Below, in pieces: positions 1-64,000 of a stretch of 64,000 nucleotides of DNA (the stretch's first letter is position 1; each line of letters starts with the position of its first letter). Under the pieces are notes generated by a model. That model worked only from the letters and a program-made list of their open reading frames with translations. It was not told the origin of the DNA and searched no databases. Location of the stretch: NCBI GenBank assembly GCA_021788105.1, contig JAJYKZ010000001.1, positions 19,333 to 83,332 of the forward strand, written 5' to 3'. The position numbers and the translations under genes were made by a program. Origin of the DNA: a bacterium. Lineage in GTDB: Bacteria > Patescibacteriota > Minisyncoccia > Moranbacterales > UBA2206.

Positions 1-258
1 GAGCTGGGAAACTCCAATAACAATCTGCGATTGAAAGAATTGGAAAATAGAGTCAAAGAAAGAAATGTTGAAGAAGTAATTCTGGCCACCAATCCAACCA
101 CGGAGGGCGATGCGACTGCTCTTTATGTGACAAGAATTCTAAAACCGTTTAATATAAAAATAACGAGGCTGGCAAGAGGACTCGCGACAGGCGGCGACAT
201 CGAATACGCCGACGAAATCACTTTGAGCTCGGCCTTGACAAACAGGAGAGAAATGTAA
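1..258 (+). CDS. recR: Recombination protein RecR, C-terminal part (5' end outside window)
   Basis: Frame open from nt 1. Translation ...[24 protein letters not shown]...[16 protein letters not shown] matches the RecR Toprim/C-terminal region. Confidence 0.75.
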
Positions 259-302
259 TAATAAATCAACTTTCACAGGGCAGCAACTTAGCAAGTAACG
301 TC

Positions 303-347
303 CATAAAAAAATCCCCCAGATTTATCTGTTCTGCGGGGATTTTTTT
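303..347. terminator. Bidirectional intrinsic terminator between convergent recR(+) and rplU(-)
   Basis: Inverted repeat aaatcccccaga...tctgcggggattt, flanked by an A-run upstream and a T-run downstream. Confidence 0.5.
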
Positions 348-363
348 ATTGCAAAAAAGATTT

Positions 364-669
364 TTAAATCTTAATTATTTCCACTTCCGTCATAATTTGC
401 CGATGTCCGAATTTCACGCTATATCTTTTTTTGGCTTTGTGTTTGATTCCGACCACTTTCTTGCCTTGCGCAGTCTTCAGAATTTTTCCTTCAACAGTTG
501 CCCCCTTTACGACCGGAGTGCCAACTTTTACGCTTTTATCATCGCCCAAAAATAGAACTTCATCGAAAGTAATTACGCTTCCCTCTTCGCCTTCCAACTT
601 TTCCACTTTAATTTTATCTCCGGCCTTTACTTTGTACTGCTTTCCGCCAGTTTTTATAATCGCTAACAT
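364..669 (-). CDS. rplU: 50S ribosomal protein L21
   Basis: MLAIIKTGGKQYKVKAGDKIKVEKL... is the canonical L21 N-terminus. Start taken at the internal ATG at 669 rather than the ORF-track start at 756. Confidence 0.85.
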   Translation of the reverse strand: MLAIIKTGGKQYKVKAGDKIKVEKLEGEEGSVITFDEVLFLGDDKSVKVGTPVVKGATVEGKILKTAQGKKVVGIKHKAKKRYSVKFGHRQIMTEVEIIKI

Positions 670-764
670 AATAAATCGATAATTAGTTACGTAAGCTAGT
701 ATACAGCCTTTTCCGCTCGCTGTCAACTGGACAAAACATTTTTTTCGAGTTACCATACAGGCGT

Positions 765-2309
765 ATGGAAAAAATAAAAAGAACTATCTTCTTCTGGACT
801 CTCGTGGTCTTATTTTTTATAATATCACCTATCGTCATCCTGCGGGCCCGAGGCTACCGCTTCGATTCCAAGCGAGGCGTTTTCGTGCATAGCGGCGCCA
901 TCAGCATCAAATCCAACCCGCAAGATTTCAGCGTAAACTTAAACGGAAAGCAGATCACTTCCAAAACTCTCAACCGCATAAATAATTCCTATGCCATAAA
1001 CGGCCTGCTTCCCGGAAGCTATTCAGTCTCCATCAGTGCGCCGGGATTCCAAACTTGGACCAAATCCACAGACGTCCACAGCGGCCTGGCCAGTGAATTC
1101 TGGAACGTTCTTTTGGTGAGAAACAGCTACCAGCGAACCGACTATGGCGCTTCCGGGATAGGCAAATTTTTCATTTCTCCCAAAAATGATCTTGTTGCCT
1201 ACGCTCAAAATTCCGACTCGGGACTTAATGTTAAAATTTTAAACATAGGCAATAAAAATACAATAAACAGTTTTGATATTCCCGACTGGAAATTAATCGA
1301 TTCTTCCAAAGATTTGAACATCGAGTGGTCGCCGGACGAAAATTATATTTCCATTCCCGTCCAGCAGACTTCCGAATCCGTTAAAACCGAATTGCAAAAC
1401 TACCGATACGTTAAAGTAACCGCGCAAAAAACTTCCTATGCCTATTTTATTGCCAATCTATCCGGCAGCAATGCCAATGCCGCTCCGTTCAATCTGAATG
1501 AATTTTTGGGAGAAAAAGATTTAACCGATGTCCGCTGGGACCCGTCCAACAAAGGATACTTATTTTTCCTCAGTGACAGCACTCTTTATCGCGCCGACGT
1601 TACGGATAAAAATAATATTACTGCGATTGCTTCGAATGTTTCCAGCTATGATTTGTCAAACTCCAGCCTATATTACACGCAGTCGCCAAATGAATTGGTT
1701 TACAAAACAAGCTACGACGGAAAAGCGGGAACAACCCAGATCACCACCGCTTTCCCCGAATCGCCGGCCATTCCTACTGGCAGACTGATAGTTTATGACG
1801 ACTCGCGCATCGCCTTCATAAGCTCCAACAAAGATTTGTTTATATATAATCAAGGCGACCACAATGATTATTTCAAGAAATTGGGAAACAACATTGAGGG
1901 AGTCCAATTTTCCAACGATGGGAAAAAATTGCTTTTCTGGACAAACAATGAAATTTCCGTTTATTTTCTGCGAGATTGGAATACCCAGCCGGCAAGAAAT
2001 GAAGACGAGACTGACGACATTACCCGCTATTCCGGCTCTGTCAGCAATGTCCAGTGGTTCAAGGATTATGAGCATGTAATTTTCAGCGTCGGATCGCAAA
2101 TAAAGATAATCGAACTCGATTCCAGAGACCACAGAAATTCAATGGATTTTCCGCAAACCAGCCTGGGCAATACCTCGGTCGTCTACAACGGCTCGCTGGA
2201 AAAATTATTCTTCACCGATAACAAAAATAATTCTTCGGATCTTTTTTCCATCAACTTTCCGGAAGCAATCCCGCTTATCAACCTGAGTCCCAGCGCCTTG
2301 GGATTGTAG
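765..2309 (+). CDS. Hypothetical membrane-anchored protein, probably a beta-propeller (PD40/TolB-like repeats)
   Basis: N-terminal TM helix (IFFWTLVVLFFIISPIVIL). Repeated WSPD/FSNDGK-type motifs and a Ser/Asn-rich repetitive beta-rich sequence. Confidence 0.45.
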   Translation: MEKIKRTIFFWTLVVLFFIISPIVILRARGYRFDSKRGVFVHSGAISIKSNPQDFSVNLNGKQITSKTLNRINNSYAINGLLPGSYSVSISAPGFQTWTKSTDVHSGLASEFWNVLLVRNSYQRTDYGASGIGKFFISPKNDLVAYAQNSDSGLNVKILNIGNKNTINSFDIPDWKLIDSSKDLNIEWSPDENYISIPVQQTSESVKTELQNYRYVKVTAQKTSYAYFIANLSGSNANAAPFNLNEFLGEKDLTDVRWDPSNKGYLFFLSDSTLYRADVTDKNNITAIASNVSSYDLSNSSLYYTQSPNELVYKTSYDGKAGTTQITTAFPESPAIPTGRLIVYDDSRIAFISSNKDLFIYNQGDHNDYFKKLGNNIEGVQFSNDGKKLLFWTNNEISVYFLRDWNTQPARNEDETDDITRYSGSVSNVQWFKDYEHVIFSVGSQIKIIELDSRDHRNSMDFPQTSLGNTSVVYNGSLEKLFFTDNKNNSSDLFSINFPEAIPLINLSPSALGL

Positions 2310-2321
2310 GAAATAGTATAT

Positions 2322-2358
2322 AGGCAAAACTAAAAAAGAAGCCCTGAGCTTCTTTTTT
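2322..2358. terminator. Bidirectional hairpin terminator between the hypothetical gene (+) and rpsI (-)
   Basis: aaaaaagaagccctgagcttctttttttt: 7 bp GC-containing stem with flanking A/T runs. Confidence 0.45.
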
Positions 2359-2386
2359 TTAGTTTAATAAAAAATAGTAATTCGTT

Positions 2387-2887
2387 CTAGCGCTTCGCCC
2401 ACTGCGGACTTCTTCTGGCTTTCTTAAGTCCAGGCTTCTTTCTTTCCACCGCTCTTGAGTCACGAGTCAAAAATCCAAGATCCTTGAGAGCTTTAGTGAA
2501 GGTCTGGTCAAATTTGACCAGCGCTCTGGCCATGCCCAATCTTACCGCTTCCGCCTGAGAACTGACTCCTCCGCCATAAACTTTAGCCGAGATATTAAAT
2601 TTCCCTTCCTGTCCCGCGCCAATCAACGGATCTTTGACGGTATTCTGCAATCTGGCTATCGGAAAATAAACATCCAGTTCTTTCTCATTCACAATAATTT
2701 TGGATTTTCCATCTTTAGCAGCCGGATAAATTCTTACTTGAGCCACTGAAGTTTTTCTTTTGCCGACCGCGTAAAAATATTCGCCAGAAAATACCGCGGA
2801 AACTTCCTTAATTTCTTTTGCCTCCTTGGCCGGACTGGCTTTGGGAGATTCTTTTTTAACTTTTTTTGCAACTTTTTTTACTGCCAT
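2387..2887 (-). CDS. rpsI: 30S ribosomal protein S9 with a ~37 aa lysine-rich N-terminal extension
   Basis: YFYAVGKRKTSVAQVRI...GGGVSSQAEAVRLGMARAL...RKKPGLKKARRSPQWAKR matches S9, including the C-terminal tail. Confidence 0.9.
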   Translation of the reverse strand: MAVKKVAKKVKKESPKASPAKEAKEIKEVSAVFSGEYFYAVGKRKTSVAQVRIYPAAKDGKSKIIVNEKELDVYFPIARLQNTVKDPLIGAGQEGKFNISAKVYGGGVSSQAEAVRLGMARALVKFDQTFTKALKDLGFLTRDSRAVERKKPGLKKARRSPQWAKR

Positions 2888-2916
2888 ATCGATAAGGTTA
2901 AAATTTCAAATTTAAA

Positions 2917-3345
2917 TTATTTATGCGTTACATCAATCTTATGCTTATGTTCAGCATTTTTATATATCAAAAGCCTCCTCATCATCTTGTCTCGCAATTT
3001 GTTCTTGCTAAGCATTCCGGCTATGGCCGACTCGATAATTTTTCGAGAATCTTTTTTCATCTGATCCTTAAGTTTTATAGAAGTGATGCCGCCCGGATAA
3101 CCGCTGAAATGATGATAAACTTTTCCCTCCATTTTGTTTCCGCTGACTACCAATCTATCAGAATTGACAACCACCACAAAATCCCCTCCGTCAATGTGCG
3201 GAGTAAAATCTACTTTGTTCTTCCCGCGCAAAACCGCCGCTATTTCCGTAGCCAGACGCCCAAGAATCTTTCCTTCCGCATCAAATAGATGATATTTTCT
3301 CTGGATATTTTTATTGACTGTTTTTTTCTTAATCTCGTTCATATT
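2917..3345 (-). CDS. rplM: 50S ribosomal protein L13 (start could instead be the upstream ATG at 3366)
   Basis: KYHLFDAEGKILGRLATEIAAVLRGKNK...HHFSGYPGGI matches L13. Confidence 0.85.
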   Translation of the reverse strand, partial: NMNEIKKKTVNKNIQRKYHLFDAEGKILGRLATEIAAVLRGKNKVDFTPHIDGGDFVVVVNSDRLVVSGNKMEGKVYHHFSGYPGGITSIKLKDQMKKDSRKIIESAIAGMLSKNKLRDKMMRRLLIYKNAEHKHKIDVTHK

Positions 3346-3349
3346 TTTA

Positions 3350-3715
3350 TTAATCAACAAATTCAATTATTGCCATCTTAGCGCTATCAGTTTTTCTCGG
3401 AGCAAGCTTGACCACTCGAGTGTATCCGCTGTTTCTCGCAGAAAATTTTTCGATAAATTCTCCAGTGATTTTTTTCACTGCCGCTGCCGGCAAAATATTT
3501 TTCAAATCCCGAATAATCGCCACTTTTACTTCCGCGTTCTTGGATTTTTTAGCCTTGTTTATAATTTTATCGATCATTCCCTTGATTTCTTTAGCCTTGG
3601 CTTCGGTAGTCTTGATTTTTTCATGCAAAATCAAACTGTCCAACAGCGCTTTCATCAGGGCCTTTCTCTGATTTTTTACTCGGCCAAATTTTCTTCCTTT
3701 TCTTTGATGATTCAT
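3350..3715 (-). CDS. rplQ: 50S ribosomal protein L17
   Basis: MNHQRKGRKFGRVKNQRKALMKAL...HEKIKTTEAKAKE matches L17. Start taken at the internal ATG at 3715. Confidence 0.85.
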   Translation of the reverse strand: MNHQRKGRKFGRVKNQRKALMKALLDSLILHEKIKTTEAKAKEIKGMIDKIINKAKKSKNAEVKVAIIRDLKNILPAAAVKKITGEFIEKFSARNSGYTRVVKLAPRKTDSAKMAIIEFVD

Positions 3716-3831
3716 AGTGTCTAAATCGCTGGTTATCACATGAATTCACGTGATTTCACAGATACACTTTATAACATATTAAAATAAAATCATGCGCAAT
3801 CAGAAAAATCAGTGCGAATCAGTGGTTCTGA

Positions 3832-4809
3832 TTATTTCTCTTGTTTGAGGTTCAGTCCGAAATCTCCAACAGCTTTTTTAATTTCTTTCACACCCTTGGC
3901 GCCCATGCCTTCCAAATCGCTAAGCTGTGTTTCGGTCATTTTTACAATTTCACCAATTGTTTTAATGCCGCTTTTTTCCAGCACATTAAGCGTTCTGGTT
4001 GAAAGATTTTTCAGCTCAACCACCTCGATTTTTTTCGGATCTTCTTTTTCAACCTCGGAAACCTCCGCAATCTCTTCCTTTGCTTCCGCTTTCTCCTCAG
4101 ACACCGTCTCTTCTTTTTCAACTTTTTCTATGCTGGAAAGAGTCGAGAATTGATCAACCAAAATCGCAACTGCCCTGGAAAAAGCCTCTTGCGGATCAAT
4201 ACTTCCGTCAGTCACAATGTCCAACGTAATTCTTTCAAAATCAGTCCTTTTTCCGACGCGCATATTGTCAACCGCATAATTAACCCGGCGGATCGGAGTG
4301 TAGATAGCATCAACCGCAATTACTCCGATTTCTTTTTCTCCTCGATCCTGCTGTTCGACCGGAACATAACCGATTCCTGTATTAATTTCCATTTCAATTT
4401 CAATCTCTCCCTTAGGGCTGGTAATCGTTGCAATGTGGGCGTCTTTAGTAATAACTTCAACATCGGACGGACATTCAATCATTCCGGCCGTAACGGTTTT
4501 TTCTCCTTTTGCCTTTAACACTACAGTCACCGATTCGTCTTTATAGGATTTGAAGCGCACCTGCTTCAAGTTTAAAATCACTTGAATCACATCTTCCAAA
4601 ACATTAGGAATAGTGGAAAATTCATGAGTCACGCCCTTAATTTTTACGGAAGTGATCGCCGCTCCGGAAAGAGAAGAAAGAAGCACCCTGCGGAGAGCAT
4701 TTCCCAGGGTTGTACCGTAGCCCGGATAGCATCCTTCGATTTCAAATTTCCCCGACTTGCCGTCAACTTTGATGAATTTGGGTTTTTGAGGGAGAGTTAT
4801 GGATTGCAT
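3832..4809 (-). CDS. rpoA: DNA-directed RNA polymerase subunit alpha
   Basis: CYPGYGTTLGNALRRVLLSSLSGAAITSVKIKGVTHEFSTIPNV is the RpoA NTD. An acidic linker is followed by the CTD (KNLSTRTLNVLEKSGIKTIGEI...LEGMGAKG). Confidence 0.9.
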   Translation of the reverse strand: MQSITLPQKPKFIKVDGKSGKFEIEGCYPGYGTTLGNALRRVLLSSLSGAAITSVKIKGVTHEFSTIPNVLEDVIQVILNLKQVRFKSYKDESVTVVLKAKGEKTVTAGMIECPSDVEVITKDAHIATITSPKGEIEIEMEINTGIGYVPVEQQDRGEKEIGVIAVDAIYTPIRRVNYAVDNMRVGKRTDFERITLDIVTDGSIDPQEAFSRAVAILVDQFSTLSSIEKVEKEETVSEEKAEAKEEIAEVSEVEKEDPKKIEVVELKNLSTRTLNVLEKSGIKTIGEIVKMTETQLSDLEGMGAKGVKEIKKAVGDFGLNLKQEK

Positions 4810-4859
4810 AATTTTTCTTGCCCCGCCGAAGCGGGGATTACTTATTAATTAAAGAAATT

Positions 4860-5492
4860 TTATCTTGAGTAATATTCGACCACCACCTGAGGATCAACAT
4901 TGATTCCAATTTCGTCTTTTTTCGGTTCTCCCGTAACCTTTCCTTCCATCTTGGACGCATCAAAACTGATCCAGCTTGGAAAGTCTTTCTTATTTTTCAA
5001 AACTTGTTCGATATTCTTGAAATAATTTTTTTCCTTTTTCGATTGTTTGATGGAAACCACGTCTCCGATTTTTACGGCATATGAAGGGATGCTGAGTTTT
5101 TTTCCATTAACAGCAACCAAGCCATGATTGACTAATTGCCTGGCCTGGGCTCTGGATCCGGCCAGCCCCAGCTTGTAAACTACATTATCCAATCTCATTT
5201 CCAAACGGGCAATAAGAAGATCGCCTGCCGCTCCATGCTTATGCTTAACATCTTCAAAATGCTTTCTGAACTGCCTTTCCATTACGCCGTAAATTCTTTT
5301 TATCTTCTGTTTTTCCGCCAGCTGCATTCCATACTCACTGGATCCTTTGGTAGTTTTCTTGCCATGGACTCCGGGCGCGTACGCGCGTCTGACCACTCCG
5401 CATTTAGGAGAAAAACAGCGATCGCCTTTAAGGAAAAGCTTTTCGCCGGCTCTTCTACACTTTCTGCATTTTGCATCTATGCTTCTTGCCAT
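4860..5492 (-). CDS. rpsD: 30S ribosomal protein S4
   Basis: MARSIDAKCRKCRRAGEKLFLKGDRC... is the S4 zinc-ribbon N-terminus plus an S4 RNA-binding domain. Confidence 0.9.
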   Translation of the reverse strand: MARSIDAKCRKCRRAGEKLFLKGDRCFSPKCGVVRRAYAPGVHGKKTTKGSSEYGMQLAEKQKIKRIYGVMERQFRKHFEDVKHKHGAAGDLLIARLEMRLDNVVYKLGLAGSRAQARQLVNHGLVAVNGKKLSIPSYAVKIGDVVSIKQSKKEKNYFKNIEQVLKNKKDFPSWISFDASKMEGKVTGEPKKDEIGINVDPQVVVEYYSR

Positions 5493-5538
5493 AATATTTT
5501 AGAAAAATTTGAAACTTTTAAATTTAATTAACGTTATC

Positions 5539-6006
5539 CTATATTCTTCTCGGTTTTTTAGGACGGCAGCCGTTGTGCGGGATCGCGGTTTCGTCCTTGA
5601 TAAGAAGCAGCTCAAATCCGTTATTGGCCAGTGCCCGAATCGAAGCTTCCCTTCCGCTTCCCACGCCTTTGACATAAACTTCCAATTCCTGCACGCCATA
5701 TTTCTTGACCTTTTCACTCACGCTTCCTACGACTTGGGTAGCGGCATAAGGCGTAGCCTTTTTCGCTCCCTTAAACCCCATCATGCCGGAAGAAGCCCAG
5801 CCTAAAATGTTACCGTTCATATCGGAAATATTTACCAGCGTATTGTTATATGTGCATTTGATGTTGGCTTTGCCTTTTAGAATCTGTCTTTTCAATTTTT
5901 TGACTTTCTTTTTCGGTTCTTCCGCAACTTTTCCCGCTTCTAAAACTCCGGGTTTGATTTCCGCTTCTTTTTTAATTTCTTCGGTTGTAACTTTTTCTTC
6001 AGCCAT
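5539..6006 (-). CDS. rpsK: 30S ribosomal protein S11 with a ~27 aa N-terminal extension
   Basis: ANIKCTYNNTLVNISDMNGNILGWASSG...YAATQ matches S11. Confidence 0.9.
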   Translation of the reverse strand: MAEEKVTTEEIKKEAEIKPGVLEAGKVAEEPKKKVKKLKRQILKGKANIKCTYNNTLVNISDMNGNILGWASSGMMGFKGAKKATPYAATQVVGSVSEKVKKYGVQELEVYVKGVGSGREASIRALANNGFELLLIKDETAIPHNGCRPKKPRRI

Positions 6007-6064
6007 TATTTTTCTAAATTAAAATTATTTCAAAATTTAAAATTCGAAATTCATAATTAAAAAA

Positions 6065-6451
6065 TTATGTCTTTTCCGTCTTAACCCTTCCGCTTCCCAT
6101 GGTCCTGCGAACATTGCCCCGAATAGTCCGGCTGTTTGTTTTGGTTCTCTGTCCCCTGACCGGCAAACCTCGCTGATGTCTGATTCCGCGGTAAGACCCG
6201 ACTTCTTTCAGGCGCTTAACATTGCTCCTGATTTCATGTTTCAATTCTCCTTCAACCCTGATCTTCTTTTCTACCATATCACGTATGGAATTCTGCTCTT
6301 TTTCGGTCAAATCCTTAGTTCTTTTGTCTGCGGAAATCCCCAGCTCGCCCAAAATTTTTGACGCAGTCGAAGACCCTATTCCATAAACATAGGTTAAAGA
6401 AATTTCTATTCTTTTATCATCAGGTATATTTACTCCGGCGATTCTCAACAT
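6065..6451 (-). CDS. rpsM: 30S ribosomal protein S13
   Basis: [26 protein letters not shown] matches S13. Confidence 0.9.
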
Positions 6452-6503
6452 AATATTATAAAAAAATTTAAAATTTTAAATTTAAAATTTAAAATTATTG
6501 TCA

Positions 6504-6617
6504 TTATCCCTGGCGCTGCTTGTGCTTCGGATTGGAACAGATAACATAAAGCTTGCCTTTTCTTTTTACAAGCTTGCATTTGTCACAGATTTTTTTAACG
6601 GATGCTCTTACTTTCAT
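6504..6617 (-). CDS. rpmJ: 50S ribosomal protein L36 (37 aa; below the ORF-track cutoff)
   Basis: Minus-strand translation from the ATG at 6617 gives [37 protein letters not shown]. This is canonical L36 with its Cys/His zinc ribbon. Confidence 0.85.
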
Positions 6618-6620
6618 AAT

Positions 6621-6842
6621 TTATTTTAATCTTTGAATTATTCTTCCTTTAGTCAAATCATAGGGACTCATTTCAACCAAAACCCGATCGCCTGGAAGGA
6701 GCCGGATGTAATTCACTCTCATTCTCCCCGAAATGTGGGCCAGAATAATATGGCCGTTGTCCAATTTGACTTTAAAAGTTGTGCTTGGAAGCGTTTCTTC
6801 TACGACGCCCTCCAGCTTGACTAACTCTTTGTCTTGCGACAT
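6621..6842 (-). CDS. infA: Translation initiation factor IF-1
   Basis: [34 protein letters not shown]...[20 protein letters not shown] matches the IF-1 S1-like fold. Confidence 0.9.
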
Positions 6843-7000
6843 AAATTATTTTGAGGTTTCGAAACAAAAAAATAGACGGATAATCCCCCGGGCAAAAGCC
6901 CAGAGCATGAATCAATCCTAATTCGTGAAGTTCTCGCGTCTTCCCTCTATTTGTGGCTTCTATTAACTTTTTTAATGTCTTTAACTATTTTAACAGTTAT

Positions 7001-9004
7001 TTAATTATTGTCAAGAGAAATATTTACGCGATTGGTATAAGACGGAATCCGTCCGGAAATAAAGGTTGGCCAATAGTTGACTTCGACTCGGCTTATGCCA
7101 GGATAAGTCTTTAAATAAGCCTCTAACTGCCCTTCGCTTTTCCCCAAAACTCCCTTCTTTAAATTATCAAGATTAATGCCTGGCAACATTGTCGCCGTTC
7201 CGTGAACGCGAATGGTCAAAATTCCGTTTGCAAAATCGGCATCGGATTTCCCGAATTCCAAAGCAATATTATTTTTCGATATTTGCAAATTATCGGGATT
7301 GTTTTGTTTGATCATATTCTCAACAATGCCCAGTACATCCTCCTGATTGAAAACGATGGCGCTGGCTTTGACATTGGCAGTTATGGAAAAATTGTCAGTT
7401 GCCGTTCCCGAAGAAGCGGAAAGCGCATAGGACGGAGTTCCCATATTAATTGCATCGTCAAGAATAACCACATTTCCCGAATCGCCTTTAATTTTTTGTT
7501 TTACGGCATCGGCTAAATCGGAAGCGAGTTTGTTTTCACCATTGGACACGTCGCTGTCGGAAATAATTTTAACTGTTTCTCCGCTGCTTCCTCCGCCCGC
7601 CATCGCTTGGGATGATTTGGCATAAATCTTAGCATACTTCGCAGTTCCGCTCGCCTTAAATCCTGGAATAGAAAAAGTGCTTGGGCCAATATTATAATCC
7701 GACCCCGAGGCATCTGCCGCTACTTGAGCATCGATCGTGCCCGGCTGAACTTTTCCATTATCTTCAGTCATGCCAGGCACCTCTATGGATTTGACCAGCC
7801 GGAAAATTTTTCCATCGGCAGTTTCAAACCGGGTCGTCGCGACCAAGGGCTGGGAGGCCGGGCTGTATCCGTTATAAATAGTAATGGTTCCGCGCGCTTT
7901 TTGATTGGAAGCTGATCCTCTCCCCGTCGAATCAAACGTTTCGGAGAGCTTCACATTTTCAGAAACAATTTTCACCGGAACGACCTTATTTGACAAATCA
8001 ACTGAAGAAGCCTTGCTGTCGCCTTTGATTTCCGCATCAACCGACTGAGTTTTTCCTTGCGCATAAATGGTTATGTCAGCCCTGGGAACAAAAAGATAAA
8101 GAGCCGCAAGAATTGCAGCTGAAGCAGCGACTGAACCGAACACCCACAAAAATTTTCTAAATTTTCCGGAAACGTCAATTTCGGCGTATTCTTTCTTTTC
8201 TCTGCTTTTTTTGGCTTCCGGCAATTGCTCTTCTTTTTCTGAGAACATTTTTTCTATCCTTCGAACTTTTAAATTTTCCCGCTCGTTTAATTTTGCATGT
8301 TTTTTCTCATCGACTTTTTGAGCCAGACTCCTTTTGACTTTCGGTTTGGGCGGAATTATCTCTTCGTCCGCACCCGGTTCTTCCGCATTTTCGGCGTCCA
8401 ACCTGAGTCCCTGTTTGATGTCTATGTTTCTTATCATATCCATCGATCCTGAAATTTTTCTAGAATTCTTTTTACCGAAAAAAGATTTTTTATTTTTCAA
8501 TTCTTCGCCGATATCCGAAACCAGTTCTTTATTGGTGATTATTTCTTCGCCCGTCTCCTTTTCCATTTCTTCCTTTTCTTCCGGATCGATTGCCGCGTAT
8601 TCCTTTATTTCGTTTTGTCCTTCCGGCCTGTAATATTCAGAAGAACCTATGTCGTCCAGTTTGTTTTTCACTTCCATTCTTTTAATTTCTTTGGCATCCA
8701 GTTTTATCTTCGCTTCTTCGCTCCGGGCGGCGACTTCTTCGCCTTCAATATCGTCCAGTTTTTGTTCGACTAAAATTCCCGTTTTTTCTATCAGCATTTT
8801 TCCCAATTTGTCTTGAGTGACGATTATAATTTCCTTTTTAAGCCTTTCGGCTTCTTTTTTAAGCAGCTTTAAATTAACGATGCTTTGGATAAGCAAGGCT
8901 CTTTTGGGAACGACAATAACAACCTCTTTGACTTTTGCCTTTCTCAGGCGTTCGACAATCGAAGTTATTTCTTCATCTATGTCAATGTAGTAAGTCTGAT
9001 GCAC
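7001..9004 (-). CDS. Hypothetical bitopic membrane protein: ~90 aa conserved N-terminal domain, long charged K/E-rich linker, single TM, ~350 aa extracytoplasmic Ser/Thr/Gly-rich C-terminal domain
   Basis: TM segment FLWVFGSVAASAAILAALYLFV near residue 290. The gene lies immediately downstream of the ftsA-like gene. No recognizable catalytic motifs. Confidence 0.45.
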   Translation of the reverse strand: MHQTYYIDIDEEITSIVERLRKAKVKEVVIVVPKRALLIQSIVNLKLLKKEAERLKKEIIIVTQDKLGKMLIEKTGILVEQKLDDIEGEEVAARSEEAKIKLDAKEIKRMEVKNKLDDIGSSEYYRPEGQNEIKEYAAIDPEEKEEMEKETGEEIITNKELVSDIGEELKNKKSFFGKKNSRKISGSMDMIRNIDIKQGLRLDAENAEEPGADEEIIPPKPKVKRSLAQKVDEKKHAKLNERENLKVRRIEKMFSEKEEQLPEAKKSREKKEYAEIDVSGKFRKFLWVFGSVAASAAILAALYLFVPRADITIYAQGKTQSVDAEIKGDSKASSVDLSNKVVPVKIVSENVKLSETFDSTGRGSASNQKARGTITIYNGYSPASQPLVATTRFETADGKIFRLVKSIEVPGMTEDNGKVQPGTIDAQVAADASGSDYNIGPSTFSIPGFKASGTAKYAKIYAKSSQAMAGGGSSGETVKIISDSDVSNGENKLASDLADAVKQKIKGDSGNVVILDDAINMGTPSYALSASSGTATDNFSITANVKASAIVFNQEDVLGIVENMIKQNNPDNLQISKNNIALEFGKSDADFANGILTIRVHGTATMLPGINLDNLKKGVLGKSEGQLEAYLKTYPGISRVEVNYWPTFISGRIPSYTNRVNISLDNN

Positions 9005-9036
9005 AAAATTTAATTTTAAGGCTAAAATTCAAAATT

Positions 9037-10305
9037 TTATTTTTGTATCATCTTTACAGCCCTCCTGAGAATTCCTGCCATCACTTTTTCTTCTCCGGCC
9101 AGATCAAGCGCCAGATTGGCCAATCCCATCGGAGTGATGTCCTGAGGATCGCGCAATTCGCGCGTTTCGTCAACTATGTTTACTACATCTTTGGGCTGCA
9201 AAAAACTGACTTGCGGGGCTTTGGCGAACGGCAGATTTTTCATCCAGCCTGAAGTCATTAGCGATTTTTTAATTCCCGGCAGGCCGGAACCGCCGCCACA
9301 AAGGAAAAAGCGGGACGGCAAAAGATCGGTTTCGGCAAATTCCGCCAATGACAATTCTACTCCGGAGAGCCACACATCGCAATCGTCTTCCAAAATTTTT
9401 TCTATCTTGTTGCTGACGTCTTGCCCTAATTTTCCTTCCGCATATTTTATTTTCAAAACTTCCGCTTCTTCAAAACTGATTCCCAATTCCTGCGCCAGTC
9501 TTTTGGTGAATGCCCGGCCGCCCAACGCAAACATCTTGGTTCCCTCCAGTCCTCCGTTTCTGACTACGGCAATGTCGGTCGTCCCGCCTCCAATATCGAT
9601 AAATACTGCGTTGAAATCAAGAACGTCTTCAATGCCCATCGATCGCGCGACCGCGTACGGTTCCGCCGCAATACTCAGCAGGTCCAGCTTCAATTCAGTG
9701 GCAATTGTTTGAAGCGCGCCCAAATGAATCATTGGAGCGTAAGCGTTAAAAACCGCGATGGAAACATCACGACCTTGAAATCCGACCGGATTAGTCACGC
9801 GATAACCGTCGATCCGCACGTCCACAATCGCCGCGTTGATTAATTTAACCTCGATTTCGCTATGGCCCGTTTCCCAGGCCAGCTGCTGACGAATCCTGTC
9901 AAAAGCCTTCCATTGGACTTTTTGAATGATATTTTTAAGTTCCGGCAGATCGATTCTGATTTCCGGCTTGATTCTTTCATAATGCACGGTCGTGGTCGTT
10001 CCTTTGACCAGCTCGCCGGCAATTCCGATTATGGCTTTTTCCACCTTCTTGGCAGCAGCCATTTCTTTGGCAATTTCAATCGCTCGCCGGGAATTTTCGA
10101 TTACGCCGGAAATGTCGGAAACCGCTCCGCTTTGCATATCGCCCAGCCTTTGACGGACCCGGCCCGCTCCTTTGACTATGCCGTTGCCGGTTTCTTGGTC
10201 AATTTTGAAAACCAATGCTTTCACAACTTCCGTTCCGATGTCGAGCGACAGCATAAACTCATTGGACGATCTTTTGGATCCTAAAATTTTGGAAAAAATT
10301 CCCAT
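9037..10305 (-). CDS. ftsA: Actin-like ATPase, FtsA-like cell division protein (PilM not excluded)
   Basis: N-terminal LSLDIGTEVVKALVF phosphate-1 motif; DIGGGTTDIAV phosphate-2 motif; LCGGGSGLPGI adenosine motif; C-terminal amphipathic helix MAGILRRAVKMIQK. Confidence 0.6.
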   Translation of the reverse strand: MGIFSKILGSKRSSNEFMLSLDIGTEVVKALVFKIDQETGNGIVKGAGRVRQRLGDMQSGAVSDISGVIENSRRAIEIAKEMAAAKKVEKAIIGIAGELVKGTTTTVHYERIKPEIRIDLPELKNIIQKVQWKAFDRIRQQLAWETGHSEIEVKLINAAIVDVRIDGYRVTNPVGFQGRDVSIAVFNAYAPMIHLGALQTIATELKLDLLSIAAEPYAVARSMGIEDVLDFNAVFIDIGGGTTDIAVVRNGGLEGTKMFALGGRAFTKRLAQELGISFEEAEVLKIKYAEGKLGQDVSNKIEKILEDDCDVWLSGVELSLAEFAETDLLPSRFFLCGGGSGLPGIKKSLMTSGWMKNLPFAKAPQVSFLQPKDVVNIVDETRELRDPQDITPMGLANLALDLAGEEKVMAGILRRAVKMIQK

Positions 10306-10366
10306 CTGTATTTTAAAAATTATCTTTTTGTTTTACTGGTTTTATTATACAACAAAAGACAAAATT

Positions 10367-10389
10367 TAAAAAGCGGCCGCCAAGCCGCT
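10367..10389 (-). terminator. Hairpin terminator downstream of alaS
   Basis: aagcggccgccaagccgctt stem-loop followed by a T-run on the minus strand. Confidence 0.4.
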
Positions 10390-10415
10390 TATGAAATAGG
10401 AAATGGGAAAATAAA

Positions 10416-12221
10416 TTATTCCAAAACCGCTTTAATTCTCCGCACCCCGGATGAAGAGGCTTCTTCTTTTTTTATCTTGAAGTGGCCGAGTTTGCCGGTA
10501 CTTCCGGCATGCGGACCGCCGCAAATTTCCTTGGAAAATTCTCCGGCCGAATAAACTTTTACCTGCTCGCCGTATTTCGATTCAAAAACTCCCAGCGCGC
10601 CTCTTCCCTTGGCTTCTTCCACTGTCATCTCTTCGCAGACCACTGGAATATTTTCGCGAATCTTTTCATTGACAATATCTTCCGCTTTCTGGATCTGTTC
10701 CGGTGTTAGTTTTTCATGGTGGGAAAAATCGAAACGCAGCCTTTCTGGCGTAATGTTCGATCCTTTTTGATAGACGTGCGGACCCAGAACTTCGCGCAAG
10801 GCCGCCTGCAAAAGATGCGTCGCGGTGTGCAGTCTGGCCGTCTGTTCGTCCTGCGATTGCAGTCCGCCCTTGAAAGCGCCGGCCGAAGCGGTGCGTGAAA
10901 GTTCCTGATGTTTTTGCAGTTCCTCCTGAAAACCTTTTTCATCAACCCGCATTCCCCTTTCATCTGCCAGTTCCTTGGTAATTTCAAATGGGAATCCGTA
11001 AGTTTGATACAGATCAAAGGCTTCTTTGCCAGAAATATCTTTAGTTGCATTTTTTTCAAATTCTTTTAATCCTTTCTCTAAAGTTTCTCTAAATTTATTT
11101 TCTTCTTTTTCCAATTCTGCAAAAATTTTATCTTTCTTTTCTTCCAACTCATGATAAAAAACTTCGTACATCCCAATCACAACTGCGGAAATTTCTTTGG
11201 CAAAATTATTTTCCACGCCCAAATGTTTTCCATGGCGAATGGCGCGCCGAATGATTCTCCGCAAAACATAACCTCTCTGAACATTCGACGGAATTACCCC
11301 GTCGGCAATCATGAATGTACTGGCTTTTATGTGGTCAGCGATGATTCGAAATGATTTTTCATTGTCTTCGTAATTTTTTCCGGAAATTTCTGAAACTTTC
11401 GCAAAAAGTGTTTGGAAAAGCTCCGTCTCAAAAACATTTTCTTTGCCATTGAGCACAGCCAGCGTTCTTTCCACGCCCATGCCGGTGTCCACATTCCGCC
11501 GGGCTAATTTTTCCACCGATCCGTCCTCTTTCTTTTCAAATTCCATAAAGACATCATTCCAGATTTCTATCAGCCGAAAATTATCCACCAGATTGGAAAA
11601 CTTTTCGTTTATTTCTCCCTCTTCCGGACGCGTATTATAAAACATTTCCGTGTCTCCTCCGCACGGTCCGGTCGCGCCGGCAATCCAAAAATTATCATCG
11701 CTCCCCAGCGGAATGATGCGGATGTCGCCTTTAATAATTTCATCTTCTCCGGCCACTCCGACTTCCATTCCGGCCTTGGCGAAAGTTTCTTTCCAAATTC
11801 GGATCGCCTCTTCGTCGCGCGGAATATTATCCTCGCCTTTGAAAACAGTCACATAGATTCTTTTCGGGTCCAATCCCAGCCACTCTTTGCCGGTCAGAAA
11901 TTCAAAGCTCCATTCGATCGCTTCTTTTTTAAAATAGTCGCCAAAGCTCCAATTGCCCATCATTTCAAAAAAAGTATTGTGCCGGTTGTCGCCCACGTCA
12001 TCGATATCGATCGTGCGCACGCATTTTTGCACGTTGGCCACGCGCGTTCCGCCCGGATGTTTCTCGCCCAAAAGATAGGGCACCAGCGGATGCATGCCGG
12101 CCGTCGTAAAAAGCACCGACGCGTCGGTCTCGCGCGGAACCAAAGAAGCCGAAGGGATGATGGCATGCCCTTTCGACTCAAAAAATTTCAAAAATTTTTC
12201 CCGCAGTTCTTGCGCTGTCAT
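10416..12221 (-). CDS. alaS: Alanine--tRNA ligase, catalytic plus editing domains; C-terminal C-Ala domain absent
   Basis: TTAGMHPLVPYLLG, FEMMGNWSFGDYFK, editing-domain HTATHLL and CGGPH motifs. 601 aa versus ~870 typical. Confidence 0.85.
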   Translation of the reverse strand: MTAQELREKFLKFFESKGHAIIPSASLVPRETDASVLFTTAGMHPLVPYLLGEKHPGGTRVANVQKCVRTIDIDDVGDNRHNTFFEMMGNWSFGDYFKKEAIEWSFEFLTGKEWLGLDPKRIYVTVFKGEDNIPRDEEAIRIWKETFAKAGMEVGVAGEDEIIKGDIRIIPLGSDDNFWIAGATGPCGGDTEMFYNTRPEEGEINEKFSNLVDNFRLIEIWNDVFMEFEKKEDGSVEKLARRNVDTGMGVERTLAVLNGKENVFETELFQTLFAKVSEISGKNYEDNEKSFRIIADHIKASTFMIADGVIPSNVQRGYVLRRIIRRAIRHGKHLGVENNFAKEISAVVIGMYEVFYHELEEKKDKIFAELEKEENKFRETLEKGLKEFEKNATKDISGKEAFDLYQTYGFPFEITKELADERGMRVDEKGFQEELQKHQELSRTASAGAFKGGLQSQDEQTARLHTATHLLQAALREVLGPHVYQKGSNITPERLRFDFSHHEKLTPEQIQKAEDIVNEKIRENIPVVCEEMTVEEAKGRGALGVFESKYGEQVKVYSAGEFSKEICGGPHAGSTGKLGHFKIKKEEASSSGVRRIKAVLE

Positions 12222-12442
12222 TAGTGTAGATTTTTAATTCTTTTTTCAATATCCCTATAATCATCGTTTTTGAAATGATAAGAAAATTCGCTATGTATTT
12301 TAGATATTGCTTCAACGTAATCTATTTTTTTATTATCTAAATCGCGTTCTATTTCTCGAATCCTATTCTCTTGAAAACTGGTCAAAGGAACTCTTCTTTG
12401 ATTGGCGATATTTTCCACTATTGATTTTAAATGTGAGACCAT
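12221..12442 (-). CDS. Hypothetical small protein
   Basis: ORF only; tightly packed between alaS and the next gene. Confidence 0.3.
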   Translation of the reverse strand: MVSHLKSIVENIANQRRVPLTSFQENRIREIERDLDNKKIDYVEAISKIHSEFSYHFKNDDYRDIEKRIKNLH

Positions 12443-12457
12443 AATTTTTTAAAAAAT

Positions 12458-12733
12458 TTAAACCAAATTCAATTTCTTTCGCAAATTTTTGAGCGCCGTA
12501 TCCGACACTAAAATTTCCTGCTCCAATCTGGACAGCCTTGATTGCTTCTCTTGGATGCCCGCCCGGATCTGGTCTTCCTTTCTTTTCAAATCGCGCATCT
12601 CCGATTCGATCTGGATTTTTTCATTGAGCCTTTTTTTATAGTCCGCCTCTTGCATCACGATCTGCCGCTGGATTTCATTTTTTTGCCTGGTCTTGTCCTG
12701 GGCGGCTTGATTTTGGTTGGAATTAGTATACAT
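12458..12733 (-). CDS. Hypothetical coiled-coil protein
   Basis: Heptad-rich K/E/Q sequence; ORF only. Confidence 0.3.
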   Translation of the reverse strand: MYTNSNQNQAAQDKTRQKNEIQRQIVMQEADYKKRLNEKIQIESEMRDLKRKEDQIRAGIQEKQSRLSRLEQEILVSDTALKNLRKKLNLV

Positions 12734-12736
12734 ATT

Positions 12737-13327
12737 TTAGGAAGATTTTCGCAATAAACTATAAATTGATTTGGATTTGTTTTGATTGTTGGAATAGATA
12801 TTCTGTCCTGGCAATTTTGATTTGTTGGCGGCAAGCTGGGTGGTTAATTTTTTTTCGCCATCTTTGGCCGCTTTTTCTTGTTCAATATTTGCATTACGCG
12901 CTTCTTCTTGCCTGTTAAAACTTATTGATACAATTTTTCTTTCTGATTTTTCTGTCGGTGCTTCCATTTCTTTCGATCCGTTCTCATATCTGAGTTCGGA
13001 CAGATCTTTGAATTTTCTGAATCTTTTATCCCGCAGTCCCAATTCTTTAGCCACCTCCCTGGCTTTGTTTTTCGTTACATAACCTTCCGCTATAAGAGTC
13101 TGCAGGTCATTATGCACCTCTTCCCGAGTCAGTCCTCCAATTTGATCCTTCTTTAGCATTTGAGCAAGATGATGCCGCGCGCCCGGATGATTCAGACCAA
13201 CCTCTTTGCTGATGTGATGAATATCATATTTCGTAATTTCTGCATCGGCAATTCTTTTAACATATCTATTATTGTTAAATTGTCTTTTCCCATTTAAAGA
13301 AGATTTTCGATTGAACAGCAATCCCAT
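12737..13327 (-). CDS. Hypothetical protein
   Basis: ORF with coding-like composition; no motif recognized. Confidence 0.35.
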   Translation of the reverse strand: MGLLFNRKSSLNGKRQFNNNRYVKRIADAEITKYDIHHISKEVGLNHPGARHHLAQMLKKDQIGGLTREEVHNDLQTLIAEGYVTKNKAREVAKELGLRDKRFRKFKDLSELRYENGSKEMEAPTEKSERKIVSISFNRQEEARNANIEQEKAAKDGEKKLTTQLAANKSKLPGQNIYSNNQNKSKSIYSLLRKSS

Positions 13328-13336
13328 ATTTTTATT

Positions 13337-14380
13337 TTACGGATGAAAAAAGAAAGCTACTGCCATTATGGCATACGCCATAATTAACTGCAATCCTTCC
13401 AGCCAATTGCTTTCGCCGTCTTCCACTACCATATTGGTAATTAAAACTGACAATACGATCGCTACCAGTTCAAAACTGTTGAAGACCAAACTCATGGGGT
13501 GAGAAAGCAAGCTGGCCAAAACCAGAATCGGCGCCACAAACATCACAATTTGCGTTCCTGATCCGATCGAAATCTGGAGCGCCAGATCCATTCGGTTTTT
13601 CATTGCCATCATTATGGCTGAAGTATGTTCGGCCGCATTGCCGATGATCGCCACAAAAATCACACCAATGAAAAGTTCCGTCCAGCCGAAAGCGGCCACG
13701 ATCGGCTCGACGGAACCGACCAAAATTTCACTCATCCAAGCTACCGCCAGCGTCGCAATCAGAAGAATCGTGATGCTTTTTGTTTTGCTCCATCTGGCTT
13801 CATAATCTCCGACTTCTTCGGTGTAGAGATGTTTGTGAGTAAACAACATAAACCACAGATTTCCCAGATAAACAATGACCATAAATACGGAAACAAAAAT
13901 GCTTAGTTTATCAACGATTGCAAATCCCGCGCCGGGAGCTGTTAATGTAAAAATAGCCGGCATCACCAAAGCCGCTACCGCCAAAAGAAGCATGGACGAA
14001 CTGGCCATGGCCGCCGTTTTGTTGAATTCTTGTTTTTTAAATTTCCAGCCGCCCACAAACATCGCCGTGCCCAGAACCAACAAAAGATTACCGATGATCG
14101 AACCGGTGATAGAAGCCTTGACCACTTCGACCAGCCCGCTGCGAATGGCGAAAATTCCAATCAAAAGTTCCGTGGCGTTGCCAAAGGTGGCGCTTAAAAA
14201 TCCGCCGATAGCCGGTCCGGTATGTACGGCTAAAACTTCCGTTGCTTCTCCGATGAACTTCGCCAGCGGAATGATTGCCAATGCCGCCAGAAAGAAAACA
14301 ACGAGCGGCGAAACATGCGCGTATTCTGCGATGATCGTGATCGGCACGAAAGCCAAAAGCCAGAGAAATAGTTTATCCAT
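13337..14380 (-). CDS. Ca2+/H+ antiporter, CaCA/CAX family (ChaA/YfkE-like)
   Basis: Two alpha-repeat motifs GNATELLIGIFA and GNAAEHTSAIMMA; about 10 predicted TM helices. Confidence 0.8.
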   Translation of the reverse strand: MDKLFLWLLAFVPITIIAEYAHVSPLVVFFLAALAIIPLAKFIGEATEVLAVHTGPAIGGFLSATFGNATELLIGIFAIRSGLVEVVKASITGSIIGNLLLVLGTAMFVGGWKFKKQEFNKTAAMASSSMLLLAVAALVMPAIFTLTAPGAGFAIVDKLSIFVSVFMVIVYLGNLWFMLFTHKHLYTEEVGDYEARWSKTKSITILLIATLAVAWMSEILVGSVEPIVAAFGWTELFIGVIFVAIIGNAAEHTSAIMMAMKNRMDLALQISIGSGTQIVMFVAPILVLASLLSHPMSLVFNSFELVAIVLSVLITNMVVEDGESNWLEGLQLIMAYAIMAVAFFFHP

Positions 14381-14398
14381 ATTTTGTTTATTTTTAAT

Positions 14399-15538
14399 TT
14401 ATTTTATCCTCCCTCCGCCCAACAATTCTCCTTTAGCGGTGTAAAATACAGCCGACTGGCCGGGCGAGACTTGCTTTTGCGGTTCAGCAAATTCAACAAG
14501 ATAAGACTTTGCTTCTCCTTGCGGATTTGCTTTTATTATAGCAGATATTGATGGGTGGCGGTACCTGAGCTTTAGCAAAATTTTGGCCGGCAATTTTGGT
14601 TCTTTCGCGAGCCAGTTGGTTCTTTCCACAAAAATGCTTTTATGGAAAAGTTTCGGATCGTCCGGCTTGTTCGTCACGATCAGAAGATTTTTTTTCAAAT
14701 CCTTGCCCGCGACATAATACGGACCGTCGCCGCCGATGTTGATCCCCCGCCGCTGGCCGATCGTATAGAGCGGCAGACCGTCGTGTTCCCCGATGATTTT
14801 CCCTTCCGTGTTCGCAATCTTTCCTCTCTTCAGTTTCAGGTTCCGGCGCAAAAATCCTTCCGGATATTTTTCCGGTGTAAAACACAGTCCTTGTGAATCG
14901 TCTTTGTTGAACACCGGTAAACCCAGTTCTTTGGCAATTTTTCTGATTTCGGATTTTTTGTATTGGCCGACCGGAAACAAAATCCGAGACAATTGATGCT
15001 GATTGAAGTTATACAAAAAATATGATTGATCTTTTTCTTTGTCTTTACCTTGGAATAATCGATAAATTATTCCGGCATTTTTGGAACTTAGCTCCTGCTT
15101 GGCTTCTTTTTTGATCGCGTAATGGCCCGAAGCCACGAAGTCGCCTTCCATCTCCAACATTTTTTTGAGAAGCACGTTGAATTTTATTTTTTCATTGCAG
15201 ACTACGCACGGATTGGGCGTCCGGCCGTTTTTATATTCTTCCAAAAAATAATCCACCACTTCTTTCTTGAATTCCTTCTCGGCATTCGCAGTGTAAAGAG
15301 GAATCCCCAAAATTTTGCAAACTTTTCGGGCATCTTCCAAGGACTCCAAAGAACAACATTTATTTTCGATGGAACTATTAAGCGCCGGCTCCTTCCAGAA
15401 ATGCATAAAGACGCCCACGACATCGTAGCCTTGCTTCTGCAACAGCGCGGCCGCCACCGAAGAATCCACTCCGGAAGACATTCCGACAACCACTCTATTT
15501 TTCTTCTTTGCTTTCATCCAAAATTTTCTTAATTTCAC
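14399..15538 (-). CDS. mnmA: tRNA-specific 2-thiouridylase MnmA
   Basis: PP-loop VVGMSSGVDSSVAA; conserved Cys residues; C-terminal beta-barrel region. Confidence 0.85.
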   Translation of the reverse strand: MKLRKFWMKAKKKNRVVVGMSSGVDSSVAAALLQKQGYDVVGVFMHFWKEPALNSSIENKCCSLESLEDARKVCKILGIPLYTANAEKEFKKEVVDYFLEEYKNGRTPNPCVVCNEKIKFNVLLKKMLEMEGDFVASGHYAIKKEAKQELSSKNAGIIYRLFQGKDKEKDQSYFLYNFNQHQLSRILFPVGQYKKSEIRKIAKELGLPVFNKDDSQGLCFTPEKYPEGFLRRNLKLKRGKIANTEGKIIGEHDGLPLYTIGQRRGINIGGDGPYYVAGKDLKKNLLIVTNKPDDPKLFHKSIFVERTNWLAKEPKLPAKILLKLRYRHPSISAIIKANPQGEAKSYLVEFAEPQKQVSPGQSAVFYTAKGELLGGGRIK

Positions 15539-17324
15539 CCAGATCCGGTTTCTGCTTTTGCGGTTTGAATTTTTTCGGAGCGATGTGCGACATTTGAGAA
15601 AGGCTCATCGGCCTGTCTTGAGGCATATACGCTTTATGCTCAACTTTTCTTTCCTGCGTTTTCGGTTGGACTTTTTTCACAACAATGACTTGCTGGTTGC
15701 CGGCTGCCGGTTGCCGATCTCTGGTTTGTTCCGAACGCGTTTTGGCCATCACCCGCTGATAATCTTTCAAACACTCCTTGCAAAAAGTAGGCCGACTGGG
15801 ATCCGGCTTGAACGGAACTTTGATCGGCTCTTCGCAAGTACTGCAAACGGCGTCATAAATTTCGAATTTTTGCGCATTATCGCCATCATTATCTTTGCTA
15901 ATTTTATTATCAGAAGAAGCATTATTTACCGGAGGCTTCGGCTTTACCACAATTACATTAGGCTGCGTTTTAGGCGGATCGAAAGATGGATCGGAAGCGG
16001 CACTCGTCCGGCCATCTTCCTCTTTTTCTCTGGGAATGAACATGCCGCTCCAGCGCGCAATCTTATCCTCCACATCCCGGCGCTCGCGGCCATATCTTTC
16101 CCGCGAAATTCTGATTACTTTTTCCGCATTTTCAGCCGTGTCATTCAAGTTGAAAGGCGGCAAAGTGGAAGCTGAAAAAGCGTCGCCCGCAATACCGTCG
16201 ATCATCAATTTAAGATAGATGTTGTATTTGGTTAAATTTACAATATCATTCATCAAAAAAACCGGGTCGAATTCTTTTTCCAGATTCTCCGCGTCTTCCG
16301 CTCCTACCCGGAATGAAACAATTGTTCCAACATTGCCAAACACCGCATCGCGCACGGTCGTGTTCCCGTCAAAAACCAACTGATTGATGTATTGGTGAGC
16401 CAGCACCAGATCCAAACGATATTTTCTGGCCTCGGACAAAATATTGGCGAAAGATTCCGTAGCAAAATTTTGGAATTCATCGACATAAAGATAGAAATCT
16501 TTTCTTTCTTCTTCCGGAATTTCAACCCGGCCCATCGCCGCCAGCTGGATTTTGGTAACTATCATTCCGCCCAAAAGCCGCATCGCGTCTTCGCCGATTC
16601 TTCCTTTGGACAGATTGACGATCAATATTTTCTGATTGTCCATGATGTCGCGCATGTCGATCGTCGATTTCGGCTGGCCGACAATGTGGCGAATTATAGC
16701 TGAGGACAAAAATTGACCGACTTTGTTCTGGATGGCTGCCACAGCTTCTTTGCGGAAGCGATCCTCCCATTTGTCAAATTCATTTATCCAAAAAGATTTC
16801 ACGACCGGATCTTTGATTTTGGGATAAACTCTTTTGCGATAATCGCTGTCCGCCATCATCCGGTTTACTCCCAGCATTGTCGAGCCCGGATAATCCAAAA
16901 GGGCTAAAATAGTATTGTTCAAAATATATTCCATCCTCGGACTCCAGACATCCGGCCAGATTTTTTTGAAAACCCCCATCATTCCGGAAGCCACCAGATT
17001 CTTTTTGTCTTCATCCACCGCCTCCAAAATATTAAAAGCGACCGGAAATTCGGCATCGGCCGGATTGAAATAAATGACGTCATTAATCCGATTTGCCGGC
17101 ACGGCCTTGAGCATTTTTTCCGCAAATTCTCCGTGCGGATCAACCACGCAAACACCCTCCCCATTACGAATATCCTGGATCGCCATATTTTCCAGCATAT
17201 TGGATTTTCCCATACCGGTTTTTCCGATAATGTACATGTGCCTTCGCCGATCATCTTTCTTAATTCCAAAATTCACCTCCTGGTTTCTGAAATTGGTTTT
17301 TGCAAAAAAATTAATTTCTGGCAT
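15495..17324 (-). CDS. P-loop ATPase of the VirD4/TraG/HerA (AAA-like, DUF87-type) superfamily with a C-terminal CxxC...CxxC zinc ribbon
   Basis: Walker A IIGKTGMGKSN; Walker B-like FYLYVDEFQNF; CSTCEEPIKVPFKPDPSRPTFCKEC near the C-terminus; no TM segment. Confidence 0.55.
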   Translation of the reverse strand: MPEINFFAKTNFRNQEVNFGIKKDDRRRHMYIIGKTGMGKSNMLENMAIQDIRNGEGVCVVDPHGEFAEKMLKAVPANRINDVIYFNPADAEFPVAFNILEAVDEDKKNLVASGMMGVFKKIWPDVWSPRMEYILNNTILALLDYPGSTMLGVNRMMADSDYRKRVYPKIKDPVVKSFWINEFDKWEDRFRKEAVAAIQNKVGQFLSSAIIRHIVGQPKSTIDMRDIMDNQKILIVNLSKGRIGEDAMRLLGGMIVTKIQLAAMGRVEIPEEERKDFYLYVDEFQNFATESFANILSEARKYRLDLVLAHQYINQLVFDGNTTVRDAVFGNVGTIVSFRVGAEDAENLEKEFDPVFLMNDIVNLTKYNIYLKLMIDGIAGDAFSASTLPPFNLNDTAENAEKVIRISRERYGRERRDVEDKIARWSGMFIPREKEEDGRTSAASDPSFDPPKTQPNVIVVKPKPPVNNASSDNKISKDNDGDNAQKFEIYDAVCSTCEEPIKVPFKPDPSRPTFCKECLKDYQRVMAKTRSEQTRDRQPAAGNQQVIVVKKVQPKTQERKVEHKAYMPQDRPMSLSQMSHIAPKKFKPQKQKPDLGEIKKILDESKEEK

Positions 17325-17341
17325 ATTATTTTTTGAATTAT

Positions 17342-18598
17342 TTATCCGATTGGCAGATTGGCCGGAGCCGATCCGCGTTTTGATTCTACCCGGTTCAATG
17401 CCGGAGTCTTGACTTCCATATGCGGGAAATGATAGAGCGTCGCTAATTCTGAAGTGGAAAGGACGAATTTTTTTCCGTCCATATCCCGATCAACATACCT
17501 GCGATAAATTTTTCTTTTCATCCGCGGCAAAATACTGTCTTTCCCGACATACTTCGCCGATGTCTTGCTCATATTTTCCGGCCTGATATTGTTTAGATTC
17601 AAATCATTGAACTGGCGCATTGCTCCGAAGAAAGCCGTCGTGTTGGACATGCTAAAGCCATCCTTCTTGCCCAAATAAACAAACCTCATTTTTGTTTTAA
17701 AGGCGTTCTTGCCAAGATTATCTTCAATCGCCTTAAGTTGTTCTTTCTCCCCCGGCGTCAACCTGAATTCCAGGGGCTGCTCTTCTTTCTTTTCCGCCTT
17801 TTTAAATTCCACCGGACCCAGCGCTCCCTTAAACAGATTGGAAAAAACATCAACAAAATCCTGCCAAAACCGGTTTTCTTCTTTTTTAGCCCGGCCGGCT
17901 AATTCAGCAATCAGATCTTTTTGCTTCTTTTCATTTTTCCATTTTTCCGGCAAAGGCTCCAGCACAAATTGAAGCCATAAATTTTGCTCCGGAGGAAGCG
18001 CTCCCATATTCTCCACGATTCCCGCCAGCGGATCGATCATAGTTCCGGTAATATCTTCTTCGAATTTATCGTACGTTCTGATCGGAATCGGATCAGCCTC
18101 GACCAATTCCATGTCCGCTCCCCACAACTGCCAATCTTTGTTGGGCACAACTTTGGGAAAACTTTTGACATAATCTTCCACGTCTCTAATCTCCGCGTCC
18201 GGATATTGGGCATAAATGTGAGACTCGACCATGGTCCGATATTTTGTCTGCACTCTGACATAGAAATGAATCTCTCCGCCCAAACTGACCAATTCGAAAC
18301 TGAAGCGGTCCGTAAACATTCCCATACCGTAATTTTCCCAAGCAGTAAAAGTCACCACCACGCCGATCAAACCGTGAAAAATCGACTCCATCGGTTTGGG
18401 ACCTTTTTCCAGATCCTTTGGAGGAATAATTTCGAGCATGGTCCACTGGAGCGACCTGGCCCATTTTTTCTTGATGTAGTCCAGCCAGATCAGTTTAAAA
18501 AGAAAATACAAAAGCGCCGGCAGGATGATCCACCAGAAATAATAAAAGGCCGTTATGGCAGGAGCGAAAGTATTTGAAATGTAAGATAAAAAATCCAT
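17342..18598 (-). CDS. Membrane protein with two N-terminal TM helices and a large cytoplasmic domain, partnered with the upstream ATPase
   Basis: TMs FAPAITAFYYFWWIILPALLYFLF and LIGVVVTFTAW. Its stop lies 18 nt from the ATPase start on the same strand. Confidence 0.45.
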   Translation of the reverse strand: MDFLSYISNTFAPAITAFYYFWWIILPALLYFLFKLIWLDYIKKKWARSLQWTMLEIIPPKDLEKGPKPMESIFHGLIGVVVTFTAWENYGMGMFTDRFSFELVSLGGEIHFYVRVQTKYRTMVESHIYAQYPDAEIRDVEDYVKSFPKVVPNKDWQLWGADMELVEADPIPIRTYDKFEEDITGTMIDPLAGIVENMGALPPEQNLWLQFVLEPLPEKWKNEKKQKDLIAELAGRAKKEENRFWQDFVDVFSNLFKGALGPVEFKKAEKKEEQPLEFRLTPGEKEQLKAIEDNLGKNAFKTKMRFVYLGKKDGFSMSNTTAFFGAMRQFNDLNLNNIRPENMSKTSAKYVGKDSILPRMKRKIYRRYVDRDMDGKKFVLSTSELATLYHFPHMEVKTPALNRVESKRGSAPANLPIG

Positions 18599-18663
18599 TT
18601 TATTCTTGGCGTTGCAAGTTTTTTTTCTTTTAATATAATAGCGATTTCGTTTTTGTTTCGGGA

Positions 18664-19770
18664 CTATTTTTTCAGCGCGTAAGTATTGTTGATTTTAACA
18701 AAAGAATTTTCGTTGTTCAAATTGATAAGCACGGTCGCTTTCTTCACCTTGCGGATTTTCATAACTTCCGACATAATTTCATCCTTGGTCATCGGCTTTC
18801 CGCTTTTTGCCAAAATATCTTTCAAAACATCTTTAATGGTTCCCTGCTTGTATCCCCATTCTTTCAAGGCATAAATTCCCCGCCCGATCAGCACGAATCT
18901 GTCGTCTTTGATGAGCTCATTATGCACCGTTTGAGGATGCGCCTTTCTTTTGCTCAAATTATGTTTATCGATCAATTGGGCGATTTCAGAAAAATGCAGA
19001 GGCTTTTCATTTTCCTTCAGCACGAGATGAATCCGTTCCTTGGTTCCCTTAGGATTGATTTCGGGCCAATGCGCCAAGCCCCATTTTTCAAATTTGTTTT
19101 TCTTGATCTTGGAAAAAACCTTAAGAAAACTTGCGATCTGCTTTTTTGTCAGTTCGGACTTTTTGGATGATATTTTTTCGATTATTTCATCGTCAACCAA
19201 AAGATTTTTCTCTATCTGCAATATTTCTTCGGACAATGCGGACAACTCCTGGGCCTTTTCCATAATTTCCTTGGAAACCATCCAGGATTTTTCGATTATT
19301 TTTTCTATTTCTTCAATAATAACCCTGTCGGAGATGGCGGAAAAAAACTTTATGGAATTGATCTCCTTCTTGTCTTTGCCGCCCAGCTTTTCCAGAATTT
19401 CCTGTTCTTTTATTATACCATCATTTTCATGGATTGTAAAAATAATTTTTTCTTCGGCCGCTTTGAATTTTTCGTCGCTTTGTTTTCCGGAAATTCTTCT
19501 GAGGGCATCGGAAATAATCTGCCGGACGCGCTCCCGAGTGATCCTGTAATCTCTCCCTATTTTTTCAAGTGTTTGCGGCTTTTCTCCGGACAAACCGAAT
19601 CGCTTGGCCAGAATTTCCTGCGATCTTTCCGGCAGGTCGGACAATAAATGGCTGGCGGCATCAAAAAAACTCAGCTCTTTGAGAGCATTGTTCTGATCGA
19701 TCGTTTTTTGACCCCTTTGGCCGTTATTATTCATAAATTTATACGCGAAACAAATTACTTTTTTAGTCAA
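18664..19770 (-). CDS. DNA-binding protein with a sigma-70 region-4-like HTH at the N-terminus and a C-terminal winged-helix-like domain
   Basis: TLEKIGRDYRITRERVRQIISDALRRI resembles sigma-70 region 4.2. No region 2 is visible. The true start is possibly the internal Met (MNNNGQ). Confidence 0.45.
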   Translation of the reverse strand: MTKKVICFAYKFMNNNGQRGQKTIDQNNALKELSFFDAASHLLSDLPERSQEILAKRFGLSGEKPQTLEKIGRDYRITRERVRQIISDALRRISGKQSDEKFKAAEEKIIFTIHENDGIIKEQEILEKLGGKDKKEINSIKFFSAISDRVIIEEIEKIIEKSWMVSKEIMEKAQELSALSEEILQIEKNLLVDDEIIEKISSKKSELTKKQIASFLKVFSKIKKNKFEKWGLAHWPEINPKGTKERIHLVLKENEKPLHFSEIAQLIDKHNLSKRKAHPQTVHNELIKDDRFVLIGRGIYALKEWGYKQGTIKDVLKDILAKSGKPMTKDEIMSEVMKIRKVKKATVLINLNNENSFVKINNTYALKK

Positions 19771-19796
19771 GCCATATTAGCACATATTGAATATTT

Positions 19797-19825
19797 TTGT
19801 CAAGGGTGACAGGTTTCATTAATAA
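19797..19825 (+). promoter_or_regulatory. Putative sigma-70-type promoter for the plus-strand pyrD/pyrC island, with an overlapping palindrome TGTCAagggTGACA
   Basis: TTGTCA at 19797..19802, 17 nt spacer, TAATAA at 19820..19825. Strong SD AAAGAGGAGG lies 6 nt upstream of the ATG at 19904. Confidence 0.3.
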
Positions 19826-19903
19826 TGTTATACAAAAAATAATGTGTTGTTTTAAAAATGAATAAATCTCTTAAAGAAATCTTAACAAAAGAGGAGGCTG
19901 AGG

Positions 19904-20879
19904 ATGAAAATAGGAGGAGTCGAATTTCATAACATATTCCTTCCTTCAGGAACTTTGAATTTTGAGAAGCAAGGTTGGCCGCATCATAAGCTGTATAAGC
20001 TCATTCCTGGATTTGGATACAAGAACGCCACCTTTGTCGCCAAAACGACGACGCTTCTTGAAAGACCTGGAAATATAGAATTGGATCCGGAAACATTAAT
20101 GCCCAAAAAAAATGTTTCCTGATTGTATTTATGTAAATTTCTGGAAGGCGCTTGTCATGAATGTAGTAAACCTGAGCGGCCCAGGTGCAAAAATTCTTTT
20201 TGAGAGAGGCAAATGGTTTGAGATTCTTGAAAACTTCTGGCTTTCTTTTATGACCATAGCAGAAACAAAAGAAGAGCGACTAAAAGAATTTCAAGATTTC
20301 ATAGATCTCTTAAAAAAATATTTGCCTTTTTTCAGAGCCAGGATCGGACTTAAAGTAAACATCACTTGTCCAAACACGGCGCACAACCTCAAGGAGATCG
20401 AGGATGAAGTCATGCATTTTTTAGAAATCGCCGCCAGACTGGGAATTCCCATTGGGATCAAAGTCAATATCTTCACTAGCACTAAAACAGTAAAAAGAAT
20501 TTTCAATGCCGGCCTTTGTGATGCAGTTTTCGTGTCTAACACGATCAGATGGGGAGAAATTTCCGAACGAATAAATTGGGAAAAGCTGTTTGGAAGAAAA
20601 GTATCACCTCTGAAAAAATATGGTGATAATGCTGGAGCCATGTCAGGCTGGCCCGCATTGCCGCTAGTAAAAGAGTGGGTCTCGGAGGCAAGAGGGATAG
20701 GAATCGACGGAATAATTATAGGAGGAAACGGAATATCTCGCAAAGAACACATAGATTTACTTTTTCCTCTCGTGGACGGATTCTCCATAGGTTCGGCCGG
20801 AATGGTTCGGCCGCATAGATTGCAAGGACTCATAAATTATGCGGATCAAAAAATTACAGAAAGAAACGGGAGAAACTAA
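19904..20879 (+). pseudogene. pyrD: Dihydroorotate dehydrogenase-like gene (class 1, catalytic Cys retained) interrupted by a frameshift in an A8 run at 20105..20112
   Basis: ORF 19904..20122 (GVEFHNIFLPSGT..VAKTTTLLERPGN) and ORF 20112..20879 (VVNLSGPG..NITCPNT..IIIGGNGI..GSAG) align to consecutive parts of DHODH. Removing one A joins them. Confidence 0.6.
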
Positions 20880-21947
20880 ATGAAAAACGAACCAGAAGAA
20901 ATTGTTCTTGAAAATCTCTTCTCACAACATTCGCATTTGCGAGAAGGAAAAATGCTTGATGCCACGGTGCCGGCCAATTCCCCCTATTCTCTGGTTGTCC
21001 AAATACCAAACCTTGCAAATCCGGTTGATTCAGGAAAACGGTTAAAAGAACATCAAACCGAAGTCCTGTCTCACGAGCCGAATTTTCAGATCGTATGGGG
21101 AATCATGATAACTAAAAGAACCACCCGCCAAGATATCAAAGATGCTTATCATCTTGGAGCTCGCTTTATTAAATACATCCCAGCAAAAACCTCTACTAAT
21201 TCTTCAGGTGGAATTGGAATAACTCTCGATGAACTGCCAAACCACTATGACAAATTCGAAGAGGGTTTCAAGCTCGGAATGGCATCCCTCAACCACATTG
21301 AGAGAGCCTATACCAAAGACGGCAAAGAAATCCCATACATATTCCGAGAAGAAAGAGCCATCGAAGATTTTGACCGACTGGTGCGCACCTTTCCAAGAGA
21401 AAAAATTAGGGCGGAACATGTCAGCACTCGTTCACTTATAGATTATATTGCCACTGCCCCAGCCAATGTTAAGGGCGGCTTTGCCATTCAGCATGCCAAA
21501 AAAACATATGTCGATGTTTTTCCAAGCTCAGGCAATATCATCTATGAAAACTTCTGTATGCCGGTCTTAAAAAATGAATACAACCGGCAAATGGTGGAAT
21601 GGGAAATGGCAAAAGGAAATCACAAAGACTTCCGTTATACCCCTGATGATGCATATCATCCATGGGGGAAAAAGCTCGAGAGCATTCCAGGATGTTTTCT
21701 TCCGCCTATCATTGCACTTCCGCTTCTGTGCCAAATCTTTGAGAAACACGGAGCACTGAATCGCCTACAGGAATTCGCTGGCATAACAAAAGGGGATGAA
21801 GAATTTTTCGGCATCCAAGCTGAAAAAAAGAAAAAGATTATAATGATAAATGAGACTTGGAGGGTTCCGGAAATAATCCACGGCACAGCCCCCTTCATGA
21901 AGGGAGAATTACTGAGCTGGAAAATAAAGGAGGTAATAGAGATATAA
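20880..21947 (+). CDS. pyrC: Dihydroorotase-like amidohydrolase (E. coli type II PyrC-like)
   Basis: FSQHSHLREGKMLDATVP...IPNLANPV parallels E. coli WHLHLRDGDMLKTVVP...MPNLAPPV. KYIPAKTSTNSSGGI parallels KLYPANATTNSSHGV. Confidence 0.65.
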   Translation: MKNEPEEIVLENLFSQHSHLREGKMLDATVPANSPYSLVVQIPNLANPVDSGKRLKEHQTEVLSHEPNFQIVWGIMITKRTTRQDIKDAYHLGARFIKYIPAKTSTNSSGGIGITLDELPNHYDKFEEGFKLGMASLNHIERAYTKDGKEIPYIFREERAIEDFDRLVRTFPREKIRAEHVSTRSLIDYIATAPANVKGGFAIQHAKKTYVDVFPSSGNIIYENFCMPVLKNEYNRQMVEWEMAKGNHKDFRYTPDDAYHPWGKKLESIPGCFLPPIIALPLLCQIFEKHGALNRLQEFAGITKGDEEFFGIQAEKKKKIIMINETWRVPEIIHGTAPFMKGELLSWKIKEVIEI

Positions 21948-21991
21948 ACACAAAAGGCTTCGCGCTAACAAGCACGGAGCCTTTTAAAATT

Positions 21992-22984
21992 CTACAACCC
22001 ATACCTCACCTTATTCGCCTGCTGTTGTTCATAACTTTTGGCATAAATCGTCTGGCCGGTTTTGGGATCGTTTAGAAAATAATCGTAATTGGAGTCGGTC
22101 GGATGAATCGATGCTTGAATCGAGCCGAGTCCCGGATTGGAAATCGGACCGGGCGGCAAACCTTTGTTGAGATACGTGTTGTACGGCGAAGCGGTTTCAA
22201 CGTCCTGCAAAGAATATTTTATTTTGGCAGTATCTAAAATATATGCGAGCGTCGAATCACATTGAAGCGCCTGGCCGTTTGACAAACGATTCCACAAAAT
22301 GCCGCTCACTATCGCCCGGTCTTCCGAAGTTTTTACCTCCATCTCCACGATGCTTGCCATCGTGATTATGTCATGGATGGACTTGTCATCTTTCGCGATG
22401 TCCGATCGCATTTGTTCATTAAGTTTCATATTGAAATTATCAATCATCCGCAAAACAATGTCTTTGGCTGTCGCATCCTTGGAAAAATAATAAGTATCGG
22501 GAAAAAGATAACCCTCCAAACTGTTTGCATTATTAAGATAACCGTAACGATTTTTAATGTCTTGCGGAGGACTGTCCACAATTTGCAAAAAACCGTTGCC
22601 GTCCAATCCATCAGCCGTGAGACGATCGGACATTTTTTTGCCGGTCCAGCCTTCCGGGAAAGTTATGATGATAAATTTTTCCGTACTGGTGATTGCTATG
22701 GCAATTTCCGGAATGGTCATATTGCCGCTAAGCTGGTACTTGCCGGGCAAAATCTTATTAGTGAGATTATGCGTTCGAAGATAGATGTAAAAATACCAGT
22801 TATTGGAAATCAATCCGTCATTTTGAAGACGTGAAGCAACTTCTGCATTTCCTTCTCCCTTATTGATCGTAAAAATTTCCTGATTTTTATTTTTACCATG
22901 GGAAAAATAAACTTGATAACGCAAATAAAAAAATCCCCCCGAAAGGGCAATGACCAGAGCAATAATTGTGATTATTTTTTTCAT
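21992..22984 (-). CDS. mltG: Endolytic murein transglycosylase MltG (YceG family)
   Basis: N-terminal TM, YceG-like domain, conserved LPPGPISNPG motif. Confidence 0.8.
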   Translation of the reverse strand: MKKIITIIALVIALSGGFFYLRYQVYFSHGKNKNQEIFTINKGEGNAEVASRLQNDGLISNNWYFYIYLRTHNLTNKILPGKYQLSGNMTIPEIAIAITSTEKFIIITFPEGWTGKKMSDRLTADGLDGNGFLQIVDSPPQDIKNRYGYLNNANSLEGYLFPDTYYFSKDATAKDIVLRMIDNFNMKLNEQMRSDIAKDDKSIHDIITMASIVEMEVKTSEDRAIVSGILWNRLSNGQALQCDSTLAYILDTAKIKYSLQDVETASPYNTYLNKGLPPGPISNPGLGSIQASIHPTDSNYDYFLNDPKTGQTIYAKSYEQQQANKVRYGL

Positions 22985-22987
22985 CTC

Positions 22988-23608
22988 TTAATTGGCAGGC
23001 GCCAGAGGAATAAAAGAAAATCCGGGAAAATTTTCTTCGCAAAATTCAGTTTCGCTTTTCTTTTCTAAATATACAATGCTGTTTCTGACAGGCATTACCA
23101 GTTTTCCTCCGATTTTCAATTGATCTTTGAAGGCCTGGGGAATTTCTTCCGTCGAGGCCGAACAGAGAATGCGATCGTACGGCGCTTTCTCCAAAAAACC
23201 TTCGTTTCCGTTCGCGCAATAAAACTCCGCTATTCCCTTTTTAATAAATTCAAAACGATTGACATGTTTTTTGGCATATTCCACTAAATCATCCACAAGA
23301 TCGATGGCAATCACCCTTCCCTTTTCTCCGACAATGTAGGACATAAGCGCAGTCGTCCAGCCCGATCCGCTTCCGACGTCCAAGATATTCTGTCCCTTCT
23401 GCGGATCAAGAAGTTCCAGCATAAAAGCCACCGTTGAAGGCTGGGAAATAGTTTGCCCATATCCGACCGGCAATTCGACATTCTTTTCCGCGCTTTCTTC
23501 AAAACCATTGGGAACAAATTCCAACCGGTCGATCGATGCGAACGCGTCGATGATCGCATCGGTCTTCAGATATCCGTTTCTTACCAATTCGTTTACGATC
23601 CTGCTCAT
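22988..23608 (-). CDS. pcm: Protein-L-isoaspartate O-methyltransferase
   Basis: GYGQTISQPSTVAFMLELL and SAM-binding ILDVGSGSGWTTALM. Confidence 0.85.
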   Translation of the reverse strand: MSRIVNELVRNGYLKTDAIIDAFASIDRLEFVPNGFEESAEKNVELPVGYGQTISQPSTVAFMLELLDPQKGQNILDVGSGSGWTTALMSYIVGEKGRVIAIDLVDDLVEYAKKHVNRFEFIKKGIAEFYCANGNEGFLEKAPYDRILCSASTEEIPQAFKDQLKIGGKLVMPVRNSIVYLEKKSETEFCEENFPGFSFIPLAPAN

Positions 23609-23613
23609 AGCAA

Positions 23614-24054
23614 TTACAATCCAATAACTTGAATTATTATGTCCCGCGTTCTTGAGCCGTCCATTTCAGCCAAAAATATGCTTTGCTTTTCAGTCAGAAG
23701 CAATTTTCCTTTTTCGATCGGGATAGTTTCGCTTATTCCCAAAAGAATACTTTTAGTGTGCGAATGGCCGTTGCTTCTTCCGTCAGAACTGCTGGCGCGG
23801 TTAAGTTCGAACAAATCATGGGAATAGCTGTCAGTAGCCGGGACCAAGCGATAAAGAACGCGCATAAAATCCTGAATGAGCATCGGCTCGTTATGATTCA
23901 CAACAATTGAGGCGGTCGTATGCGGAGAATAAACCAGCACTTGACCCTCCCGAATTCCGGAATTATGAATCACCTCTTCGACTTGGTCGGTTATATCAAC
24001 AAATTCAATTTGGCTTTTACTTTTTATGCTTATGTTTTGTTTGTGTATTTTCAT
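23614..24054 (-). CDS. YjbQ/UPF0047 family protein (secondary thiamine-phosphate synthase-like)
   Basis: VYSPHTTASIVVNHNEP...D is the YjbQ signature. Confidence 0.7.
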   Translation of the reverse strand: MKIHKQNISIKSKSQIEFVDITDQVEEVIHNSGIREGQVLVYSPHTTASIVVNHNEPMLIQDFMRVLYRLVPATDSYSHDLFELNRASSSDGRSNGHSHTKSILLGISETIPIEKGKLLLTEKQSIFLAEMDGSRTRDIIIQVIGL

Positions 24055-24059
24055 AAATT

Positions 24060-25181
24060 TTATTTTTTGAAGACTTCGGCAACCACTTTTGCAGCACGCA
24101 CATCGAGCGCGCTTACCACTATTTTATCAGCAGTCGGTTTTTTTATCAACTCGGCGATTGCTTTGGCTGCTTTCAATTTGTGCTGATCGGTAATTATTTT
24201 TGTCCGGCTGTCCAAGGCGCCTCGAAAAACTCCCGGAAAAGCCAGGACGTTGTTGAGTTGGTTGGGATAATCCGACCGGCCGGTCGCCACCACTTTCGCG
24301 CCGCCTTTTTTCGCTTCTTCCGGCATAATTTCCGGCGTTGGATTGCTCATCGCAAAAACAATCGCGTCTTTGTTCATGGTTTTTATATCCTCCGCTTTCA
24401 AAAGATTGGGCGCGGAAACTCCGATAAAAACATCCGCTCTCTTCAAAGCGTCGCGCAGCATGCCCATAACATTATGTATGTTAGTGAAATGGATCAGTTC
24501 TTGTTTAGCCACATTTAAACCGCCGCGTTCTTTATGGATAATGCCCTGACTATCGGCCAAAATAATATCCCGCGCGCCATATTTGTGGAGCAACTTAGTA
24601 ATAGCGATACCGGCCGCGCCGGCGCCCGAAATTACGATTTTAACTTTACCGATTTTTTTATTCACCACTTTCAGAGCATTGATGATTCCCGCCAGAACGA
24701 CAATGGCCGTGCCGTGCTGGTCATCATGAAAAACCGGAATGTCCAATTCTTTTTTCAAAGCCTCTTCTATTTCAAAACAGCGCGGCGCAGAAATATCTTC
24801 CAAATTAATCCCGCCGAAAGTCGGCGCGACATTTTTCACAATTGCAATAATTTCTTTCGGGTCTTGCGTGTTCAAAACCAGCGGAATGGCATCCACGCCA
24901 GCCAATTCTTTAAAAAGCAAAGCTTTTCCCTCCATCACCGGCAAGGCGCCTTCCGGGCCGATATTGCCCAAACCCAAAACGGCCGAACCATCGGAAATGA
25001 CTGCGACCGTGTTTTTGCGGATCGTGTATTCGAATGAAAGTTTTTTGTTTTTGGCGACCGCCTTGGAAACTTCCGCCACACCGGGCGTGTACAGAACTGG
25101 CAAAGTTTCTTTCGTTAATTTCTTTTTTGATTTAATTTCAATTTTTCCGCCGAGCTTTTTGGAAAGTTGCAGTGAGTTCAT
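24060..25181 (-). CDS. NAD(P)-dependent malic enzyme (short form)
   Basis: LPVLYTPGVAEV, GLGNIGPEGALPVMEGKALLFK, Rossmann ISGAGAAGIA. Confidence 0.8.
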   Translation of the reverse strand: MNSLQLSKKLGGKIEIKSKKKLTKETLPVLYTPGVAEVSKAVAKNKKLSFEYTIRKNTVAVISDGSAVLGLGNIGPEGALPVMEGKALLFKELAGVDAIPLVLNTQDPKEIIAIVKNVAPTFGGINLEDISAPRCFEIEEALKKELDIPVFHDDQHGTAIVVLAGIINALKVVNKKIGKVKIVISGAGAAGIAITKLLHKYGARDIILADSQGIIHKERGGLNVAKQELIHFTNIHNVMGMLRDALKRADVFIGVSAPNLLKAEDIKTMNKDAIVFAMSNPTPEIMPEEAKKGGAKVVATGRSDYPNQLNNVLAFPGVFRGALDSRTKIITDQHKLKAAKAIAELIKKPTADKIVVSALDVRAAKVVAEVFKK

Positions 25182-25183
25182 AA

Positions 25184-26113
25184 TTATTTTTTGCTCAATT
25201 TCAATTTCTTATACACACTTCCCGCTGCCACCGCGCCTTCCGCCACTGCCGTGATAATCTGGCGAAATTTGTTAGACCCGGTCGTAACGTCGCCGGAAGC
25301 GTAAACAAATTCCACATTGGTTGCTTGCGCTTGATCGACAATGATGTATTTTTGTTCGTCTAATTTAACTCCCAGATTTTGCGCCAAGACTACGCCCGGC
25401 ACCGATCCGATCTCGATGAATACCCCCTGCACATCCAACGTCTCGTCTTTAGGCGCATCCATTGATTCATACACGACTGCCGCCACTTTCTGATCTCCTT
25501 TAATTTCTTTTATATTTTTGCAACAACGTATTTCAATTTTTGAATTAGCCCTCATCTGATCTTCCCAGGACGGCTCCCAATTGGAAGTTTCACGATACAG
25601 AAGATAGACTTTTTCAGCAAATTCCGAAACATGAATGGCCGCAGTCGCCGCCGCGTCGCCGCCGCCGATGACAACTACGTCTTTGTTACGAAAAAACATT
25701 GCGTCACAAGTGGCGCAGTAAGAAATTCCCTTGCCGATGAATTTATCTTCTCCAGGAATGTTCATCTTGCGAGGCTTCATACCCAAAGACAAAATAATAC
25801 TCTTGGATTTATAAGTGTCTTTTCCAGCTACCACTTCAAACACATCGCCGTTTTTTAATATTGAAGACACGTCCGATTCAACAATCTGCGCTCCCAAATG
25901 ATGCGCATGGTGCTGAAATTTCTCCATTAAAGTTTTTCCGGGAATGGAAATTTCTCCCGCCCAGTTTTCGATTTCAGCAGCTTCCGTCACCTGACCGCCT
26001 ATTTCATTGCCGATCAAAAGATGATCCAGCTTATAGCGCGAAGCATAAATTGAAGCGCCCAATCCGGACGGTCCGGCGCCGACGATGATGAGATCATAAA
26101 TTGTGTTTTCCAT
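25184..26113 (-). CDS. trxB: Thioredoxin-disulfide reductase
   Basis: FAD motif DLIIVGAGPSG; redox-active CATCD; NADPH motif VVIGGGDAA. Confidence 0.85.
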   Translation of the reverse strand: MENTIYDLIIVGAGPSGLGASIYASRYKLDHLLIGNEIGGQVTEAAEIENWAGEISIPGKTLMEKFQHHAHHLGAQIVESDVSSILKNGDVFEVVAGKDTYKSKSIILSLGMKPRKMNIPGEDKFIGKGISYCATCDAMFFRNKDVVVIGGGDAAATAAIHVSEFAEKVYLLYRETSNWEPSWEDQMRANSKIEIRCCKNIKEIKGDQKVAAVVYESMDAPKDETLDVQGVFIEIGSVPGVVLAQNLGVKLDEQKYIIVDQAQATNVEFVYASGDVTTGSNKFRQIITAVAEGAVAAGSVYKKLKLSKK

Positions 26114-26157
26114 AGTTTTTTAATTTTAAGTTGTTGCACTATAAATTATATAACTAT

Positions 26158-27102
26158 TTACAAAGTTGTGATAGGCCGAGACTGAGTAATATAAAATTTT
26201 CCTTTTTCCAATGCCCACTCAATATCTTGCGGTTTTTTGTAATGCTTCTCGATATTTAAACAAATCTTAGCCATAGCTTTAATTTGAGTGTCAGTCAATT
26301 TCTGCTTTTCCTGTTTTGAAATTGGAACTTTAGTTTCCACAATACCCTTCGCACCATTCTTCACAATCATCATTTCCTGCTGAGAAATATTTTTATCTAA
26401 AATAGAATTATCTTGCTTACGAACAATATAAGTATCAGGGGTTATTTTTCCGCCCACAATCGCCTCTCCCAATCCATATCCTGCTTCAATTACCATTTGT
26501 TTCCGATCGCGTGTCACCGGATGAGCTGTAAAAGAAATTCCAGAAATTTCCGATTGGACCATTTTTTGAACAACAACAGCGACAGAAACTTTTTGATCAT
26601 GCAGTTTTTTCTCAAACCGATAAAAAATTGCCCGGGGAGTAAAAAGCGATGACCAGCAGAGTTTGACCGACTCCAATAAATTTTTCTTAGTAACATTCAA
26701 ATAAGTTTCCAATTCACCGGCCCAAGAAGCCACCGACGAGTCTTCTGCCGTAGCAGATGAGCGAACAGCTACCAAAGGAGCTTTCAGAATTGAAAATTCT
26801 TTTGTTATTTCCTGCGCAATATCTTTGGGAAATTTTGCGTCCAAAATCAAATCTCTAATTTTCTCCGAAGCTTTCTCAACTGAATTGATGTTATCCGGTT
26901 TTACCTTTTTTATCACAGCTTCTATTTCCACATCTAAATCAGTTTCTTCTAAAAATCTATCAAAAGCCGATGCCAGCACAACAAAACCCGGCGGCACCGG
27001 AATTCCCGCCTTGGTCATTTCGCCAAGCGATGCACCTTTTCCTCCCGCAATGTCGACGTTTTTATAGGTCAGTTGTTTGAATGTTTTGATAAATTCAGGC
27101 AT
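26158..27102 (-). CDS. Stand-alone ATP-grasp nucleotide-binding protein (PPDK_N-like)
   Basis: GGKGASLGEM, VAVRSSATAEDSSVASWAGELETYLNV, VAVVVQKMVQSEISGISFT, DIEWA. No His domain or TIM barrel follows. Confidence 0.75.
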   Translation of the reverse strand: MPEFIKTFKQLTYKNVDIAGGKGASLGEMTKAGIPVPPGFVVLASAFDRFLEETDLDVEIEAVIKKVKPDNINSVEKASEKIRDLILDAKFPKDIAQEITKEFSILKAPLVAVRSSATAEDSSVASWAGELETYLNVTKKNLLESVKLCWSSLFTPRAIFYRFEKKLHDQKVSVAVVVQKMVQSEISGISFTAHPVTRDRKQMVIEAGYGLGEAIVGGKITPDTYIVRKQDNSILDKNISQQEMMIVKNGAKGIVETKVPISKQEKQKLTDTQIKAMAKICLNIEKHYKKPQDIEWALEKGKFYITQSRPITTL

Positions 27103-27114
27103 ACAAATTTAAAC

Positions 27115-28488
27115 TTAATTTTTTAAAATCTTCACAATACCTTTATTTGCATCAACCTCGACCAAATCACCATCTTTCAAAATTTTCGTTGCAATTTTAG
27201 TTCCAATGATACAGGGCTTATTCCATTCCCTCGCAACAATTGCTGCATGACAAGTTATACCCCCTTCGTCCGTTACAAATGCCACTGCTTTTTTCATGCA
27301 TGGCATAAAGTCAGGAGTAGTCATAGTTGTTATTAAAATATCTCCTTCTGAAACCTTACTTTGCTCACTGGCCTTTAAAATAATCCTTACCGTACCTTTA
27401 ATTTTTCCGCTGCAAGCTACCATTCCTTTCAATTCTTTAATATCGTGAATTGCAGATATGTTAAGTGAATTTATTTTTTGAATTAATTTTTTTCCAAATA
27501 ATAATTCAATTTTATTATCATGAAGCAAAAAACCATGACCCAATTTCCTTTCTTTTATAATTTTATTCGAAACTTTTATATTTTTTTCAAACAAATCTTT
27601 TATTTCACTCAAAAGATAGTATCCTAGGTCATTTTCTTTTACTAAAAATTTCTTGCCTATTTCATTCCAAAGAGTCTCTAGGTAAAATAGAGCTTCGTAA
27701 AGCTTTTCTGTTCGATAATTTCTAAAATAAACGAATTCTTTCATTAAATTCATGAACTCCTCTTCTTTTTTGTCAAATTTAAATCTATTCTTTATTGTTC
27801 CGTATTTTTTATTGTTCAAATCTAATTCCTCTAGCTTTTTTTTGAAAAAATTAAAATCATAACCTTTCGAGAACGGCTCCCTATACCCTAAAAAAGAATA
27901 TTTATTTAAATGTTTTTTTAGAGCTTGATCTAAATCTACTTCAGAATAATTATGATTTTTAATTCTTCTAAGATCAATTTCCTCCAAAACAGGAGAATTC
28001 ATTTTTTCAGGCTTGGAAATATTTATAAGAATACCATTCATTTCGCTTTCTTCAATCCCCTTTTTCTTTAAAATATCAATCAGTTTATCTTCAATAGATT
28101 TTGCTAATGGGTGTGTTTGTGGTAAAAAAACTAATAAATTCTTCAGAAGCTCTACGCTAATCCAAAAATCATTTTCAAGCTTACTAAGATTAGTTTTATT
28201 AATTTTTAATTTTCGCGAAAAACTTATTAACTTTTCTCCATTAACATATCCATTCTTGGTAAAATCCCAGAAAAAATTAAGCGGTTTGTTTTGATACTTT
28301 TTAGCAACAGCTTCCATCCAATTCATATCAAAATAAAAATCACCATCAATAATTTCTAAATTTTTAACATAGTCATTAAATTTAGCAATTTTTTTAAATC
28401 TCTTTTCGTCATTCCAAGACCTGATTAAAATATCATCTGTCAAAACAGCGTGCTTTCGTGATAATAATTTTTGAAAATTTGGTTTCAT
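27115..28488 (-). CDS. Paralog A: divergent N-terminal domain plus C-terminal PEP-utilizers mobile (phosphohistidine swivel) domain
   Basis: C-terminus ...LKGMVACSGKIKGTVRII...[48 protein letters not shown]...[19 protein letters not shown]. Confidence 0.7.
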   Translation of the reverse strand: MKPNFQKLLSRKHAVLTDDILIRSWNDEKRFKKIAKFNDYVKNLEIIDGDFYFDMNWMEAVAKKYQNKPLNFFWDFTKNGYVNGEKLISFSRKLKINKTNLSKLENDFWISVELLKNLLVFLPQTHPLAKSIEDKLIDILKKKGIEESEMNGILINISKPEKMNSPVLEEIDLRRIKNHNYSEVDLDQALKKHLNKYSFLGYREPFSKGYDFNFFKKKLEELDLNNKKYGTIKNRFKFDKKEEEFMNLMKEFVYFRNYRTEKLYEALFYLETLWNEIGKKFLVKENDLGYYLLSEIKDLFEKNIKVSNKIIKERKLGHGFLLHDNKIELLFGKKLIQKINSLNISAIHDIKELKGMVACSGKIKGTVRIILKASEQSKVSEGDILITTMTTPDFMPCMKKAVAFVTDEGGITCHAAIVAREWNKPCIIGTKIATKILKDGDLVEVDANKGIVKILKN

Positions 28489-28495
28489 GTTTTAC

Positions 28496-30058
28496 TTATT
28501 TTAATATCTTCACAACCCCCTTATTCGCATCCACCTCAACCAAATCGCCGGTTTTTATTGCCTTAGTCGCAATGTGTAGTCCAATGACACAAGGCTTATT
28601 CAATTCACGAGAAACTATAGCAGCATGTCCGGTAACGCCACCTTCATCACAAACCAGAGCCTTGCACAACCTAATAGCAGGCATATATGTAGGATGAGTT
28701 TGAGGCGCAACCAAAATACTTCCCTCCGGCATTTCATGAACTTTTTTAGAAACATCATCGCTCCAATAAAATACAAAGGCCTTTCCCCTAACGAATCCCG
28801 TGTTTCCAATTTCCCCCTTCATTTCTTTTAGTTTATCGTAATCTACGGCGCCTAAAATTTCAGCTTTTTTTTCTAGCGCTTCCTTGCCCCACCAAATATA
28901 ATCTTTACCTTCGTAATGTAAATATAATTCGGCTTCAGCTCTCCTTGCCAACTCCTCTTTTTCCACGATCATTTTCCCTTCCAAGGCACTGATCAATTCG
29001 TCCTTTGTCATACTCGATATCTCTTCATATGACAGAGCAAGCTCTTCTGAATATTTTTTTAAAATTAAAACAAGATAATAACCTATCCACCTCCAAAAAA
29101 ATCCTGATTTAAACCTATAAAAACCTACTTTAGAAATTTTTTGAGCAAGCCCCAAGACTTCTTCAGAAAATCCATACCTTTCAATGATCTCTTTCTTTGT
29201 TTTAACGGCATTTTCATATTGATTTAAAATATCTTGCCTTTTTCTCTTGTAATCAATATCATTTTTGAGGCTGGTTTTTAATAAAAAAATAAAGTGATCA
29301 ATGTCCCATGCGGGGGTCCTATCACTCGCCGGAATCAGTCTGTACCTTCGATAATGTTCTTTTAGTAAAACTAAAATCTCATTGTAATTATCAGAAAGCA
29401 ATCCTTGTGACAGATAATTAATATCTTTCTCATGGATAATATTTTTCGCTTCTATGACTATTTCTAACCAAGCCAATTCTTCATGAGTAAAGAAAGACTT
29501 TTCTTCTGGAATCGTTAAAGCTACAAATACTTCTTCAACTAACCTTTCATCTTTTAATATTTTTCTGATCTCGCTATAAAGCTGGTTTTTTAAAGCATCG
29601 GTTAATTGTGGTTGACTACATCGCATGAAAGATGCCAGCCTATATTCAATATCTATTAATGAAGGTATTAAAGAAATAATTTCGTTTTTAGAAAAGCTAT
29701 CAATCTTATCCTCCAATTTATATCTTTCCATTATTTTTTCAACTTCTTTACAATCATTGTCTATCATTGAATACCATCTGGCTAACCACTCTTCATCAAA
29801 AAAAATTTTCTTTCCATGTTCAGTAGCCCTTGCCATATCCTTATCAACATAATAACCCCCGTGGATCCCTCCAATTTCAGTCGAATCACTATACCAAAGA
29901 TAATAGTCATATTTAAAGCCGGTAATCTTATCCATCAAACTCCTTCCCCTTAAGAACGGACGGATAAAAAGCTGATATGCCAATAGGTGACCGAGATTGG
30001 GACCTTCATACATCAATTTCCAGTTTAATTTTTTCGGAATAGGGTTTTGTTGCGACAT
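28496..30058 (-). CDS. Paralog B: divergent N-terminal domain plus C-terminal phosphohistidine swivel domain
   Basis: C-terminus ...[27 protein letters not shown]...[17 protein letters not shown]. Confidence 0.7.
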   Translation of the reverse strand: MSQQNPIPKKLNWKLMYEGPNLGHLLAYQLFIRPFLRGRSLMDKITGFKYDYYLWYSDSTEIGGIHGGYYVDKDMARATEHGKKIFFDEEWLARWYSMIDNDCKEVEKIMERYKLEDKIDSFSKNEIISLIPSLIDIEYRLASFMRCSQPQLTDALKNQLYSEIRKILKDERLVEEVFVALTIPEEKSFFTHEELAWLEIVIEAKNIIHEKDINYLSQGLLSDNYNEILVLLKEHYRRYRLIPASDRTPAWDIDHFIFLLKTSLKNDIDYKRKRQDILNQYENAVKTKKEIIERYGFSEEVLGLAQKISKVGFYRFKSGFFWRWIGYYLVLILKKYSEELALSYEEISSMTKDELISALEGKMIVEKEELARRAEAELYLHYEGKDYIWWGKEALEKKAEILGAVDYDKLKEMKGEIGNTGFVRGKAFVFYWSDDVSKKVHEMPEGSILVAPQTHPTYMPAIRLCKALVCDEGGVTGHAAIVSRELNKPCVIGLHIATKAIKTGDLVEVDANKGVVKILK

Positions 30059-30059
30059 T

Positions 30060-30890
30060 TTATAAAAATAAAGTGGTTATCGGTCTTGCTTGAGTTATGT
30101 AAATTATACCTCCTTCGATGGCCCATTCTATATCCATAGGCCTACCGTAATGCGCTTCGATGTCCAAAATATTCTCTAATAAAGATAGGAAATATTTTGT
30201 TGGCAATTTCTGTGCATTCCTCTTTTCTAAAGATACTTCCAATCTTTCATTTTCAAGCCTATCCTCATTAAAACATAATTTAAATTCTTGGTAGTTGATT
30301 TTTTTATCAATTATTTTTTTACTCTTTTTGTCGAAAATATATTTGTCCGGAGTAATAATTCCTGAAACCATATATTCCCCAAGACCAAAACCCGCTTCGA
30401 CCATAATCTCGTTTGCATTTTTGTTTATTGGATTATTGGAGAAAGCAATACCTGAAATTTCCGATTGTATCATTTTTTGGACGACCACTGCTATTTTTAT
30501 TTCCTCTGGGTTCACATGTTTTCCTTTACAATAATTAATTATTCTTTCACTATTTAATGAATTGTAACATTCTGATATTTTTTCAATCAGCTTATCTCTC
30601 GTCACATTCAAAAATGTATCAAACTGCCCTGCAAAGCTCGTATCAAACGCATCTTCTTTTGTTGCACTACTTCTTACAGCTACGGTTTTTATTTTTAGCT
30701 TATCAAAATTATTTAAAATTTCATTGGAAAATTCTTCTAAATTTTTTAAATCAATTTCCGTACTCAAAACAAAGCCTTCCGGGACATTAACATTTTTTAT
30801 GCCCTTAAGCTCACCAAGAGAAGAACCTTTCCCGCCAAAAAGTGCTACCTCACTCCTGGAAATCGATCTTAAAAACTTAATTTCCTCCAT
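30060..30890 (-). CDS. Second stand-alone ATP-grasp nucleotide-binding protein (PPDK_N-like)
   Basis: FGGKGSSLGEL, VAVRSSATKEDAFDTSFAGQFDTFLNV, AVVVQKMIQSEISGIAFS, DIEWA. Confidence 0.7.
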   Translation of the reverse strand: MEEIKFLRSISRSEVALFGGKGSSLGELKGIKNVNVPEGFVLSTEIDLKNLEEFSNEILNNFDKLKIKTVAVRSSATKEDAFDTSFAGQFDTFLNVTRDKLIEKISECYNSLNSERIINYCKGKHVNPEEIKIAVVVQKMIQSEISGIAFSNNPINKNANEIMVEAGFGLGEYMVSGIITPDKYIFDKKSKKIIDKKINYQEFKLCFNEDRLENERLEVSLEKRNAQKLPTKYFLSLLENILDIEAHYGRPMDIEWAIEGGIIYITQARPITTLFL

Positions 30891-31911
30891 TTCTTTTTCC
30901 GGAAATAACGTCTGCTATCGTTATTTCTTTTAGCAAATTACCGCTTTTCGTAAATATATTTTTATCTGGTTCAACATCCAAATCATATTCTTTTCCTCTT
31001 AAACGAAATTTTATTGAAACTTTGCCATTTTTTTCTTTTCTTTTGATTGAAATGTTGACTGCCTCATTGGGCTCAAAAGCTCCTCCCATTTTTTCCAAAA
31101 TATCTGACCCGTCAGAACAAACCGGATCTTCCTCAATTTGATCTTGCAACAAATAAACGAGAAAAGGTTCGATAAATCCGGCATGATTGACGTCATATAC
31201 AAATACCTTAGAATCATTTTTTAACCTGTTTGAAGCTTCAACATATTTTTTAAAATGTTCTGTCATTCTTAATACAACTTCCAAAACAGAGATTCCGTCT
31301 TCCTTCACTTGTTTGTCTTTAAAATTTTTAATGATAGATTCTTCCTTATCAGAATTTTCTTTTGATCCATCAGTTTTATCAATGATTTTTTTCAAATAAT
31401 CGAGATCGTCCATCAAATATTTTATCCACAATGCAACTCCCGCGTTTTCTTTTTTCAATGACGAGCTGGCACTTTTTTCAGTAGCCTCTTTATATGCTTG
31501 TCGTATTTGCGGAGATATTAAATTAACATCTTTTGATTCACTTGATTCATTCATTATTTTTTTCACGATCACACCTTCTTTACTGATAACTCCCGTTGGC
31601 AGATCCCTGACTCGCAAATTGACTTTTTTCTTTTCGTCGTCCATAACAAAAGTGTCATTACTTTCAAAACCTTCTTCTATTTTCATTCCTGTATGAACAG
31701 CGCGTTCGATCGGAGTAGTTCTTACCGCAACAACATCATACCCGCTCAAATCCTTACCCTTTGCTAATTCGACAACTTTTTCAGGATTAGCTATCCTTGA
31801 TGCATTAAAAGAACCTTTCTCGCCATGACGAGCAAGTTCCACATCTATTTCTACATTGTTTCCAAACTCTCCCGATTCCTTTTGCTCAATTCTTTCAAAT
31901 GGATTTTTCAT
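30877..31911 (-). CDS. Possible histidine-phosphatase-superfamily protein (RHG motif)
   Basis: VELARHGEKGSFN resembles the PGM-family RHGE signature. Otherwise a divergent K/E-rich sequence. Confidence 0.4.
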   Translation of the reverse strand: MKNPFERIEQKESGEFGNNVEIDVELARHGEKGSFNASRIANPEKVVELAKGKDLSGYDVVAVRTTPIERAVHTGMKIEEGFESNDTFVMDDEKKKVNLRVRDLPTGVISKEGVIVKKIMNESSESKDVNLISPQIRQAYKEATEKSASSSLKKENAGVALWIKYLMDDLDYLKKIIDKTDGSKENSDKEESIIKNFKDKQVKEDGISVLEVVLRMTEHFKKYVEASNRLKNDSKVFVYDVNHAGFIEPFLVYLLQDQIEEDPVCSDGSDILEKMGGAFEPNEAVNISIKRKEKNGKVSIKFRLRGKEYDLDVEPDKNIFTKSGNLLKEITIADVISGKRNGGN

Positions 31912-31921
31912 ATTTTTAATT

Positions 31922-32209
31922 TTAATTATTATAACTTTTTAAAATCTTCACAATCCCCTTATTTGCATCCACTTCAACCAAATCACCATCTTTCAAAACT
32001 TTAGTGGCAATCCTTGTTCCAATTATACATGGCTTTTTTAGTTCGCGCGAGACAATTGCCGCATGACAAGTTATACCGCCTTCGTCGGCTGACTGATTCA
32101 GTTTCTTATTTTTAGATTTTATGAACTTAACCAGTCCTTGCGCCCAAAATCCTTCCAGTATTAAGCTAAGGTCCCGTTCATATTCTTTTGTCAGATGAAT
32201 TTTTGGCAT
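31922..32209 (-). pseudogene. Remnant of a paralog: isolated phosphohistidine swivel domain (95 aa) lacking the N-terminal domain
   Basis: ...[51 protein letters not shown] is near-identical to the paralog C-termini. The upstream region is non-homologous. Confidence 0.5.
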
Positions 32210-32211
32210 GA

Positions 32212-32676
32212 TTAAATTTTTTCCGATATCATTTCCAAAACCGCCTGAGTCGCTTCTGCCCCTTTGTTATTTTTCCCTCGCGACCGGTCTTGGGCTTGTT
32301 TGAGATTATTTGTTGTTATCACTCCAAATCCGATTGGAATATCATATTTCAGCATTACATCCATAATTCCCCGCGCGGCTTCATTAGATACAAAATAGTA
32401 ATGATCAGTGCCACCCTTGATTACGCAACCTAAAGCAATCAGTGCATCAAACTTTTTGGTTTTAGCTGCTTTTTGACAAGCCAATGGAATTTCAAAAGCG
32501 CCTGGAACCCAAACTGTTTTGATGTTGGATTTTTTAACTTTATTTTTTTCCAGAACATCCATCGTGCCCTGAAGCATCCCTCCGGTGATGTCGGAATTAA
32601 ATTTTGAAACCACGATTCCGATTTTCAATTTGCTCCCGTCGATTGTTTCTTTTTTTTGGTTATTTTTTCTTTGCAT
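32212..32676 (-). CDS. ribH: 6,7-dimethyl-8-ribityllumazine synthase
   Basis: [14 protein letters not shown]...[12 protein letters not shown]...[15 protein letters not shown]. Confidence 0.85.
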
Positions 32677-33263
32677 TATTTTGTTCTTAATAACTTATTT
32701 AAATATTTCGCCAAAACGTCTGTTTCGATATTGACATAATTTCCAACAGAAATTTTTCCCAAATTGGTATTATCCAAAGTATAACTCACTAGAGAAACCG
32801 TAAACCAATCTTTGCCAGTATCAACAACGGTGAGACTAATGCCGTCAATTGCAATTGATCCTTTTTCCGCCACAAACTTCATAAACTCTTTCGAAATTTT
32901 AATTTTAATAATCTCAGATTCCTTCACCTTTTGGATTTCAATTACCTCTCCGGTCGTATCCACATGACCTTGCACAATGTGCCCATCTAGAAGATCGCTC
33001 ATTTTCAAACTTTTTTCTAAATTAACCGCTGTTCCTTTTTGAAAATTGCCTGCAGTAGTTTTTTTAATTGTTTCCGGCATATATTCAACTTCAAAAATGC
33101 TTTTGGAAAAATTTTTAACAGTCGAACAGACCCCATTTATGGCAATGCTTTCACCTTTCCAAACTTTCCAACCTTTGGGAATTTTTATAGACACAAAAAA
33201 ACTCCCTTTTTTTTCGGATATTTTTTCCACCGCTGAAACTTTTTGAATAATTCCTGTAAACAT
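32676..33263 (-). CDS. ribE: Riboflavin synthase alpha subunit
   Basis: MFTGIIQKV...GESIAINGVCSTV duplicated lumazine-binding motif. Confidence 0.85.
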   Translation of the reverse strand: MFTGIIQKVSAVEKISEKKGSFFVSIKIPKGWKVWKGESIAINGVCSTVKNFSKSIFEVEYMPETIKKTTAGNFQKGTAVNLEKSLKMSDLLDGHIVQGHVDTTGEVIEIQKVKESEIIKIKISKEFMKFVAEKGSIAIDGISLTVVDTGKDWFTVSLVSYTLDNTNLGKISVGNYVNIETDVLAKYLNKLLRTK

Positions 33264-33278
33264 TTTGTAATTTGAAAC

Positions 33279-33608
33279 TTAAAATTTTAAATTTGAAATT
33301 TTTTTAATATCTTTAGCAATTTGTTCTTTTAGTTTTTCCTCGCTTTCAAATTTCATGACATCTCTGATTTTTTGACCGAGCTCTATCCGTATTTCCATGC
33401 CGTAAATATCCTGGTTAAAATTAAATAAATAAGCTTCTAAAAGATTTTGGAAAACAAATATAGCTGCCGCATATTCTTTTCCTTCAACAATCACACTTCC
33501 TCCATAAATTCCACTAGCAATATCTTCCTTCAGTTCTACATTGGCCGTTGGAAATCCCAGTTCCCTGCCTCTTGCTTTACCCTTAATGACTTTACCAGAT
33601 ATTTTCAT
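33279..33608 (-). CDS. Riboflavin kinase (stand-alone flavokinase domain)
   Basis: GKARGRELGFPTANV is the riboflavin kinase signature. Confidence 0.7.
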   Translation of the reverse strand: MKISGKVIKGKARGRELGFPTANVELKEDIASGIYGGSVIVEGKEYAAAIFVFQNLLEAYLFNFNQDIYGMEIRIELGQKIRDVMKFESEEKLKEQIAKDIKKISNLKF

Positions 33609-33610
33609 TT

Positions 33611-35054
33611 TTAATTTTTCTTTAGAATTTTTACGATCCCTTTATTAGCATCAACTTCCACTAAATCACCGTCTTTTAAAACTTTGGTAGCAACCCTTGT
33701 TCCAATTATACCTGGCTCACCAAATTCCCGCGAGACAATCGCTGCGTGACAAGTAATGCCTCCGTCATCAGTAACAATGGCAGCTGCTTTTTTCATTCCA
33801 AGAAGATGTTCCGGCCGAGTCATGGGCGCAACCAAAATATCGCCCTCCTTCACTTTATCAATATTTTTCGCCGACATGATAATTTTTATTCTCCCTTTCG
33901 CAATTCCAAGCGATGCCACCATGCCTTTTATTTCCTTAACATTGCCCGTTTCGATATGGGAAACTTTCCTGGTAAATTTTTCAGATTCATATCCAGAAAT
34001 GATGCTAACTATTTCACCATTTCGATATACAAATAGAGATGATTTTTTTCTTTCTTCCAAGTCTGCTATATTAAATTTCCCTTCCAGAATACCTTTTATT
34101 TCTTTGGAATTTATATAACGCAATATATTATAACTAATTCCAGTGCGTTTTGAAATTTCCGCTAAAATTTTTGATTGCAAAGTCACAAAGGTTAAAGTGT
34201 ATATCTTTCTCTGATCCTGCCATTTTACAAATATTTCCGTAAGCTTGGAAATTGCTTTGATTTCCGGATTAAATTTATATTTTTTAAATAATTTTTCTTT
34301 GGCTTCTTTATTGCTTTTTAAAATATTATTCCTTGTTTTTTTCGGTTTTGATTTTTGCAAGTTCTTTTTTTGCATCATGTCGGGTGTATTTTTTGTATCC
34401 GGCATAGCTTGATTTTATCCAGGCATATTTTAAAATATGAAACTTCAATGCCGTTTCAAGATCTTTTCCTTTCTTGCTCTTCAACTTTTTCAAATCGGTT
34501 ATTTCTTCGTTTATAAAAGAAGGATTGACTGGTGCGCTCAGAACAGAAAATATTTCAGGATAGTTATTAATTTTGTTTTTTTCACAAAAATCTTTGATCA
34601 AACCATCAAATCTTTTGTCAGCATAAAACATAAAACCATCAAGAAACCCGGGCATAGAAATTTTGCGGTAATATTTATAAATTTCTTCAGCCCAACCAAT
34701 CAAAACTTCATTATCCAAACCGGAGATATCAGCTTCGTACCGATCGTAAAATTTGGCCATCATTGAATCAAAATTTTCCAACCAGCTTCTGTGCAGATTG
34801 GTGATGACTTTTTCATTTTTTAAAAAAATTTTTACTATAGCAGCACCTATTAATTGATGATCTGAATATAGAGACATCCAGTCGCCCTCCGACTCCTTAT
34901 AATAGCAAAGATTCTTTTTATAAACCGGGATCGTACTATTGTATAATTTTTTGGTGAAACCGTGAGCGGTCATTTCCGTAAAAGCCGGACAACCGTCATA
35001 ATGTTCGATATTCCACTTTTCTTTGGCTAAATTTTTCAGGTTTATTTTTTTCAT
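33611..35054 (-). pseudogene. Paralog C split into two ORFs (34326..35054 N-part; 33611..34405 C-part with swivel domain) by a frameshift at an A7/T7 run
   Basis: The two ORFs overlap by 80 nt and together align over the full length of paralogs D and E. Deleting one A in the run at 34336..34342 joins ...KIKTEK to TRNNILKSNKEAKEK... Confidence 0.6.
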
Positions 35055-35056
35055 TT

Positions 35057-36529
35057 TTATTTAACAACTTTAACAGTTCCCTTATTTACATCTAACTCAA
35101 CCAGATCTCCATCTTTTATTAATTGAGTAGCGGTTTTGGTACCAATTATACACGGCTTTCCCATTTCGCGCGATACAATGGCTGCATGACAAGCAATTCC
35201 TCCCTCATCAGTAATTATGGCCTTGGCAATTCTCATCAAAGGAACCCATTCCGGACGAGTCATTGAAGTCACCAAAATCTCTCCATTCTTAAAAAAGTCT
35301 TTTTTTGTATTCATTACAACTTTTGCACGTCCAATAATTTTTTGTTCCATTCCTTTACTGGCAACCATTCCTTTTAAATCTCTATTTTTTATTTCTGTAG
35401 CAGCTTTCAATATTTCCTTAGCATCTTTTCCAAAAAACACTACCGGTTTTTTCTTTCTTTCAAAATCAAGGAAAACTCCTTTTCTCCTCGATCGGATTTC
35501 TTTTTCCTCTATTCTTTTTCCGGTTCGAATAAAATTTTCAATTTCAACTACCGTGCACATATTCAAATATTCATAATCAATATCAAATTTTCTGCAAATA
35601 GCTTCAAAAAAATTCCAAAGGTAGTGCAAATGTTCCAACATTCCCTTTTTGCGTTGGTCAATCCAATATATGACCTTGCTGGCAAAATAAAGATCTCTCT
35701 TATCTTCACTAGACAATTTCAAATCTTTGTATTTTTTTAAATGCACTTTTCCGCTACTTTTCAAGTTTTTTAATTCTTTCTCTATTTCTTCCAAAGAATG
35801 TTTTTTTAATTCGTTTTTAATATCTTTCAATACGGTCTCCTGATTAATTATCGTCGTTCGGCAAAAATCAGTTTTTATCCAATAATAATTATATGAATAA
35901 TTATTAATTTTATTTTTAATTTCTCTGTTATTGGAATATTCTATGACAATTTCAAAAAAAGCCTCCCTCTCTTTGCTGAATACAGATTTTTTCTCAGGAT
36001 GAGCCAACTCATGAACAATTTCTCTAGCTGACTCAATTTCCATTTTATGCCGTTTTGCAAATCTTGGAACAATAACAGTTTCAATAACATGGCCTTTTTC
36101 TTCTCCAAAAGAAGCATATTGCCACCATTTGAATGCCGTTTCAGTTAGCTGTTTATACAAATCAACGATTTCGTTATTGCTGAAATCTTCGATTTTCTTA
36201 TTACTAATTCCCTTCCAAATATTTTCAAATTTATCGATAATTTTTTGATGATTTTTTATTTTTTGGTCTAAAGATTTTGGATTTTTCAGATAGTCATTCC
36301 AAATCTTTAATCCGATTTTATCAATATTGTCCTTACTTATGAATTGATAATGCGGCTCATAATTATCATATCCCAAATAGCAAAAAATTGGAGAAAAATT
36401 TACTTTATGAACAGTATTGGAATTAGCATATGCGCCGTAAGCCAGATCGCAAATAAACAAAAAAGCGTGAGCTCGCTGTATATCCAACTCATTCTCTTTT
36501 AGATAGGTTACGACTTCTTTTCTGTTCAT
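35057..36529 (-). CDS. Paralog D: divergent N-terminal domain plus C-terminal phosphohistidine swivel domain
   Basis: ...LKGMVASKGMEQKIIGRAKVV...[48 protein letters not shown]...DGDLVELDVNKGTVKVVK. Confidence 0.7.
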   Translation of the reverse strand: MNRKEVVTYLKENELDIQRAHAFLFICDLAYGAYANSNTVHKVNFSPIFCYLGYDNYEPHYQFISKDNIDKIGLKIWNDYLKNPKSLDQKIKNHQKIIDKFENIWKGISNKKIEDFSNNEIVDLYKQLTETAFKWWQYASFGEEKGHVIETVIVPRFAKRHKMEIESAREIVHELAHPEKKSVFSKEREAFFEIVIEYSNNREIKNKINNYSYNYYWIKTDFCRTTIINQETVLKDIKNELKKHSLEEIEKELKNLKSSGKVHLKKYKDLKLSSEDKRDLYFASKVIYWIDQRKKGMLEHLHYLWNFFEAICRKFDIDYEYLNMCTVVEIENFIRTGKRIEEKEIRSRRKGVFLDFERKKKPVVFFGKDAKEILKAATEIKNRDLKGMVASKGMEQKIIGRAKVVMNTKKDFFKNGEILVTSMTRPEWVPLMRIAKAIITDEGGIACHAAIVSREMGKPCIIGTKTATQLIKDGDLVELDVNKGTVKVVK

Positions 36530-37989
36530 TTATTTAAAATTTTAATTATTCCTTTATTGGCATCTACCTCCACAGTATCGCCGTCTTTTAAAACTTTAGT
36601 GGCAATTTTTGTTCCGACTATTCCCGGAATTCCAAGCTCTCTGGAAACTATTGCTGCATGACAAGTCATACCGCCCTCATCTGTAACAACGGCACAAGAT
36701 TTTTTGAGTGCTACAATAAAGTCAGGCGTGGTCATTGTGGTTACAAGCACTTCTCCATTTTTTATTTTATCCATATTTTTTGATCCGATAATGATTCTAA
36801 CCCGACCCTTGACCACTCCGCGATTCACAACCAATCCCTTGATTTCTTTAATATCTTTTTTTATCTTATTGTTTAAATAAGGAGTGGCTATTTTCTTCGC
36901 CTTCGATCCCGAAACATATCTTATTTCTTCCGGCGGACGATATGCGGCGACAAAATCATCCTTTCTTGATTCTATTTCACTTCCGCTTAACTTTTTATTC
37001 TTCATAACCAAATCTTCCAATTCCGCTATAACATAAAAATGAAGATCGTCAAAATCCAATTCGAACCGCCTTGAAATTTCTTTCAAGAATAAGTCAACAA
37101 TATAATTATTTTTAAAAATATAAGACTTTCTAAAATCCTGCCACCAAATACAAAAAGATAACCTTTGACTTATTTTTAAAGTTTCATACGGCAAATTAAA
37201 TTCCCGAATAACTTTTTTCTTGTGAATAATCGCTTCTTTTTTTATTTTTTCTATTTCCTCAATTTTTCTTTTAGCATCTTTCATAGAAATGACACCCAAT
37301 CTTTTTCTAAAATAACTGACCGGTAATATTCTTGTGTTATGATAACTGTTCAGCATCCAGAAATATTTTTGCTGATGCGATTTCAGTTTTTCTTCCAAGG
37401 ATTTTTTATGTTTTATATTTTTCAGAGATAACAGGTCTATTTCTTCTTTTTGATAGAAAGAAAAATCCTCCGGAGCCGAAAGCCTTTCCAATGCGTAATG
37501 AAAATCTTCTTCTTTTAAAAATTTTTGTAAAATATCACTCAATATTTTTTCCCCTCCCCAATTCGCAACTTCCGGCAAAGATCCGATATTCCAAAATTCT
37601 TTCCCAGCCAAACTATTCCAATTTTGAAATAATTGAAAAAATTCTTTGTCAGATAGTAATTTCAGATCGGTTTTCGAGATTTTTTCCGCCGAAGCTTCGA
37701 AATTTTTTATAAGCTTTTCCCACTTCGCATAATTCAATTTAAATAACTTATCATCCAAAATATGCTTTTTAAAAAGAGCTTCGCCATGAAAACGGAGCTC
37801 TTCATAATCAACAATAACGGTTGCCATTTCTTTGGCATAAAAGACTAGAGCAGCCGGCCAACCCGGAGAAAAATATTTGGCAAATTCAAAAAATCCTCCA
37901 AACCAATAATCTGGGAAAATCGGACGACCATCAGAAGGTCCCCAACGAAAAAGTTCTTTTTTTGGATTAATTAAAGTTTTAATTTCCAT
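36526..37989 (-). CDS. Paralog E: divergent N-terminal domain plus C-terminal phosphohistidine swivel domain
   Basis: ...IKGLVVNRGVVKGRVRII...[48 protein letters not shown]...[19 protein letters not shown]. Confidence 0.7.
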   Translation of the reverse strand: MEIKTLINPKKELFRWGPSDGRPIFPDYWFGGFFEFAKYFSPGWPAALVFYAKEMATVIVDYEELRFHGEALFKKHILDDKLFKLNYAKWEKLIKNFEASAEKISKTDLKLLSDKEFFQLFQNWNSLAGKEFWNIGSLPEVANWGGEKILSDILQKFLKEEDFHYALERLSAPEDFSFYQKEEIDLLSLKNIKHKKSLEEKLKSHQQKYFWMLNSYHNTRILPVSYFRKRLGVISMKDAKRKIEEIEKIKKEAIIHKKKVIREFNLPYETLKISQRLSFCIWWQDFRKSYIFKNNYIVDLFLKEISRRFELDFDDLHFYVIAELEDLVMKNKKLSGSEIESRKDDFVAAYRPPEEIRYVSGSKAKKIATPYLNNKIKKDIKEIKGLVVNRGVVKGRVRIIIGSKNMDKIKNGEVLVTTMTTPDFIVALKKSCAVVTDEGGMTCHAAIVSRELGIPGIVGTKIATKVLKDGDTVEVDANKGIIKILNK

Positions 37990-38596
37990 TTTCTGATGAA
38001 TATTTTTTGTCTATCCACTCCTTTGCAATTTCCTTAAACTCCTTATAAAAAAATAATTTTAGCATATTTTTTAAAACTGTTAGCAACTCTTTTTCATTTG
38101 GGTAAATTTTTTTTATATTTTTTATTCTTTTTTCATTATATCTATCTAAAGAATCTATATCGTGAAAAATTCTCTTATTTTCAGTGTTGTAAATTTTTTT
38201 AAGATCCTCGCCGGTTTTTAGCTGATCATAATCGTGTACGCTAATCATGTCAACAATTTCTTTTCTCTTCTTATTTTCGTAGCCAACCGACTTCAAGATA
38301 TCATCGGCAATCTTGGCACCTGTAAGCATATGCACCAGCTTTCCATTGGTAATCTTTTCAGGTCCGGTGACATATTTAAAATGTTCCGGCAAAATTGCAG
38401 AATGTCCAATATCATGCATCATGGCTACTGGGATTAAAATTTCATAATCTAGCTTAAGTTTTCCTTTGTAATTCAAAATTACTTTAATAACCTCTTCCGC
38501 GTGTTCAAAATCTCCCAATCTTCCTTTCTTCAAAAGCGGTCTGCACCTTTTCCAAATCTTTAGATATTTGCTAGATAGTTCCATATTATTTTTCAA
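37979..38596 (-). CDS. HD-domain phosphohydrolase
   Basis: H...AMMHDIGHS...D is the HD motif. Confidence 0.6.
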   Translation of the reverse strand: MKNNMELSSKYLKIWKRCRPLLKKGRLGDFEHAEEVIKVILNYKGKLKLDYEILIPVAMMHDIGHSAILPEHFKYVTGPEKITNGKLVHMLTGAKIADDILKSVGYENKKRKEIVDMISVHDYDQLKTGEDLKKIYNTENKRIFHDIDSLDRYNEKRIKNIKKIYPNEKELLTVLKNMLKLFFYKEFKEIAKEWIDKKYSSENGN

Positions 38597-40078
38597 CTTT
38601 TATAACCTCTCCTTTTCCTGCATCTATCTCTAGCATATCGCCATCCAAAATGATCTTGGTAGCAATTTTTGTGCCTATCACACAGGGTTTTTTCATTTCC
38701 CTGGAAACAATCGCTGCATGAGAAGTTATGCCACCCTCATCGGTTACTATAGCTGCAGCTCTTTGCATAGCGATTATCAAATCCGGGTTGGTAGCTCGAC
38801 TTACCAAAATTTCACCCTTCTTAATTTTTCCTATTTCATTTCTCGAATTTATGATTCGAGCAATACCAGTGACCCTTCCGGCATACGCACAATTGCCTTT
38901 TATCACCTTTGTTACTGTTTCGATTTCGGGTTTAATAAATTTTGAATATTTTTTACTATCTCCAATCCTTATAATACTCACTGCATCAGATTCTACTACA
39001 GAAATGCACCCCTCACTAAAACGTGTCTCTATATTATTTCGCATTTTTCTAGTGAGCTTTCTAGGATCCGTCAAATATATTCTTATTTCATCTTTAGTTA
39101 TGAATCTTGTTTGTTCCAAAGAAAAACAGAGTCGATTTGATATTTCTTTTAAAATAGGTTCGAAACAATAATTAGAATAGATTAAGAATTCTTTCCGATA
39201 GCCTTTCAAAAAAATCATCACACCTATTTTATTTAACAAAGAAATAACATTATTATCCAGTCTTAACCTTTTTTGCAATTTCTTTTTCTTTTGTTCTATC
39301 TCTTTTTTATACGCCCTTATTTCTTTGATTTTTAAGACAGGATCCTTAATTATTTTTAAATTATTTTCTAAAATTTCAGTTATATCCTGTTTGCTCCATG
39401 CGGGTCCAATGTAATAATATGCCAACCATCCGAATTTTTTAAGATGATTTTCTAGAAGGCTAGCTATTTGCTTGTTTTTTTCCAATTTTTAATTCTTTTA
39501 TTCTGGATAACCGATTGAATTTTATATAATTCAAGCTCGTGTTCCCTTTGTTTAGTTTTTTCCTCCGGTGTAGTTAACACGCTCATATATTCTTTTATTC
39601 TTGGTTCTTCTCCGATCCGTTCTTTTATTTTTTTCTCCGCGATATCAAAAATAGAAACACTCCCCATATCGACAAGGTTGGGAATCCACGCGTACGCTCT
39701 TAAGTCAATCGTTATTTTTTCAAATTTATCATAATAGCTTACAAGTTGCTTGTTTGATAATTTTTTAGGATCAATTTTTAATAAACTGTCAGAAAATTTT
39801 TCCAACCCTTGGCAACGCTCTATCATCCCTTTTTTTATTTTGCGATAAAAATTATTATCATTAATCAATTTGCTTTGTGCAATGTCAGAAATATTCTTCC
39901 AAGACTTTTCATTTGCATACATTATCATATTAGTCTTGTCATAAAAACAAACAACCTGATCGCAACTTTTTCCCAAAAGTTTTCTCACAGATGAGGTGGC
40001 AGCCATATCCATCAAATAAATAGGAAAAAAACTCACATGTTTGCCTTCGAAAATTTTAATTAAACTTCCTTGATTCAT
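38586..40078 (-). pseudogene. Paralog F split into two ORFs (39464..40078 N-part; 38586..39485 C-part with canonical [13 protein letters not shown] swivel domain) by a frameshift at an A7/T7 run
   Basis: The ORFs overlap by 22 nt. Inserting one A in the run at 39475..39481 joins ...IKNWKK to NKQIASLLENH... The C-part begins with TTG only in the ORF track. Confidence 0.6.
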
Positions 40079-40088
40079 TTACAAGTAA

Positions 40089-40403
40089 TTAAATTTTATT
40101 CAATTCCTCCTTCAAACTTTCTTTTGCCTGCACACCGATAAATTCCTTCACGATTTTTCCTTCTTTAAAAATTTTCATCGTCGGAATGGACATAATGCCG
40201 AATTTGGAAGCCGTTTCCGAATTTTCATCGACATTTATTTTTCCGATTTTCACCTTGTCCCCCATTTCCTGTGCCAACTCCTCCACAATCGGTCCCATCA
40301 TTAAACATGGTCCGCACCAGGGCGCCCAAAAATCCACAAACACCGGTTTGTCACTTTTTAGAACTTCTTGATCAAAGTTTTGATCGGTAAATTCCATTGC
40401 CAT
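40089..40403 (-). CDS. trxA: Thioredoxin
   Basis: FWAPWCGPC active site; ~104 aa. Confidence 0.85.
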   Translation of the reverse strand: MAMEFTDQNFDQEVLKSDKPVFVDFWAPWCGPCLMMGPIVEELAQEMGDKVKIGKINVDENSETASKFGIMSIPTMKIFKEGKIVKEFIGVQAKESLKEELNKI

Positions 40404-40428
40404 ATTTTTTTATTTTAATTTATTATTT

Positions 40429-41553
40429 TTATTTTGAATAATACAAAAGATAGAGTCCAAGAAACAGCATGATGCCGGCCGTGACGGCGTGAAGCGTCCG
40501 CAGATGGTTTTTTCTCCAATGTTCCAGCTTGCCAATTTTGGTCGATCCGAAATACATGGCCAGGGTTATTATTATCATCGGCAAAACGAAAATTAAATTA
40601 TAGACAATGAGCAGCGGGATAGTCCTGGCAACATCCACTCTTTGGGCCAACTTTCCCAAAAGCACCAGATACGGACCGCTGGCGCACGGTACCAAAAACA
40701 GACTGACGAGATAACCCGCGCCTAACGCGCCGATCGGACCGGTAACCTTTTTGAGTATGCCCTGCATATTCGGCCTCCAGCTGCGAGGAACCTCCATGAT
40801 AAAAACTTTTCCATACCACACAACGTCCTTCAGATTGGCCAAACCGATCAAGATCGCAAGAATCGCCACCGCCAAGGAAAAATAGTGCGGCAGACTGAAA
40901 ACCGTGATCGCTTTGTACAAACCGAGTCCCATCATGAAATAGGAACTAAATACCGCAAAAGAAAAAGCTAGTCCCGAAAGAAGGGCGCGCCTCTTTCCGC
41001 CCGACGCAATAACCGTCGCCAAAAGAAGTATCAGAACCGCCAAAGCACAAGGATTGAGCGCGTCGGCAAGGGCGGCCAACATCAACAATGGCAATGGCAC
41101 CGAAGAAAGCGAGCGCGGCGACTGGATTTTTGGCGCCGATTTTTCTTGCGCCAGCGCCAGCCGGATGCTTTGGGGCGTAGGAAAACTGGAAGCGTTCACC
41201 TGGTTAATTTCTTTGACAAAATTATTGATGATGGGTTGGTCTCCCAAAAGTTCTTGATTGCCAAAAAAAACCACGGGATAGCCGCGATTTTCCGGCTTCA
41301 CTCCGAACGCATCGAAAAACTGGTTGAGCGCTTTCAAATTGTCCGGATTGCCCACTTCCCTTTTCTGGATATCGTATTTGTCATAAATGCCGTTGTCCTG
41401 AAAATACTGGTTGACCTTGGCGCAATGCGAACAAGTTTCGCTGTAAAAATAGACTGCCTTCTTTTTGGCGGCTTGATTAGAAGAAACAGTCTGCGCCAAA
41501 ACCGAAACTGGCAGCAGCAACGATATTAAAAGAAATAAAGCAAATTTTCGCAT
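40429..41553 (-). CDS. Thiol:disulfide interchange protein: N-terminal signal/anchor plus thioredoxin-like domain (CSHC) fused to a CcdA/DsbD transmembrane domain
   Basis: ETCSHC in the periplasmic domain; CcdA motifs ALNPCALAVL and LVPCASGPYL in the TM helices. Confidence 0.75.
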   Translation of the reverse strand: MRKFALFLLISLLLPVSVLAQTVSSNQAAKKKAVYFYSETCSHCAKVNQYFQDNGIYDKYDIQKREVGNPDNLKALNQFFDAFGVKPENRGYPVVFFGNQELLGDQPIINNFVKEINQVNASSFPTPQSIRLALAQEKSAPKIQSPRSLSSVPLPLLMLAALADALNPCALAVLILLLATVIASGGKRRALLSGLAFSFAVFSSYFMMGLGLYKAITVFSLPHYFSLAVAILAILIGLANLKDVVWYGKVFIMEVPRSWRPNMQGILKKVTGPIGALGAGYLVSLFLVPCASGPYLVLLGKLAQRVDVARTIPLLIVYNLIFVLPMIIITLAMYFGSTKIGKLEHWRKNHLRTLHAVTAGIMLFLGLYLLYYSK

Positions 41554-41574
41554 GTGATTATAAATTATAAAATT

Positions 41575-42285
41575 CTATTTACCAAACCTTCTTTGCCGGC
41601 GGGAATAATCCTCGATCGCCTCCTCGAATTTCTTTTCGTCAAAATCAGGAAAGTTGCCGTCATAGAAATACAATTGCGAATTGGCCGTGTCCCACATCAT
41701 AAAACCGTTGCTGAGATGCGGCTCGCCGCCGGTTCGGATGACAAAATCCACCAGCGGAAGATCTTTGGTCATCAAATTTTCCTTGATCAGTTCCGGCGTG
41801 ACTTTCGCGCCCGCTCCATATTTGTCGTGAATGCTTTGAATCGCCTGAATCATATCATCATCGCCGTTGTAGGCCAGCATAAAATTGAGCAATCTTTTTT
41901 TATAATGCTTGGTTTTGCCGATGACATCATATATGACTTTTTTCAATCTTTCCGGAAACTGCTCTTCCCATCTTCCGATAACATTCACTTTGACTTCATT
42001 TTTAACTATCTCTTTGCTTTCCATAAGTTTTTTGAAGTACCGGCTGTAGATGTCCAAAAGCGCCCGTTTTTCTTCCAACGGCCGCTTGGTCAGATTGTCC
42101 ATTGACGAGCCCCAAAAAGACAAGCAACGAACACCCTTATTCAACGCGGTTTCCACAATTCCTTCCAGGTTTTGCGCTCCTTTTTCATGTCCTTCCCACG
42201 GTTTTAGATTTTTTTTCCGGGCCCAGCGGCGATTGCCGTCCGGAATTATAGCCACGTGTCCGGGCACAATTAAATCTTTTTCCAT
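41575..42285 (-). CDS. uppS: Undecaprenyl diphosphate synthase
   Basis: HVAIIPDGNRRWA and RTGGEPHLSNGFMMW. Confidence 0.85.
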   Translation of the reverse strand: MEKDLIVPGHVAIIPDGNRRWARKKNLKPWEGHEKGAQNLEGIVETALNKGVRCLSFWGSSMDNLTKRPLEEKRALLDIYSRYFKKLMESKEIVKNEVKVNVIGRWEEQFPERLKKVIYDVIGKTKHYKKRLLNFMLAYNGDDDMIQAIQSIHDKYGAGAKVTPELIKENLMTKDLPLVDFVIRTGGEPHLSNGFMMWDTANSQLYFYDGNFPDFDEKKFEEAIEDYSRRQRRFGK

Positions 42286-42345
42286 ATAAGTGAATGTTAC
42301 CCCAAATTCAGCGAAAGAGCAACCGGAAAGCAGGGGTCTTTATCA

Positions 42346-43401
42346 TTAATACTTTTTTACTTCTTTGATAAATTCTTGAAGGAGTTTGGTTTCATCGACT
42401 TTCTTGATAATCTCCCCTTTTTTCGTTATCAGTCCGACTTTTTTTCCTCCGATAATCGCCAGGTCAGCTTCCCTGGATTCACCCGGACCATTCACAACAC
42501 AACCCATCACCGCCACGTGCATATTTTTGTCGATTTTAGCTAATTCCGCTTCCACTTTTTTCGCCAGTTCGATCAGATCTATTTCCGTCCGTCCGCAAGT
42601 CGGGCAGCTCGTCACAGTGATGCCGCGCCTCCGCAGTCCCAGCGATTTCAAAATTTCCCACGCCACTCGCACTTCTTCGACCGGATCGGCCGTCAAAGAA
42701 ACGCGCATCGTATCGCCGATTCCTTCATAAAGCAGAATTCCCAGACCGATCGACGACATTACAGTCCCTCGAAAAACCGTGCCGGCTTCCGTCACGCCAA
42801 TATGCAACGGATAATCGACTTTTTCGGAAAGGATCCGATAGGCCTCCGCAGTCCTTTCAATGTCGGATGCCTTCAGGGAAATTAAAATATTTTTAAATTT
42901 ATATTTTTCTAAAATTTTAACATGCCGCATGGCCGAATCAACCATGCCCTGTGCCGTAACTTTCCCTTTGTATTTTTCCAGGATGTCTTTTTCCAACGAT
43001 CCGGCATTGACTCCGATCCGAATGGGAATATTTTTTTCCTTGGCCGCCAGAACCACTTTGCGAATATTTTCTTCCGAGCCGATGTTTCCCGGATTGATGC
43101 GCAATTTATCGACGCCTTGCTTGATCGCTTCCAACGCCAAGTCGAAAGAAAAATGAATGTCCGCCGCCAATGGAATGGAAATTTTCTTTTTGATTTTTCC
43201 CAGCGCCTTGGCCGCCGCCATGTCCGGCACCGCCAGCCGGATCAATTCGCAGCCCGCTTTTTGCAATTCCTTGATTTGCGCCACGGTCGTTTTCACGTCG
43301 CGCGTATCGGTGTTGCACATCGATTGAACAACAATCGGAGCATTGCCGCCGATAAAAATGTTTCCGACTTTTATTTTTTTGCTTTTGCGCCTTTTTATCA
43401 T
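42346..43401 (-). CDS. ispG: 4-hydroxy-3-methylbut-2-en-1-yl diphosphate synthase (GcpE)
   Basis: VGNIFIGGNAPIVVQSMCNTDT..., RINPGNIG, CPTCGRT Fe-S cysteines. Confidence 0.85.
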   Translation of the reverse strand: MIKRRKSKKIKVGNIFIGGNAPIVVQSMCNTDTRDVKTTVAQIKELQKAGCELIRLAVPDMAAAKALGKIKKKISIPLAADIHFSFDLALEAIKQGVDKLRINPGNIGSEENIRKVVLAAKEKNIPIRIGVNAGSLEKDILEKYKGKVTAQGMVDSAMRHVKILEKYKFKNILISLKASDIERTAEAYRILSEKVDYPLHIGVTEAGTVFRGTVMSSIGLGILLYEGIGDTMRVSLTADPVEEVRVAWEILKSLGLRRRGITVTSCPTCGRTEIDLIELAKKVEAELAKIDKNMHVAVMGCVVNGPGESREADLAIIGGKKVGLITKKGEIIKKVDETKLLQEFIKEVKKY

Positions 43402-43421
43402 AAAAAATAAATTTTAATAAT

Positions 43422-44498
43422 TTAAATTTCCCGGTTGGCCATATAGTCCGCCACGCCTACTAAAAATTCTTTGGCTTCCGCGCGAATGTTTAACTTTTCC
43501 GCCGCTTCCTTGGCTTCGGCTACCAATCTTTGTGCCATCGCGCGCGCATAATCCAAAGCGCCCGTGTCTTTTATGACTTTTCTGAAGTCGGAAATATTCT
43601 GCGCCGTCAAATCTTTCTTTCCCAAAATGTTTTCCAGTTTTTTCTTTTGCGGCGGGCCGGCTTTTTCTTTGGCCTTCACGATAAGCAAAGTTTGTTTGCC
43701 TTCGGCAATGTCAGCCCCGACGCGTTTCCCTATTTTTTTCTCCGACCCGAAAATTCCCAAAATGTCATCCTGAATTTGGAAAGCAATTCCCAGCGGCAAC
43801 GCGTAGGAACTTAAACCATCCATAATTTCCCGATCCGCTCCGCCCAAAATCGCTCCCAGCTGCAATGGCCCCTCAATCGTATATTTTGCCGTTTTGTTTC
43901 CGTACATTTCCAACACCTGATCTTCCCTTGCCCGGTTGCGATAGCCGATGTAGATGTCTTGCGCTTGTCCGATCACGGTCAGGGAAATAATCGATTGCAG
44001 TTTGGAAAGCGCGCGCATAATATCCTTTGCTTCAAATTGCGAATCAAAAATAATTTGGTTGCCCAACGCCCCAATCATGTCCCCGATGATCAGCGCCATT
44101 GAATTTCCAAAATGTTCAAAATCATTTTTCTTAAAAAATTTCTTTCCGATTTTTTCGTAGCGAAAATTCACCGTGTCCATCCCGTGGCGTTTTTTGTCGC
44201 GATCGATAATGTCATCATGGATCAGCAAAAAGGTGTGCACCAGTTCGATGCTCACCGAAGTCCGCAGAATTTTTTCCTTTTCTTCCCCGCCCGCCGCCAA
44301 ATATCCGTAATACATAAAAGCTGGACGCAATCTTTTTCCGCCCGCCAGCACCGTTTGCTTTACATATTTAACCGCATCCGCCATCAAAGCGTCGCGCTGA
44401 ACCGTTTCCTTGATGACTATATCGAAATATTTTTCAATTTCCTTATCAAGTTTTGCTTTAAAACTTGCCAGAGTCTTCTCCACTTTTAAATCGCTCAT
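43422..44498 (-). CDS. Polyprenyl diphosphate synthase (trans-IPPS)
   Basis: FARM LIHDDIID and SARM FQIQDDILG. Start taken at the ATG at 44498; the ORF-track start at 44642 adds a 48 aa implausible extension. Confidence 0.8.
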   Translation of the reverse strand: MSDLKVEKTLASFKAKLDKEIEKYFDIVIKETVQRDALMADAVKYVKQTVLAGGKRLRPAFMYYGYLAAGGEEKEKILRTSVSIELVHTFLLIHDDIIDRDKKRHGMDTVNFRYEKIGKKFFKKNDFEHFGNSMALIIGDMIGALGNQIIFDSQFEAKDIMRALSKLQSIISLTVIGQAQDIYIGYRNRAREDQVLEMYGNKTAKYTIEGPLQLGAILGGADREIMDGLSSYALPLGIAFQIQDDILGIFGSEKKIGKRVGADIAEGKQTLLIVKAKEKAGPPQKKKLENILGKKDLTAQNISDFRKVIKDTGALDYARAMAQRLVAEAKEAAEKLNIRAEAKEFLVGVADYMANREI

Positions 44499-44629
44499 AT
44501 TTAAGCTTATTTTGTACGCTTTTGCTATTCTATATAAAAAAAAGCCCTTTGGCAAACACTTCCGAACTCCACTAATCTTCATCCGATCAATGAAAAAGGG
44601 GCAGGTCATGGCGACTCGCCCCACATTTG

Positions 44630-45622
44630 CTACTTGTTGCAAAATTGGTAGTTGTTTCTACCCATTTTTTTGGCTTGATACATTGCTATGTCTGCGCAAT
44701 GCAAGAGCTCGCCGATAGCCGTGCTGTTGTCGGGATATATGCAAATACCGACGCTAGTTGTTATCGAAATGGCATCGTCGCCGATTTGATACGGCTGTTC
44801 GAACGAACGAACGATCTTTCGGGCAATCGACGCGGCATCTTCCGCTCGGCCGATGTCAGCAAGAAGCACACTGAATTCATCTCCGCCCATCCGGGCAATT
44901 ATGTCGGATTCCCTAAGACAAGCCTTAAGTCTTTTTGACACTTGCTTGAGCAGAATGTCGCCGGCCTCATGACCCATCGTGTCGTTAATTTCTTTAAATC
45001 GATCGAGATCGAGACAAAGTATCGCAACCCTTTCTTTATTGCGATGCGCCTTGGCAATTTCCACGGAAATAATTTCTTCAAAAAAACGCCTGTTGGGCAA
45101 GTCGGTTAACGGGTCATGATAGGCTTGATACTTAATTTTTTCTTCCATCAACTTGCGTTCAGTAATGTTCCTTTGGACGTGCACCACTTGCACTATGTTT
45201 CCATTTTCATCTCTGATGGGAGCAGTAAAAATTTCTGCGTAAATTTTTTCTCCTCCCTTGCAGTAGTGTATGTGTTCAACAGTAAAATGTTCGCCGGAAG
45301 TCACAGTTTCTATTAGGGGGCACAGATCATCCGGAGGCGCACAGACCTCGGTCCGGCGGTGGGTTATTTCATAACAACTTCTGCCCAGCACTTCGGATTC
45401 ATCGGAATAGCCATATTCATTCAAAAAAGTTTTGTTGACCGCGATTATTTTGAAAGTTCTGACATCAATAAGCGACAGGGATTCGTGCATGTTGTCAATG
45501 ATGGCCTTGGTCAACTCACAGGAGCGCCGCAACCGGCTTTCCATTTTTTTGCGCTCAAGATGAAAAATCCAATAAACAAACAGAACGGCAAGCAGTATCG
45601 AAAACCATAGCCACAACGCCAT
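44630..45622 (-). CDS. Membrane-anchored PAS-GGDEF diguanylate cyclase
   Basis: N-terminal TM (LWLWFSILLAVLFVYWIF), PAS-like region, RMGGDEFSVLL. A perfect SD AAGGAGGTG lies 5 nt upstream of the ATG at 45622. Confidence 0.8.
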   Translation of the reverse strand: MALWLWFSILLAVLFVYWIFHLERKKMESRLRRSCELTKAIIDNMHESLSLIDVRTFKIIAVNKTFLNEYGYSDESEVLGRSCYEITHRRTEVCAPPDDLCPLIETVTSGEHFTVEHIHYCKGGEKIYAEIFTAPIRDENGNIVQVVHVQRNITERKLMEEKIKYQAYHDPLTDLPNRRFFEEIISVEIAKAHRNKERVAILCLDLDRFKEINDTMGHEAGDILLKQVSKRLKACLRESDIIARMGGDEFSVLLADIGRAEDAASIARKIVRSFEQPYQIGDDAISITTSVGICIYPDNSTAIGELLHCADIAMYQAKKMGRNNYQFCNK

Positions 45623-45736
45623 GCGAACCACCTCCTTTGGCAAGAGAGCTTTGATTTTTAATGTACTACAGCTCCGCAATTATTATTACAATTATCGAAA
45701 AATTTTATGTTTAAGTTAAAAAATAAAACAAAATAT

Positions 45737-45766
45737 AAAAAAACAAGACTTCAAAAGCCTTGTTTT
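45737..45766 (-). terminator. Hairpin plus T-run downstream of the tRNA-Glu gene
   Basis: Minus strand: aaacaaggcttttgaagtcttgttt followed by ttttatatttt. Confidence 0.35.
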
Positions 45767-45773
45767 GATATCG

Positions 45774-45847
45774 TACCGCCAGCGGGAGTCGAACCCGCGA
45801 TCTTCAGAATGAGAATCTGACGTCCTGGACCACTAGACGATGGCGGC
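45774..45847 (-). tRNA. tRNA-Glu (anticodon CUC)
   Basis: Cloverleaf by eye: GCCGCCA acceptor, D-arm GTCTAGTGGTCCAGGAC, anticodon stem TCAGA/TCTGA with loop TTCTCAT, T-arm GCGGG-TTCGACT-CCCGC. Pair 1-72 is G-U. Confidence 0.65.
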
Positions 45848-45959
45848 GAAACTATTTAATAATTTACCAGCATTTGCTGAATTTATCAAGATTAAAAGCC
45901 TCGTGGATGAATCGTCCGCGAGGCTTTACTGATTATCTTCTTTCATTCAGCCTCCTTTT

Positions 45960-46169
45960 TTAGTATGCATGGTTCATTTCGCCCTGCATTATTTTTCTAC
46001 ACTCGTTTTCCGCTTCTTGCGGAGAAGAGCATTTTTTTCTGAGGATCGTGGTGTCTTTAAGCTTTGAAAACCTGGTAAGACCCCCACCTCCACAAACGTA
46101 TTGAGCTGAAAAGATGCAATCCCCTTCAAACCAACACATTTCGATGATATTTTTTTTATCCGCTTCCAT
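45960..46169 (-). CDS. Small Cys-rich hypothetical protein (69 aa)
   Basis: SD GGGAGGTG 5 nt upstream of the ATG. The ATG overlaps the stop of the upstream small ORF. Confidence 0.25.
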   Translation of the reverse strand: MEADKKNIIEMCWFEGDCIFSAQYVCGGGGLTRFSKLKDTTILRKKCSSPQEAENECRKIMQGEMNHAY

Positions 46170-46335
46170 CGCACACCTCCCGATTAGTGTTTGCGGAAGT
46201 TTTTTTTATTTTTTCCACTTCCCCGCCAGGCTTGTTATTCTGCCGCACTGCTTCGAGCAACAAAGCCAATGGAACTTCGACACTTCTTGCAGTTGCAACC
46301 ACAAGAAATAAAGTAGCCTTTTCCAGCGTGGTCAT
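46156..46335 (-). CDS. Small hypothetical protein (59 aa; below the ORF-track cutoff)
   Basis: Minus-strand ATG at 46335 preceded by GAGGTG. Translates to MTTLEKATLFLVVATARSVEVPLALLLEAVRQNNKPGGEVEKIKKTSANTNREVCDGSG*. Confidence 0.25.
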   Translation of the reverse strand: MTTLEKATLFLVVATARSVEVPLALLLEAVRQNNKPGGEVEKIKKTSANTNREVCDGSG

Positions 46336-46567
46336 GCGCCACCTCGCTTTCTAAATCACGAAGTTTTTAAGTTTTTAAAGACCGGCCGCTGCGTTAGGAG
46401 TTTTGCAAAAGCTCCTAAACTTTTAAAAATAATTTAAATAGCAAGTAATATACTACAATTTAACTCAGCCTTATTTTCCAACTCGCAATTATACATCTTT
46501 TTGCTTATTTTGTCAAGCGCAACAAAAAAACGGCTGGAAGCCGCTAAAAAAACCAAACCGCAAAATA

Positions 46568-47890
46568 TCAAACTTGTTTGAAAGGAATTTTTTTCCATTC
46601 CGGAGACTGCCGGCACAAAAGCTCCGAAGCTTGCAAGGGTTCGGCCATAATTTCTTCCACTACTTTTTCCATCCGCATTCCCTGCGAACCCTTCACTAAG
46701 ATCAAATCGCCTTCTCTGATTATTTCTTTCAACTTCTTTCCGGCTTCCGCCGGATTTTCAAAAGCAAAAATATTTTCTTTTGAAAAATTATATTTTTCAA
46801 GTTCAGCCGCGGCAAATTTCATCCGTGCGCCAGCCGCAAAAAAAATATCAATTTTTTCTTTGGAAATTTTTTCCCCGATCGATCGATGGTTTTTTTCCGT
46901 CTCAATTCCCAATTCCAGCATGTCTCCCAGCACGGCAACTTTTCTTGGTGCGGAAATTTGTCCCAAGGTTTCCAGAGCGGCAATCGTCGCGACGGGCGAA
47001 GCATTGTAAGTATCGTCGATGACCATAGAATTTTTTATTCCGGCAATCAGGTTCATCCGGCCGTACGGAAGAGAAAAATTTTGCAAAGCTGATCCGATCT
47101 CAACCAAATTCAGTCCAAATTCCAAACCGACCGCTACTGCCGCCAGTGCGGCATAAATTTGGTGTTTCGCTAAAATATTATTAAGACGCATCGGAATGGA
47201 CGTGCCCTTGTAGTTCAATTTAAAGCTCAGGCCTTTGATATTTTTTCCGCCATTCTCCGAATAATTAAAACTAATATCAGTTGCTCGGAGATCGGCCTTT
47301 TCCGAAAAACCAAAAGTTATTGTTCGAGCCTTTATTTTATCCCGCATTTTTTCCGCGTAAGCATTGTCGCCGTTTAAAACCGCCAGGCTGGATTCTTCCA
47401 ATCCGACAACCAGCGCGCCTTTTTCTTTGGCAATATTTTCCAGGCTGCCGAAAAATTCAATATGGCTTTGGGAAATGTCGGTTATAATCCCCGCATTGGA
47501 TTTAACAAAACCGGCAAGATAGGCGATGTCGCCCGGCATGTCCGCTCCCATTTCCAAAATAAGAATTTCCGGATATTCCACCGGCCAAACCATCACGCCC
47601 AGCCATTTCAGAAAAACTCCAAGCCAGCCAAAAAAAGACGAGTCTCCGCTTTCCGCTCCGATGATCGTAAGCGGCAATCCTATTTCATTATTATAATTTT
47701 TTTCACTTCTGCGCGCCCGAAAACGGTTTTGCAGAATGGTAAAAATCGCTTCCTTAGCAGAAGTTTTTCCGACTGATCCGGTTATGCTTATAATTTTTGG
47801 ATTATATTTTTTCAAAACCAAAACTGCCATCAACCGAAGCGATTTAATAAGAAAGGCTTGTTTTTTAGTTACTCTTTTTATTGCTTTCAT
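46568..47890 (-). CDS. murF: UDP-N-acetylmuramoyl-tripeptide--D-alanyl-D-alanine ligase, apparently lacking the N-terminal domain
   Basis: P-loop ISITGSVGKTSAKE; Mur ligase middle and C-terminal domains. Start taken at the ATG at 47890 because the ORF-track start at 48070 would overlap ftsI by ~200 nt. Confidence 0.7.
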   Translation of the reverse strand: MKAIKRVTKKQAFLIKSLRLMAVLVLKKYNPKIISITGSVGKTSAKEAIFTILQNRFRARRSEKNYNNEIGLPLTIIGAESGDSSFFGWLGVFLKWLGVMVWPVEYPEILILEMGADMPGDIAYLAGFVKSNAGIITDISQSHIEFFGSLENIAKEKGALVVGLEESSLAVLNGDNAYAEKMRDKIKARTITFGFSEKADLRATDISFNYSENGGKNIKGLSFKLNYKGTSIPMRLNNILAKHQIYAALAAVAVGLEFGLNLVEIGSALQNFSLPYGRMNLIAGIKNSMVIDDTYNASPVATIAALETLGQISAPRKVAVLGDMLELGIETEKNHRSIGEKISKEKIDIFFAAGARMKFAAAELEKYNFSKENIFAFENPAEAGKKLKEIIREGDLILVKGSQGMRMEKVVEEIMAEPLQASELLCRQSPEWKKIPFKQV

Positions 47891-49802
47891 TATTTCCGTT
47901 GTTGTTATAAGTTGTTGCGCCGCTTGTATTGTTGCCGCTGCCGGTGACGCTATTGGAATTGTCGCCCGTCCCGTCGGAATTCTGGCTTTGCAGAAAATAA
48001 TTTTGAAGATTGTGAAGCTGGCTGAACCGAGCCAGATCTGCCGCGGTAAAATTTTCTGTCGGCGGCACATTGTAGTAGTCTAGCAGAAATTTCATAAGTT
48101 CGCCAAAGGTCGGAGCCGCGCTGGATTCCGCCCATTCAACCGCTTTCGGATTGACGATCTCAACCAGAATTACGAATTTCGGATCGCCCATCGGCGCAAA
48201 TCCCGCAAACGATCCGATAGTCATCCCTTCCGCGTAGCCGCGCGAATCGGTGCTGGCTACCTGGGCTGTTCCGGTTTTTCCCGCCACCAAATAACCCGGG
48301 ACGTCCGCCATCTTGCCCGTTCCGTCCGTTACCACGGCACGAAGCATCTGCGTATCTTCCTGAGCGGCTCTTTGTGAAATTACCCGCCGCACTTTCGCCG
48401 GCTGAATTGTTTCCGTGCTGCCGTCCGAATGGATTATCTTATCTACAATCTGCGGCTTCATCAATTCTCCGTCGTTGGCGATCGCGCTGTAAGCCGCGGT
48501 CAGCTGAATCGGCGTCATCGTAATTCCTTGTCCGAAAGAAGCGGTATAAAAACTTATATTGCTGTTCACATTATCAAGATTGGCCAGCGTTCCCGCACTT
48601 TCTCCGGGAAGATCGATATCGGTTTTTGCTCCGAATCCGAAACGTTTTACATAGTCAAGAAAATTTTTATTGCCGATTTGCTTTTCGGCAAAAATTGCTC
48701 CGGTGTTCAATGATTTTTCCAAAACCTGCGTCATTGTCTGGACGCCATAAGCTTTCAAAAGCGCGTTTTTGATCGTATAACCATCGATATGGACCGCGCC
48801 CGTGTCGGTATAGGTGGTGTCCGGCGCAATCTTATTGCTATCGAGCGCCGCCGCCATCGTTATCGGCTTAAAAATACTTCCGCACTCATAGGCCGCGCTC
48901 ACGGCCGGATTCATATAGAAACTCATATCGCTCACTTGCGAATAATTGTTCGGATCAAAAGTCGGATAGTCAGCCATCGCCAAAATTTTTCCAGTCTGCG
49001 GCTCCATCACCACGATACTTCCGCTGTCTGCCTGATATTTGTCGACCGAACTTTGCAATAAATTTTCCGCTTCATACTGAACGTTATGGTCGATCGTCAA
49101 AACCAAACTGTCTCCGTCTTTTGCCTGCGTAATTTCTTTCTTTCCAACCGCCGCCCATCCGCCGGACGCGTCCTTGCTCTGAAAAACAGTGCCCGCCTGT
49201 CCTTTTAATTCATCTTCAAAGGAAGCTTCTGTTCCATAACGCCCGGCCAGTATGTTCCCCTTCCAACCCAGAAATCCCAAAACATTGGCCGCCAACTGGT
49301 CAGAAGGATAGTAGCGGAAAGTTTCCGGCGCCAGATGGATTCCTTTCAGGTTAAGATTTTTAATTTTCTGAATTTCATCATCGCCCAATCTGTGCTTGAG
49401 CGGCTCGTACGAATCGTTCTGATTGCCGAATTTCCGAGCCAGATCGTCTTTGTCGAGCTGTAAAGCGTCTGCCACTTCCTGCGCCGCCTGATCGGGATTT
49501 TCAATTTCTTTCGGCACCGCGTAAGCCATCTGGGTTTCCTTATTCACCGCCGCGGGAAAAATACCATTTTTATCCTCCAAATAAATCTCGCCCCGATTAG
49601 GAACAAGCTTTTTAAAAAGACTGTGCTCATCGTCCGCCAGCGCCTTATACGAATCATGATTAATGACTTGCAGCGAATAAAGCTTGGCTAAAATTAAAAA
49701 AATGACAAGAAAAATTAAAAAAATCAGGGCGTATATTCTCCGGTCGGAGAAATTGTGTCTTTTATTTCCCTGATTTCTTTTTGCACTTCTGATTTCTGGC
49801 AT
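47865..49802 (-). CDS. ftsI: Penicillin-binding protein (class B transpeptidase, FtsI/PBP2-like) with a C-terminal N/S/G/T-rich low-complexity tail
   Basis: N-terminal TM, SxxK (GSIFKP), SxN (KSLNTG), KTGT (AGKTGTAQ). Confidence 0.85.
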   Translation of the reverse strand: MPEIRSAKRNQGNKRHNFSDRRIYALIFLIFLVIFLILAKLYSLQVINHDSYKALADDEHSLFKKLVPNRGEIYLEDKNGIFPAAVNKETQMAYAVPKEIENPDQAAQEVADALQLDKDDLARKFGNQNDSYEPLKHRLGDDEIQKIKNLNLKGIHLAPETFRYYPSDQLAANVLGFLGWKGNILAGRYGTEASFEDELKGQAGTVFQSKDASGGWAAVGKKEITQAKDGDSLVLTIDHNVQYEAENLLQSSVDKYQADSGSIVVMEPQTGKILAMADYPTFDPNNYSQVSDMSFYMNPAVSAAYECGSIFKPITMAAALDSNKIAPDTTYTDTGAVHIDGYTIKNALLKAYGVQTMTQVLEKSLNTGAIFAEKQIGNKNFLDYVKRFGFGAKTDIDLPGESAGTLANLDNVNSNISFYTASFGQGITMTPIQLTAAYSAIANDGELMKPQIVDKIIHSDGSTETIQPAKVRRVISQRAAQEDTQMLRAVVTDGTGKMADVPGYLVAGKTGTAQVASTDSRGYAEGMTIGSFAGFAPMGDPKFVILVEIVNPKAVEWAESSAAPTFGELMKFLLDYYNVPPTENFTAADLARFSQLHNLQNYFLQSQNSDGTGDNSNSVTGSGNNTSGATTYNNNGNNESNKKSN

Positions 49803-49825
49803 TTCTTTTCAAACAAAATATTAAA

Positions 49826-50230
49826 TTATTTCATCGCTACCGGACCGTCCAACTCGATATATGAAACATTGGCGGTGTTAACCAGATTTAGATTCTTGGC
49901 TGATTTTTCAATGTTATAAGTGGATTGCAGTTCCGTTGACTGTATTTCCAAATCATTTCCCTCTTTTTGATATTCCTGAATCTTGTTCTGGATATTTTGC
50001 AGTTGAAAACCGGCTGACGCGACGCTGTTAACCTGATAAAGATAAAATCCCCCGGCAAAAAACAGCATTCCGGAAAGCACGGCTCCTGCCAATCCGATTT
50101 TTACGCCGCCATTGAGCGAGCTGCCTATTTTTTTTGCGACTGTTTCTTTTTGATTCGACAAAGCGGCGCCTCTTTTTAGCGGGCGGTTTTTTTGAAGCAA
50201 TGCCGAATTGGTTATAATCCTTGTCATCAA
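49826..50230 (-). CDS. ftsL: FtsL-like cell division protein (single TM plus coiled coil)
   Basis: Position between rsmH and ftsI. TM IGLAGAVLSGMLFFAGGFYLY followed by a heptad-rich segment. Confidence 0.45.
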   Translation of the reverse strand: MMTRIITNSALLQKNRPLKRGAALSNQKETVAKKIGSSLNGGVKIGLAGAVLSGMLFFAGGFYLYQVNSVASAGFQLQNIQNKIQEYQKEGNDLEIQSTELQSTYNIEKSAKNLNLVNTANVSYIELDGPVAMK

Positions 50231-50362
50231 TTTTCAGTCCCCCTGAAAATTTACCCACACACCAATTTCCCCTTGAAAGAACTTGCGCGTACATTTTTCC
50301 ATTATCCACTTAAAAGAAAAATTGGTGTGGGGTTAAATTGTATTTTTATTATTTTTTATTTT

Positions 50363-51352
50363 TTAAATTTTTTCGCAGATCCGAAGCTTGGCGCTCCTGG
50401 CCCGCGGATTGACGTCGATTTCCTGGGCACTCGGTCCGATCGGTTTTTTGGTGATTATTTTGATCACCGGTTTCCGACCGCACCGGCACTCCGGAAATTC
50501 TGGCGGGCAAATGCATCCCCTAGCATTTTCCCGAAATATATTTTTAACAATTCGATCTTCCAATGAATGGAACGAAATAATGGCCAACCTTCCTCCCGCT
50601 TTCAAGCTTCCAATCGCATCCGGCACAAATTTTTTCAAACTTTCCAATTCATTGTTCGTCTCGATGCGCAAAGCTTGAAAAGTCTTGGTCGCCGGATGCC
50701 TGCCCCGTGGTCCGACTTCTTGTCGGATTTTACGGGGAATTTTGCCATATTTGAATTTTTCTGGAATGGCGCTCCTGACTATTTCCGCCAGCTCGGTGGT
50801 CGTTTCAATCGTTTTATCTTGCCTTGCTTCGATTATTTTTTTAACGATGTTTTTGGCAAATTTTTCTTCGCCGTAATTTTTTAAAATATATTCTAATTCT
50901 TCTTGCGGGTATTCATTGACGATTTGATGGGCGGTCAGCTCTTGGCTCCGGTCCAGCCTCATGTCGAGCGGTCCTTCTTTTTGAAAACTTAATCCCCGTT
51001 CGATGTCTTCCATCTGGTCGGAAGAAAATCCCAAATCCGCCGCGATGCCGTCCACGCCTGCAATTCCCAAATCTTCTAAAACATTTTTTATCTCCGCAAA
51101 ATTAGCTTTAATGATCTTGATGTTCGCTAAGAAAAAATTATCAATCTTCGATTCTTCAGTTCTCTTTCGGAATCTTTCGAGCGCCTCTTCATCGCGGTCA
51201 ATCGCCACCAATTTTCCGCTCGGACCGATTCGTCTCAATATTTCGCGGCTATGTCCTCCGCCTCCCAAAGTCACATCCGCCACCGTCATTCCTTCTTTCA
51301 AATTCAATCCGTCGATTGTTTCGTTAAGTAAAACTGATTTGTGAATTGTCAT
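50363..51352 (-). CDS. rsmH: 16S rRNA (cytosine1402-N4)-methyltransferase RsmH/MraW
   Basis: HKSVLLNETIDGLN...DVTLGGGGHS. Confidence 0.9.
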   Translation of the reverse strand: MTIHKSVLLNETIDGLNLKEGMTVADVTLGGGGHSREILRRIGPSGKLVAIDRDEEALERFRKRTEESKIDNFFLANIKIIKANFAEIKNVLEDLGIAGVDGIAADLGFSSDQMEDIERGLSFQKEGPLDMRLDRSQELTAHQIVNEYPQEELEYILKNYGEEKFAKNIVKKIIEARQDKTIETTTELAEIVRSAIPEKFKYGKIPRKIRQEVGPRGRHPATKTFQALRIETNNELESLKKFVPDAIGSLKAGGRLAIISFHSLEDRIVKNIFRENARGCICPPEFPECRCGRKPVIKIITKKPIGPSAQEIDVNPRARSAKLRICEKI

Positions 51353-51353
51353 A

Positions 51354-51788
51354 TTAGTAGACTCCTAGTTTTCCCAACTGCTCGGCAATGTCGTCCGTAT
51401 TTTTCTCGGCGTTTTTCTTGTATTCGTTCCATTTTCCTTCGTCCCAGATTTCCAAACGATTGTACAAGCCGGCAATCACCACATTCTTGGAAAGTCCGGC
51501 GTATTCTTTCAAATAGTCCGGAATCAAAATTCTGCCTTGCTTGTCAACATCGACATCAATCGCTCCGGCCAGCATCAGACGCGTGAAACTTCGGGTTCCC
51601 GATTCGCCGACCGGCAACGTTCCCAGCTTTCCCGCCAACGCTTCCCAGGCTTTCATCGTATAAAGGAACAGACATTTGTCCAAGCCTCTAGTTATTACAA
51701 TTTTGCTTTTCAATTCAGCACGAAATTTGCTTGGCACGGCCAATCTTTTTTTCGGATCGATGGAATGTGAATACTCGCCGATGAACAT
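51354..51788 (-). CDS. mraZ: Transcriptional regulator MraZ
   Basis: MFIGEYSHSIDPKKRLAVPSKFR, duplicated SpoVT/AbrB-like halves. Confidence 0.9.
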   Translation of the reverse strand: MFIGEYSHSIDPKKRLAVPSKFRAELKSKIVITRGLDKCLFLYTMKAWEALAGKLGTLPVGESGTRSFTRLMLAGAIDVDVDKQGRILIPDYLKEYAGLSKNVVIAGLYNRLEIWDEGKWNEYKKNAEKNTDDIAEQLGKLGVY

Positions 51789-52100
51789 AATACGAAACGC
51801 GGAGGATGTTAACTTTTCAATTTACCACTTTCCCCCACTTATATTGTCTATGACTCTATTTTACCCCACCACCAAACATCGGTCAACACAAAGTTATCCA
51901 CAGGAAAAAATAAAAAAACAGCCCTGTTTTTTCAAGCTGTTAATTTGACTCTTACTAAACTTATTAATTCTACATGCTTTTAAAAATACTCACATCTAGA
52001 AACAGCAAGGAAGGCCTACAATTTTTTATAAACCCAAAAAGGAACCGCGAACATAAGACCATAAAAAAAGGGAAACAAGAAAATATCTACGGCGTTCAAA

Positions 52101-52343
52101 TTATGAAAAACTGTTTTTTCCAAAACGGGACCAAGAATAAACCAAGTTAAAAAAACCTGTAAAAACCGGCTTTTTCCTGAAAATTAAAAAGGAAATTGAA
52201 AAAAGCAATCCATACCAGAGGACAAAAGGAATTAACCACAACGCGGAAGAAAAAGTTTTGGAAGGAAAAATTATTGTCGGAATGGATTCAAAAACAAGCG
52301 CGGACAGAAGCGAAACCAATAAAAAATAAAAAAATTTTTTCAT
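52101..52343 (-). CDS. Hypothetical small membrane protein
   Basis: Two hydrophobic segments; ORF only. Confidence 0.25.
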   Translation of the reverse strand: MKKFFYFLLVSLLSALVFESIPTIIFPSKTFSSALWLIPFVLWYGLLFSISFLIFRKKPVFTGFFNLVYSWSRFGKNSFS

Positions 52344-52417
52344 ATCGCATGATTCTTATTATAAAAGTCAAGGCATTAGATTTCGATTTAAAAACCTTGG
52401 TTTTAACCGAGGTTTTT

Positions 52418-52693
52418 TTATTTTATATTCTCCATCACCTTATCCAAAGATTCAACAATCACGTCCGCTTCTTGCAGCTCATTCAAGCGCGCGCCTTTCA
52501 CATGCTTCCATACTAATTTAAAACCCATCTTTGGGCAAATGAAAAAGGGCGGCATGCTATCCATAAAATATCTTTCTGGCTTTCTGCAGAAAGCCAGAAA
52601 GTCGATGCGTGATAAAAATAGATTCACTTTTTGAGCAAACAAAAAAAACGGAATCCACTTGTAAAAACAAGAGTTCCGTTTGAATAATTTCAT
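52418..52693 (-). CDS. Hypothetical protein
   Basis: ORF only. Confidence 0.2.
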   Translation of the reverse strand: MKLFKRNSCFYKWIPFFLFAQKVNLFLSRIDFLAFCRKPERYFMDSMPPFFICPKMGFKLVWKHVKGARLNELQEADVIVESLDKVMENIK

Positions 52694-52723
52694 CCAATAG
52701 TCAACCAGTGAACTTACACTTCT

Positions 52724-53044
52724 TTATAAATCACTTCGTCCACGCTTTTTCTCACCCGCGGATGCGGTCTTGGATTTTTTGATAAATTCGGCGGTCTTTT
52801 TGGTAACGTGATGAAAACTGCCTCCGAAATTCCGGTCCCAAATTTTTAAAGCTTTGGGCGCGCCTGGTTTTTTATTTTTTTTGCGCCGCCGCTTCTTTTC
52901 CTCCCGTTTTTTCATCTTCACAAATTGCCGGCTGACAATCGGCTCGCCGGACTCATCAAACGATTTCTCCGGTTTCGGATTGCGCAACAAAAGCTTTCCG
53001 CCTTTGGCAATTACCGAACTGACTTTTTTTATTTTCTTTTTCAT
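52724..53044 (-). CDS. Hypothetical highly basic protein
   Basis: K/R-rich (KKREEKKRRRKKNKK); ORF only. Confidence 0.3.
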   Translation of the reverse strand: MKKKIKKVSSVIAKGGKLLLRNPKPEKSFDESGEPIVSRQFVKMKKREEKKRRRKKNKKPGAPKALKIWDRNFGGSFHHVTKKTAEFIKKSKTASAGEKKRGRSDL

Positions 53045-53134
53045 AATTTACTTTAATAGAATGGGCCAGACACAAATTATTATAACATAAAAAATGGGCT
53101 TTATTTTAAAAAATAAAAACCAGCGCGTTCGAAA

Positions 53135-53584
53135 CTATTTCTTTTTATAGAGTCCTGATAAAATCGCATGCTCGATTATATGCGGACGCATCGCCCTTTT
53201 TACTTCTTCGCAAGTGGCATCATGCGCAAGCTTCAGCTTGGCGTCCAAAGCAAAGATTTTAAAGTGATATTGATGGGCTACTCCCCAAGGCGGACACGGT
53301 CCGCGATAGCCGGGCATGCGAAAATCATTCAAGGCCTCCCGGGCACCAGCCGGAATTTTTCCCGACGCGATTTTTTTTATTTTCGGATCAATATTCCACA
53401 CCAGCCAATGAATCCAGTCGCGCGAAGGCACTTCGGGAGAATCCGCAATCAAAACCAAGCTCTTGGCTTCCTTGGGAATCTTTAAAAATTCCAGGGCCGG
53501 ATTGATATTTTCTCCGTCGCACGTATGACGCGAAGGAATGAATTGTCCGTTGTCAAAAACCGGACTTTTAATTTTAATCGCCAT
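53135..53584 (-). CDS. PEBP-family protein (YbhB/YbcL-like)
   Basis: DSPEVPSRDWIHWLVWNI...GYRGPCPPWGVAHQYHFKIFALD. Start taken at MAIKIKSP. Confidence 0.75.
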   Translation of the reverse strand: MAIKIKSPVFDNGQFIPSRHTCDGENINPALEFLKIPKEAKSLVLIADSPEVPSRDWIHWLVWNIDPKIKKIASGKIPAGAREALNDFRMPGYRGPCPPWGVAHQYHFKIFALDAKLKLAHDATCEEVKRAMRPHIIEHAILSGLYKKK

Positions 53585-53592
53585 ATGTAAAA

Positions 53593-54195
53593 TTATTTCA
53601 ACCTTTTTTCCACCTGCCCCCAATCAATATTCTTCATGAACGCGTCGATATAGCTTCCTTTGTCTTTGCCGTAATCGGGAAAAAAAGCGTGTTCGAAAAC
53701 ATCCATAACAAGAAGCGGATTGAATCCGGCCGGATGGCCGGCGTCATGTTCATTGATCCAGGAGTTTACCAAGTTGCCGGTTTTCGTGTCTTGGTACGCA
53801 ACCACCCAACCGATCCCGCGCATTTTTCCGGTCGCCAAAAAATCTTCCTTCCATTCTTCATAGCTCCCGAATGTTTGATCCATCGTCCGGCAGACCATTC
53901 CTCTTTTGTCGAACTGGCCGCTGCCGCCCAGGTTTTCAAAATACAATTCGTGCAAAACCATTCCGTTCAGTTCCCAGCCCAGCCTTCTTTTTACTTCCGC
54001 GTACTCCGGAGAATCTTTGAAAAGTTTGCGCAACAGTTCCATATTTTTGTTCGTGTTATTGACGTAGCCTTCATACAGCCCGAAGTGGATGTCCAGCGCC
54101 TTATCACCGAATCCGGCCATTCCTTTAAGAAGGGAAAAATCTTTTTTCTTGTATTCCATATGTTTTGTTGGAAAAATTAAATTATTAGCAAACAA
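53593..54195 (-). CDS. Fe/Mn superoxide dismutase (divergent N-terminal region)
   Basis: C-terminal DVFEHAFF..Y...W..V motif and an N-terminal His in DIHFGLYEGYVNN. The start may be the internal MEYKKK. Confidence 0.7.
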   Translation of the reverse strand: MFANNLIFPTKHMEYKKKDFSLLKGMAGFGDKALDIHFGLYEGYVNNTNKNMELLRKLFKDSPEYAEVKRRLGWELNGMVLHELYFENLGGSGQFDKRGMVCRTMDQTFGSYEEWKEDFLATGKMRGIGWVVAYQDTKTGNLVNSWINEHDAGHPAGFNPLLVMDVFEHAFFPDYGKDKGSYIDAFMKNIDWGQVEKRLK

Positions 54196-54352
54196 GCGAT
54201 GAAAGATTCGATTTTGACCGCTTGTAATAATACACGAAATTTTCCTTTCTTATTGCATCTGATCTGCTCCGGATTTATCCACACTTGCGGATTAATTTAT
54301 ATAATTGTATAATTTAAAGGTCAGTAAAATCCGCTGGCCAAAAATCAAAAAA

Positions 54353-55090
54353 ATGGAAGAAAAAAATAAAGACAAAAAAGAAGAAGACAATTCGGAAAAA
54401 GTTGAAGCGCTCCGCCAGATGATCTACAACGCGGAAAAAACTCTTCAGGGAGCCAAAGCGATGCTTTTGCAGCTGGAAGGAAAAAAGAAAGTCGGCCGAA
54501 AAAGAAAGTCTGCGGAAGAAGAAGGCGAAGGAAAAATCATCGAAGGAACTTTTGACGGGCAGATTATGCTCGGTACGGACGGAAAACAATATCCGGTTCC
54601 GGCCAACTACGCTTCAAAATCAAAATTAGTCGAAGGAGACTTGCTTAAACTTACCATAACTCCGGACGGATCTTTCATCTACAAACAAATCGGTCCGGTG
54701 GAAAGAAAAAGAATGATCGGCACCGTCAATCAGGACGCCGAAGGAAATTATTTTGTCATGGCCGAAGGAAAACCCTATCGCGTGCTTCTGGCTTCTATCA
54801 CCTATTTTAAAGTCGAACCGGGCGATGAAGTTACCATAGTCACTTCGCGCGACATCGATTCAGATTGGGGCGCGATCGAAAACGTCATCCAAAAAGGAAA
54901 AATTTTTGATTTTGGAAAAAGCAGAAAAACAGATGACGCGGAAAAAATATCCAGCGATGAAGACAAAAAAGATCATTTGGGAACAGAAAGCGCCGCTCCG
55001 GAAGATAATAAGAAATCAATCGTGGATGAATGGCTTCCTGATTTGGAAGAACTGAAAAAAGAACTGAACAGCACAACATCAGATTTTTAA
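54353..55090 (+). CDS. Hypothetical protein with a K/E-rich coiled-coil N-terminus
   Basis: ORF. Start taken at MEEKNK; an alternative upstream start is at 54305. Confidence 0.35.
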   Translation: MEEKNKDKKEEDNSEKVEALRQMIYNAEKTLQGAKAMLLQLEGKKKVGRKRKSAEEEGEGKIIEGTFDGQIMLGTDGKQYPVPANYASKSKLVEGDLLKLTITPDGSFIYKQIGPVERKRMIGTVNQDAEGNYFVMAEGKPYRVLLASITYFKVEPGDEVTIVTSRDIDSDWGAIENVIQKGKIFDFGKSRKTDDAEKISSDEDKKDHLGTESAAPEDNKKSIVDEWLPDLEELKKELNSTTSDF

Positions 55091-55108
55091 ATAATCAACA
55101 AAAAAATT

Positions 55109-55738
55109 ATGAAAACAAAAACCGCAGAATTGGCGAGTTCCAAGGACTATTTTTTAGTGGCCTTTATCGGTCTCTCTTTCGCACTTTTTTCCATTCCAAT
55201 ATTGAACAATGTCCAGCTATCCTTTTTAAAACTCAGTTTTTCAACCATATCCCTGCTTATAATATTTTTCGTCTTGTTTGCAGTCCTGGCCATGTGGGTC
55301 GCCGCCTTGATAAGCCGCAGGATTCCGATTATTTTCCAACTTGCTAAATTTGCGGCGTCCGGCGCATTCAATACATTTTTGGATTGGGGTATTTTAAATT
55401 TATTCATGGCCTTTTTCGGCATCACGGCTGGCATCGGTTATGTGCTTTTCAAAGGAACTTCTTTCACTGCCGCCACCGTCAGCAGCTACATCTGGAACAA
55501 ATATTGGACCTTCGAAGCGAAGAACAGCGCCAATCCTCAAGAATTTTGGAAATTCATCGCCGTCAGCATTGTCGGTTTCATCATCAACATCAGCTTGGCA
55601 GCTTTTATCGTGAACGTCATCCATCCGCTGGGAGGAATAACTCCGGCTCGCTGGGCCAACATCGGCGCGCTGTGCGCCACTGCCCTTTCGATGATTTGGA
55701 ATTTTGTCGGTTATAAAATCTTGGTTTTTAAAAAATAA
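55109..55738 (+). CDS. GtrA-family membrane protein
   Basis: Four TM helices; KFAASGAFNTFLDWGILNLF resembles the GtrA family motif. Confidence 0.5.
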   Translation: MKTKTAELASSKDYFLVAFIGLSFALFSIPILNNVQLSFLKLSFSTISLLIIFFVLFAVLAMWVAALISRRIPIIFQLAKFAASGAFNTFLDWGILNLFMAFFGITAGIGYVLFKGTSFTAATVSSYIWNKYWTFEAKNSANPQEFWKFIAVSIVGFIINISLAAFIVNVIHPLGGITPARWANIGALCATALSMIWNFVGYKILVFKK

Positions 55739-55841
55739 TTTCCATTTTCTTAAAAAATCGCTCTTCCCGGGCGGTTTTTTGTATGCTATAATATCTTAGA
55801 AGGGGTACCGCTAACTGGTACTCTTACTTAATTAAAACGCT

Positions 55842-57461
55842 ATGTCAGCCACTCTTTACCGCAAATACCGTCCTAAAAATTTTTCAGAAGTTATAGGACA
55901 AAAGCATATCGTCCAAACACTTTCCAATGCCATAAAGAATAATCGCGTCGGGCAAGCCTATCTCCTCACCGGACCGCGCGGCACCGGCAAAACTTCCATC
56001 GCCCGCATCTTTGCCAAAACGATCAACTGTGAAAATCTCAAAGATGCCATCAGCTGCGAAAAATGTTCTGCCTGCAAAACCGCGAGTGAAGGAAAATCGT
56101 TGGACATCATAGAAATCGACGCCGCCTCCAACACGGGCGTAGACAACATCCGTGAACTGCGCGAAACCATCAACCTCCCTCCAACCTCGCTCAAATACAA
56201 AGTCTACATTATCGACGAAGTGCATATGCTTTCCACCGGCGCTTTCAACGCGCTCCTCAAGACCCTGGAAGAACCGCCGGCTCATGTCGTTTTCATTTTA
56301 GCCACCACCGAAATCCACAAGGTTCCGGAAACAATTATTTCACGCTGTCAGCGATTTGATTTCGTTCGCCTTCCAATCCAAAACATTATCGAAAAACTGT
56401 CCCTCATCGCCAAGAACGAAAAAATTAAGATCGACAAAGATTCTTTGGAAATGATCGCTATCGCGGCTGAAGGCGGAATGCGCGACGCGGAAAGCCTTCT
56501 GGGGCAAGTCATCGCCCTGGAAGATGAGAACATCACCATCAAAGAAGTGGGAGAAATTCTAGGAACGACCGACCGAAAAATCGCCGCTGAGGTTTCCGAA
56601 AAAATCCTTATCGACGATTCAACCGCAGCCATTCGAAAAATCAATGAACTTCTGGAAAACGGCTACGATCTCCAGGTGTTCAATAAAGCTTTAGTCAATT
56701 ATCTGCGCCAGCTGATGCTTTTAAAAATAAATACGGAACTTAAAACTTCTTTTTCTTACGAACTGACTGATGAACAACTGAAAAAAATGCTCGAGCAAGC
56801 GGAAAAAATAGAATTGCTCAAAATCATACAGGCCATCAATCTCCTTATTGACGCGCAGAATAAAATTGCTTCTTCCATGCTCCCCCAGCTCCCACTCGAG
56901 ATTGCCATAATCAAAGCGACTCATGCGTTTCCAAATGAACAACCAACAATTCACAGCAAGCAACAAATCAACAAGCAAGACGCAAAAACACTGAATGCTG
57001 AAACAAAATCCTTCAATTTACCCGCCGATCATCAAATTAAAAATGAACCGATAAAACAGGAATCATCAAACATGTCCAAAAATGCTGGAGAAAAAATAGA
57101 CATCTATGAAGCAAAGAGCGCCTGGAATAAGCTTCTAGAAAACATTCGGCAATATAATCATTCGCTAAAAGCGCTTCTTTCCAACTGTAAAATTGTCAGT
57201 GCGGAAAACAACGAGATCACGCTGGCAACTCCTTATGATTTTTACAAAGAAAAACTTAATGATCCTCCCAATCGATTGACAGTCGAGCAAGTGTTTGGTA
57301 AAATCTTAGGGTCAAAAATTTCCCTGAAAACAATCACCAACAAAGAAGCCGGCATAAAAGACGCGCCGCAAAAAGAAGCGAACCGGGAAAAGCCGGAAGG
57401 CGTGCAGGATTCTCTTCTGAATTCGGCTTTGGAAATAATCGGCGGGAAAGTAGTTGAATAA
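55842..57461 (+). CDS. dnaX: DNA polymerase III subunit gamma/tau
   Basis: YRKYRPKNFSEVIGQ, LLTGPRGTGKTS, clamp-loader Zn module CEKCSACK, sensor motifs. Confidence 0.9.
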   Translation: MSATLYRKYRPKNFSEVIGQKHIVQTLSNAIKNNRVGQAYLLTGPRGTGKTSIARIFAKTINCENLKDAISCEKCSACKTASEGKSLDIIEIDAASNTGVDNIRELRETINLPPTSLKYKVYIIDEVHMLSTGAFNALLKTLEEPPAHVVFILATTEIHKVPETIISRCQRFDFVRLPIQNIIEKLSLIAKNEKIKIDKDSLEMIAIAAEGGMRDAESLLGQVIALEDENITIKEVGEILGTTDRKIAAEVSEKILIDDSTAAIRKINELLENGYDLQVFNKALVNYLRQLMLLKINTELKTSFSYELTDEQLKKMLEQAEKIELLKIIQAINLLIDAQNKIASSMLPQLPLEIAIIKATHAFPNEQPTIHSKQQINKQDAKTLNAETKSFNLPADHQIKNEPIKQESSNMSKNAGEKIDIYEAKSAWNKLLENIRQYNHSLKALLSNCKIVSAENNEITLATPYDFYKEKLNDPPNRLTVEQVFGKILGSKISLKTITNKEAGIKDAPQKEANREKPEGVQDSLLNSALEIIGGKVVE

Positions 57462-57469
57462 AAATAATT

Positions 57470-57541
57470 TGGAGAGTAGCCAAGCGGTAAGGCAACGGGT
57501 TCTGGTCCCGTCACGCGGGGGTTCGAATCCCTCCTCTCCAA
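57470..57541 (+). tRNA. tRNA-Gln (anticodon CUG)
   Basis: TGGAGAG acceptor pairs with CTCTCCA. D-arm AGCCAAGCGGTAAGGC is the canonical tRNA-Gln D-arm. Anticodon stem ACGGG/CCCGT with loop TTCTGGT; T-loop TTCGAAT. Confidence 0.75.
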
Positions 57542-57634
57542 CAGCGCAAGTTTAAAAGACACTCTCGCGGTGTTTTTTTGTTTTGAAGAGAATTTAACTG
57601 GCTTGAGATTGTAAATAATTGTAGATAAAAGTAT

Positions 57635-58180
57635 ATGAAAATTCCCGGCCAACTCCCTCAATTCGAAAACTATCCGACTCTTTTCATTACCAGCGGAGAA
57701 TATGAAGCTGACTTTTTTTTGGCACTTAATGGCGTTCTGGAACTGAAAGAACAAATCAAGATGCCGTCCCGCGAAGAAGCCAAAGAAAAACAAAGCTTTG
57801 TTAACGAATCTCGCGGCTATGAATTAGGAGCCACATCCCATCTGGAACGCTACCACGAGGATCTTAAGAAAAAATTTCAAAAAAAATTTCACGCGCTAAC
57901 CCATGATTTTTTGGCAGACTATCTCAATATGCAAGAAATTTATATCTTCGCGCCGGCTTTTGTGGTTGCCAACTTGGAAAAAGGATTGTCAAAACCGGAA
58001 CTAAAAAAGATTCGCATGAAATTTTTCAAAGAAGAAATCAAGGAAAATCCTTTGGAGATGATCAGGCGATTCTGGAAAACGGAACAAAAAGCGATCAACC
58101 CCGATCCGCCCATAAAAGACGTAGAGAAAAAAATTTTGCAAAAACCGCGTCAAGGCAAAAATCTGCACAAAATTCCATAA
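57635..58180 (+). CDS. Hypothetical protein
   Basis: ORF with coding-like composition; no motif recognized. Confidence 0.35.
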   Translation: MKIPGQLPQFENYPTLFITSGEYEADFFLALNGVLELKEQIKMPSREEAKEKQSFVNESRGYELGATSHLERYHEDLKKKFQKKFHALTHDFLADYLNMQEIYIFAPAFVVANLEKGLSKPELKKIRMKFFKEEIKENPLEMIRRFWKTEQKAINPDPPIKDVEKKILQKPRQGKNLHKIP

Positions 58181-58232
58181 AAAAATCCTCCCAATAAAAG
58201 GAGGATTTTTTAAAAAGTCTTTTTTAAATTGA

Positions 58233-58637
58233 CTACTTTAAGTTCACAGTCGCGCCAGCCTCTTCCAATTTCTTCTTCATCGCATCAGCGTCAGCTTTGG
58301 CAACTTTTTCCTTAATGACTTTCGGAGCTGCGTCCACTAAGTCTTTGGCGTCCTTCAGTCCCAATCCAGTCACTTCACGAACAACTTTAATAACGTTGAT
58401 CTTGGAAGCGCCGGCACTGGCAACTTCTACGTCAAATTCAGTCTTTTCTTCAGCAACAGCTTCACCGGCAGCCGGAGCGGCTCCCGCCATCATCATCGGA
58501 GCGGCGGCGCTTACGCCGAATTTTTCTTCAAGAACTTTTACGAGTTCGGAAAGCTCCAGAACGCTCATAGTTTCAATTTCAGAAACCAGCTTTTGGAATT
58601 TTTCCGGAACTACGACCTCTTTTTTTTCTTCTGTCAT
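58233..58637 (-). CDS. rplL: 50S ribosomal protein L7/L12
   Basis: [27 protein letters not shown]...[10 protein letters not shown]. Confidence 0.9.
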
Positions 58638-58682
58638 ATTGTTTAATTTAATTACTTATTAAAAATTACTGATTAACTTGAT

Positions 58683-59198
58683 TTATTTCGCATCGGCGAC
58701 CGCCTTCAGAACATTCACCAAACTGCGCAAATTACCGGCCAAAACATTGACAAAACCGGAAACAGGAGCATTGATCGTGCCGACAAATTTGGCCAGCAAT
58801 TCCTCTTTGGATGGAAGTTTGGCCAATGCGTTCACTTCCGCCGCGGACAATTCTTTGATTCCCAAAATTCCTCCGACAATCTTCAGATTCTCATTAGCCT
58901 TGGCCGCTTTGGCGATAATCTTAGCCGCCGCCACTTCGTCCTGACTGGAAACCGCTATAGCGATCTGCCCTTCCATTTTTTTCACGTCCGCTTCGATGCC
59001 GGCGTCTTTGAGCGCCAGATTAATGAGAGTCTTTTTCAGCACTTTCAATTCCACTCCGGCCTCCCTCAATTCTTTTCTCAAGGCGGTTAAGTCCTTGACC
59101 TGAAGACCTTTGTAGTCGGAAAAAACTATCGCTTTGGAACCTTTCAATTTTTGCGCCAATTCCCTGATCAGTTCTTCTTTTTGTTGTTTAGTTTGCAT
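58683..59198 (-). CDS. rplJ: 50S ribosomal protein L10
   Basis: Position upstream of rplL; L10 fold sequence (AIVFSDYKGLQVKDLTALRKELREAGVELKV). Confidence 0.85.
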   Translation of the reverse strand: MQTKQQKEELIRELAQKLKGSKAIVFSDYKGLQVKDLTALRKELREAGVELKVLKKTLINLALKDAGIEADVKKMEGQIAIAVSSQDEVAAAKIIAKAAKANENLKIVGGILGIKELSAAEVNALAKLPSKEELLAKFVGTINAPVSGFVNVLAGNLRSLVNVLKAVADAK

Positions 59199-59384
59199 AA
59201 TGATAGTTTACGTAAATTAAAAATCTGCTTCCCGCAGATCTAAATTAAAAACATTGCTGTCTTTATTTTCCTCGACGAGACTTACTTGTCGCGTGATTCT
59301 GAAAGAATTTTACGCGATTTTATGCTCGCTGTCTGCGGATATTTGATTATTCTTATTTTATATTCAAAAACCAAATTTTGTCAA
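59199..59384 (-). promoter_or_regulatory. Structured leader upstream of rplJ (possible L10-leader-like autoregulatory element) plus rpsP terminator
   Basis: 186 nt non-coding with hairpin atctgcttcccgcagat. This is where the rplJ leader normally lies. Confidence 0.3.
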
Positions 59385-59741
59385 CTATTCAACCTTAGGC
59401 GCTTCCGGCTTAGCATCTTCGACAGCCTTTACTTCTGCCGGAGCGGCAGCTTCCGCCGGAACTTCTTCGACTTTCTTGGCCGGCAACTTCACTTTTCTTT
59501 TTTCTCCGGAAATAATACCTTTCGAAACCAACAAATTGTAAACGGTGTCGGATGGATTAACGCCCTTCGAAATCCAATATTTGATACGTTCTTCTTTCAA
59601 AACAGCTTGCTTGCTGTGAGGATCGTAACTGCCTAAAATTTCAACATGCCGTCCGCCCGGAGCGACTGTGTGCTCCTGAAGCGTAAGTTTGAACTGAGCT
59701 CTGTTCTTTTTTCCCACTCTTGAAAATCTTATAGTCAACAT
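59385..59741 (-). CDS. rpsP: 30S ribosomal protein S16 with an A/E/K-rich C-terminal tail
   Basis: MLTIRFSRVGKKNRAQF...GSYDP. Confidence 0.85.
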   Translation of the reverse strand: MLTIRFSRVGKKNRAQFKLTLQEHTVAPGGRHVEILGSYDPHSKQAVLKEERIKYWISKGVNPSDTVYNLLVSKGIISGEKRKVKLPAKKVEEVPAEAAAPAEVKAVEDAKPEAPKVE

Positions 59742-60041
59742 AATCTATAATATGGAATTGCTTGATTATTCCTTAATTTAAAGCTTATTTTTTGTTACTA
59801 GTTTAGTTTATACGATATTCCTGAAACTGTCAACAAGCACGGGCATCAGCCCAAAAGTTATCCACAGGACGAGTTTTTTTCCAGTTTTGCCTATCACCCT
59901 TTCGGATGTAAAATAAAGTAAACAACATTTCCCTGATGAGATGAAGAAAACAAATAAAAAAATAAAAGCTAGCAATAGTAAAAGGATAACAGCTCTTTCG
60001 GGCTGTTTTTTGTTCTTTAAGTTAAAGAAAGGAGGCTCCGA

Positions 60042-60230
60042 ATGTCAGAAAGAGACAAAGCTATTACATTCGCTCAATCATTAGAAGAAAGATGTAAAAA
60101 ATTAGGAGGCGGAGTTCTTTGCGTTTATGTTGCCTGGGCTATGGGATTCATTTCCGCCAAAGATTGCAACGACTACATAAAAGCGCAAAGAATAATCCGT
60201 GGAGCCTTGCCCCTTGACCCCGCTAATTAA
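60042..60230 (+). CDS. Hypothetical small protein (62 aa)
   Basis: Perfect SD AAAGGAGG 6 nt upstream of the ATG. Confidence 0.35.
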   Translation: MSERDKAITFAQSLEERCKKLGGGVLCVYVAWAMGFISAKDCNDYIKAQRIIRGALPLDPAN

Positions 60231-60332
60231 ATTCGACTCGAATTTAAAAAAATTTTTCTCAATATCAATTGAAGAAAAATTAGCGGGGCTTCTTTTTATA
60301 AAAAACCCGGACCTTGCGTCCGGATTTTGTTT

Positions 60333-61694
60333 TTATATTTTTTTAATCTTCACATCTTCATCAAATATTCCCGCCTTAGAAAATCTTTTGACAACACTTT
60401 TGAATGCGTATCTTTTTTTAGTAGAACCTACAACCTTAACCAATGTTAAAAAATTTTCTTTATAATGATCTTTTATCTTTTTCTCAGACATCCCAGAACC
60501 AGCACTTGCCTCCCCGGAAATATTATCAAGATATTCTTCAGTAAAAGATCCCAATAATCTAGTAACGGCAGAAAGCTTTTTCTTTCCATCATAAATGAAA
60601 TGATCGGAAAACCCCGTCTCATTGCTATTATTGGTCAGGACTATCTGGATTTCAAATTTGCGTTTTATCTTCATACCGTTAACATCTCCGCCTACCGGAA
60701 CAATAAGTCCTCCGTTTATTTTGAAACTTCTATAATCAGGATTAGAATGCGGATTGATATCATTTTTTATCAAAGGTTGTATCGATCTTTCCTCCATTTT
60801 TTTTCTAACCTCATCGACGCCCCCTGCATCAAGCAAGCTAGTATTTTCAAAAATCAAATCCTCTGCCCCGAATCTTCTCTCAAAAAATTCTGCTAAAAAC
60901 GGTATCAATTTTTTTATATCTTCGGCAGTTTTAACTTCAAATTTAAAACCAATGCCGTCTTTTTGCGCTTCTCGCGATGTCTCTTCCGGTTTATTGATAA
61001 ACTTGGTCACAAAACTGTCTTCGTTTTTTCCTCGAAAATAGGAATCTACATCAATAGCATTGTTTGTTCTGTGATCAAATACCATTGTCTGGTCATAACC
61101 GCCTCTTATGCTTCTTTTTCTGTGAAAATTTTGAATCCCCTCATAAGGTTTAAACATTTCTTCGTACAAATATGCGCTTTCTTTAATTAGTCCTTCCATT
61201 TCTTTTTTCCTAAATTCAAAAGAAGCGGCGATTACCTTAACCAAAGCGCAATAGGCCGGAGACAAACCAGTACTTTCACCTGCTTTGTGGGCGGCGGTTT
61301 TTTTAAATATTTTCAAAACATCAGCGACATCCTTAATTTTGTCTAAATTTTTTACTTCGTTTGGCAATGTCAAAAGCAAATAATTTTGAAGATATCCCTT
61401 TGAATATTCCAAAGACTGGTTCAATAATTCAATTTTGCTTTCCAAACTTTCCACATCCAAATAGTTTTCTATGGCTTCTATTATCTCGCCATCATTCAAG
61501 TGCGGACAAGTTGAGAAAAAATCAATAGGGGTAATGTTTTCTCCATTGATGTTAATGCCGCCCTTTTTCATCGCATCCATACACTGCTTCCTATCCGGCG
61601 CTTTCCGATAAAGATCAAGTATCGGATACCATTTTTGAAACGGTTGTTTTTCTACCTCTTTTCGCTGACTCAGATTTGGAAATTCTTTGTTCAT
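60333..61694 (-). CDS. Hypothetical protein (453 aa), no recognizable family
   Basis: Long ORF with coding composition. Possible RGGYD...FDH and VGGDVNG motifs but no confident assignment. Confidence 0.4.
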   Translation of the reverse strand: MNKEFPNLSQRKEVEKQPFQKWYPILDLYRKAPDRKQCMDAMKKGGININGENITPIDFFSTCPHLNDGEIIEAIENYLDVESLESKIELLNQSLEYSKGYLQNYLLLTLPNEVKNLDKIKDVADVLKIFKKTAAHKAGESTGLSPAYCALVKVIAASFEFRKKEMEGLIKESAYLYEEMFKPYEGIQNFHRKRSIRGGYDQTMVFDHRTNNAIDVDSYFRGKNEDSFVTKFINKPEETSREAQKDGIGFKFEVKTAEDIKKLIPFLAEFFERRFGAEDLIFENTSLLDAGGVDEVRKKMEERSIQPLIKNDINPHSNPDYRSFKINGGLIVPVGGDVNGMKIKRKFEIQIVLTNNSNETGFSDHFIYDGKKKLSAVTRLLGSFTEEYLDNISGEASAGSGMSEKKIKDHYKENFLTLVKVVGSTKKRYAFKSVVKRFSKAGIFDEDVKIKKI

Positions 61695-61702
61695 ATTTTT
61701 TA

Positions 61703-64000
61703 TTATTTCAAAATTTTTCCCCCTTGTCCCACTTGATCCAATCGCACGGAAAGAAGTTTCGAAATGCCGTCTTCGCCCATCGTTACGCCGTACAAGAGCG
61801 ACGCCTGGCGCATCGTTTCGCGGTTGTGAGTGATGATGACAAATTGCGTGTTGTTGGAAAGTTCCTGAATGATTCTTCCGAATCTTCGAGAATTAGCTTC
61901 GTCCAAAGCCGCCTCTACTTCATCCAGCACGGCAAACGGCGGCGGATTGTGCGAGATGATCGCGAAAAGCAATGCCAGCGAAGTAAGCGACCGTTCGCCG
62001 CCTGAAAGCATTGAGAGATTGTTGATTTTCTTGCCCGGAGGCGAAGCAAAAATGTCAATGCCGGTTTCAGTTTTTTCTTTTTCATTTTCATCCGGCAATT
62101 CATCAGCCGCTTCTTCAACCACATTTTCTTCTGCCTCTTCTTTGATTCTTCCTCCTCTTTTCCTCACTTCCACTTTTTTCAAGCTGGCGTTTCCCCCGCC
62201 GAAAATAATTCGGAAATATTTGGTAAATTCTTTGTTGATTTCTTCAAACGTGCTGACAAAAACTTCACCAATTTTATAATCCATCTCTTTAATTATTTCT
62301 TTGAGAGAAACAATCGCATTCTCCAGATCTTCGGATTCTTTGGTCAAAAATTCGTAACGTTTGTTGGTTTCTTCATATTCTTCCACGACCAGCGGGTCGA
62401 TTCCGCCGATTTGTTCCATTTGAATTTTCAATCTGGCAATCTCGCGCTCTAGAACATCCCTGTTAATTTCTTCCGCTTCCCCTTTCAGATCTTCGACTTG
62501 GATTTTTAGTTCCCTCAGCACTTCCGAACGCAAATCTTCTTCGCGCACTTCGATTCTGGCCAAAGAAATTTTCGCTTCGTTATATTGATCTTTTAATTTT
62601 CCAAGTTCATCCTGCTTTAGGCGCGATTCGCGTTCCACTTCGAAAAATTTTTGGCGCCTGGCCCTGTCCGCTCTTATTTCTTCCGCGATCTGATCGGCAA
62701 TCGCCTTGGCTTTCTCCTGCAGACCGCGAACCTCTTTCCGAATATTTTCTGTTTTTTCCTTCAACTCATTCACGACAGTCATGTCCATCTCCACTTTTTT
62801 CGGCGGTTCCGCTTCTGTTTTCTCTTCTTTTTTTCCTTTTTCAATATCCACCTTAAGATCATGAAGCCGCTGCTGAATGACTCGGGCAAATTCCTTAATT
62901 TCTTGGAGGTCTTCCAGTTTTTCGACTTTATTTATTCTTTCAATAAGAATTTCCTGATCCTTTCGAATATCTTCAATGCCCTGGCGGACATAATGCAAAT
63001 CCACTGGTATGCTTTTTACTTTAATCTCTTCAATAATCGCAATATTTTTTTGTTTTTCTTTTTCAATTTCAATGCGCCCTTCCGTAACAATCAAATCGCG
63101 ATCCAACGCGTTTAACTTATTCCTGATCTCAGTCTGTTCTTTTTCAAGGCCGGACAATTTTTCATTTCCCCGTTCCTCCTTAGCTTCTTTGCTGATCTCA
63201 TCTCCCAGTCTGTCCGCCTCCCGCTGCACGTTCATCATCTTGCGTCCGATTTCATCTTTGTTCTCATTGAGCCGAGTTTTCTCGCTTTGAAAATTTTTCC
63301 ACAAAAAGGTAAAGAGCTTGGTTTGTTTCTCCTTGAGTTCTTTCGCCACTCCTTCGCTCTGCATCGCTTTTTCCGCCTGACGCTTGAGCATCTTGAGATG
63401 CGGCTTGATTTCTTCCGCCAAACTGCGCGCTTTATCCAAATTTTCCCGGGTAGAATCCAACTTTCTGATGGAGCGTTCTTTTTTGATCTGATATTGTTTG
63501 ACTCCGGCCGCTTCCTCCACTATCGTCCGGCGTTCCAACGGCGTCGCATTGAGGACTGCGTCCGCCATGCCCTGATTAATGATAGAATAACTTTCCTTGC
63601 CAATGCCAGCCTTGGCTAAAAGATCGATCACATCTTGCAAACGGACGCGCGATCCATTGATCAAATATTCCCCTTCTCCGCTTCGGAAAATTCTTCGAGC
63701 AATGGAAACTTCCTCGAACTCCAACGGAATTTTTTTGTCGGAATTATCGAAAATCAAAGAAACCTGAGCGCTGCCCAGCCGAGATTTTTTTCCTGAACCG
63801 GCAAAAATAATATCTTCCGACTTTTTTCCGCGCAGATTTTTCATGGACTGCTCGCCCATCACCCAGCGCATCGAGTCGGCAATGTTTGATTTCCCAGAAC
63901 CGTTCGGGCCGACGATGGCCGTCACGCCTTTTACGCCGTTTTCGGCGCGCGAAAAATCCAACATTGTTTTGTTGGCAAAAGATTTGAATCCTGAAATTTC
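61703..64000 (-). CDS. smc: SMC-family ABC-type ATPase without a recognizable hinge; N-terminus extends beyond the window end
   Basis: Walker A GPNGSGKSN; ABC signature MLSGGERSLTSLALLFAI; Walker B/D-loop FAVLDEVEAALD. The frame stays open upstream of the Met at 63964 (EISGFKSFANKTM...). Confidence 0.7.
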   Translation of the reverse strand, partial: EISGFKSFANKTMLDFSRAENGVKGVTAIVGPNGSGKSNIADSMRWVMGEQSMKNLRGKKSEDIIFAGSGKKSRLGSAQVSLIFDNSDKKIPLEFEEVSIARRIFRSGEGEYLINGSRVRLQDVIDLLAKAGIGKESYSIINQGMADAVLNATPLERRTIVEEAAGVKQYQIKKERSIRKLDSTRENLDKARSLAEEIKPHLKMLKRQAEKAMQSEGVAKELKEKQTKLFTFLWKNFQSEKTRLNENKDEIGRKMMNVQREADRLGDEISKEAKEERGNEKLSGLEKEQTEIRNKLNALDRDLIVTEGRIEIEKEKQKNIAIIEEIKVKSIPVDLHYVRQGIEDIRKDQEILIERINKVEKLEDLQEIKEFARVIQQRLHDLKVDIEKGKKEEKTEAEPPKKVEMDMTVVNELKEKTENIRKEVRGLQEKAKAIADQIAEEIRADRARRQKFFEVERESRLKQDELGKLKDQYNEAKISLARIEVREEDLRSEVLRELKIQVEDLKGEAEEINRDVLEREIARLKIQMEQIGGIDPLVVEEYEETNKRYEFLTKESEDLENAIVSLKEIIKEMDYKIGEVFVSTFEEINKEFTKYFRIIFGGGNASLKKVEVRKRGGRIKEEAEENVVEEAADELPDENEKEKTETGIDIFASPPGKKINNLSMLSGGERSLTSLALLFAIISHNPPPFAVLDEVEAALDEANSRRFGRIIQELSNNTQFVIITHNRETMRQASLLYGVTMGEDGISKLLSVRLDQVGQGGKILK

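Follow-up and report, generated by a model that had tools for sequence, protein, structure and literature searches.

Within the window, the 64,000-nucleotide stretch of patescibacterial DNA analysed here, two adjacent minus-strand open reading frames (ORFs) encode a 418-residue membrane protein carrying the DUF8128 domain and a 609-residue ATPase (Table 1), as an earlier note on this DNA had proposed; the gap between them is 17 nt and not 18 nt as previously counted. Each ORF has hundreds to thousands of full-length homologues, which places the feature far above chance. The pair is preceded by a gene whose product combines a sigma-70 region 4 (residues 42-93) with a HARE-HTH domain (residues 244-305), and whose PDB matches are all to sigma region 4; a gene call places its probable start at the ATG at 19734, which makes the protein 356 aa long. 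The GC content of this trio is that of its flanks, and no terminator-like site was found in its two intergenic gaps. At the other end, the ATPase gene overlaps the start of mnmA. The 44-nt overlap described earlier holds only for a GTG start at 15538, whereas the ATG at 15517 taken by the gene call of an identical public contig gives MKAKKKNRVVVGMSSGVDSS and an overlap of 23 nt, which is probably the correct value. This packing had been thought notable in itself, but it is restricted to this genome; in relatives the two genes stand about 80-500 nt apart.

Table 1. Features of the trio, positions counted from the first nucleotide of the window.
Feature	Position	Strand	Basis or remark
Promoter-like site, TTGACA-18-TAATAT with TG	19774..19803	minus	just 5' of the trio; consensus scan only
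Sigma70-region-4/HARE-HTH protein, first of the trio	18664..19770	minus	PF04545 5.5e-14, PF05066 1.4e-11
DUF8128 (PF26449) protein, 418 aa	17342..18598	minus	N-terminal TM helix and predicted VirB4-N-terminal-domain fold
Predicted TM segment of DUF8128 protein, residues 11-39, FAPAITAFYYFWWIILPALLYFLFKLIWL, then KKK/R	18482..18568	minus	hydropathy and AF2
Conserved DUF8128 C-terminal region, SELATLYHFP (383-392) and terminal PxNLP (412-416)	17345..17452	minus	alignment
TMD-less TrwB/VirD4-type coupling-protein ATPase, 609 aa (by sequence)	15495..17324	minus	Pfam, PDB, hhalign, phrog_5156
ATPase core, residues 1-430	16035..17324	minus	nearly invariant across homologues
Walker A, GKTGMGKS, residues 34-41	17202-17225	minus	located in sequence
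Walker B, YLYVDEFQNF, residues 278-287	16464-16493	minus	located in sequence
Zinc ribbon, CxxC-x17-CxxC (C494-C518)	15771..15845	minus	PF23477 4.1e-09, TIGR04272 4.4e-10
Conserved C-terminal peptide, YMPQDRPMSLSQMSHIAPKKFKPQ, residues 566-589	15558..15629	minus	conserved block, alignment A2

The ATPase had been described as a soluble, VirD4/TraG-like translocase with Walker A and Walker B motifs, and this description stands. Both motifs were located, and hydropathy windows detected no hydrophobic segment anywhere along the protein, which thus lacks the N-terminal transmembrane (TM) domain that type IV coupling proteins (T4CPs) carry in the same polypeptide. TrwB_AAD_bind (PF10412), for which the cut-off is 20.5 bits, matches with 51 bits over positions 9-311 of the 387 in the profile; T4SS-DNA_transf and, weakly, TraG-D_C also match, and the generic DUF87 profile scores 40.9 bits, above its cut-off. 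The best NCBIfam matches are TraD and CD1115-type VirD4. In the PDB only the top three matches have E < 1e-4, and all of them belong to coupling proteins, namely TrwB (found by phmmer at 3e-6) and DotL. Using hhalign, the profile of the ATPase core matched TrwB at 96.6% over 265 columns, compared with 2% for TrwK/VirB4. The aligned part of TrwB, residues 118-391, presumably includes its all-alpha domain, and residues 105-215 of the ATPase are predicted to be helical (the AF2 model, at pLDDT 51, is unreliable). HerA equivalogs scored 17-18 bits against cut-offs of 800-970, AAA_10 remained below its cut-off (E 0.04, 13.4 bits against 27.5), and neither FtsK_SpoIIIE nor the Pfam profile CagE_TrbE_VirB matched. 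It is thus coupling-protein profiles, and not those of an unrelated P-loop family, that match the ATPase, which we classify from its sequence as VirD4/TrwB-type.

Beyond the core, the protein continues into a K/P/S/Q-rich tail that had been summarized as long and of low complexity. That is accurate for two variable linkers, but these flank a zinc ribbon whose cysteines are invariant in the alignment, and the tail ends in a conserved peptide, PMSLSQMSHIAPKKFKP, that lies within residues 566-589, while the rest of the tail varies. The ribbon had been recognized previously, albeit with an x16 spacing between its cysteine pairs where we count x17; it is present in lineages L088-L090 and absent from L085-L087. 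The C-terminal peptide (residues 566-589) matched no family.

In the DUF8128 protein, a single hydrophobic stretch at about residues 11-42 (Kyte-Doolittle windows 14-42) and one continuous helix spanning residues 2-49 of the AF2 model indicate one TM helix, not the two that had been proposed at this N-terminus. W22 and P27 are invariant in the alignment, and the KKK/R cluster that follows the helix would place the large domain in the cytoplasm. The idea that a separate gene supplies the anchor missing from the ATPase is retained insofar as the helix is concerned, but an anchor-only role is at odds with the domain of about 350 residues behind it, which is predicted to fold like the N-terminal domain of VirB4. 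In Foldseek searches with the model, the 13 best PDB matches were all TrwK, and the top BFVD matches were phage G gp156, proteins of phages Slash and JL, and the VirB4-like gp155; every sequence and profile comparison of DUF8128 with VirB4 and TrsD was negative. At the C-terminus, E384, A386, H390, P392, P412, N414, L415 and P416 are invariant, and the terminal NLP is retained even after long insertions.

Homologues in which the two genes are joined were found in phages and plasmids. In phrog_5156 (824 positions), DUF8128 matches positions 63-367 at 7.2e-12 and the ATPase positions 396-815 at 4.9e-62, and in gp156 of Bacillus phage G the corresponding segments are residues 29-320 (hhalign 98.4%) and 373-751. 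An 812-aa T4CP from an Embleya plasmid is likewise fused, with both modules in the same order (85.6% with the DUF8128 profile, hhalign), and further long two-domain relatives include SPO1 gp27.4 and a 913-aa 'DUF87' protein of a B. subtilis plasmid. The haloarchaeal conjugative plasmid pHTS138 of Haloterrigena has the same two-gene split as the window, its 399-aa protein matching the DUF8128 profile at 97.7% (hhalign), and there a pilin gene lies 5' of the pair, which a 'conjugal transfer protein' gene immediately precedes. The domain's homologues in phages, Bacillus and haloarchaea lack the TM helix. ELATLYHFP...PxNLP of DUF8128 aligns with ELAALAHLP...PPARIP of the Embleya T4CP and also with the linker of gp156, such that, as judged by alignment, this region is the counterpart of the inter-domain linker of fused T4CPs. 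The genes adjoining the homologous T4CP gene encode Replic_Relax relaxases in the elements from SPO1, Embleya and B. subtilis; in plasmids and in phage G they encode VirB4-like ATPases, and a separate ATPase of that kind is present in all mobile elements examined. Because fused single-gene versions exist, the earlier reading of a split VirD4-like system was right, while its alternative of an otherwise uncharacterized system falls away: the module is the T4CP type that conjugative elements carry in archaea and monoderm bacteria. The DUF8128 protein is the N-terminal domain of a 'long' T4CP class, and we are confident that the two genes together specify one machine, a single unit divided between two polypeptides.

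A survey of co-occurrence, which the earlier note had called for, found the pair kept together throughout. Among 80 GTDB species loci, the order sigma70-region-4/HARE-HTH, DUF8128, ATPase is preserved in all 79 that can be judged, the contig of the 80th stopping 168 nt after DUF8128, and the same trio occurs in nine more contigs (L001-L003, L085-L090), including six in which DUF8128 is just 30-37% identical. The sigma4/HARE-HTH gene occupies the position that a relaxase gene takes beside the T4CP gene in mobile elements. In the patescibacterial loci examined, the trio always lies in core-genome synteny with secDF, efp, mnmA, alaS and ftsA, and in none of them does it have the mobile surroundings known from other phyla. 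A Pfam scan of 38 ORFs in the window turned up no T4SS, VirB4, VirB6 or relaxase gene, the flanks of related loci likewise yielded no relaxase or T4SS gene, and Replic_Relax-type relaxases and conjugation genes are absent from the window and from all patescibacterial loci examined. Identity in the ATPase core has a median of 85% across 76 species loci, equal to that of FtsA and far above those of AlaRS (55.5%) and MnmA (57%). The pair is under very strong purifying selection, and DUF8128 is the obligate, conserved partner of the ATPase. Nothing found ties the module to competence or DNA uptake, a link that had been suggested earlier.

Comparison with known systems delineates what is particular to this form. 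The ATPase is a P-loop motor whose Walker A and Walker B motifs stand in the same context as in TrwB of R388 and VirD4; unlike these, it lacks the N-terminal two-helix membrane domain, a separate partner gene provides the TM helix together with a large alpha/beta domain, a zinc ribbon and a conserved C-terminal peptide are added, and the pair is chromosomal, vertically inherited and extremely conserved, with no relaxase or T4SS genes nearby. The long two-domain T4CPs share the DUF8128-like N-domain, the ELAxLxHxP linker motif and the TrwB-like ATPase in the same order, but their identity to the ATPase of the window is only 23-33%. A TM helix is lacking in most of them, and they are located in conjugation-type clusters, where several have Replic_Relax relaxases, cell-wall hydrolases or pilins nearby, whereas the patescibacterial form is core-genomic, without a relaxase, and tied to the sigma4/HARE-HTH gene. 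VirB4/TrwK of R388 also places an N-terminal alpha/beta domain before an FtsK-HerA-superfamily ATPase, and in R388 VirB4 that domain serves dimerisation and contacts VirB3 and VirB8 (PMC12857230), but it is a single polypeptide with no sequence-level similarity to DUF8128, and the ATPase half of our pair is T4CP-like. CedB and CedD belong to Ced, the DNA import system of Sulfolobales, which is chromosomal, derived from a T4SS and without a relaxase (PMC11868833). They too combine a TM segment, an N-domain that resembles part of that of VirB4 and a HerA/VirB4-like ATPase, and CedD gives a weak NCBIfam match to our ATPase that is confined to residues 14-88, around Walker A; yet each is a single polypeptide and belongs to the HerA/VirB4 clade, and no CedA-like channel gene adjoins the window pair.

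We reasoned that a split 'long' T4CP, its mechanism included, is the best explanation of the locus as a whole, and hold it to be reasonably likely. The DUF8128 protein would be anchored in the membrane via its single N-terminal helix, and its C-terminal ELATLYHFP...PxNLP may dock the ATPase, the TrwB/VirD4-type motor that has no membrane domain of its own. The ATPase would oligomerise at the membrane and, driven by ATP, pass a substrate, most likely DNA or nucleoprotein, to a membrane channel, the direction of transport being presumed. The sigma4/HARE-HTH protein could act as a DNA-binding adaptor or regulator of the pair. The channel would most likely be the VirB4/VirB6-type T4SS for which Patescibacteria have genes elsewhere in the genome, although that the pair works with a T4SS at all is a proposal about which we are evenly divided, leaning slightly towards doubt. 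In the sole patescibacterium tested genetically, the T4SS is essential while its cluster has no recognisable coupling protein (PMC10633639), and a distant t4cp homologue was reported to be non-essential (PMC12102498); together these make such coupling less certain. The explanation is further weakened by the lack of VirB4, VirB6 and relaxase among the window ORFs scanned, and its link to the VirB4 N-terminal domain comes from predicted structure.

A core identity of 85% is unusual for a conjugative T4CP and would fit a housekeeping role better. A split T4CP may have been domesticated in an ancestor of the Patescibacteria and now work without a T4SS; with the sigma4/HARE-HTH protein it could serve a core process, for instance the handling of chromosomes as cells divide, the uptake of DNA, or transactions at the membrane that involve nucleoprotein or are linked to RNA polymerase. 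We consider this exaptation unlikely on balance, but a serious competitor. The FtsA-like conservation, the unvarying core synteny, the lack of relaxase and VirB4 nearby and a conserved partner that is a sigma-like DNA-binding protein instead of a relaxase all speak for it. So does a survey of 2,918 Patescibacteria genomes in which just 148 of 5,713 VirD4-type T4CP homologues were near virB4, and whose authors allow for exaptation, though in ordinary systems as well the T4CP gene is often located away from virB4 (PMC12102498). High conservation by itself defines no function, however, no alternative channel or partner was found, and FtsK is reported for TM7x in the literature, so there is no obvious vacancy for a substitute of FtsK.

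It is improbable that the genes are instead the N-domain and ATPase halves of a split VirB4 paralogue, energising assembly or transport as VirB4 or CedB/CedD do. The match of the DUF8128 model to the TrwK N-terminal domain, the resemblance in domain order and size (418 plus about 430 core residues, against 823 aa in R388 VirB4), weak NCBIfam CedD and VirB4_plasma matches around Walker A, and an hhalign match of 84.7% to TrsE/VirB4 over the Walker B/C-terminal part would agree with this idea; it is disfavoured by the preference of the ATPase for TrwB over TrwK, by the failure of AAA_10 and CagE_TrbE_VirB, by the separate VirB4-like ATPase of the mobile elements and by the relaxases beside the homologues in SPO1, Embleya and B. 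subtilis. Least probable by far is an anti-phage defence module or what is left of a prophage or other integrated mobile element, despite a PADLOC match of the ATPase to mad8 of the MADS system (1.5e-17, 62 bits), weak HerA matches, a weak match of the sigma4/HARE-HTH protein to MzaA, a defence-associated sigma factor, and closest fused homologues that come from phages and plasmids. The locus has the same position in 79 of 80 species representatives, and deeply divergent lineages share it too, which is unlike defence islands and prophages; its sequence is extremely conserved, its GC content does not differ from the flanks, and neither an integrase nor a phage gene nor any further MADS component turned up next to the trio. 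Membership of the MADS system itself was considered and rejected, as the two neighbouring proteins have no MADS match and the core synteny of the locus does not vary between species.

Returning to the split 'long' T4CP, where plasmids and phages often carry one fused gene, the patescibacterial form of this coupling protein is split, very highly conserved and chromosomal.

The gene pair belongs to a long co-directional run of genes, in which an open reading frame (ORF) predicted to encode a sigma-70-region-4 and HARE-HTH protein (sigma4/HARE-HTH) lies upstream of the pair, and mnmA, a gene of the Na/Ca-exchanger family, three small ORFs, alaS and ftsA follow downstream in that order. The earlier note's description of the pair stands in substance and needs correction in four details. 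Its membrane protein, here assigned to the family DUF8128, was said to have two transmembrane (TM) helices; we find one hydrophobic stretch (approximately residues 11-42), modelled by AlphaFold as a single helix (residues 2-49). The gap between the two ORFs is 17 nt rather than 18, and the zinc motif read as CxxC-x16-CxxC has a spacing of 17 residues. The 44-nt overlap of mnmA with the ATPase gene holds only for a start at GTG 15538 and falls to 23 nt from the publicly called ATG 15517. No hydrophobic segment was found in the ATPase itself.

Coordinates of the features discussed, with the median identity of proteins to those of the window across the 80 species-representative loci
Feature	Position	Strand	Median identity
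Sigma4/HARE-HTH protein, 368 aa	18664..19770; likely start 19734		50%
DUF8128 ORF, 418 aa	17342..18598	minus	51%
ATPase ORF, 609 aa	15495..17324	minus	
ATPase core	residues 1-430		85% (76 loci)
ATPase Walker A, GKTGMGKS	residues 34-41		
ATPase Walker B, YLYVDEFQNF	residues 278-287		
ATPase zinc ribbon, CxxC-x17-CxxC	C494-C518		
MnmA			57%
AlaRS			55.5%
FtsA			85% (only 3 loci)
667-aa ORF	7001-9004	minus	
Three ORFs (72, 255 and 355 aa)	19904-21947	plus	
Low-GC paralogue array	26158-40078	minus	
PAS-GGDEF diguanylate cyclase gene	44630-45679	minus	

Judged by sequence and profile comparison, the ATPase belongs with the coupling proteins (T4CPs) and not with VirB4, HerA or FtsK, the last of which has been mentioned for TM7x in the literature. 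The Pfam model TrwB_AAD_bind matches residues 21-341 with 51 bits against a cut-off of 20.5, DUF87, T4SS-DNA_transf and TraG-D_C match as well, and the VirB4-type model AAA_10 stays below its cut-off. The top NCBIfam matches are TraD and the CD1115-type VirD4, all far under their equivalog cut-offs, and the nearest solved structures by sequence are TrwB and DotL. When a profile of the ATPase core, built from nine divergent homologues, was compared using hhalign, R388 TrwB scored 96.6% over 265 columns (TrwB 118-391), pSK41 TrsE/VirB4 84.7% in a partial alignment, and R388 TrwK/VirB4 2%. The AlphaFold model of the ATPase, made from an alignment of 35 sequences at approximately 70% identity, is unreliable (pLDDT 51). 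An identity as CedD was rejected, as the NCBIfam match reflects Walker A similarity only, and despite a match to mad8 in PADLOC it is very unlikely that the pair is a defence system.

The precomputed domain PF26449 (DUF8128) is present on the partner protein and on all of its homologues, in a family of approximately 1,900 clusters at 50% identity for which our literature search found no paper. Alignments indicate that each gene encodes one half of a single protein, equivalent to the long T4CPs in which both parts are fused. In PHROG 5156, an 824-position family annotated as of unknown function, DUF8128 aligns with positions 63-367 (7e-12) and the ATPase with positions 396-815 (5e-62). Similarly, residues 29-320 of the 825-aa gp156 from Bacillus phage G align with the DUF8128 profile (hhalign 98.4%, E 4e-15), and residues 373-751 are 27% identical to the ATPase (E 5e-39). 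The same layout is found in an 812-aa "conjugative DNA transfer" protein with one TM helix from a plasmid of Embleya (Streptomycetaceae), whose linker ELAALAHLP...PPARIP corresponds to the sequence SELATLYHFP...PANLP that ends DUF8128 in the window. A split like that in the window occurs on the Haloterrigena plasmid pHTS138: the gene for a 399-aa DUF8128 homologue (hhalign 97.7%) runs into the start of one for a 1034-aa T4CP. A gene for a 1099-aa "conjugal transfer protein" immediately precedes this pair, which is also downstream of a pilin gene. Using tblastn, we found the ATPase type on 291 plasmids of Streptomyces, Bacillus, Staphylococcus, Clostridium, haloarchaea and Sulfolobus, and the DUF8128 type on 16 plasmids.

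Every mobile element examined, with the exception of a Microcystis phage, also encodes a separate VirB4-like ATPase. In SPO1, Embleya and B. subtilis elements the long T4CP adjoins a Replic_Relax relaxase, a position expected of a coupling protein. Conjugation-like modules are present in lytic or jumbo Bacillus phages: in phage SPO1 (locus L093, gp27.9-gp27.3) the neighbours of a fused DUF8128-T4CP, gp27.4, are gp27.3, a "nicking" protein of the Replic_Relax type, and a partition protein resembling ParA, and in phage G (locus L092, gp155-gp156) gp156 is paired with the VirB4-like ATPase gp155.

Structural modelling predicts that DUF8128 adopts the fold of the VirB4 N-terminal domain. Its AlphaFold model (50 homologues; pLDDT 78, pTM 0.74) was compared with the PDB using Foldseek, and the best 13 matches were all TrwK chains. 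Against viral models, the best matches were the N-terminal halves of phage G gp156 and of proteins from phages Slash and JL, with the VirB4-like gp155 also among the best. As DUF8128 contains no P-loop, and no P-loop ATPases other than those named were among the fold matches, the matched part would have to be the N-terminal domain of VirB4. This predicted link is structural only, as the sequence and profile tests against VirB4 and TrsD were all negative: a PDB hmmsearch with the diverse DUF8128 alignment (A3) returned nothing at E<=10, a Pfam scan of all 36 members of A3 gave no match, and hhalign gave at most 1.2% against TrsD, TrsE, TrwK, phage G gp155 and three other VirB4-like ATPases. The N-terminal domain of VirB4 mediates dimerisation and contacts VirB3 and VirB8 (PMC12857230). 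Most DUF8128-type N-domains outside Patescibacteria have no TM helix, which argues that membrane anchoring is not the main role of the domain.

Patescibacteria keep the module in their core genome as a fixed trio of genes on which selection is very strong. Of 80 GTDB species-representative loci, 79 have the sigma4/HARE-HTH, DUF8128 and ATPase genes in this order and on one strand, and at the remaining one the contig stops 168 nt past DUF8128. These loci, of Moranbacteria or Parcubacteria type, were found with the closer DUF8128 alignment (A1), A3 being too divergent, and the set is therefore biased towards Moranbacteria-like species. The trio is also present in six more divergent lineages, usually preceded by secD-secF, where DUF8128 is 30-37% identical; some lineages have the zinc ribbon and others do not. 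Our literature search returned no paper about patescibacterial sigma4/HARE-HTH proteins. Genes for VirB4, VirB6 or a relaxase were not detected among the 38 window ORFs scanned or beside the trio in related loci. The result agrees with a survey of 2,918 patescibacterial genomes, in which only 148 of 5,713 VirD4-type T4CP homologues were near virB4 and whose authors left exaptation open (PMC12102498), and with the essential T4SS cluster of Southlakia, which has no recognisable coupling protein (PMC10633639).

Many GTDB records named "uncultured Bdellovibrionales bacterium" (loci L006, L010, L012, L013, L016 and others) carry the trio at 50-65% identity, several with mnmA and alaS downstream, and L010 and L013 with ftsA; these assemblies are probably mislabelled taxonomically. 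Two contigs of one Moraniibacteriota MAG (JBBINP01; loci L054 and L055) have one copy each, which means that the copies are paralogues or that the bin is mixed; patescibacterial genomes have, on the published average, approximately two t4cp homologues.

The window has several other features of note. Its low-GC block (0.31-0.36, compared with ~0.43 elsewhere) holds a tandem array of paralogous genes. At least seven of them encode a PEP-utilizers mobile domain (PF00391) at the C-terminus and two are PPDK_N genes, and the array is broken up by a lumazine-binding gene, similar to riboflavin synthase, and by several ORFs that lack a Pfam match; this is an unusual expansion of split PEP-synthase/PPDK-like proteins. 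Three ORFs with no Pfam match separate the sigma4/HARE-HTH gene from yceG, which in many relatives lies within approximately 150-400 nt of it; GC and AT skew change sign here, and the segment looks like a lineage-specific insertion. Directly downstream of ftsA is a 667-aa ORF that is conserved: a relative (L001) has a counterpart there with 45% identity, and neither has a Pfam match. The diguanylate cyclase gene is found in an otherwise reduced Moranbacteria-like genome.

The best-supported reading of the pair, whose function we infer, is a two-chain coupling protein. The DUF8128 protein would be oriented N-out, C-in, because a positive cluster follows its helix, and would offer a VirB4-NTD-like scaffold on the cytoplasmic side. 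The TrwB-like ATPase may be held there through the region that forms the inter-domain linker in fused homologues, and would then feed DNA or nucleoprotein into a membrane channel. We put the chance that this channel is the patescibacterial T4SS at slightly under even; an argument for T4SS coupling is that the neighbours of the family are VirB4-like ATPases or other conjugation genes in every other context examined, except in the Microcystis phage. Exaptation of the machine for a housekeeping task, which we consider rather unlikely, would fit so extreme a degree of conservation, a core position that does not vary, and a conserved neighbour that is a sigma-like DNA-binding gene and not a relaxase. 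A prophage or mobile-island origin was rejected, as the GC content of the pair equals that of its flanks and its position is fixed across species.

It is doubtful, though worth stating, that a coupling protein of conjugation has become, in Patescibacteria, a universal cellular machine inherited vertically: a two-chain, membrane-docked translocase (a VirB4-NTD-like anchor and a TrwB-like motor, with a zinc ribbon in some lineages) that acts with a dedicated sigma4/HARE-HTH DNA-binding protein in a housekeeping DNA or nucleoprotein transaction independent of the T4SS. The transaction could, for example, be the handling of the chromosome, the movement of DNA in or out at the interface with the host, or a process coupled to transcription. 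If this were true, T4CPs and VirB4 would share an ancestral two-domain architecture, and the TMD-only proteobacterial T4CPs would be a derived form.

The ATPase family and its abundance in Patescibacteria were already known from published work. Five points appear to be new: that the ATPase is obligately paired with DUF8128, that the two together are equivalent to the fused long T4CPs found in phages and in monoderm and archaeal elements, that DUF8128 is predicted to have the VirB4-NTD fold, that a third gene is conserved with them, and that the degree of conservation is like that of FtsA. Thousands of orphan patescibacterial t4cp genes have been counted without explanation (PMC12102498); in the lineage studied here they form a two-gene unit with an obligate DUF8128 partner and a third conserved gene, and selection on all three is as strong as on proteins of cell division. 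For DUF8128, the analysis gives an initial hold on structure and function, and it suggests a possible evolutionary link: a VirB4-like N-domain may be shared by a whole class of coupling proteins encoded by phages and by elements of Gram-positive bacteria, actinobacteria and archaea. In cultivable Patescibacteria, it is testable whether the essential T4SS or another process uses this motor.

Follow-up and report, generated by a model that had tools for sequence, protein, structure and literature searches.

The window analysed here, a 64,000-nucleotide stretch from a tiny-celled Patescibacteria (CPR) bacterium, contains three genes with broken reading frames: a pyrD-like gene and two members, paralogs C and F, of an accessory family that is expanded and lies in a low-GC island. 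A preliminary description had located the breaks at three runs, A8 at 20105..20112, T7 at 34336..34342 and T7 at 39475..39481, and these runs are present, as are the corresponding ORF pairs (19904..20122/20112..20879 on the plus strand; 35054..34326/34405..33611 and 40078..39464/39485..38586 on the minus strand). The corrections it proposed, removing one A from the pyrD-like gene and paralog C and adding one A to paralog F, fuse the frames into single ORFs of 324, 480 and 497 aa. For comparison we used contigs of this strain from two further assemblies, ENA ERZ27233565 k141_197629 (MEGAHIT) and Logan SRR13170411 (L001 and L002). The features are listed below.

19904..20122, plus strand: upstream frame piece of the pyrD-like gene, 72 aa, also in the NCBI, ENA and Logan assemblies
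20105..20112, plus strand: pyrD-like lesion, an A8 run with one A more than the intact state (A7 in ortholog L005)
20112..20879, plus strand: downstream piece of the pyrD-like gene, 255 aa, with NITCPNT; keeps 42/42 invariant columns
33611..34405, minus strand: downstream piece of paralog C with the swivel domain (ORF calls)
33712..33722, minus strand: three clustered non-synonymous differences in paralog C, REFGEPGIIG in the window and RELGKPCIIG in the other assemblies
34326..35054, minus strand: upstream piece of paralog C, 242 aa, a product found only in the window's source contig
34327..34330, minus strand: paralog C lesion, an extra base together with a G-to-A substitution on the coding strand, giving an in-frame TAA (alignment with L001 and L002)
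34336..34342, minus strand: A7 run in paralog C, not the lesion; the intact allele has it in frame and with no change (comparison with L001 and L002)
38586..39485, minus strand: downstream piece of paralog F, 299 aa, with the PEP-utilizers swivel domain; keeps 86/87 invariant columns
39464..40078, minus strand: upstream piece of paralog F, 204 aa (ORF calls), a product also in NCBI, ENA and Logan
39475..39481, minus strand: paralog F lesion, A7 on the coding strand, one A fewer than the inferred intact A8 (ortholog alignment), same length in L001 and L002

Every A/T run of at least 7 bases in the window was scanned for ORF fusion after a change of ±1, and only these three cases had long flanks. 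The ORF pair at 45960..46335 was rejected as a broken gene, being two small genes of which the second has its own GGGAGG-ATG start, and an apparent coding gap at 46.5–47.9 kb holds an intact murF-like ORF. ARAGORN and Rfam searches of the window for RNA genes and recoding elements returned two tRNAs and nothing else. Three breaks in 64 kb are many for a compact genome, which we count against the interpretation favoured below.

All six paralogs carry PF00391 at the C-terminus, and PF01326 is found in separate genes. The AlphaFold model of an intact ortholog (P0122, mean pLDDT 91.8) has the rifampin phosphotransferase RPH-Lm as its best match (5fbt/5hv1, E 1e-14, TMq 0.6). With a swivel phosphohistidine domain, a helical substrate-binding domain predicted to be of the RPH type and an ATP-grasp partner, the family has the parts of a rifampin-phosphotransferase-like enzyme as modelled; unlike in RPH, the ATP-grasp domain is provided in trans. 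The pyrD-like protein of the window, when searched alone, gave no Pfam and no PDB match. PF01180 was matched by nine of the 11 aligned homologs, however, and the family profile matches DHODH 1B (1ep1, E 1e-16) with a conserved N-I-T-C-P-N motif, N152, C155 and N157 being invariant in the family alignment. Judged from these profiles, the gene is a putative member of a divergent DHODH-like clade of Patescibacteria.

The ENA and Logan contigs cover positions 14880..46529 of the window and are 100% identical to it apart from paralog C, where five positions differ. In this 31.6 kb the 77 A/T runs of at least 7 bases are all equal in length across the assemblies, those of F and the pyrD-like gene included, and the split products F1, F2, pyrD1 and pyrD2 are recorded in NCBI, ENA and Logan. 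At these two genes the identical run lengths in the three contigs do not point to a homopolymer error. This agreement favours real frameshift alleles in both genes over assembler error, although the ENA and Logan contigs possibly come from the read set of the deposited genome; in that case it would rule out artefacts of assembly, while a mixed population or a systematic error in the reads could still produce it. The preliminary description had left a choice between homopolymer errors and pseudogenes; since the run lengths are the same in three assemblies, real alleles are favoured for the pyrD-like gene and F, and only paralog C, the one place where the assemblies disagree, is a candidate for an assembly error or a strain variant.

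In paralog C the disagreement lies outside the run. The split C1 product occurs in NCBI only, while ENA and Logan encode an intact paralog C of 480 aa (P0243), which reads TEKNKDDILK. On the coding strand the window has AAG GAA TAA T where the intact contigs have AAG GAT GAT, and the lesion sits 3–6 nt downstream of the A7 run; the window sequence here, GGAATAATATT, creates GAA-TAA. Thus, the claim that all three breaks fall in A/T homopolymers is correct for the pyrD-like gene and F, for which ortholog comparison also bears out the direction of correction, but not for paralog C, since L001 and L002 are intact with the same A7 run. The break in paralog C is a distinct type of event, a small complex change adjoining the run. 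Its extra base and substitution, together with the three SNPs further downstream, are the only differences in the 31.6 kb, and they represent either a minor or strain variant caught by the deposited contig or a consensus error. Such a cluster within one gene, resolved differently by different assemblies, resembles the strain-variant bubbles or consensus errors of MAGs, but differs from MAG homopolymer miscounts in being complex (an insertion plus substitutions). Gene conversion or cross-assembly between paralogs was considered as a source and rejected, as the window holds no donor; the closest in-window paralog copies differ at 3–5 of 26 positions and are closer to the other allele. The sole longer match to the variant is one 12-mer at 16392..16403, probably by chance. 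Since paralog C is intact in two assemblies, read support would be needed before it is listed among the organism's pseudogenes. A frame break beside a homopolymer need not be a homopolymer event: here, comparison with a near-identical contig placed the lesion a few bases away and led to a different interpretation.

The pyrD-like gene and F have intact relatives. More than 170 pyrD-like homologs are single proteins of ~320 aa, and the closest intact one (L005, 65% identity, syntenic) reads cct-aaaaaaa-tg (A7) against ccc-aaaaaaaa-tg in the window, with the same LMPKKMF encoded. For F there are about 14 intact orthologs of ~498 aa, to which a gap-free alignment requires A8. With one A added, F reads KNWKKNKQIASLL and aligns gap-free to nine intact orthologs, with W199 invariant. 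In both genes, as expected of frameshift pseudogenes, the orthologs are unbroken, and one indel is enough to give an alignment that is free of gaps over the full length. The catalytic-site motif NITCPNT had been taken earlier as a sign that the pyrD-like gene is not in long-standing decay, and this holds for both genes: the pyrD-like gene keeps 14/14 upstream and 42/42 downstream columns invariant among 10 homologs (56/56 in total), and F keeps 125/128, 39/41 upstream and 86/87 downstream, equal to its intact orthologs. Intact conservation of both halves of the two genes is also expected under continued function, whether by phase variation, slippage rescue or a split protein.

The comparison with related genomes found no interruption shared at either site, but F orthologs of two further species each carry a single frameshift nearby, one in an A8 run (L009) and one in a C5/GG stretch (L087). 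The three lesions fall within about 30 codons of one another, at sites that are near but not identical, and the L009 ortholog is shifted in the opposite direction, at an A run 3–5 codons from the lesion in the window. Frameshifted members thus make up about 3/17 of the F orthologs, compared with roughly 1% of the wider family, and this recurrence exceeds what simple random decay predicts. A search with the F N-terminal piece recovered only the three N-terminal fragments already known and none of the full-length orthologs, and it gives no reliable count of intact orthologs. The nearby positions fit a mutational hotspot in a conserved Lys-rich loop. A family-wide frameshift tendency was rejected, as only four frame switches outside the window that are not due to N gaps occur among ~300 family members (79 genome loci). 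Unlike F, the pyrD-like gene has no shifted relatives among those seen. It is doubtful that the F-type, RPH-like phosphotransferase gene is recurrently switched or split in this Patescibacteria lineage and not randomly pseudogenised; if it were, loop frameshifts in three species without other decay would mean that the gene is reversibly turned on and off or that an enzyme in two pieces is tolerated.

Indels are known to fall preferentially in A/T runs, which are expected sites of replication slippage. Because the window contains 147 such runs of at least 7 bases, an indel inside one of them reflects mutational bias and nothing specific to the site. The runs number 251 at 6 bases, 122 at 7 and 25 at 8, and no run reaches 9. 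Long runs appear to be selected against, since Markov simulations expect 10–38 runs of at least 9 bases and none of 100 simulations lacked them; runs of 7–8 bases appear to mark the edge of tolerance. Only two of ~130 coding runs of at least 7 bases are broken, a pattern that does not suggest a read technology prone to homopolymer errors. Depletion of long runs by selection is likewise a feature of AT-rich reduced genomes (background in PMC5574713 and PMC3017870).

We consider it probable that F and the pyrD-like gene carry young, strain-specific slippage frameshifts, and that the break in paralog C is a contig-specific variant or a consensus error. Single-base replication slippage in A runs would have turned A7 into A8 in the pyrD-like gene and A8 into A7 in F. 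We infer that both are young loss-of-function alleles, because each frameshift appears recent and strain-specific and is the only lesion in its gene; at most, they may be leaky through occasional slippage of RNA polymerase or the ribosome.

It is unlikely that the genes are intact in the organism and that all three breaks came from errors in sequencing or assembly. The lesions in F and the pyrD-like gene are exactly the error type of homopolymer-sensitive platforms, neither gene has other damage, and the intact paralog C in two same-strain assemblies means that at least one assembly is wrong or represents a different variant. However, the run lengths at F and the pyrD-like gene are also those of a MEGAHIT-style k141 short-read contig, and the agreement of all 77 runs and the small fraction of broken coding runs speak against errors as well. 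Furthermore, the sharp absence of runs of at least 9 bases implies accurate run-length calls, and the paralog C lesion is not a homopolymer miscount. It is likewise improbable that the A tracts of F, of the pyrD-like gene or of both act as functional switches, either through reversible phase variation in tract length or by yielding full-length protein through transcriptional slippage or ribosomal frameshifting on the A run. Like phase-variable contingency genes, F has a homopolymer frameshift and an ortholog shifted oppositely nearby, and as part of an expanded accessory family within a low-GC island it is a type of gene that often varies in phase; both halves of each gene are also perfectly conserved. 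In contrast to such genes, the tracts show no length polymorphism among the three assemblies, which are consensus sequences that hide minority alleles and may share read sets. The tracts also lie mid-gene and are only 7–8 bases long, efficient slippage and classical contingency tracts usually having at least 9, and the shift is not conserved, as it is absent from about 14 F orthologs and from >170 pyrD-like homologs. The A-rich slippery stretch at the junctions and the very narrow window open in both frames (two codons either side) recall programmed frameshifting or slippage in dnaX, IS elements, prfB and tssM, but here the site is not conserved in orthologs and the two genes need corrections in different directions. 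A search for stimulators, whether Shine-Dalgarno-like or hairpin, found none: GGAGG is absent upstream of the pyrD-like and F junctions, and the 75 nt 3′ of the three junctions fold no better than shuffles (z −0.81, +0.71 and −0.15). The one A that F needs is the commonest product of transcription slippage in A/T runs (PMC5574713), and tssM is a documented case of an interrupted gene rescued by transcriptional frameshifting (PMC4256274). The pyrD-like gene, however, needs one A fewer, and transcription makes deletions in runs less often. The third F ortholog to be broken is interrupted in a C/G stretch, and in one study G/C runs were not slippage-prone (PMC5574713). No reading-frame rescue was detected in Buchnera transcriptomes (PMC5574713).

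We regard it as very unlikely that the frameshifts are tolerated gene fissions, in which both pieces are translated, the downstream one by re-initiation, and assemble into a working enzyme. The ATP-grasp domain of the family is already encoded as a separate gene, and the three F-ortholog lesions are predicted by the model to lie in two surface loops (residues 169–175 and 194–202) flanking one helix. The downstream ORFs start 11–29 nt ahead of the upstream stop (ATG 20112 before TGA 20120 in the pyrD-like gene, TTG 39485 before TAG 39466 in F, and 29 nt in L087), but no ribosome-binding site precedes either downstream start in the window. Moreover, in the model F would be cut inside one continuous helical domain and not between domains, and the pyrD-like cut takes away the first ~68 residues of the TIM barrel. 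The loop location is explained equally well by Lys-rich and Thr-Thr-Pro codons forming homopolymers.

Under the favoured reading of young slippage alleles, the frame breaks are ordinary recent gene damage or variation, with no new mechanism. They resemble the poly(A)/poly(T) frameshift pseudogenes of Buchnera and Blochmannia in their single-base A-run changes, conserved genes and small AT-biased genome, but the tracts are only 7–8 bases long and the lesions are not common to related species. Slippage-rescued endosymbiont tracts are longer, about 9–10 bases or more. For annotation, the pyrD-like gene and F are best recorded as frameshifted alleles that are probably inactive, with no silent correction. 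The window also adds a small data point for CPR biology: its A/T runs are plentiful up to 8 bases and absent beyond, and genes break at such runs.

Finally, the preliminary description had pointed to an identical 12-mer at both paralog junctions. GAAAAAAACAAG does occur exactly twice in the window, at these two places, against 0.11 copies expected and with none of 100 shuffles containing at least two. We rejected its significance: no similarity extends into the flanks at the C and F junctions, the C copy is in frame in the intact allele, and the two copies lie at non-homologous positions, ~69 alignment columns (roughly 45 residues) apart. Given this difference in position, chance in low-GC coding sequence rich in Lys, Asn and Glu appears to account for the shared 12-mer.

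The coordinates of the three ORF pairs and three A/T runs in the preliminary description are exact, and a one-A edit turns each pair into a single ORF: 324 aa for the DHODH-like (pyrD-like) gene (−1 A), 480 aa for paralog C (−1 A) and 497 aa for paralog F (+1 A), the last two belonging to the window's six-member swivel-domain (PF00391) family. The features concerned are:

20105..20112, + strand: A8 run at the pyrD-like break, between ORFs 19904..20122 and 20112..20879
34336..34342, − strand: T7 run (coding-strand A7) in paralog C, between ORFs 35054..34326 and 34405..33611
34327..34330, − strand: paralog C lesion, an inserted base plus a G-to-A substitution, giving an immediate TAA
33712..33722, − strand: second cluster in paralog C, three non-synonymous differences in 11 nt, ~600 nt beyond the lesion
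39475..39481, − strand: T7 run at the paralog F break, between ORFs 40078..39464 and 39485..38586

The shared 12-mer GAAAAAAACAAG is likewise real, both of its copies in the window (0.11 expected) lying at the paralog C and F junctions. At the pyrD-like and F breaks, the region open in both frames spans just a few codons about the run.

Exact-product look-ups located the same strain in two further assemblies, contig k141_197629 of ENA ERZ27233565 (58.9 kb) and Logan contigs from run SRR13170411, which jointly span window positions 14880..46529. Over this span the assemblies are 100% identical to the window save at five positions, every one in paralog C, and all 77 A/T runs of at least 7 are of equal length. 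Gene calls in both ENA and Logan give F as 204 + 299 aa and the pyrD-like gene as 72 + 255 aa, the same as in the window, and the split products of both genes are on record from NCBI, ENA and Logan. With run lengths equal in all three, an assembler artefact is ruled out for these two genes. The choice posed earlier, errors or pseudogenes, thus divides by gene: the F and pyrD-like breaks are probably real frameshifts caused by slippage, young and confined to this strain, and the paralog C break is specific to the deposited contig. Homopolymer frameshifts are a known kind of event and of modest biological interest; the chief value of the result is correct annotation of the source genome.

Paralog C is a single 480-aa gene in both ENA and Logan, and its 242-aa C1 product is recorded solely for the NCBI assembly, in the 90.5-kb source contig. 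The coding strand is ACC GAA AAA AAC AAG GAT GAT ATT TTA in the intact allele and ACC GAA AAA AAC AAG GAA TAA TAT TT in the window allele, with no difference in the A7 run. The lesion and the second cluster, in which the conserved RELGKPCIIG becomes REFGEPGIIG (L to F, K to E, C to G), are the sole differences from the two other assemblies across 31.6 kb. Dropping one A from the run regains a 480-aa frame, but only because neither frame has a stop over the short distance that includes the run. As A7 is the same in both alleles and the lesion lies beside it, a homopolymer event in C is rejected; all three breaks stand, and the homopolymer origin first proposed for each holds for two. No donor for the variant strings was found among the in-window paralogs. 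The break has two candidate readings: a consensus error, or a variant, strain-level or minor, that carries a pair of small complex mutations.

The closest pyrD-like ortholog (P0002, locus L005; 65% identity, shared gene neighbourhood) encodes ...DPITLMPKKMFSDC... and reads cct-aaaaaaa-tg (A7) against ccc-aaaaaaaa-tg (A8) in the window, which indicates a true run-length change. Invariant columns among ten homologs are kept at 14/14 positions upstream and 42/42 downstream, more than in intact P0002. The pyrD-like protein is a member of a clade of ~320-aa proteins widespread in Patescibacteria, most of which match PF01180, and the family profile matches DHODH 1B (1ep1) at E 1e-16. On its own the window protein misses the cut-off in Pfam (PF01180) and PDB searches, and it and its L005 ortholog are each too divergent for the PF01180 threshold; the label "pyrD-like" is acceptable for a putative function. 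A conserved ~355-aa gene directly follows in the window (19904..21947, + strand, both genes) and in L005 (6001..8024), with no Pfam match in either.

Nine intact F orthologs (52–61% identity, ~498 aa) align gap-free to the +1-corrected F across ...KNWKKNKQIASLLENH..., with W199 invariant; therefore the intact state would be A8, the longest run of the intact gene, and the F break is likewise a true run-length change. Invariant columns are kept at 39/41 and 86/87 positions, on par with intact orthologs. About 14 F orthologs in all are intact. A scan of species-representative genomes and a protein look-up found two with a single frameshift, both from other Patescibacteria species:

L009 (CALHIP010000001.1), 10001..11495: frameshift in an A8 run, tggtggaaaaac-aaaaaaaa-ttaat, 3–5 codons from the window site, needing −1
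L087 (GCA_017973895.1), 2457..3975: frameshift in a C5/GG stretch, ACCACCCCCGGTGG, ~25 codons upstream of the window site

Both retain family-invariant residues like intact genes and show no other decay. The three lesions lie within ~30 codons of one another, all in the loops 169–175 and 194–202 that flank helix 176–193 in an AlphaFold model. Across the wider family of ~300 members, only four frame switches outside the window are non-artefactual, namely that in L009 already listed, one in L056 (A10 run) and two in L034. Two more apparent frameshifts, at L064 ~12022 and L071 ~4165, fall on runs of N or on ambiguous bases and were rejected as scaffolding artefacts, a reminder that pseudogenes in assembled genomes should be counted with care.

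The simplest reading of the F recurrence is a mutational hotspot, in which homopolymers encode the conserved Lys-rich and Thr-Thr-Pro loops of a losable gene. With so few cases, switching or a tolerated split is an alternative, which we regard as improbable. Rescue would differ in direction, F needing a +1 A transcript or −1 ribosomal shift and the pyrD-like gene −1 A or a +1 shift. The main errors at A/T runs in E. coli and Buchnera transcriptomes are 1-nt insertions, whose frequency grows exponentially as runs lengthen; deletions at runs are less common, and Buchnera gave no sign of frame rescue (PMC5574713). Folding 3′ of the runs is no better than for shuffled sequence, no Shine–Dalgarno-like motif lies upstream, and intact orthologs lack frameshifts at the pyrD-like and F sites. 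A low-level leak at most is plausible, likelier for F than for the pyrD-like gene. Window-wide, the A/T run spectrum ends sharply above 8 (251 of length 6, 122 of 7, 25 of 8, none of at least 9), length-7 runs being if anything over-represented; Markov simulations (order 3–6) predict 10–38 runs of at least 9, and 0/100 had zero.

Paralogs C and F lie in a low-GC island (26158..40078, − strand), which also holds:

27115..28488, − strand: paralog A
28496..30058, − strand: paralog B
35057..36529, − strand: paralog D
36526..37989, − strand: paralog E
26158..27102 and 30060..30890, − strand: two PPDK_N ATP-grasp genes, separate from the paralogs

GC is 0.31–0.36 over ~26–40 kb versus 0.40–0.47 elsewhere. 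All six paralogs (~457–520 aa) carry a C-terminal PEP-utilizers swivel phosphohistidine domain (PF00391), with a helical substrate-binding part and no ATP-grasp. For an intact F ortholog, the confident AlphaFold model (mean pLDDT 91.8) has its best structural match in rifampin phosphotransferase (5fbt/5hv1; E 1e-14, TMq ~0.6), a match that marks the family as RPH-like with a predicted ATP-grasp domain in trans. Such an arrangement suggests that Patescibacteria have a modular phosphotransferase system for small molecules, in which ATP-grasp subunits may be shared. The related locus L006 holds eight paralogs and one ATP-grasp gene. A 95-aa ORF (31922..32209, − strand), also called in the other assemblies, comprises little beyond a swivel-domain C-terminus closely similar to those of paralogs A and C, and looks like what is left of a seventh paralog. 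Among the paralogs lie riboflavin-related genes (DMRL synthase, Lum_binding/riboflavin synthase and a flavokinase-domain protein), with thioredoxin reductase and thioredoxin on the island flanks; together these genes occupy 32212..33608, 25184..26113 and 40089..40403 (all − strand). The gene order F, HD-domain, paralog, flavokinase, Lum_binding is also kept in L087.

What the first reader, a model, noticed from the sequence alone, without database searches (positions are those of the whole stretch)
26158..40078. 14 kb array encoding a split, expanded RPH/PpsA-type dikinase system: 2 stand-alone ATP-grasp proteins plus 6 paralogs of (variable domain + phosphohistidine swivel domain)
Seven genes or gene remnants end in the PEP-utilizers mobile His domain (GG-x-T-[C/S/G]-H-AAIV-[SA]-RE...P-x-[IV]-x-G). 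The ORFs are 27115..28488, 28496..30058, 31922..32209, 33611..35054, 35057..36529, 36526..37989 and 38586..40078. Each is preceded by a ~380 aa N-terminal region that lacks the PPDK_N motifs and lacks any PEP-binding TIM barrel. Two separate ~300 aa proteins (26158..27102, 30060..30890) carry only the ATP-binding PPDK_N domain (GGKG..LGE, RSSATxED..FAG, DIEWA). The order ATP-grasp / substrate-binding / C-terminal His domain is the architecture of rifampin phosphotransferase (RPH), not of PEP synthase or PPDK. The locus therefore looks like an RPH-like dikinase split into a shared ATP-binding subunit and a diversified set of substrate-binding/phosphocarrier subunits. An HD phosphohydrolase (37979..38596) and an RHG-motif histidine-phosphatase-like protein (30877..31911) lie within the array. 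These could reverse the modification. For a small, streamlined genome, six paralogs in one array is a large investment. The function could be antibiotic/xenobiotic phosphorylation or a protein or small-molecule phosphorelay. I know of no description of this split multi-paralog arrangement.
Basis: partly seen in the sequence, partly recalled or inferred. Interest (0 to 1): 0.85.

Follow-up and report, generated by a model that had tools for sequence, protein, structure and literature searches.

The report
Multi-paralog split dikinase gene island
A 14-kb acquired island in a tiny-genome (Patescibacteria) bacterium encodes two stand-alone ATP-binding subunits and six diverged rifampin-phosphotransferase-like substrate/phosphohistidine subunits; such uncharacterised arrays turn out to be common in CPR bacteria and DPANN archaea, and their substrates are unknown.

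Summary
On the minus strand, 26158-40078 encodes two PPDK_N-only ATP-grasp proteins and four intact, two frameshifted and one remnant gene of the form [quoted passage not shown]. It also encodes an HD hydrolase and a histidine-phosphatase-fold protein. A high-confidence model of one paralog matches rifampin phosphotransferase (RPH) over 409 residues, so the RPH-like split reading is supported. Split RPH-type dikinases are already described (HpeHI, CreHI, PpsAB; JBC 2025). The multi-paralog array is not peculiar to this genome. In 84 loci from Patescibacteria and DPANN archaea, 59 carry three or more paralogs (up to 13-16), usually with at most one ATP-grasp gene. Single polypeptides with one ATP-grasp plus 4-6 units also exist. 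Only one paralog type (H5) is a conserved orthologue; the rest are hyperdiverse. Phosphatases and phosphotransacylase-like genes recur inside arrays. In this genome the array, with an embedded riboflavin cassette, is a low-GC3 insertion exactly between trxA and trxB, which are adjacent in at least 13 relatives. Most likely one ATP-grasp "charger" phosphorylates many carrier/substrate modules that phosphorylate different small molecules. Substrates are unknown. I found no description of these arrays.

The parts
26158..27102 (-). A1: stand-alone ATP-grasp (PPDK_N) subunit, 314 aa. This is the conserved 'charger' type and the last gene of the island.
   Evidence: Pfam PPDK_N E 3e-106. It aligns to RPH-Lm residues 4-316 at E 5e-67, with the K22, R117, T136 and E297 equivalents present. 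It is 56-79% identical to stand-alone homologues in other arrays.
27115..28488 (-). H1: RPH-like substrate domain + C-terminal swivel-His domain, 457 aa, intact.
   Evidence: PEP-utilizers E 1.3e-25. NCBIfam RPH-type models align over residues 240-455. The His motif is GGITCH. The best N-domain orthologue is 48% identical, in L058.
28496..30058 (-). H2: the most divergent paralog, 520 aa, intact.
   Evidence: PEP-utilizers E 1.2e-22. The His motif is GGVTGH. N-domain identity to anything in the 80 genome-scan loci is 23% or less. The R-K dyad is replaced by K-S.
30060..30890 (-). A2: second, shorter and divergent ATP-grasp subunit, 276 aa.
   Evidence: PPDK_N E 5.5e-71 in two stretches; it lacks about 40 aa of the N-lobe helical insert. 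It is 39% identical to A1 and has no close relative in the other loci. The GGKG, VAVRSSAT, DTFLNV and DIEWA motifs are visible in the translation.
30877..31911 (-). X: histidine-phosphatase-superfamily protein, 344 aa. It overlaps the A2 start by 14 nt.
31922..32209 (-). Hfrag: 95-aa remnant of a seventh paralog, keeping only the last 44 positions of the swivel domain.
   Evidence: PEP-utilizers positions 29-72 of 72, E 1.6e-14. Its last 51 aa are 92% identical to H3. The syntenic gene in L012 is a 351-aa truncated paralog.
32212..33608 (-). Riboflavin cassette inside the island: ribH 32212-32676, ribE 32676-33263, flavokinase 33279-33608.
   Evidence: Pfam DMRL_synthase, Lum_binding and Flavokinase. 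The cassette shares the island's low GC3 of 0.24-0.37. The same cassette sits inside the array of a Moranbacteria genome, L012.
33611..35054 (-). H3: a paralog disrupted in the window by a frameshift (ORFs 33611-34405 and 34326-35054) but intact (480 aa) in two other assemblies.
   Evidence: All 5 differences between the window and L004 over 17 kb fall in this gene. The best orthologue N-domain is 55% identical, in L044.
35057..36529 (-). H4: paralog, 490 aa, intact.
   Evidence: PEP-utilizers E 2.2e-25. The His motif is GGIACH and the W-I-D-Q-R-K motif is present.
36526..37989 (-). H5: the conserved core paralog, 487 aa. Its orthologue is present once in each locus that holds a full-length copy.
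   Evidence: Over 5,750 homologues, 42-59% identical across Patescibacteria and DPANN. One copy per locus in 72 loci. Model pLDDT 94, RPH-like. The invariant W283-Q284-D285-x-R287-K288 motif aligns with the RPH catalytic R666-E667-x-x-K670.
37979..38596 (-). HD-domain phosphohydrolase, about 201-205 aa, between H6 and H5.
   Evidence: Pfam HD E 1.5e-6. The order H6-type / HD / H5-type is conserved in L029; in L012 the HD gene likewise follows the H6-type gene, but further genes separate it from the H5-type copy. The HD proteins are 58-62% identical.
38586..40078 (-). H6: a paralog split by a frameshift at an A7 run (ORFs 38586-39485 and 39464-40078). It is the first gene of the island.
   Evidence: The frameshift is present in all three assemblies. 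Adding one A restores the frame. H6-type genes are intact in L012 (515 aa) and L029 (474 aa).
26114..40088 (.). Limits of the compositional island: an insertion in the trxA|trxB spacer (trxB 25184-26113, trxA 40089-40403).
   Evidence: GC is 0.31-0.36 inside and 0.41-0.47 outside. GC3 is 0.24-0.37 inside and 0.46-0.56 in the flanks. trxA and trxB are adjacent, or separated only by a small ORF of about 110 aa, in at least 13 related metagenomic loci, and none of those has an array there.

Best explanation
The island encodes a one-to-many, two-component version of the rifampin-phosphotransferase (RPH) type of small-molecule dikinase.

Proposed mechanism:
1. A stand-alone ATP-grasp subunit (A1, perhaps also A2) binds ATP.
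2. It transfers the beta-phosphate to the conserved histidine on the C-terminal swivel domain of any of the H subunits, releasing AMP and Pi.
3. The phosphorylated swivel domain docks back on its own N-terminal helical RPH-like domain.
4. There a conserved acidic/Arg-Lys motif (WWQDxRK in H5) positions the phosphate for transfer to a bound small molecule.
5. The N-domains are only about 24% identical to one another, so each paralog should take a different substrate.
6. X (histidine-phosphatase fold) and HD hydrolyse the products or reset the phosphohistidine.

What is shown:
- the domain identities and the RPH-like fold
- the catalytic residues
- the recurrence of arrays and the natural fusions
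- the insertion of the island between trxA and trxB

What is inferred:
- that A charges every H
- the direction of the reaction
- that the substrates are small molecules

My guess for the substrate class is scavenged or endogenous metabolites carrying hydroxyl or carboxyl groups, in a phospho-metabolite network with phosphatases and phosphotransacylases. Antibiotics seem less likely, but the substrate class is the weakest step.
For: Fold and catalytic residues:
- The RPH catalytic block aligns with an invariant motif in 50 homologues. Mutagenesis in PMC4844700 shows R666 and E667 are needed for the second phosphotransfer.
- The catalytic His is present in all paralogs.
- A1 has the full set of RPH ATP-site residues.

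Experimental precedent:
- HpeHI needs both components.
- The His mutant of HpeH is dead.
- HpeH alone transfers phosphate between substrates (PMC12167813).

Natural (Rosetta-stone) fusions:
- L086, 793 aa: ATP-grasp + N-domain + swivel.
- L084, 2388 aa: one PPDK_N + 4 swivel units.
- P0136, 2648 aa: one PPDK_N + 6 swivel units.

Census of 84 loci:
- 353 H genes against 27 stand-alone ATP-grasp genes.
- 59 loci have three or more H genes.

Conservation gradient expected for a shared charger, a common docking domain and variable pockets:
- A1 type 56-79% identical
- swivel domain about 54% identical
- N-domain about 24% identical

Array-embedded accessory genes:
- HAD hydrolase (12 loci)
- His_Phos_1 (8 loci, plus X)
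- HD
- acylphosphatase (5 loci)
- PTA_PTB (12 loci)
- a PTA_PTB-like family (16 loci)
- an SbnI/free-serine-kinase family (8 loci)
- a genuine H-PTA_PTB fusion (P0138)
Against: - There are no biochemical data for any member of this family.
- 58 of 84 loci have no ATP-grasp gene within 10 kb. Pairing therefore cannot rest on adjacency alone, and some H proteins might use another phosphoryl donor.
- RPH Arg666 is Gln in H5. The motif is degenerate in H2, H1 and H6, so some paralogs may be inactive.
- Two of six paralogs are disrupted here, and 55 of 353 H genes elsewhere are shorter than 400 aa. This fits rapid turnover rather than housekeeping metabolism.
- The island is an accessory insertion at a site that holds a restriction-modification island in a relative. 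That favours a conflict or niche-specific role.
- The substrate class is a guess from gene context.
Confidence: 0.6

Rival explanations
1. Same enzymology, but the array is a chemical-defence battery. Each paralog would inactivate a different antibiotic or xenobiotic by phosphorylation, as RPH does with rifamycins. This would protect an episymbiont exposed to host or community metabolites.
For: - RPH is the closest solved structure.
- The paralogs are hyperdiverse: 106 singletons among 295 N-domains at 35% identity.
- Pseudogenes and fragments are frequent.
- The island has low GC3 and is an accessory insertion.
- The same insertion site carries a type I R-M island in a relative.
Against: - Scores against the curated RPH models are 27-89 bits against cut-offs of 999-1700.
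- Stogios et al. showed that distant clades of the superfamily do not confer rifampin resistance.
- The H5 type is a well-conserved single-copy orthologue across two domains of life, which is unusual for a drug-resistance gene.
- The embedded partners are metabolic (PTA_PTB, serine-kinase-like, HAD), not efflux or regulators typical of resistance loci.
- There are no PADLOC hits.
Confidence: 0.2
2. The H proteins work largely without the ATP-grasp subunit, as phosphohistidine-mediated transphosphorylases. They would move phosphate between small molecules, for example from acyl phosphates made by the associated phosphotransacylases.
For: - HpeH alone catalyses phosphotransfer from 4-phosphoacetophenone to acetovanillone.
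- 58 of 84 loci lack an ATP-grasp gene nearby.
- PTA_PTB and PTA_PTB-like genes are embedded in 12 and 16 loci.
- P0138 is a fusion of PTA_PTB with three swivel (PEP-utilizers) units.
- An acylphosphatase gene follows the A gene in several arrays.
Against: - This window has two ATP-grasp genes.
- The A1 type is more conserved than any H.
- Polyproteins join one ATP-grasp to several H units.
- ATP-grasp genes may simply lie outside the 10-kb flanks examined.
Confidence: 0.1
3. The paralogs are PigC/RedH-like ligases. Phosphorylation would activate a carbonyl for condensation, so the array would be a natural-product or cofactor assembly line rather than a set of kinases.
For: The NCBIfam PigC and RedH models align over up to 250 residues of H4 and H5, E 1e-20 to 1e-26. 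The same A + N-domain + swivel architecture is known for PigC (my own knowledge).
Against: - Scores of 57-92 bits are far below the cut-offs of 1300-1350.
- No other biosynthetic genes (NRPS, PKS, tailoring enzymes) occur in the window or in the 84 loci.
- CPR/DPANN genomes have little secondary metabolism (my own knowledge).
Confidence: 0.05
4. The swivel domains pass phosphate to proteins, as in a PTS enzyme I-like or regulatory phosphorelay, and the N-domains are protein-binding scaffolds.
Against: - The N-domain matches the RPH small-molecule-binding domain, not the EI HPr-binding domain.
- The catalytic acidic/Lys motif for transfer within the N-domain is conserved.
- No HPr-like or receiver proteins recur in the arrays.
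Confidence: 0.04

Closest known systems
Two-component small-molecule dikinases HpeHI, CreHI and PpsAB (phenylphosphate synthase); PMC12167813
   Same: - The ATP-grasp domain is on its own polypeptide of about 300-340 aa.
- The partner carries an RPH-type substrate domain followed by a C-terminal swivel-His domain.
- The dikinase chemistry passes through phosphohistidine.
- A phosphatase acts later in the Hpe pathway.
   Different: - The known systems are one-to-one pairs in aromatic-catabolism operons of Actinobacteria and Proteobacteria.
- Their partners are about 600 aa and about 45% identical to one another.
- Their regulatory Thr before the His is replaced.
- Here 1-2 ATP-grasp genes accompany 6 (elsewhere up to 13-16) H genes of about 480 aa.
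- The H genes keep the PEP-synthase-like GGxT[CS]HAAIV motif.
- The genes occur in CPR/DPANN genomes with no aromatic-catabolism genes.
- Polyprotein forms exist here.
Rifampin phosphotransferase RPH-Lm (PDB 5FBS, 5FBT, 5FBU, 5HV1)
   Different: - RPH is a single 867-aa chain; here the ATP-grasp domain is a separate gene.
- Identity is only 17-21%.
- Arg666 is replaced by Gln, with an Arg three residues later.
- Scores are far below the curated RPH thresholds.
- Conservation of the RIF-binding residues was not assessed.
PEP synthase (pyruvate, water dikinase) and PPDK
   Same: A1 and the swivel domains are closest in sequence to archaeal PEP synthase (8a8e: E 2e-74 for A1; E 3e-28 for the H5 sequence and 3e-40 for its family profile). 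The His motif is identical, including the regulatory Thr.
   Different: There is no PEP/pyruvate-binding TIM barrel anywhere in the island. The His domain is C-terminal, not central. Public annotations of the ATP-grasp genes as 'pyruvate, water dikinase' are therefore misleading.
Prodigiosin ligases PigC and RedH
   Same: They belong to the same superfamily and have the same domain order. NCBIfam models align across the C-terminal part of the N-domain plus the swivel domain.
   Different: They are single-chain enzymes of about 880 aa in pigment clusters that catalyse condensation. Scores here are far below the cut-offs.

Membership tests
RPH-type dikinase superfamily (ATP-grasp / RIF-BD-like domain / C-terminal swivel His) | The substrate domain has the RIF-binding-domain fold. 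| tested here: met
   [not shown]
RPH-type dikinase superfamily | A C-terminal swivel domain carries the phospho-carrier His. | tested here: met
   PF00391 lies at the C-terminus of all paralogs. The His is aligned in all seven, and H444 is invariant in 50 homologues.
RPH-type dikinase superfamily | The catalytic Arg-Glu...Lys block (RPH R666, E667, K670) is present. | tested here: inconclusive
   The block aligns with H5 Q284-D285-F-R287-K288. The acidic residue and the Lys are kept, and the Arg is displaced by three positions. It is invariant in the H5 family. It is degenerate in H1, H2 and H6.
RPH-type dikinase superfamily | The ATP-grasp domain is fused at the N-terminus of the same chain. 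| tested here: not met
   No PPDK_N hit occurs in any H protein. A1 and A2 are separate genes. Fused relatives exist elsewhere (L086).
Rifamycin-inactivating phosphotransferase (NCBIfam NF041857, NF000283) | The whole-protein score is above the curated cut-off. | tested here: not met
   H proteins score 27-89 bits and A1 scores 205-303 bits, against cut-offs of 999 and 1700.
Two-component small-molecule dikinases (HpeHI, CreHI, PpsAB) | A separate ATP-grasp component is paired with a component that has an RPH-like substrate domain and a swivel domain. | tested here: met
   The family definition comes from PMC12167813.
Two-component small-molecule dikinases (HpeHI, CreHI, PpsAB) | Close sequence kinship with HpeH, CreH and PpsA (about 45% pairwise identity, about 600 aa). 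| not tested
   I did not have those sequences to compare. The H proteins are 457-520 aa. They match the approximately 600-aa NCBIfam PRK08296 models only over the swivel domain, at 50-103 bits against cut-offs of 578-730. I could not confirm that those models represent HpeH or PpsA.
[quoted passage not shown]
   This needs enzyme assays.
PEP synthase / PPDK | A C-terminal PEP/pyruvate-binding TIM-barrel domain is present. | tested here: not met
   There is no such Pfam hit in any island protein. PEP synthase models match only the ATP-grasp or swivel parts, below the cut-offs.
Histidine phosphatase superfamily (protein X) | The fold is present, together with the catalytic RHG, a second Arg and a second His. 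| tested here: met
   [not shown]
HD phosphohydrolase (37979-38596) | The HD domain scores above the Pfam gathering threshold. | tested here: met
   PF01966 scores 28.9 bits against a cut-off of 22, and the MHDIGH motif is present. The substrate is unknown.

The most novel reading that the evidence does not exclude
CPR bacteria and DPANN archaea share an unrecognised, massively expanded modular dikinase system. One conserved ATP-grasp charger would serve a hypervariable, horizontally mobile battery of phosphohistidine carrier/substrate modules, as up to 13-16 genes per locus or 8 units in one polypeptide. The battery would act as a broad-spectrum device for phosphorylative capture of host-derived metabolites, or for neutralising host and community chemicals. 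On this reading it is a signature adaptation of the ultra-small episymbiotic lifestyle.
Probability: 0.3. Interest if true: 0.85.

Novelty: new variant of a known kind. Interest (0 to 1): 0.62.

Why it matters
- **Scale of the family.** It is very large: over 5,750 close homologues of one paralog, at least 555 species-level genome loci, and 8,355 cluster representatives at E <= 1e-30. It takes 14 kb here, in an organism whose relatives have genomes of about 1 Mb (my own knowledge). No member has a known substrate.
- **Shared between CPR and DPANN.** It is one of few gene systems shared and expanded in both CPR bacteria and DPANN archaea. It may therefore bear on how these symbionts obtain or handle small molecules.
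- **A new arrangement for swivel-domain enzymes.** One ATP-grasp serving many carriers, including polyproteins with 4-8 units, has not been described. It offers a natural toolkit of ATP-driven small-molecule kinases.
- **Annotation risk.** The stand-alone ATP-grasp genes are labelled 'pyruvate, water dikinase' and the H genes 'PEP-utilizing enzyme'. This can create false gluconeogenesis calls in metabolic reconstructions of CPR/DPANN genomes.

Tried and rejected
1. **Fusion of an H gene with UDP-GlcNAc 2-epimerase (P0055).** It was listed by the precomputed Pfam table. It is spurious: 26 bits against a cut-off of 30.6, and it overlaps the swivel domain. P0055 is simply two H units.
2. **Gene conversion or concerted evolution as the reason the C-termini look alike.** DNA identity among swivel regions is only 64-72%. 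Within-locus and between-locus protein identities are equal, 54% against 53%. The similarity therefore reflects purifying selection.
3. **Programmed frameshift in H6.** The A7 site is a poor -1 slippery site. H6-type genes in L012 and L029 are intact without it. Decay is the simpler reading.
4. **Frameshifts as pure assembly error.**
   - The H6 frameshift recurs in three assemblies, though these may share reads.
   - The H3 frameshift is specific to the window's assembly, so it may be a strain or consensus variant.
5. **A known anti-phage defence system.** There are no PADLOC hits.
6. **Phage-borne family.** The viral contig scan found only generic swivel domains.
7. **One conserved HD family always paired with H5.** The window-type HD occurs in only 3 loci. 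Other HD neighbours (L079, L088) belong to different subfamilies.
8. **ATP regeneration by running the reaction backwards from acyl phosphates.** By my own estimate from standard free energies this is about +20 kJ/mol uphill for a water dikinase, so I dropped it.
9. **Promoter and terminator scan.** Terminator-like sites are at chance level. Promoter-like hits exceed the shuffled expectation (80 against 55) but mark no operon boundary. The genes are packed with gaps from -14 to +15 nt inside the island.
10. **Low GC as an amino-acid composition effect.** GC3 is also 15-25 points lower than in the flanks.
11. **Literature searches for a prior description of the CPR/DPANN arrays.** They found none. 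The library holds open-access papers only.

Full report
**1. What is in the window**

Every gene from about 23.6 to 43.4 kb is on the minus strand and tightly packed. In transcription order the stretch reads:

| Gene | Coordinates | Note |
|---|---|---|
| trxA | 40089-40403 | flank |
| H6 | 38586-40078 | frameshifted |
| HD | 37979-38596 | |
| H5 | 36526-37989 | |
| H4 | 35057-36529 | |
| H3 | 33611-35054 | frameshifted in this assembly |
| flavokinase | 33279-33608 | |
| ribE | 32676-33263 | |
| ribH | 32212-32676 | |
| Hfrag | 31922-32209 | remnant |
| X | 30877-31911 | |
| A2 | 30060-30890 | |
| H2 | 28496-30058 | |
| H1 | 27115-28488 | |
| A1 | 26158-27102 | |
| trxB-like flavoprotein | 25184-26113 | flank |

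- Pfam assigns PPDK_N alone to A1 (E 3e-106) and A2 (E 5.5e-71).
- Pfam assigns PEP-utilizers alone, at the C-terminus, to each H protein.
- No PPDK_N and no PEP-binding barrel is found in the N-terminal regions of about 380 aa.
- The catalytic His is aligned in all seven copies.

**2. The two frameshifts**

- Two other public assemblies of the same organism (L004, L005) are 99.97% identical to the window.
- They carry an intact 480-aa H3. All five differences over 17 kb fall inside H3.
- The H6 frameshift, at an A7 run, is present in all three assemblies. One extra A would restore the frame.
- H6-type genes are intact in two related loci.
- I read H6 as a recent pseudogene and H3 as a strain or consensus variant.

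**3. What the proteins are**

*H5 and the H family*
- H5 was modelled with 50 homologues (pLDDT 94, pTM 0.91).
- Foldseek against the PDB puts the four RPH-Lm entries first, E 4e-15 to 6e-14.
- At sequence level, H5 residues 238-485 align with RPH 613-866.
- In that alignment the RPH catalytic block R666-E667-Y-P-K670 falls on H5 Q284-D285-F-R287-K288.
- Stogios et al. showed by mutagenesis that R666 and E667 are needed for the second phosphotransfer (PMC4844700).
- W283-Q284-D285 and R287-K288 are invariant in 50 homologues.
- The acidic residue and the Lys are kept, and the Arg is displaced by three positions.
- The R-K pair is kept in H3, H4, H5 and H6. H1 keeps the Arg, and H2 has K-S.

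*The ATP-grasp subunits*
- A1 aligns with the RPH ATP-grasp domain from residue 4 to 316 (E 5e-67).
- The equivalents of K22, R117, T136 and E297 are present.
- The same motifs can be read in A2, which lacks about 40 aa of a helical insert. Some archaeal homologues lack it too.

*X and HD*
- X has only 15 detectable homologues. R-H-G, a second Arg and a second His are invariant.
- HD passes the Pfam threshold.

**4. What is already known**

- Split RPH homologues are described. [quoted passage not shown]
- HpeI is the ATP-grasp subunit (crystal structure).
- HpeH has the RIF-binding-like and swivel domains.
- The conserved His is essential, and HpeH alone moves phosphate between substrates.
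- CreHI and PpsAB (phenylphosphate synthase) belong to the same subfamily (PMC12167813).
- Those systems are one-to-one pairs in aromatic catabolism.
- I found no paper on multi-paralog arrays or on this family in CPR/DPANN.
- Jaffe et al. 2020 note only that PEP synthase HMM hits in CPR needed secondary domain checks.

**5. The array is a general feature of CPR and DPANN genomes**

*Distribution*
- H5 has over 5,750 homologues of about 480 aa that carry PF00391 only. The named ones come from Patescibacteria and DPANN archaea.
- A scan of one genome per GTDB species found at least 555 loci.
- The best 80 are from Moran-, Kuenen-, Buchanan-, Uhr-, Magasanik-, Doudna-, Falkow-, Kerfeld- and Berkelbacteria, and from Woese-, Nano- and Micrarchaeota.
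- A few MAGs among them are titled Gammaproteobacteria or Methanosarcinales. These titles look like misnomers.

*Census of 84 loci with 10-kb flanks, using HMMs built from the window proteins*
- 353 H genes against 27 stand-alone ATP-grasp genes.
- 59 loci have three or more H genes, and the largest have 11 and 13-16.
- 26 loci include an ATP-grasp gene, usually at the downstream end of the array, as A1 is here.
- 55 H genes are shorter than 400 aa.

*Polyproteins*
- L086: 793 aa, ATP-grasp + N-domain + swivel.
- L084: 2388 aa, one PPDK_N + 4 swivel domains.
- P0136: 2648 aa, one PPDK_N + 6 swivel domains.
- L071: at least 2937 aa, 8 swivel domains.

These fusions are the best available evidence that one ATP-grasp serves several H units.

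**6. Pattern of conservation**

- A1-type proteins are 56-79% identical across arrays.
- Swivel domains average 54% identity and N-domains 24%.
- These values are the same within and between loci, so there is no concerted evolution.
- DNA identity of the swivel regions in the window is 64-72%.
- Clustering of N-domains shows one conserved orthogroup, the H5 type. It has one copy per locus in 72 loci and is 42-59% identical across the two domains of life.
- A second group occurs in 20 loci. The rest form a hyperdiverse cloud, with 106 singletons among 295 at 35% identity.
- In the window, H1, H3 and H4 have orthologues elsewhere (48%, 55% and 37% N-domain identity). H2 and H6 are nearly unique.
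- The H6-type gene followed by HD recurs in a Moranbacteria genome (L012) and in L029. In L029 the H5-type gene comes directly after HD, as in the window.
- L012 also has the riboflavin cassette inside its array.

**7. Genes that travel with the arrays**

Clustering all neighbours gave these recurrent families inside or at the edge of arrays:

| Family | Loci | Evidence |
|---|---|---|
| HAD hydrolase | 12 | Pfam |
| His_Phos_1 protein, about 336 aa, often next to the HAD gene | 8 | weakly related to X |
| PTA_PTB phosphotransacylase | 12, mostly archaeal | Pfam |
| PTA_PTB/MTH_231-like family | 16 | PDB 9nzy E 3e-21, 7vg9 E 4e-8 |
| SbnI/free-serine-kinase family | 8 | PDB 5uje E 1.6e-28 |
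| Acylphosphatase | 5 | Pfam |
| Hexapeptide transferase | 7 | Pfam |
| M29 peptidase-like protein | 6 | Pfam |
| TrmB regulators | 14, mostly archaeal | Pfam |
| Unassigned family of about 210 aa | 14 | no PDB match |

- P0138 is a genuine fusion of three H units with PTA_PTB.
- Single-copy H5-type genes have these neighbours:
  - BacA/UppP, overlapping upstream (L023).
  - HD proteins of other subfamilies (L079, L088).
  - Sugar-1-phosphate nucleotidyltransferases (L085, L088).
  - A His_Phos_1 protein (L089).
  - An archaeal mevalonate-pathway operon (L006).
- The common theme is small-molecule phosphoryl chemistry with phosphatases of several superfamilies.
- This argues for small-molecule substrates but does not identify them.

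**8. The island is an insertion**

- GC falls from 0.41-0.47 to 0.31-0.36 exactly between 26.1 and 40.1 kb.
- GC3 is 0.24-0.37 in every island gene, including the rib genes, against 0.46-0.56 in the flanks.
- A metagenome scan with the trxB-like protein found 27 related loci, 59-85% identical apart from one outlier at 44%.
- In at least 13 of them the backbone is uppS (often preceded by ispG) - membrane protein - trxA - trxB - malic enzyme. trxA and trxB are there separated by 16-25 nt or a small ORF.
- None has H or A genes at that position.
- In the window the island sits precisely in that spacer. I found no flanking repeat longer than 9 nt and no integrase.
- One relative (L182) carries LexA, a type I restriction-modification system and RecQ at the same junction.
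- The array is thus accessory DNA at a variable site.
- Array genes are also lower in GC than their flanks in 55 of 61 other loci, by 3.4 points on average.

**9. Mechanism and rivals**

- The best-supported reading is a one-to-many two-component dikinase.
  - A1 (and perhaps A2) charges the swivel His of each H from ATP.
  - Each H then phosphorylates its own small-molecule substrate.
  - X and HD hydrolyse the products or reset the carrier.
- I put 0.6 on this general mechanism.
- The substrate class is open.
  - Gene context and the conserved H5 orthologue favour metabolites.
  - Hyperdiversity, decay, mobility and the insertion site favour a chemical-defence role (0.2).
- Other rivals:
  - ATP-grasp-independent transphosphorylation from acyl phosphates (0.1).
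  - PigC-like ligation (0.05).
  - A protein phosphorelay (0.04).

**10. Verdict**

The claim of an undescribed split is not.
- What appears new is the one-to-many, array and polyprotein organisation of a distinct family of H proteins of about 480 aa. So is its expansion across both CPR and DPANN.
- It is a new variant of a known kind of enzyme system, with unknown substrates, and is moderately to highly interesting.

Noticed in passing
window 25184-26113 and 40089-40403; loci L172-L198: The thioredoxin gene and the thioredoxin-reductase-like gene are adjacent in at least 13 related genomes but 14 kb apart here. In relative L182 the same spacer holds LexA, a type I R-M system and RecQ. The trxA|trxB junction therefore looks like a recurrent insertion site.
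   Followed up: partly
[not shown]
   Followed up: partly
window 33712-34330: All five differences (4 SNPs and 1 indel) between the window and two other assemblies of the same organism over 17 kb fall inside H3. Three SNPs lie within 11 nt at the 3' end. This could be strain heterogeneity or a consensus artefact in a repeated gene family.
   Followed up: partly
L071 1-8811; L084 2750-9913; P0136, P0137, P0139: There are giant single ORFs with 4-8 H units. Some carry one PPDK_N domain, at the N-terminus or internally. L071 runs off its contig end at 2937 aa.
   Followed up: partly
L008 15895-17354; L054, L055, L056: In several arrays the N-domain and the swivel domain lie on adjacent, overlapping ORFs (for example 350 aa + 136 aa with a 4-nt overlap, seen in two assemblies). 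This could be a frameshift or a genuine three-component split.
   Followed up: no
L006 3868-13525: In a DPANN archaeon the single H5-type gene sits between the UbiD-type decarboxylase and the AcnX dehydratase genes of the archaeal mevalonate pathway. A GHMP kinase, an amino-acid-kinase-fold gene (likely IPK) and a UbiX-like flavoprotein are nearby.
   Followed up: no
L079 8026-13258: An H5-type gene and an HD gene lie between dnaK and dnaJ in an archaeal MAG, in the position where grpE often sits.
   Followed up: no
L090 52-2664: The eRF1 gene next to the H gene carries an intein with a LAGLIDADG endonuclease and an HTH domain.
   Followed up: no
L008 2224-2514 and 18704-19012: Two small 23S_rRNA_IVP/bAvd-like four-helix-bundle genes flank the Buchananbacteria array. 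bAvd is an accessory protein of diversity-generating retroelements. No reverse transcriptase was looked for.
   Followed up: no
(source annotations): Public sources name the stand-alone ATP-grasp proteins 'pyruvate, water dikinase' and the H proteins 'PEP-utilizing enzyme' or 'phosphoenolpyruvate synthase/pyruvate phosphate dikinase'. The precomputed Pfam tables list a sub-threshold Epimerase_2 hit that overlaps the swivel domain. Both could mislead metabolic reconstructions.
   Followed up: yes
L029, L036, L045, L056, L067, L078; L028, L038, L043, L049, L050, L077: Third-party ('TPA_asm') MAGs titled 'uncultured Gammaproteobacteria' or 'uncultured Methanosarcinales' carry arrays. For example, the L029 ATP-grasp is 71% identical to A1, and its flanking genes look like CPR/DPANN. 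The organism names appear unreliable.
   Followed up: no
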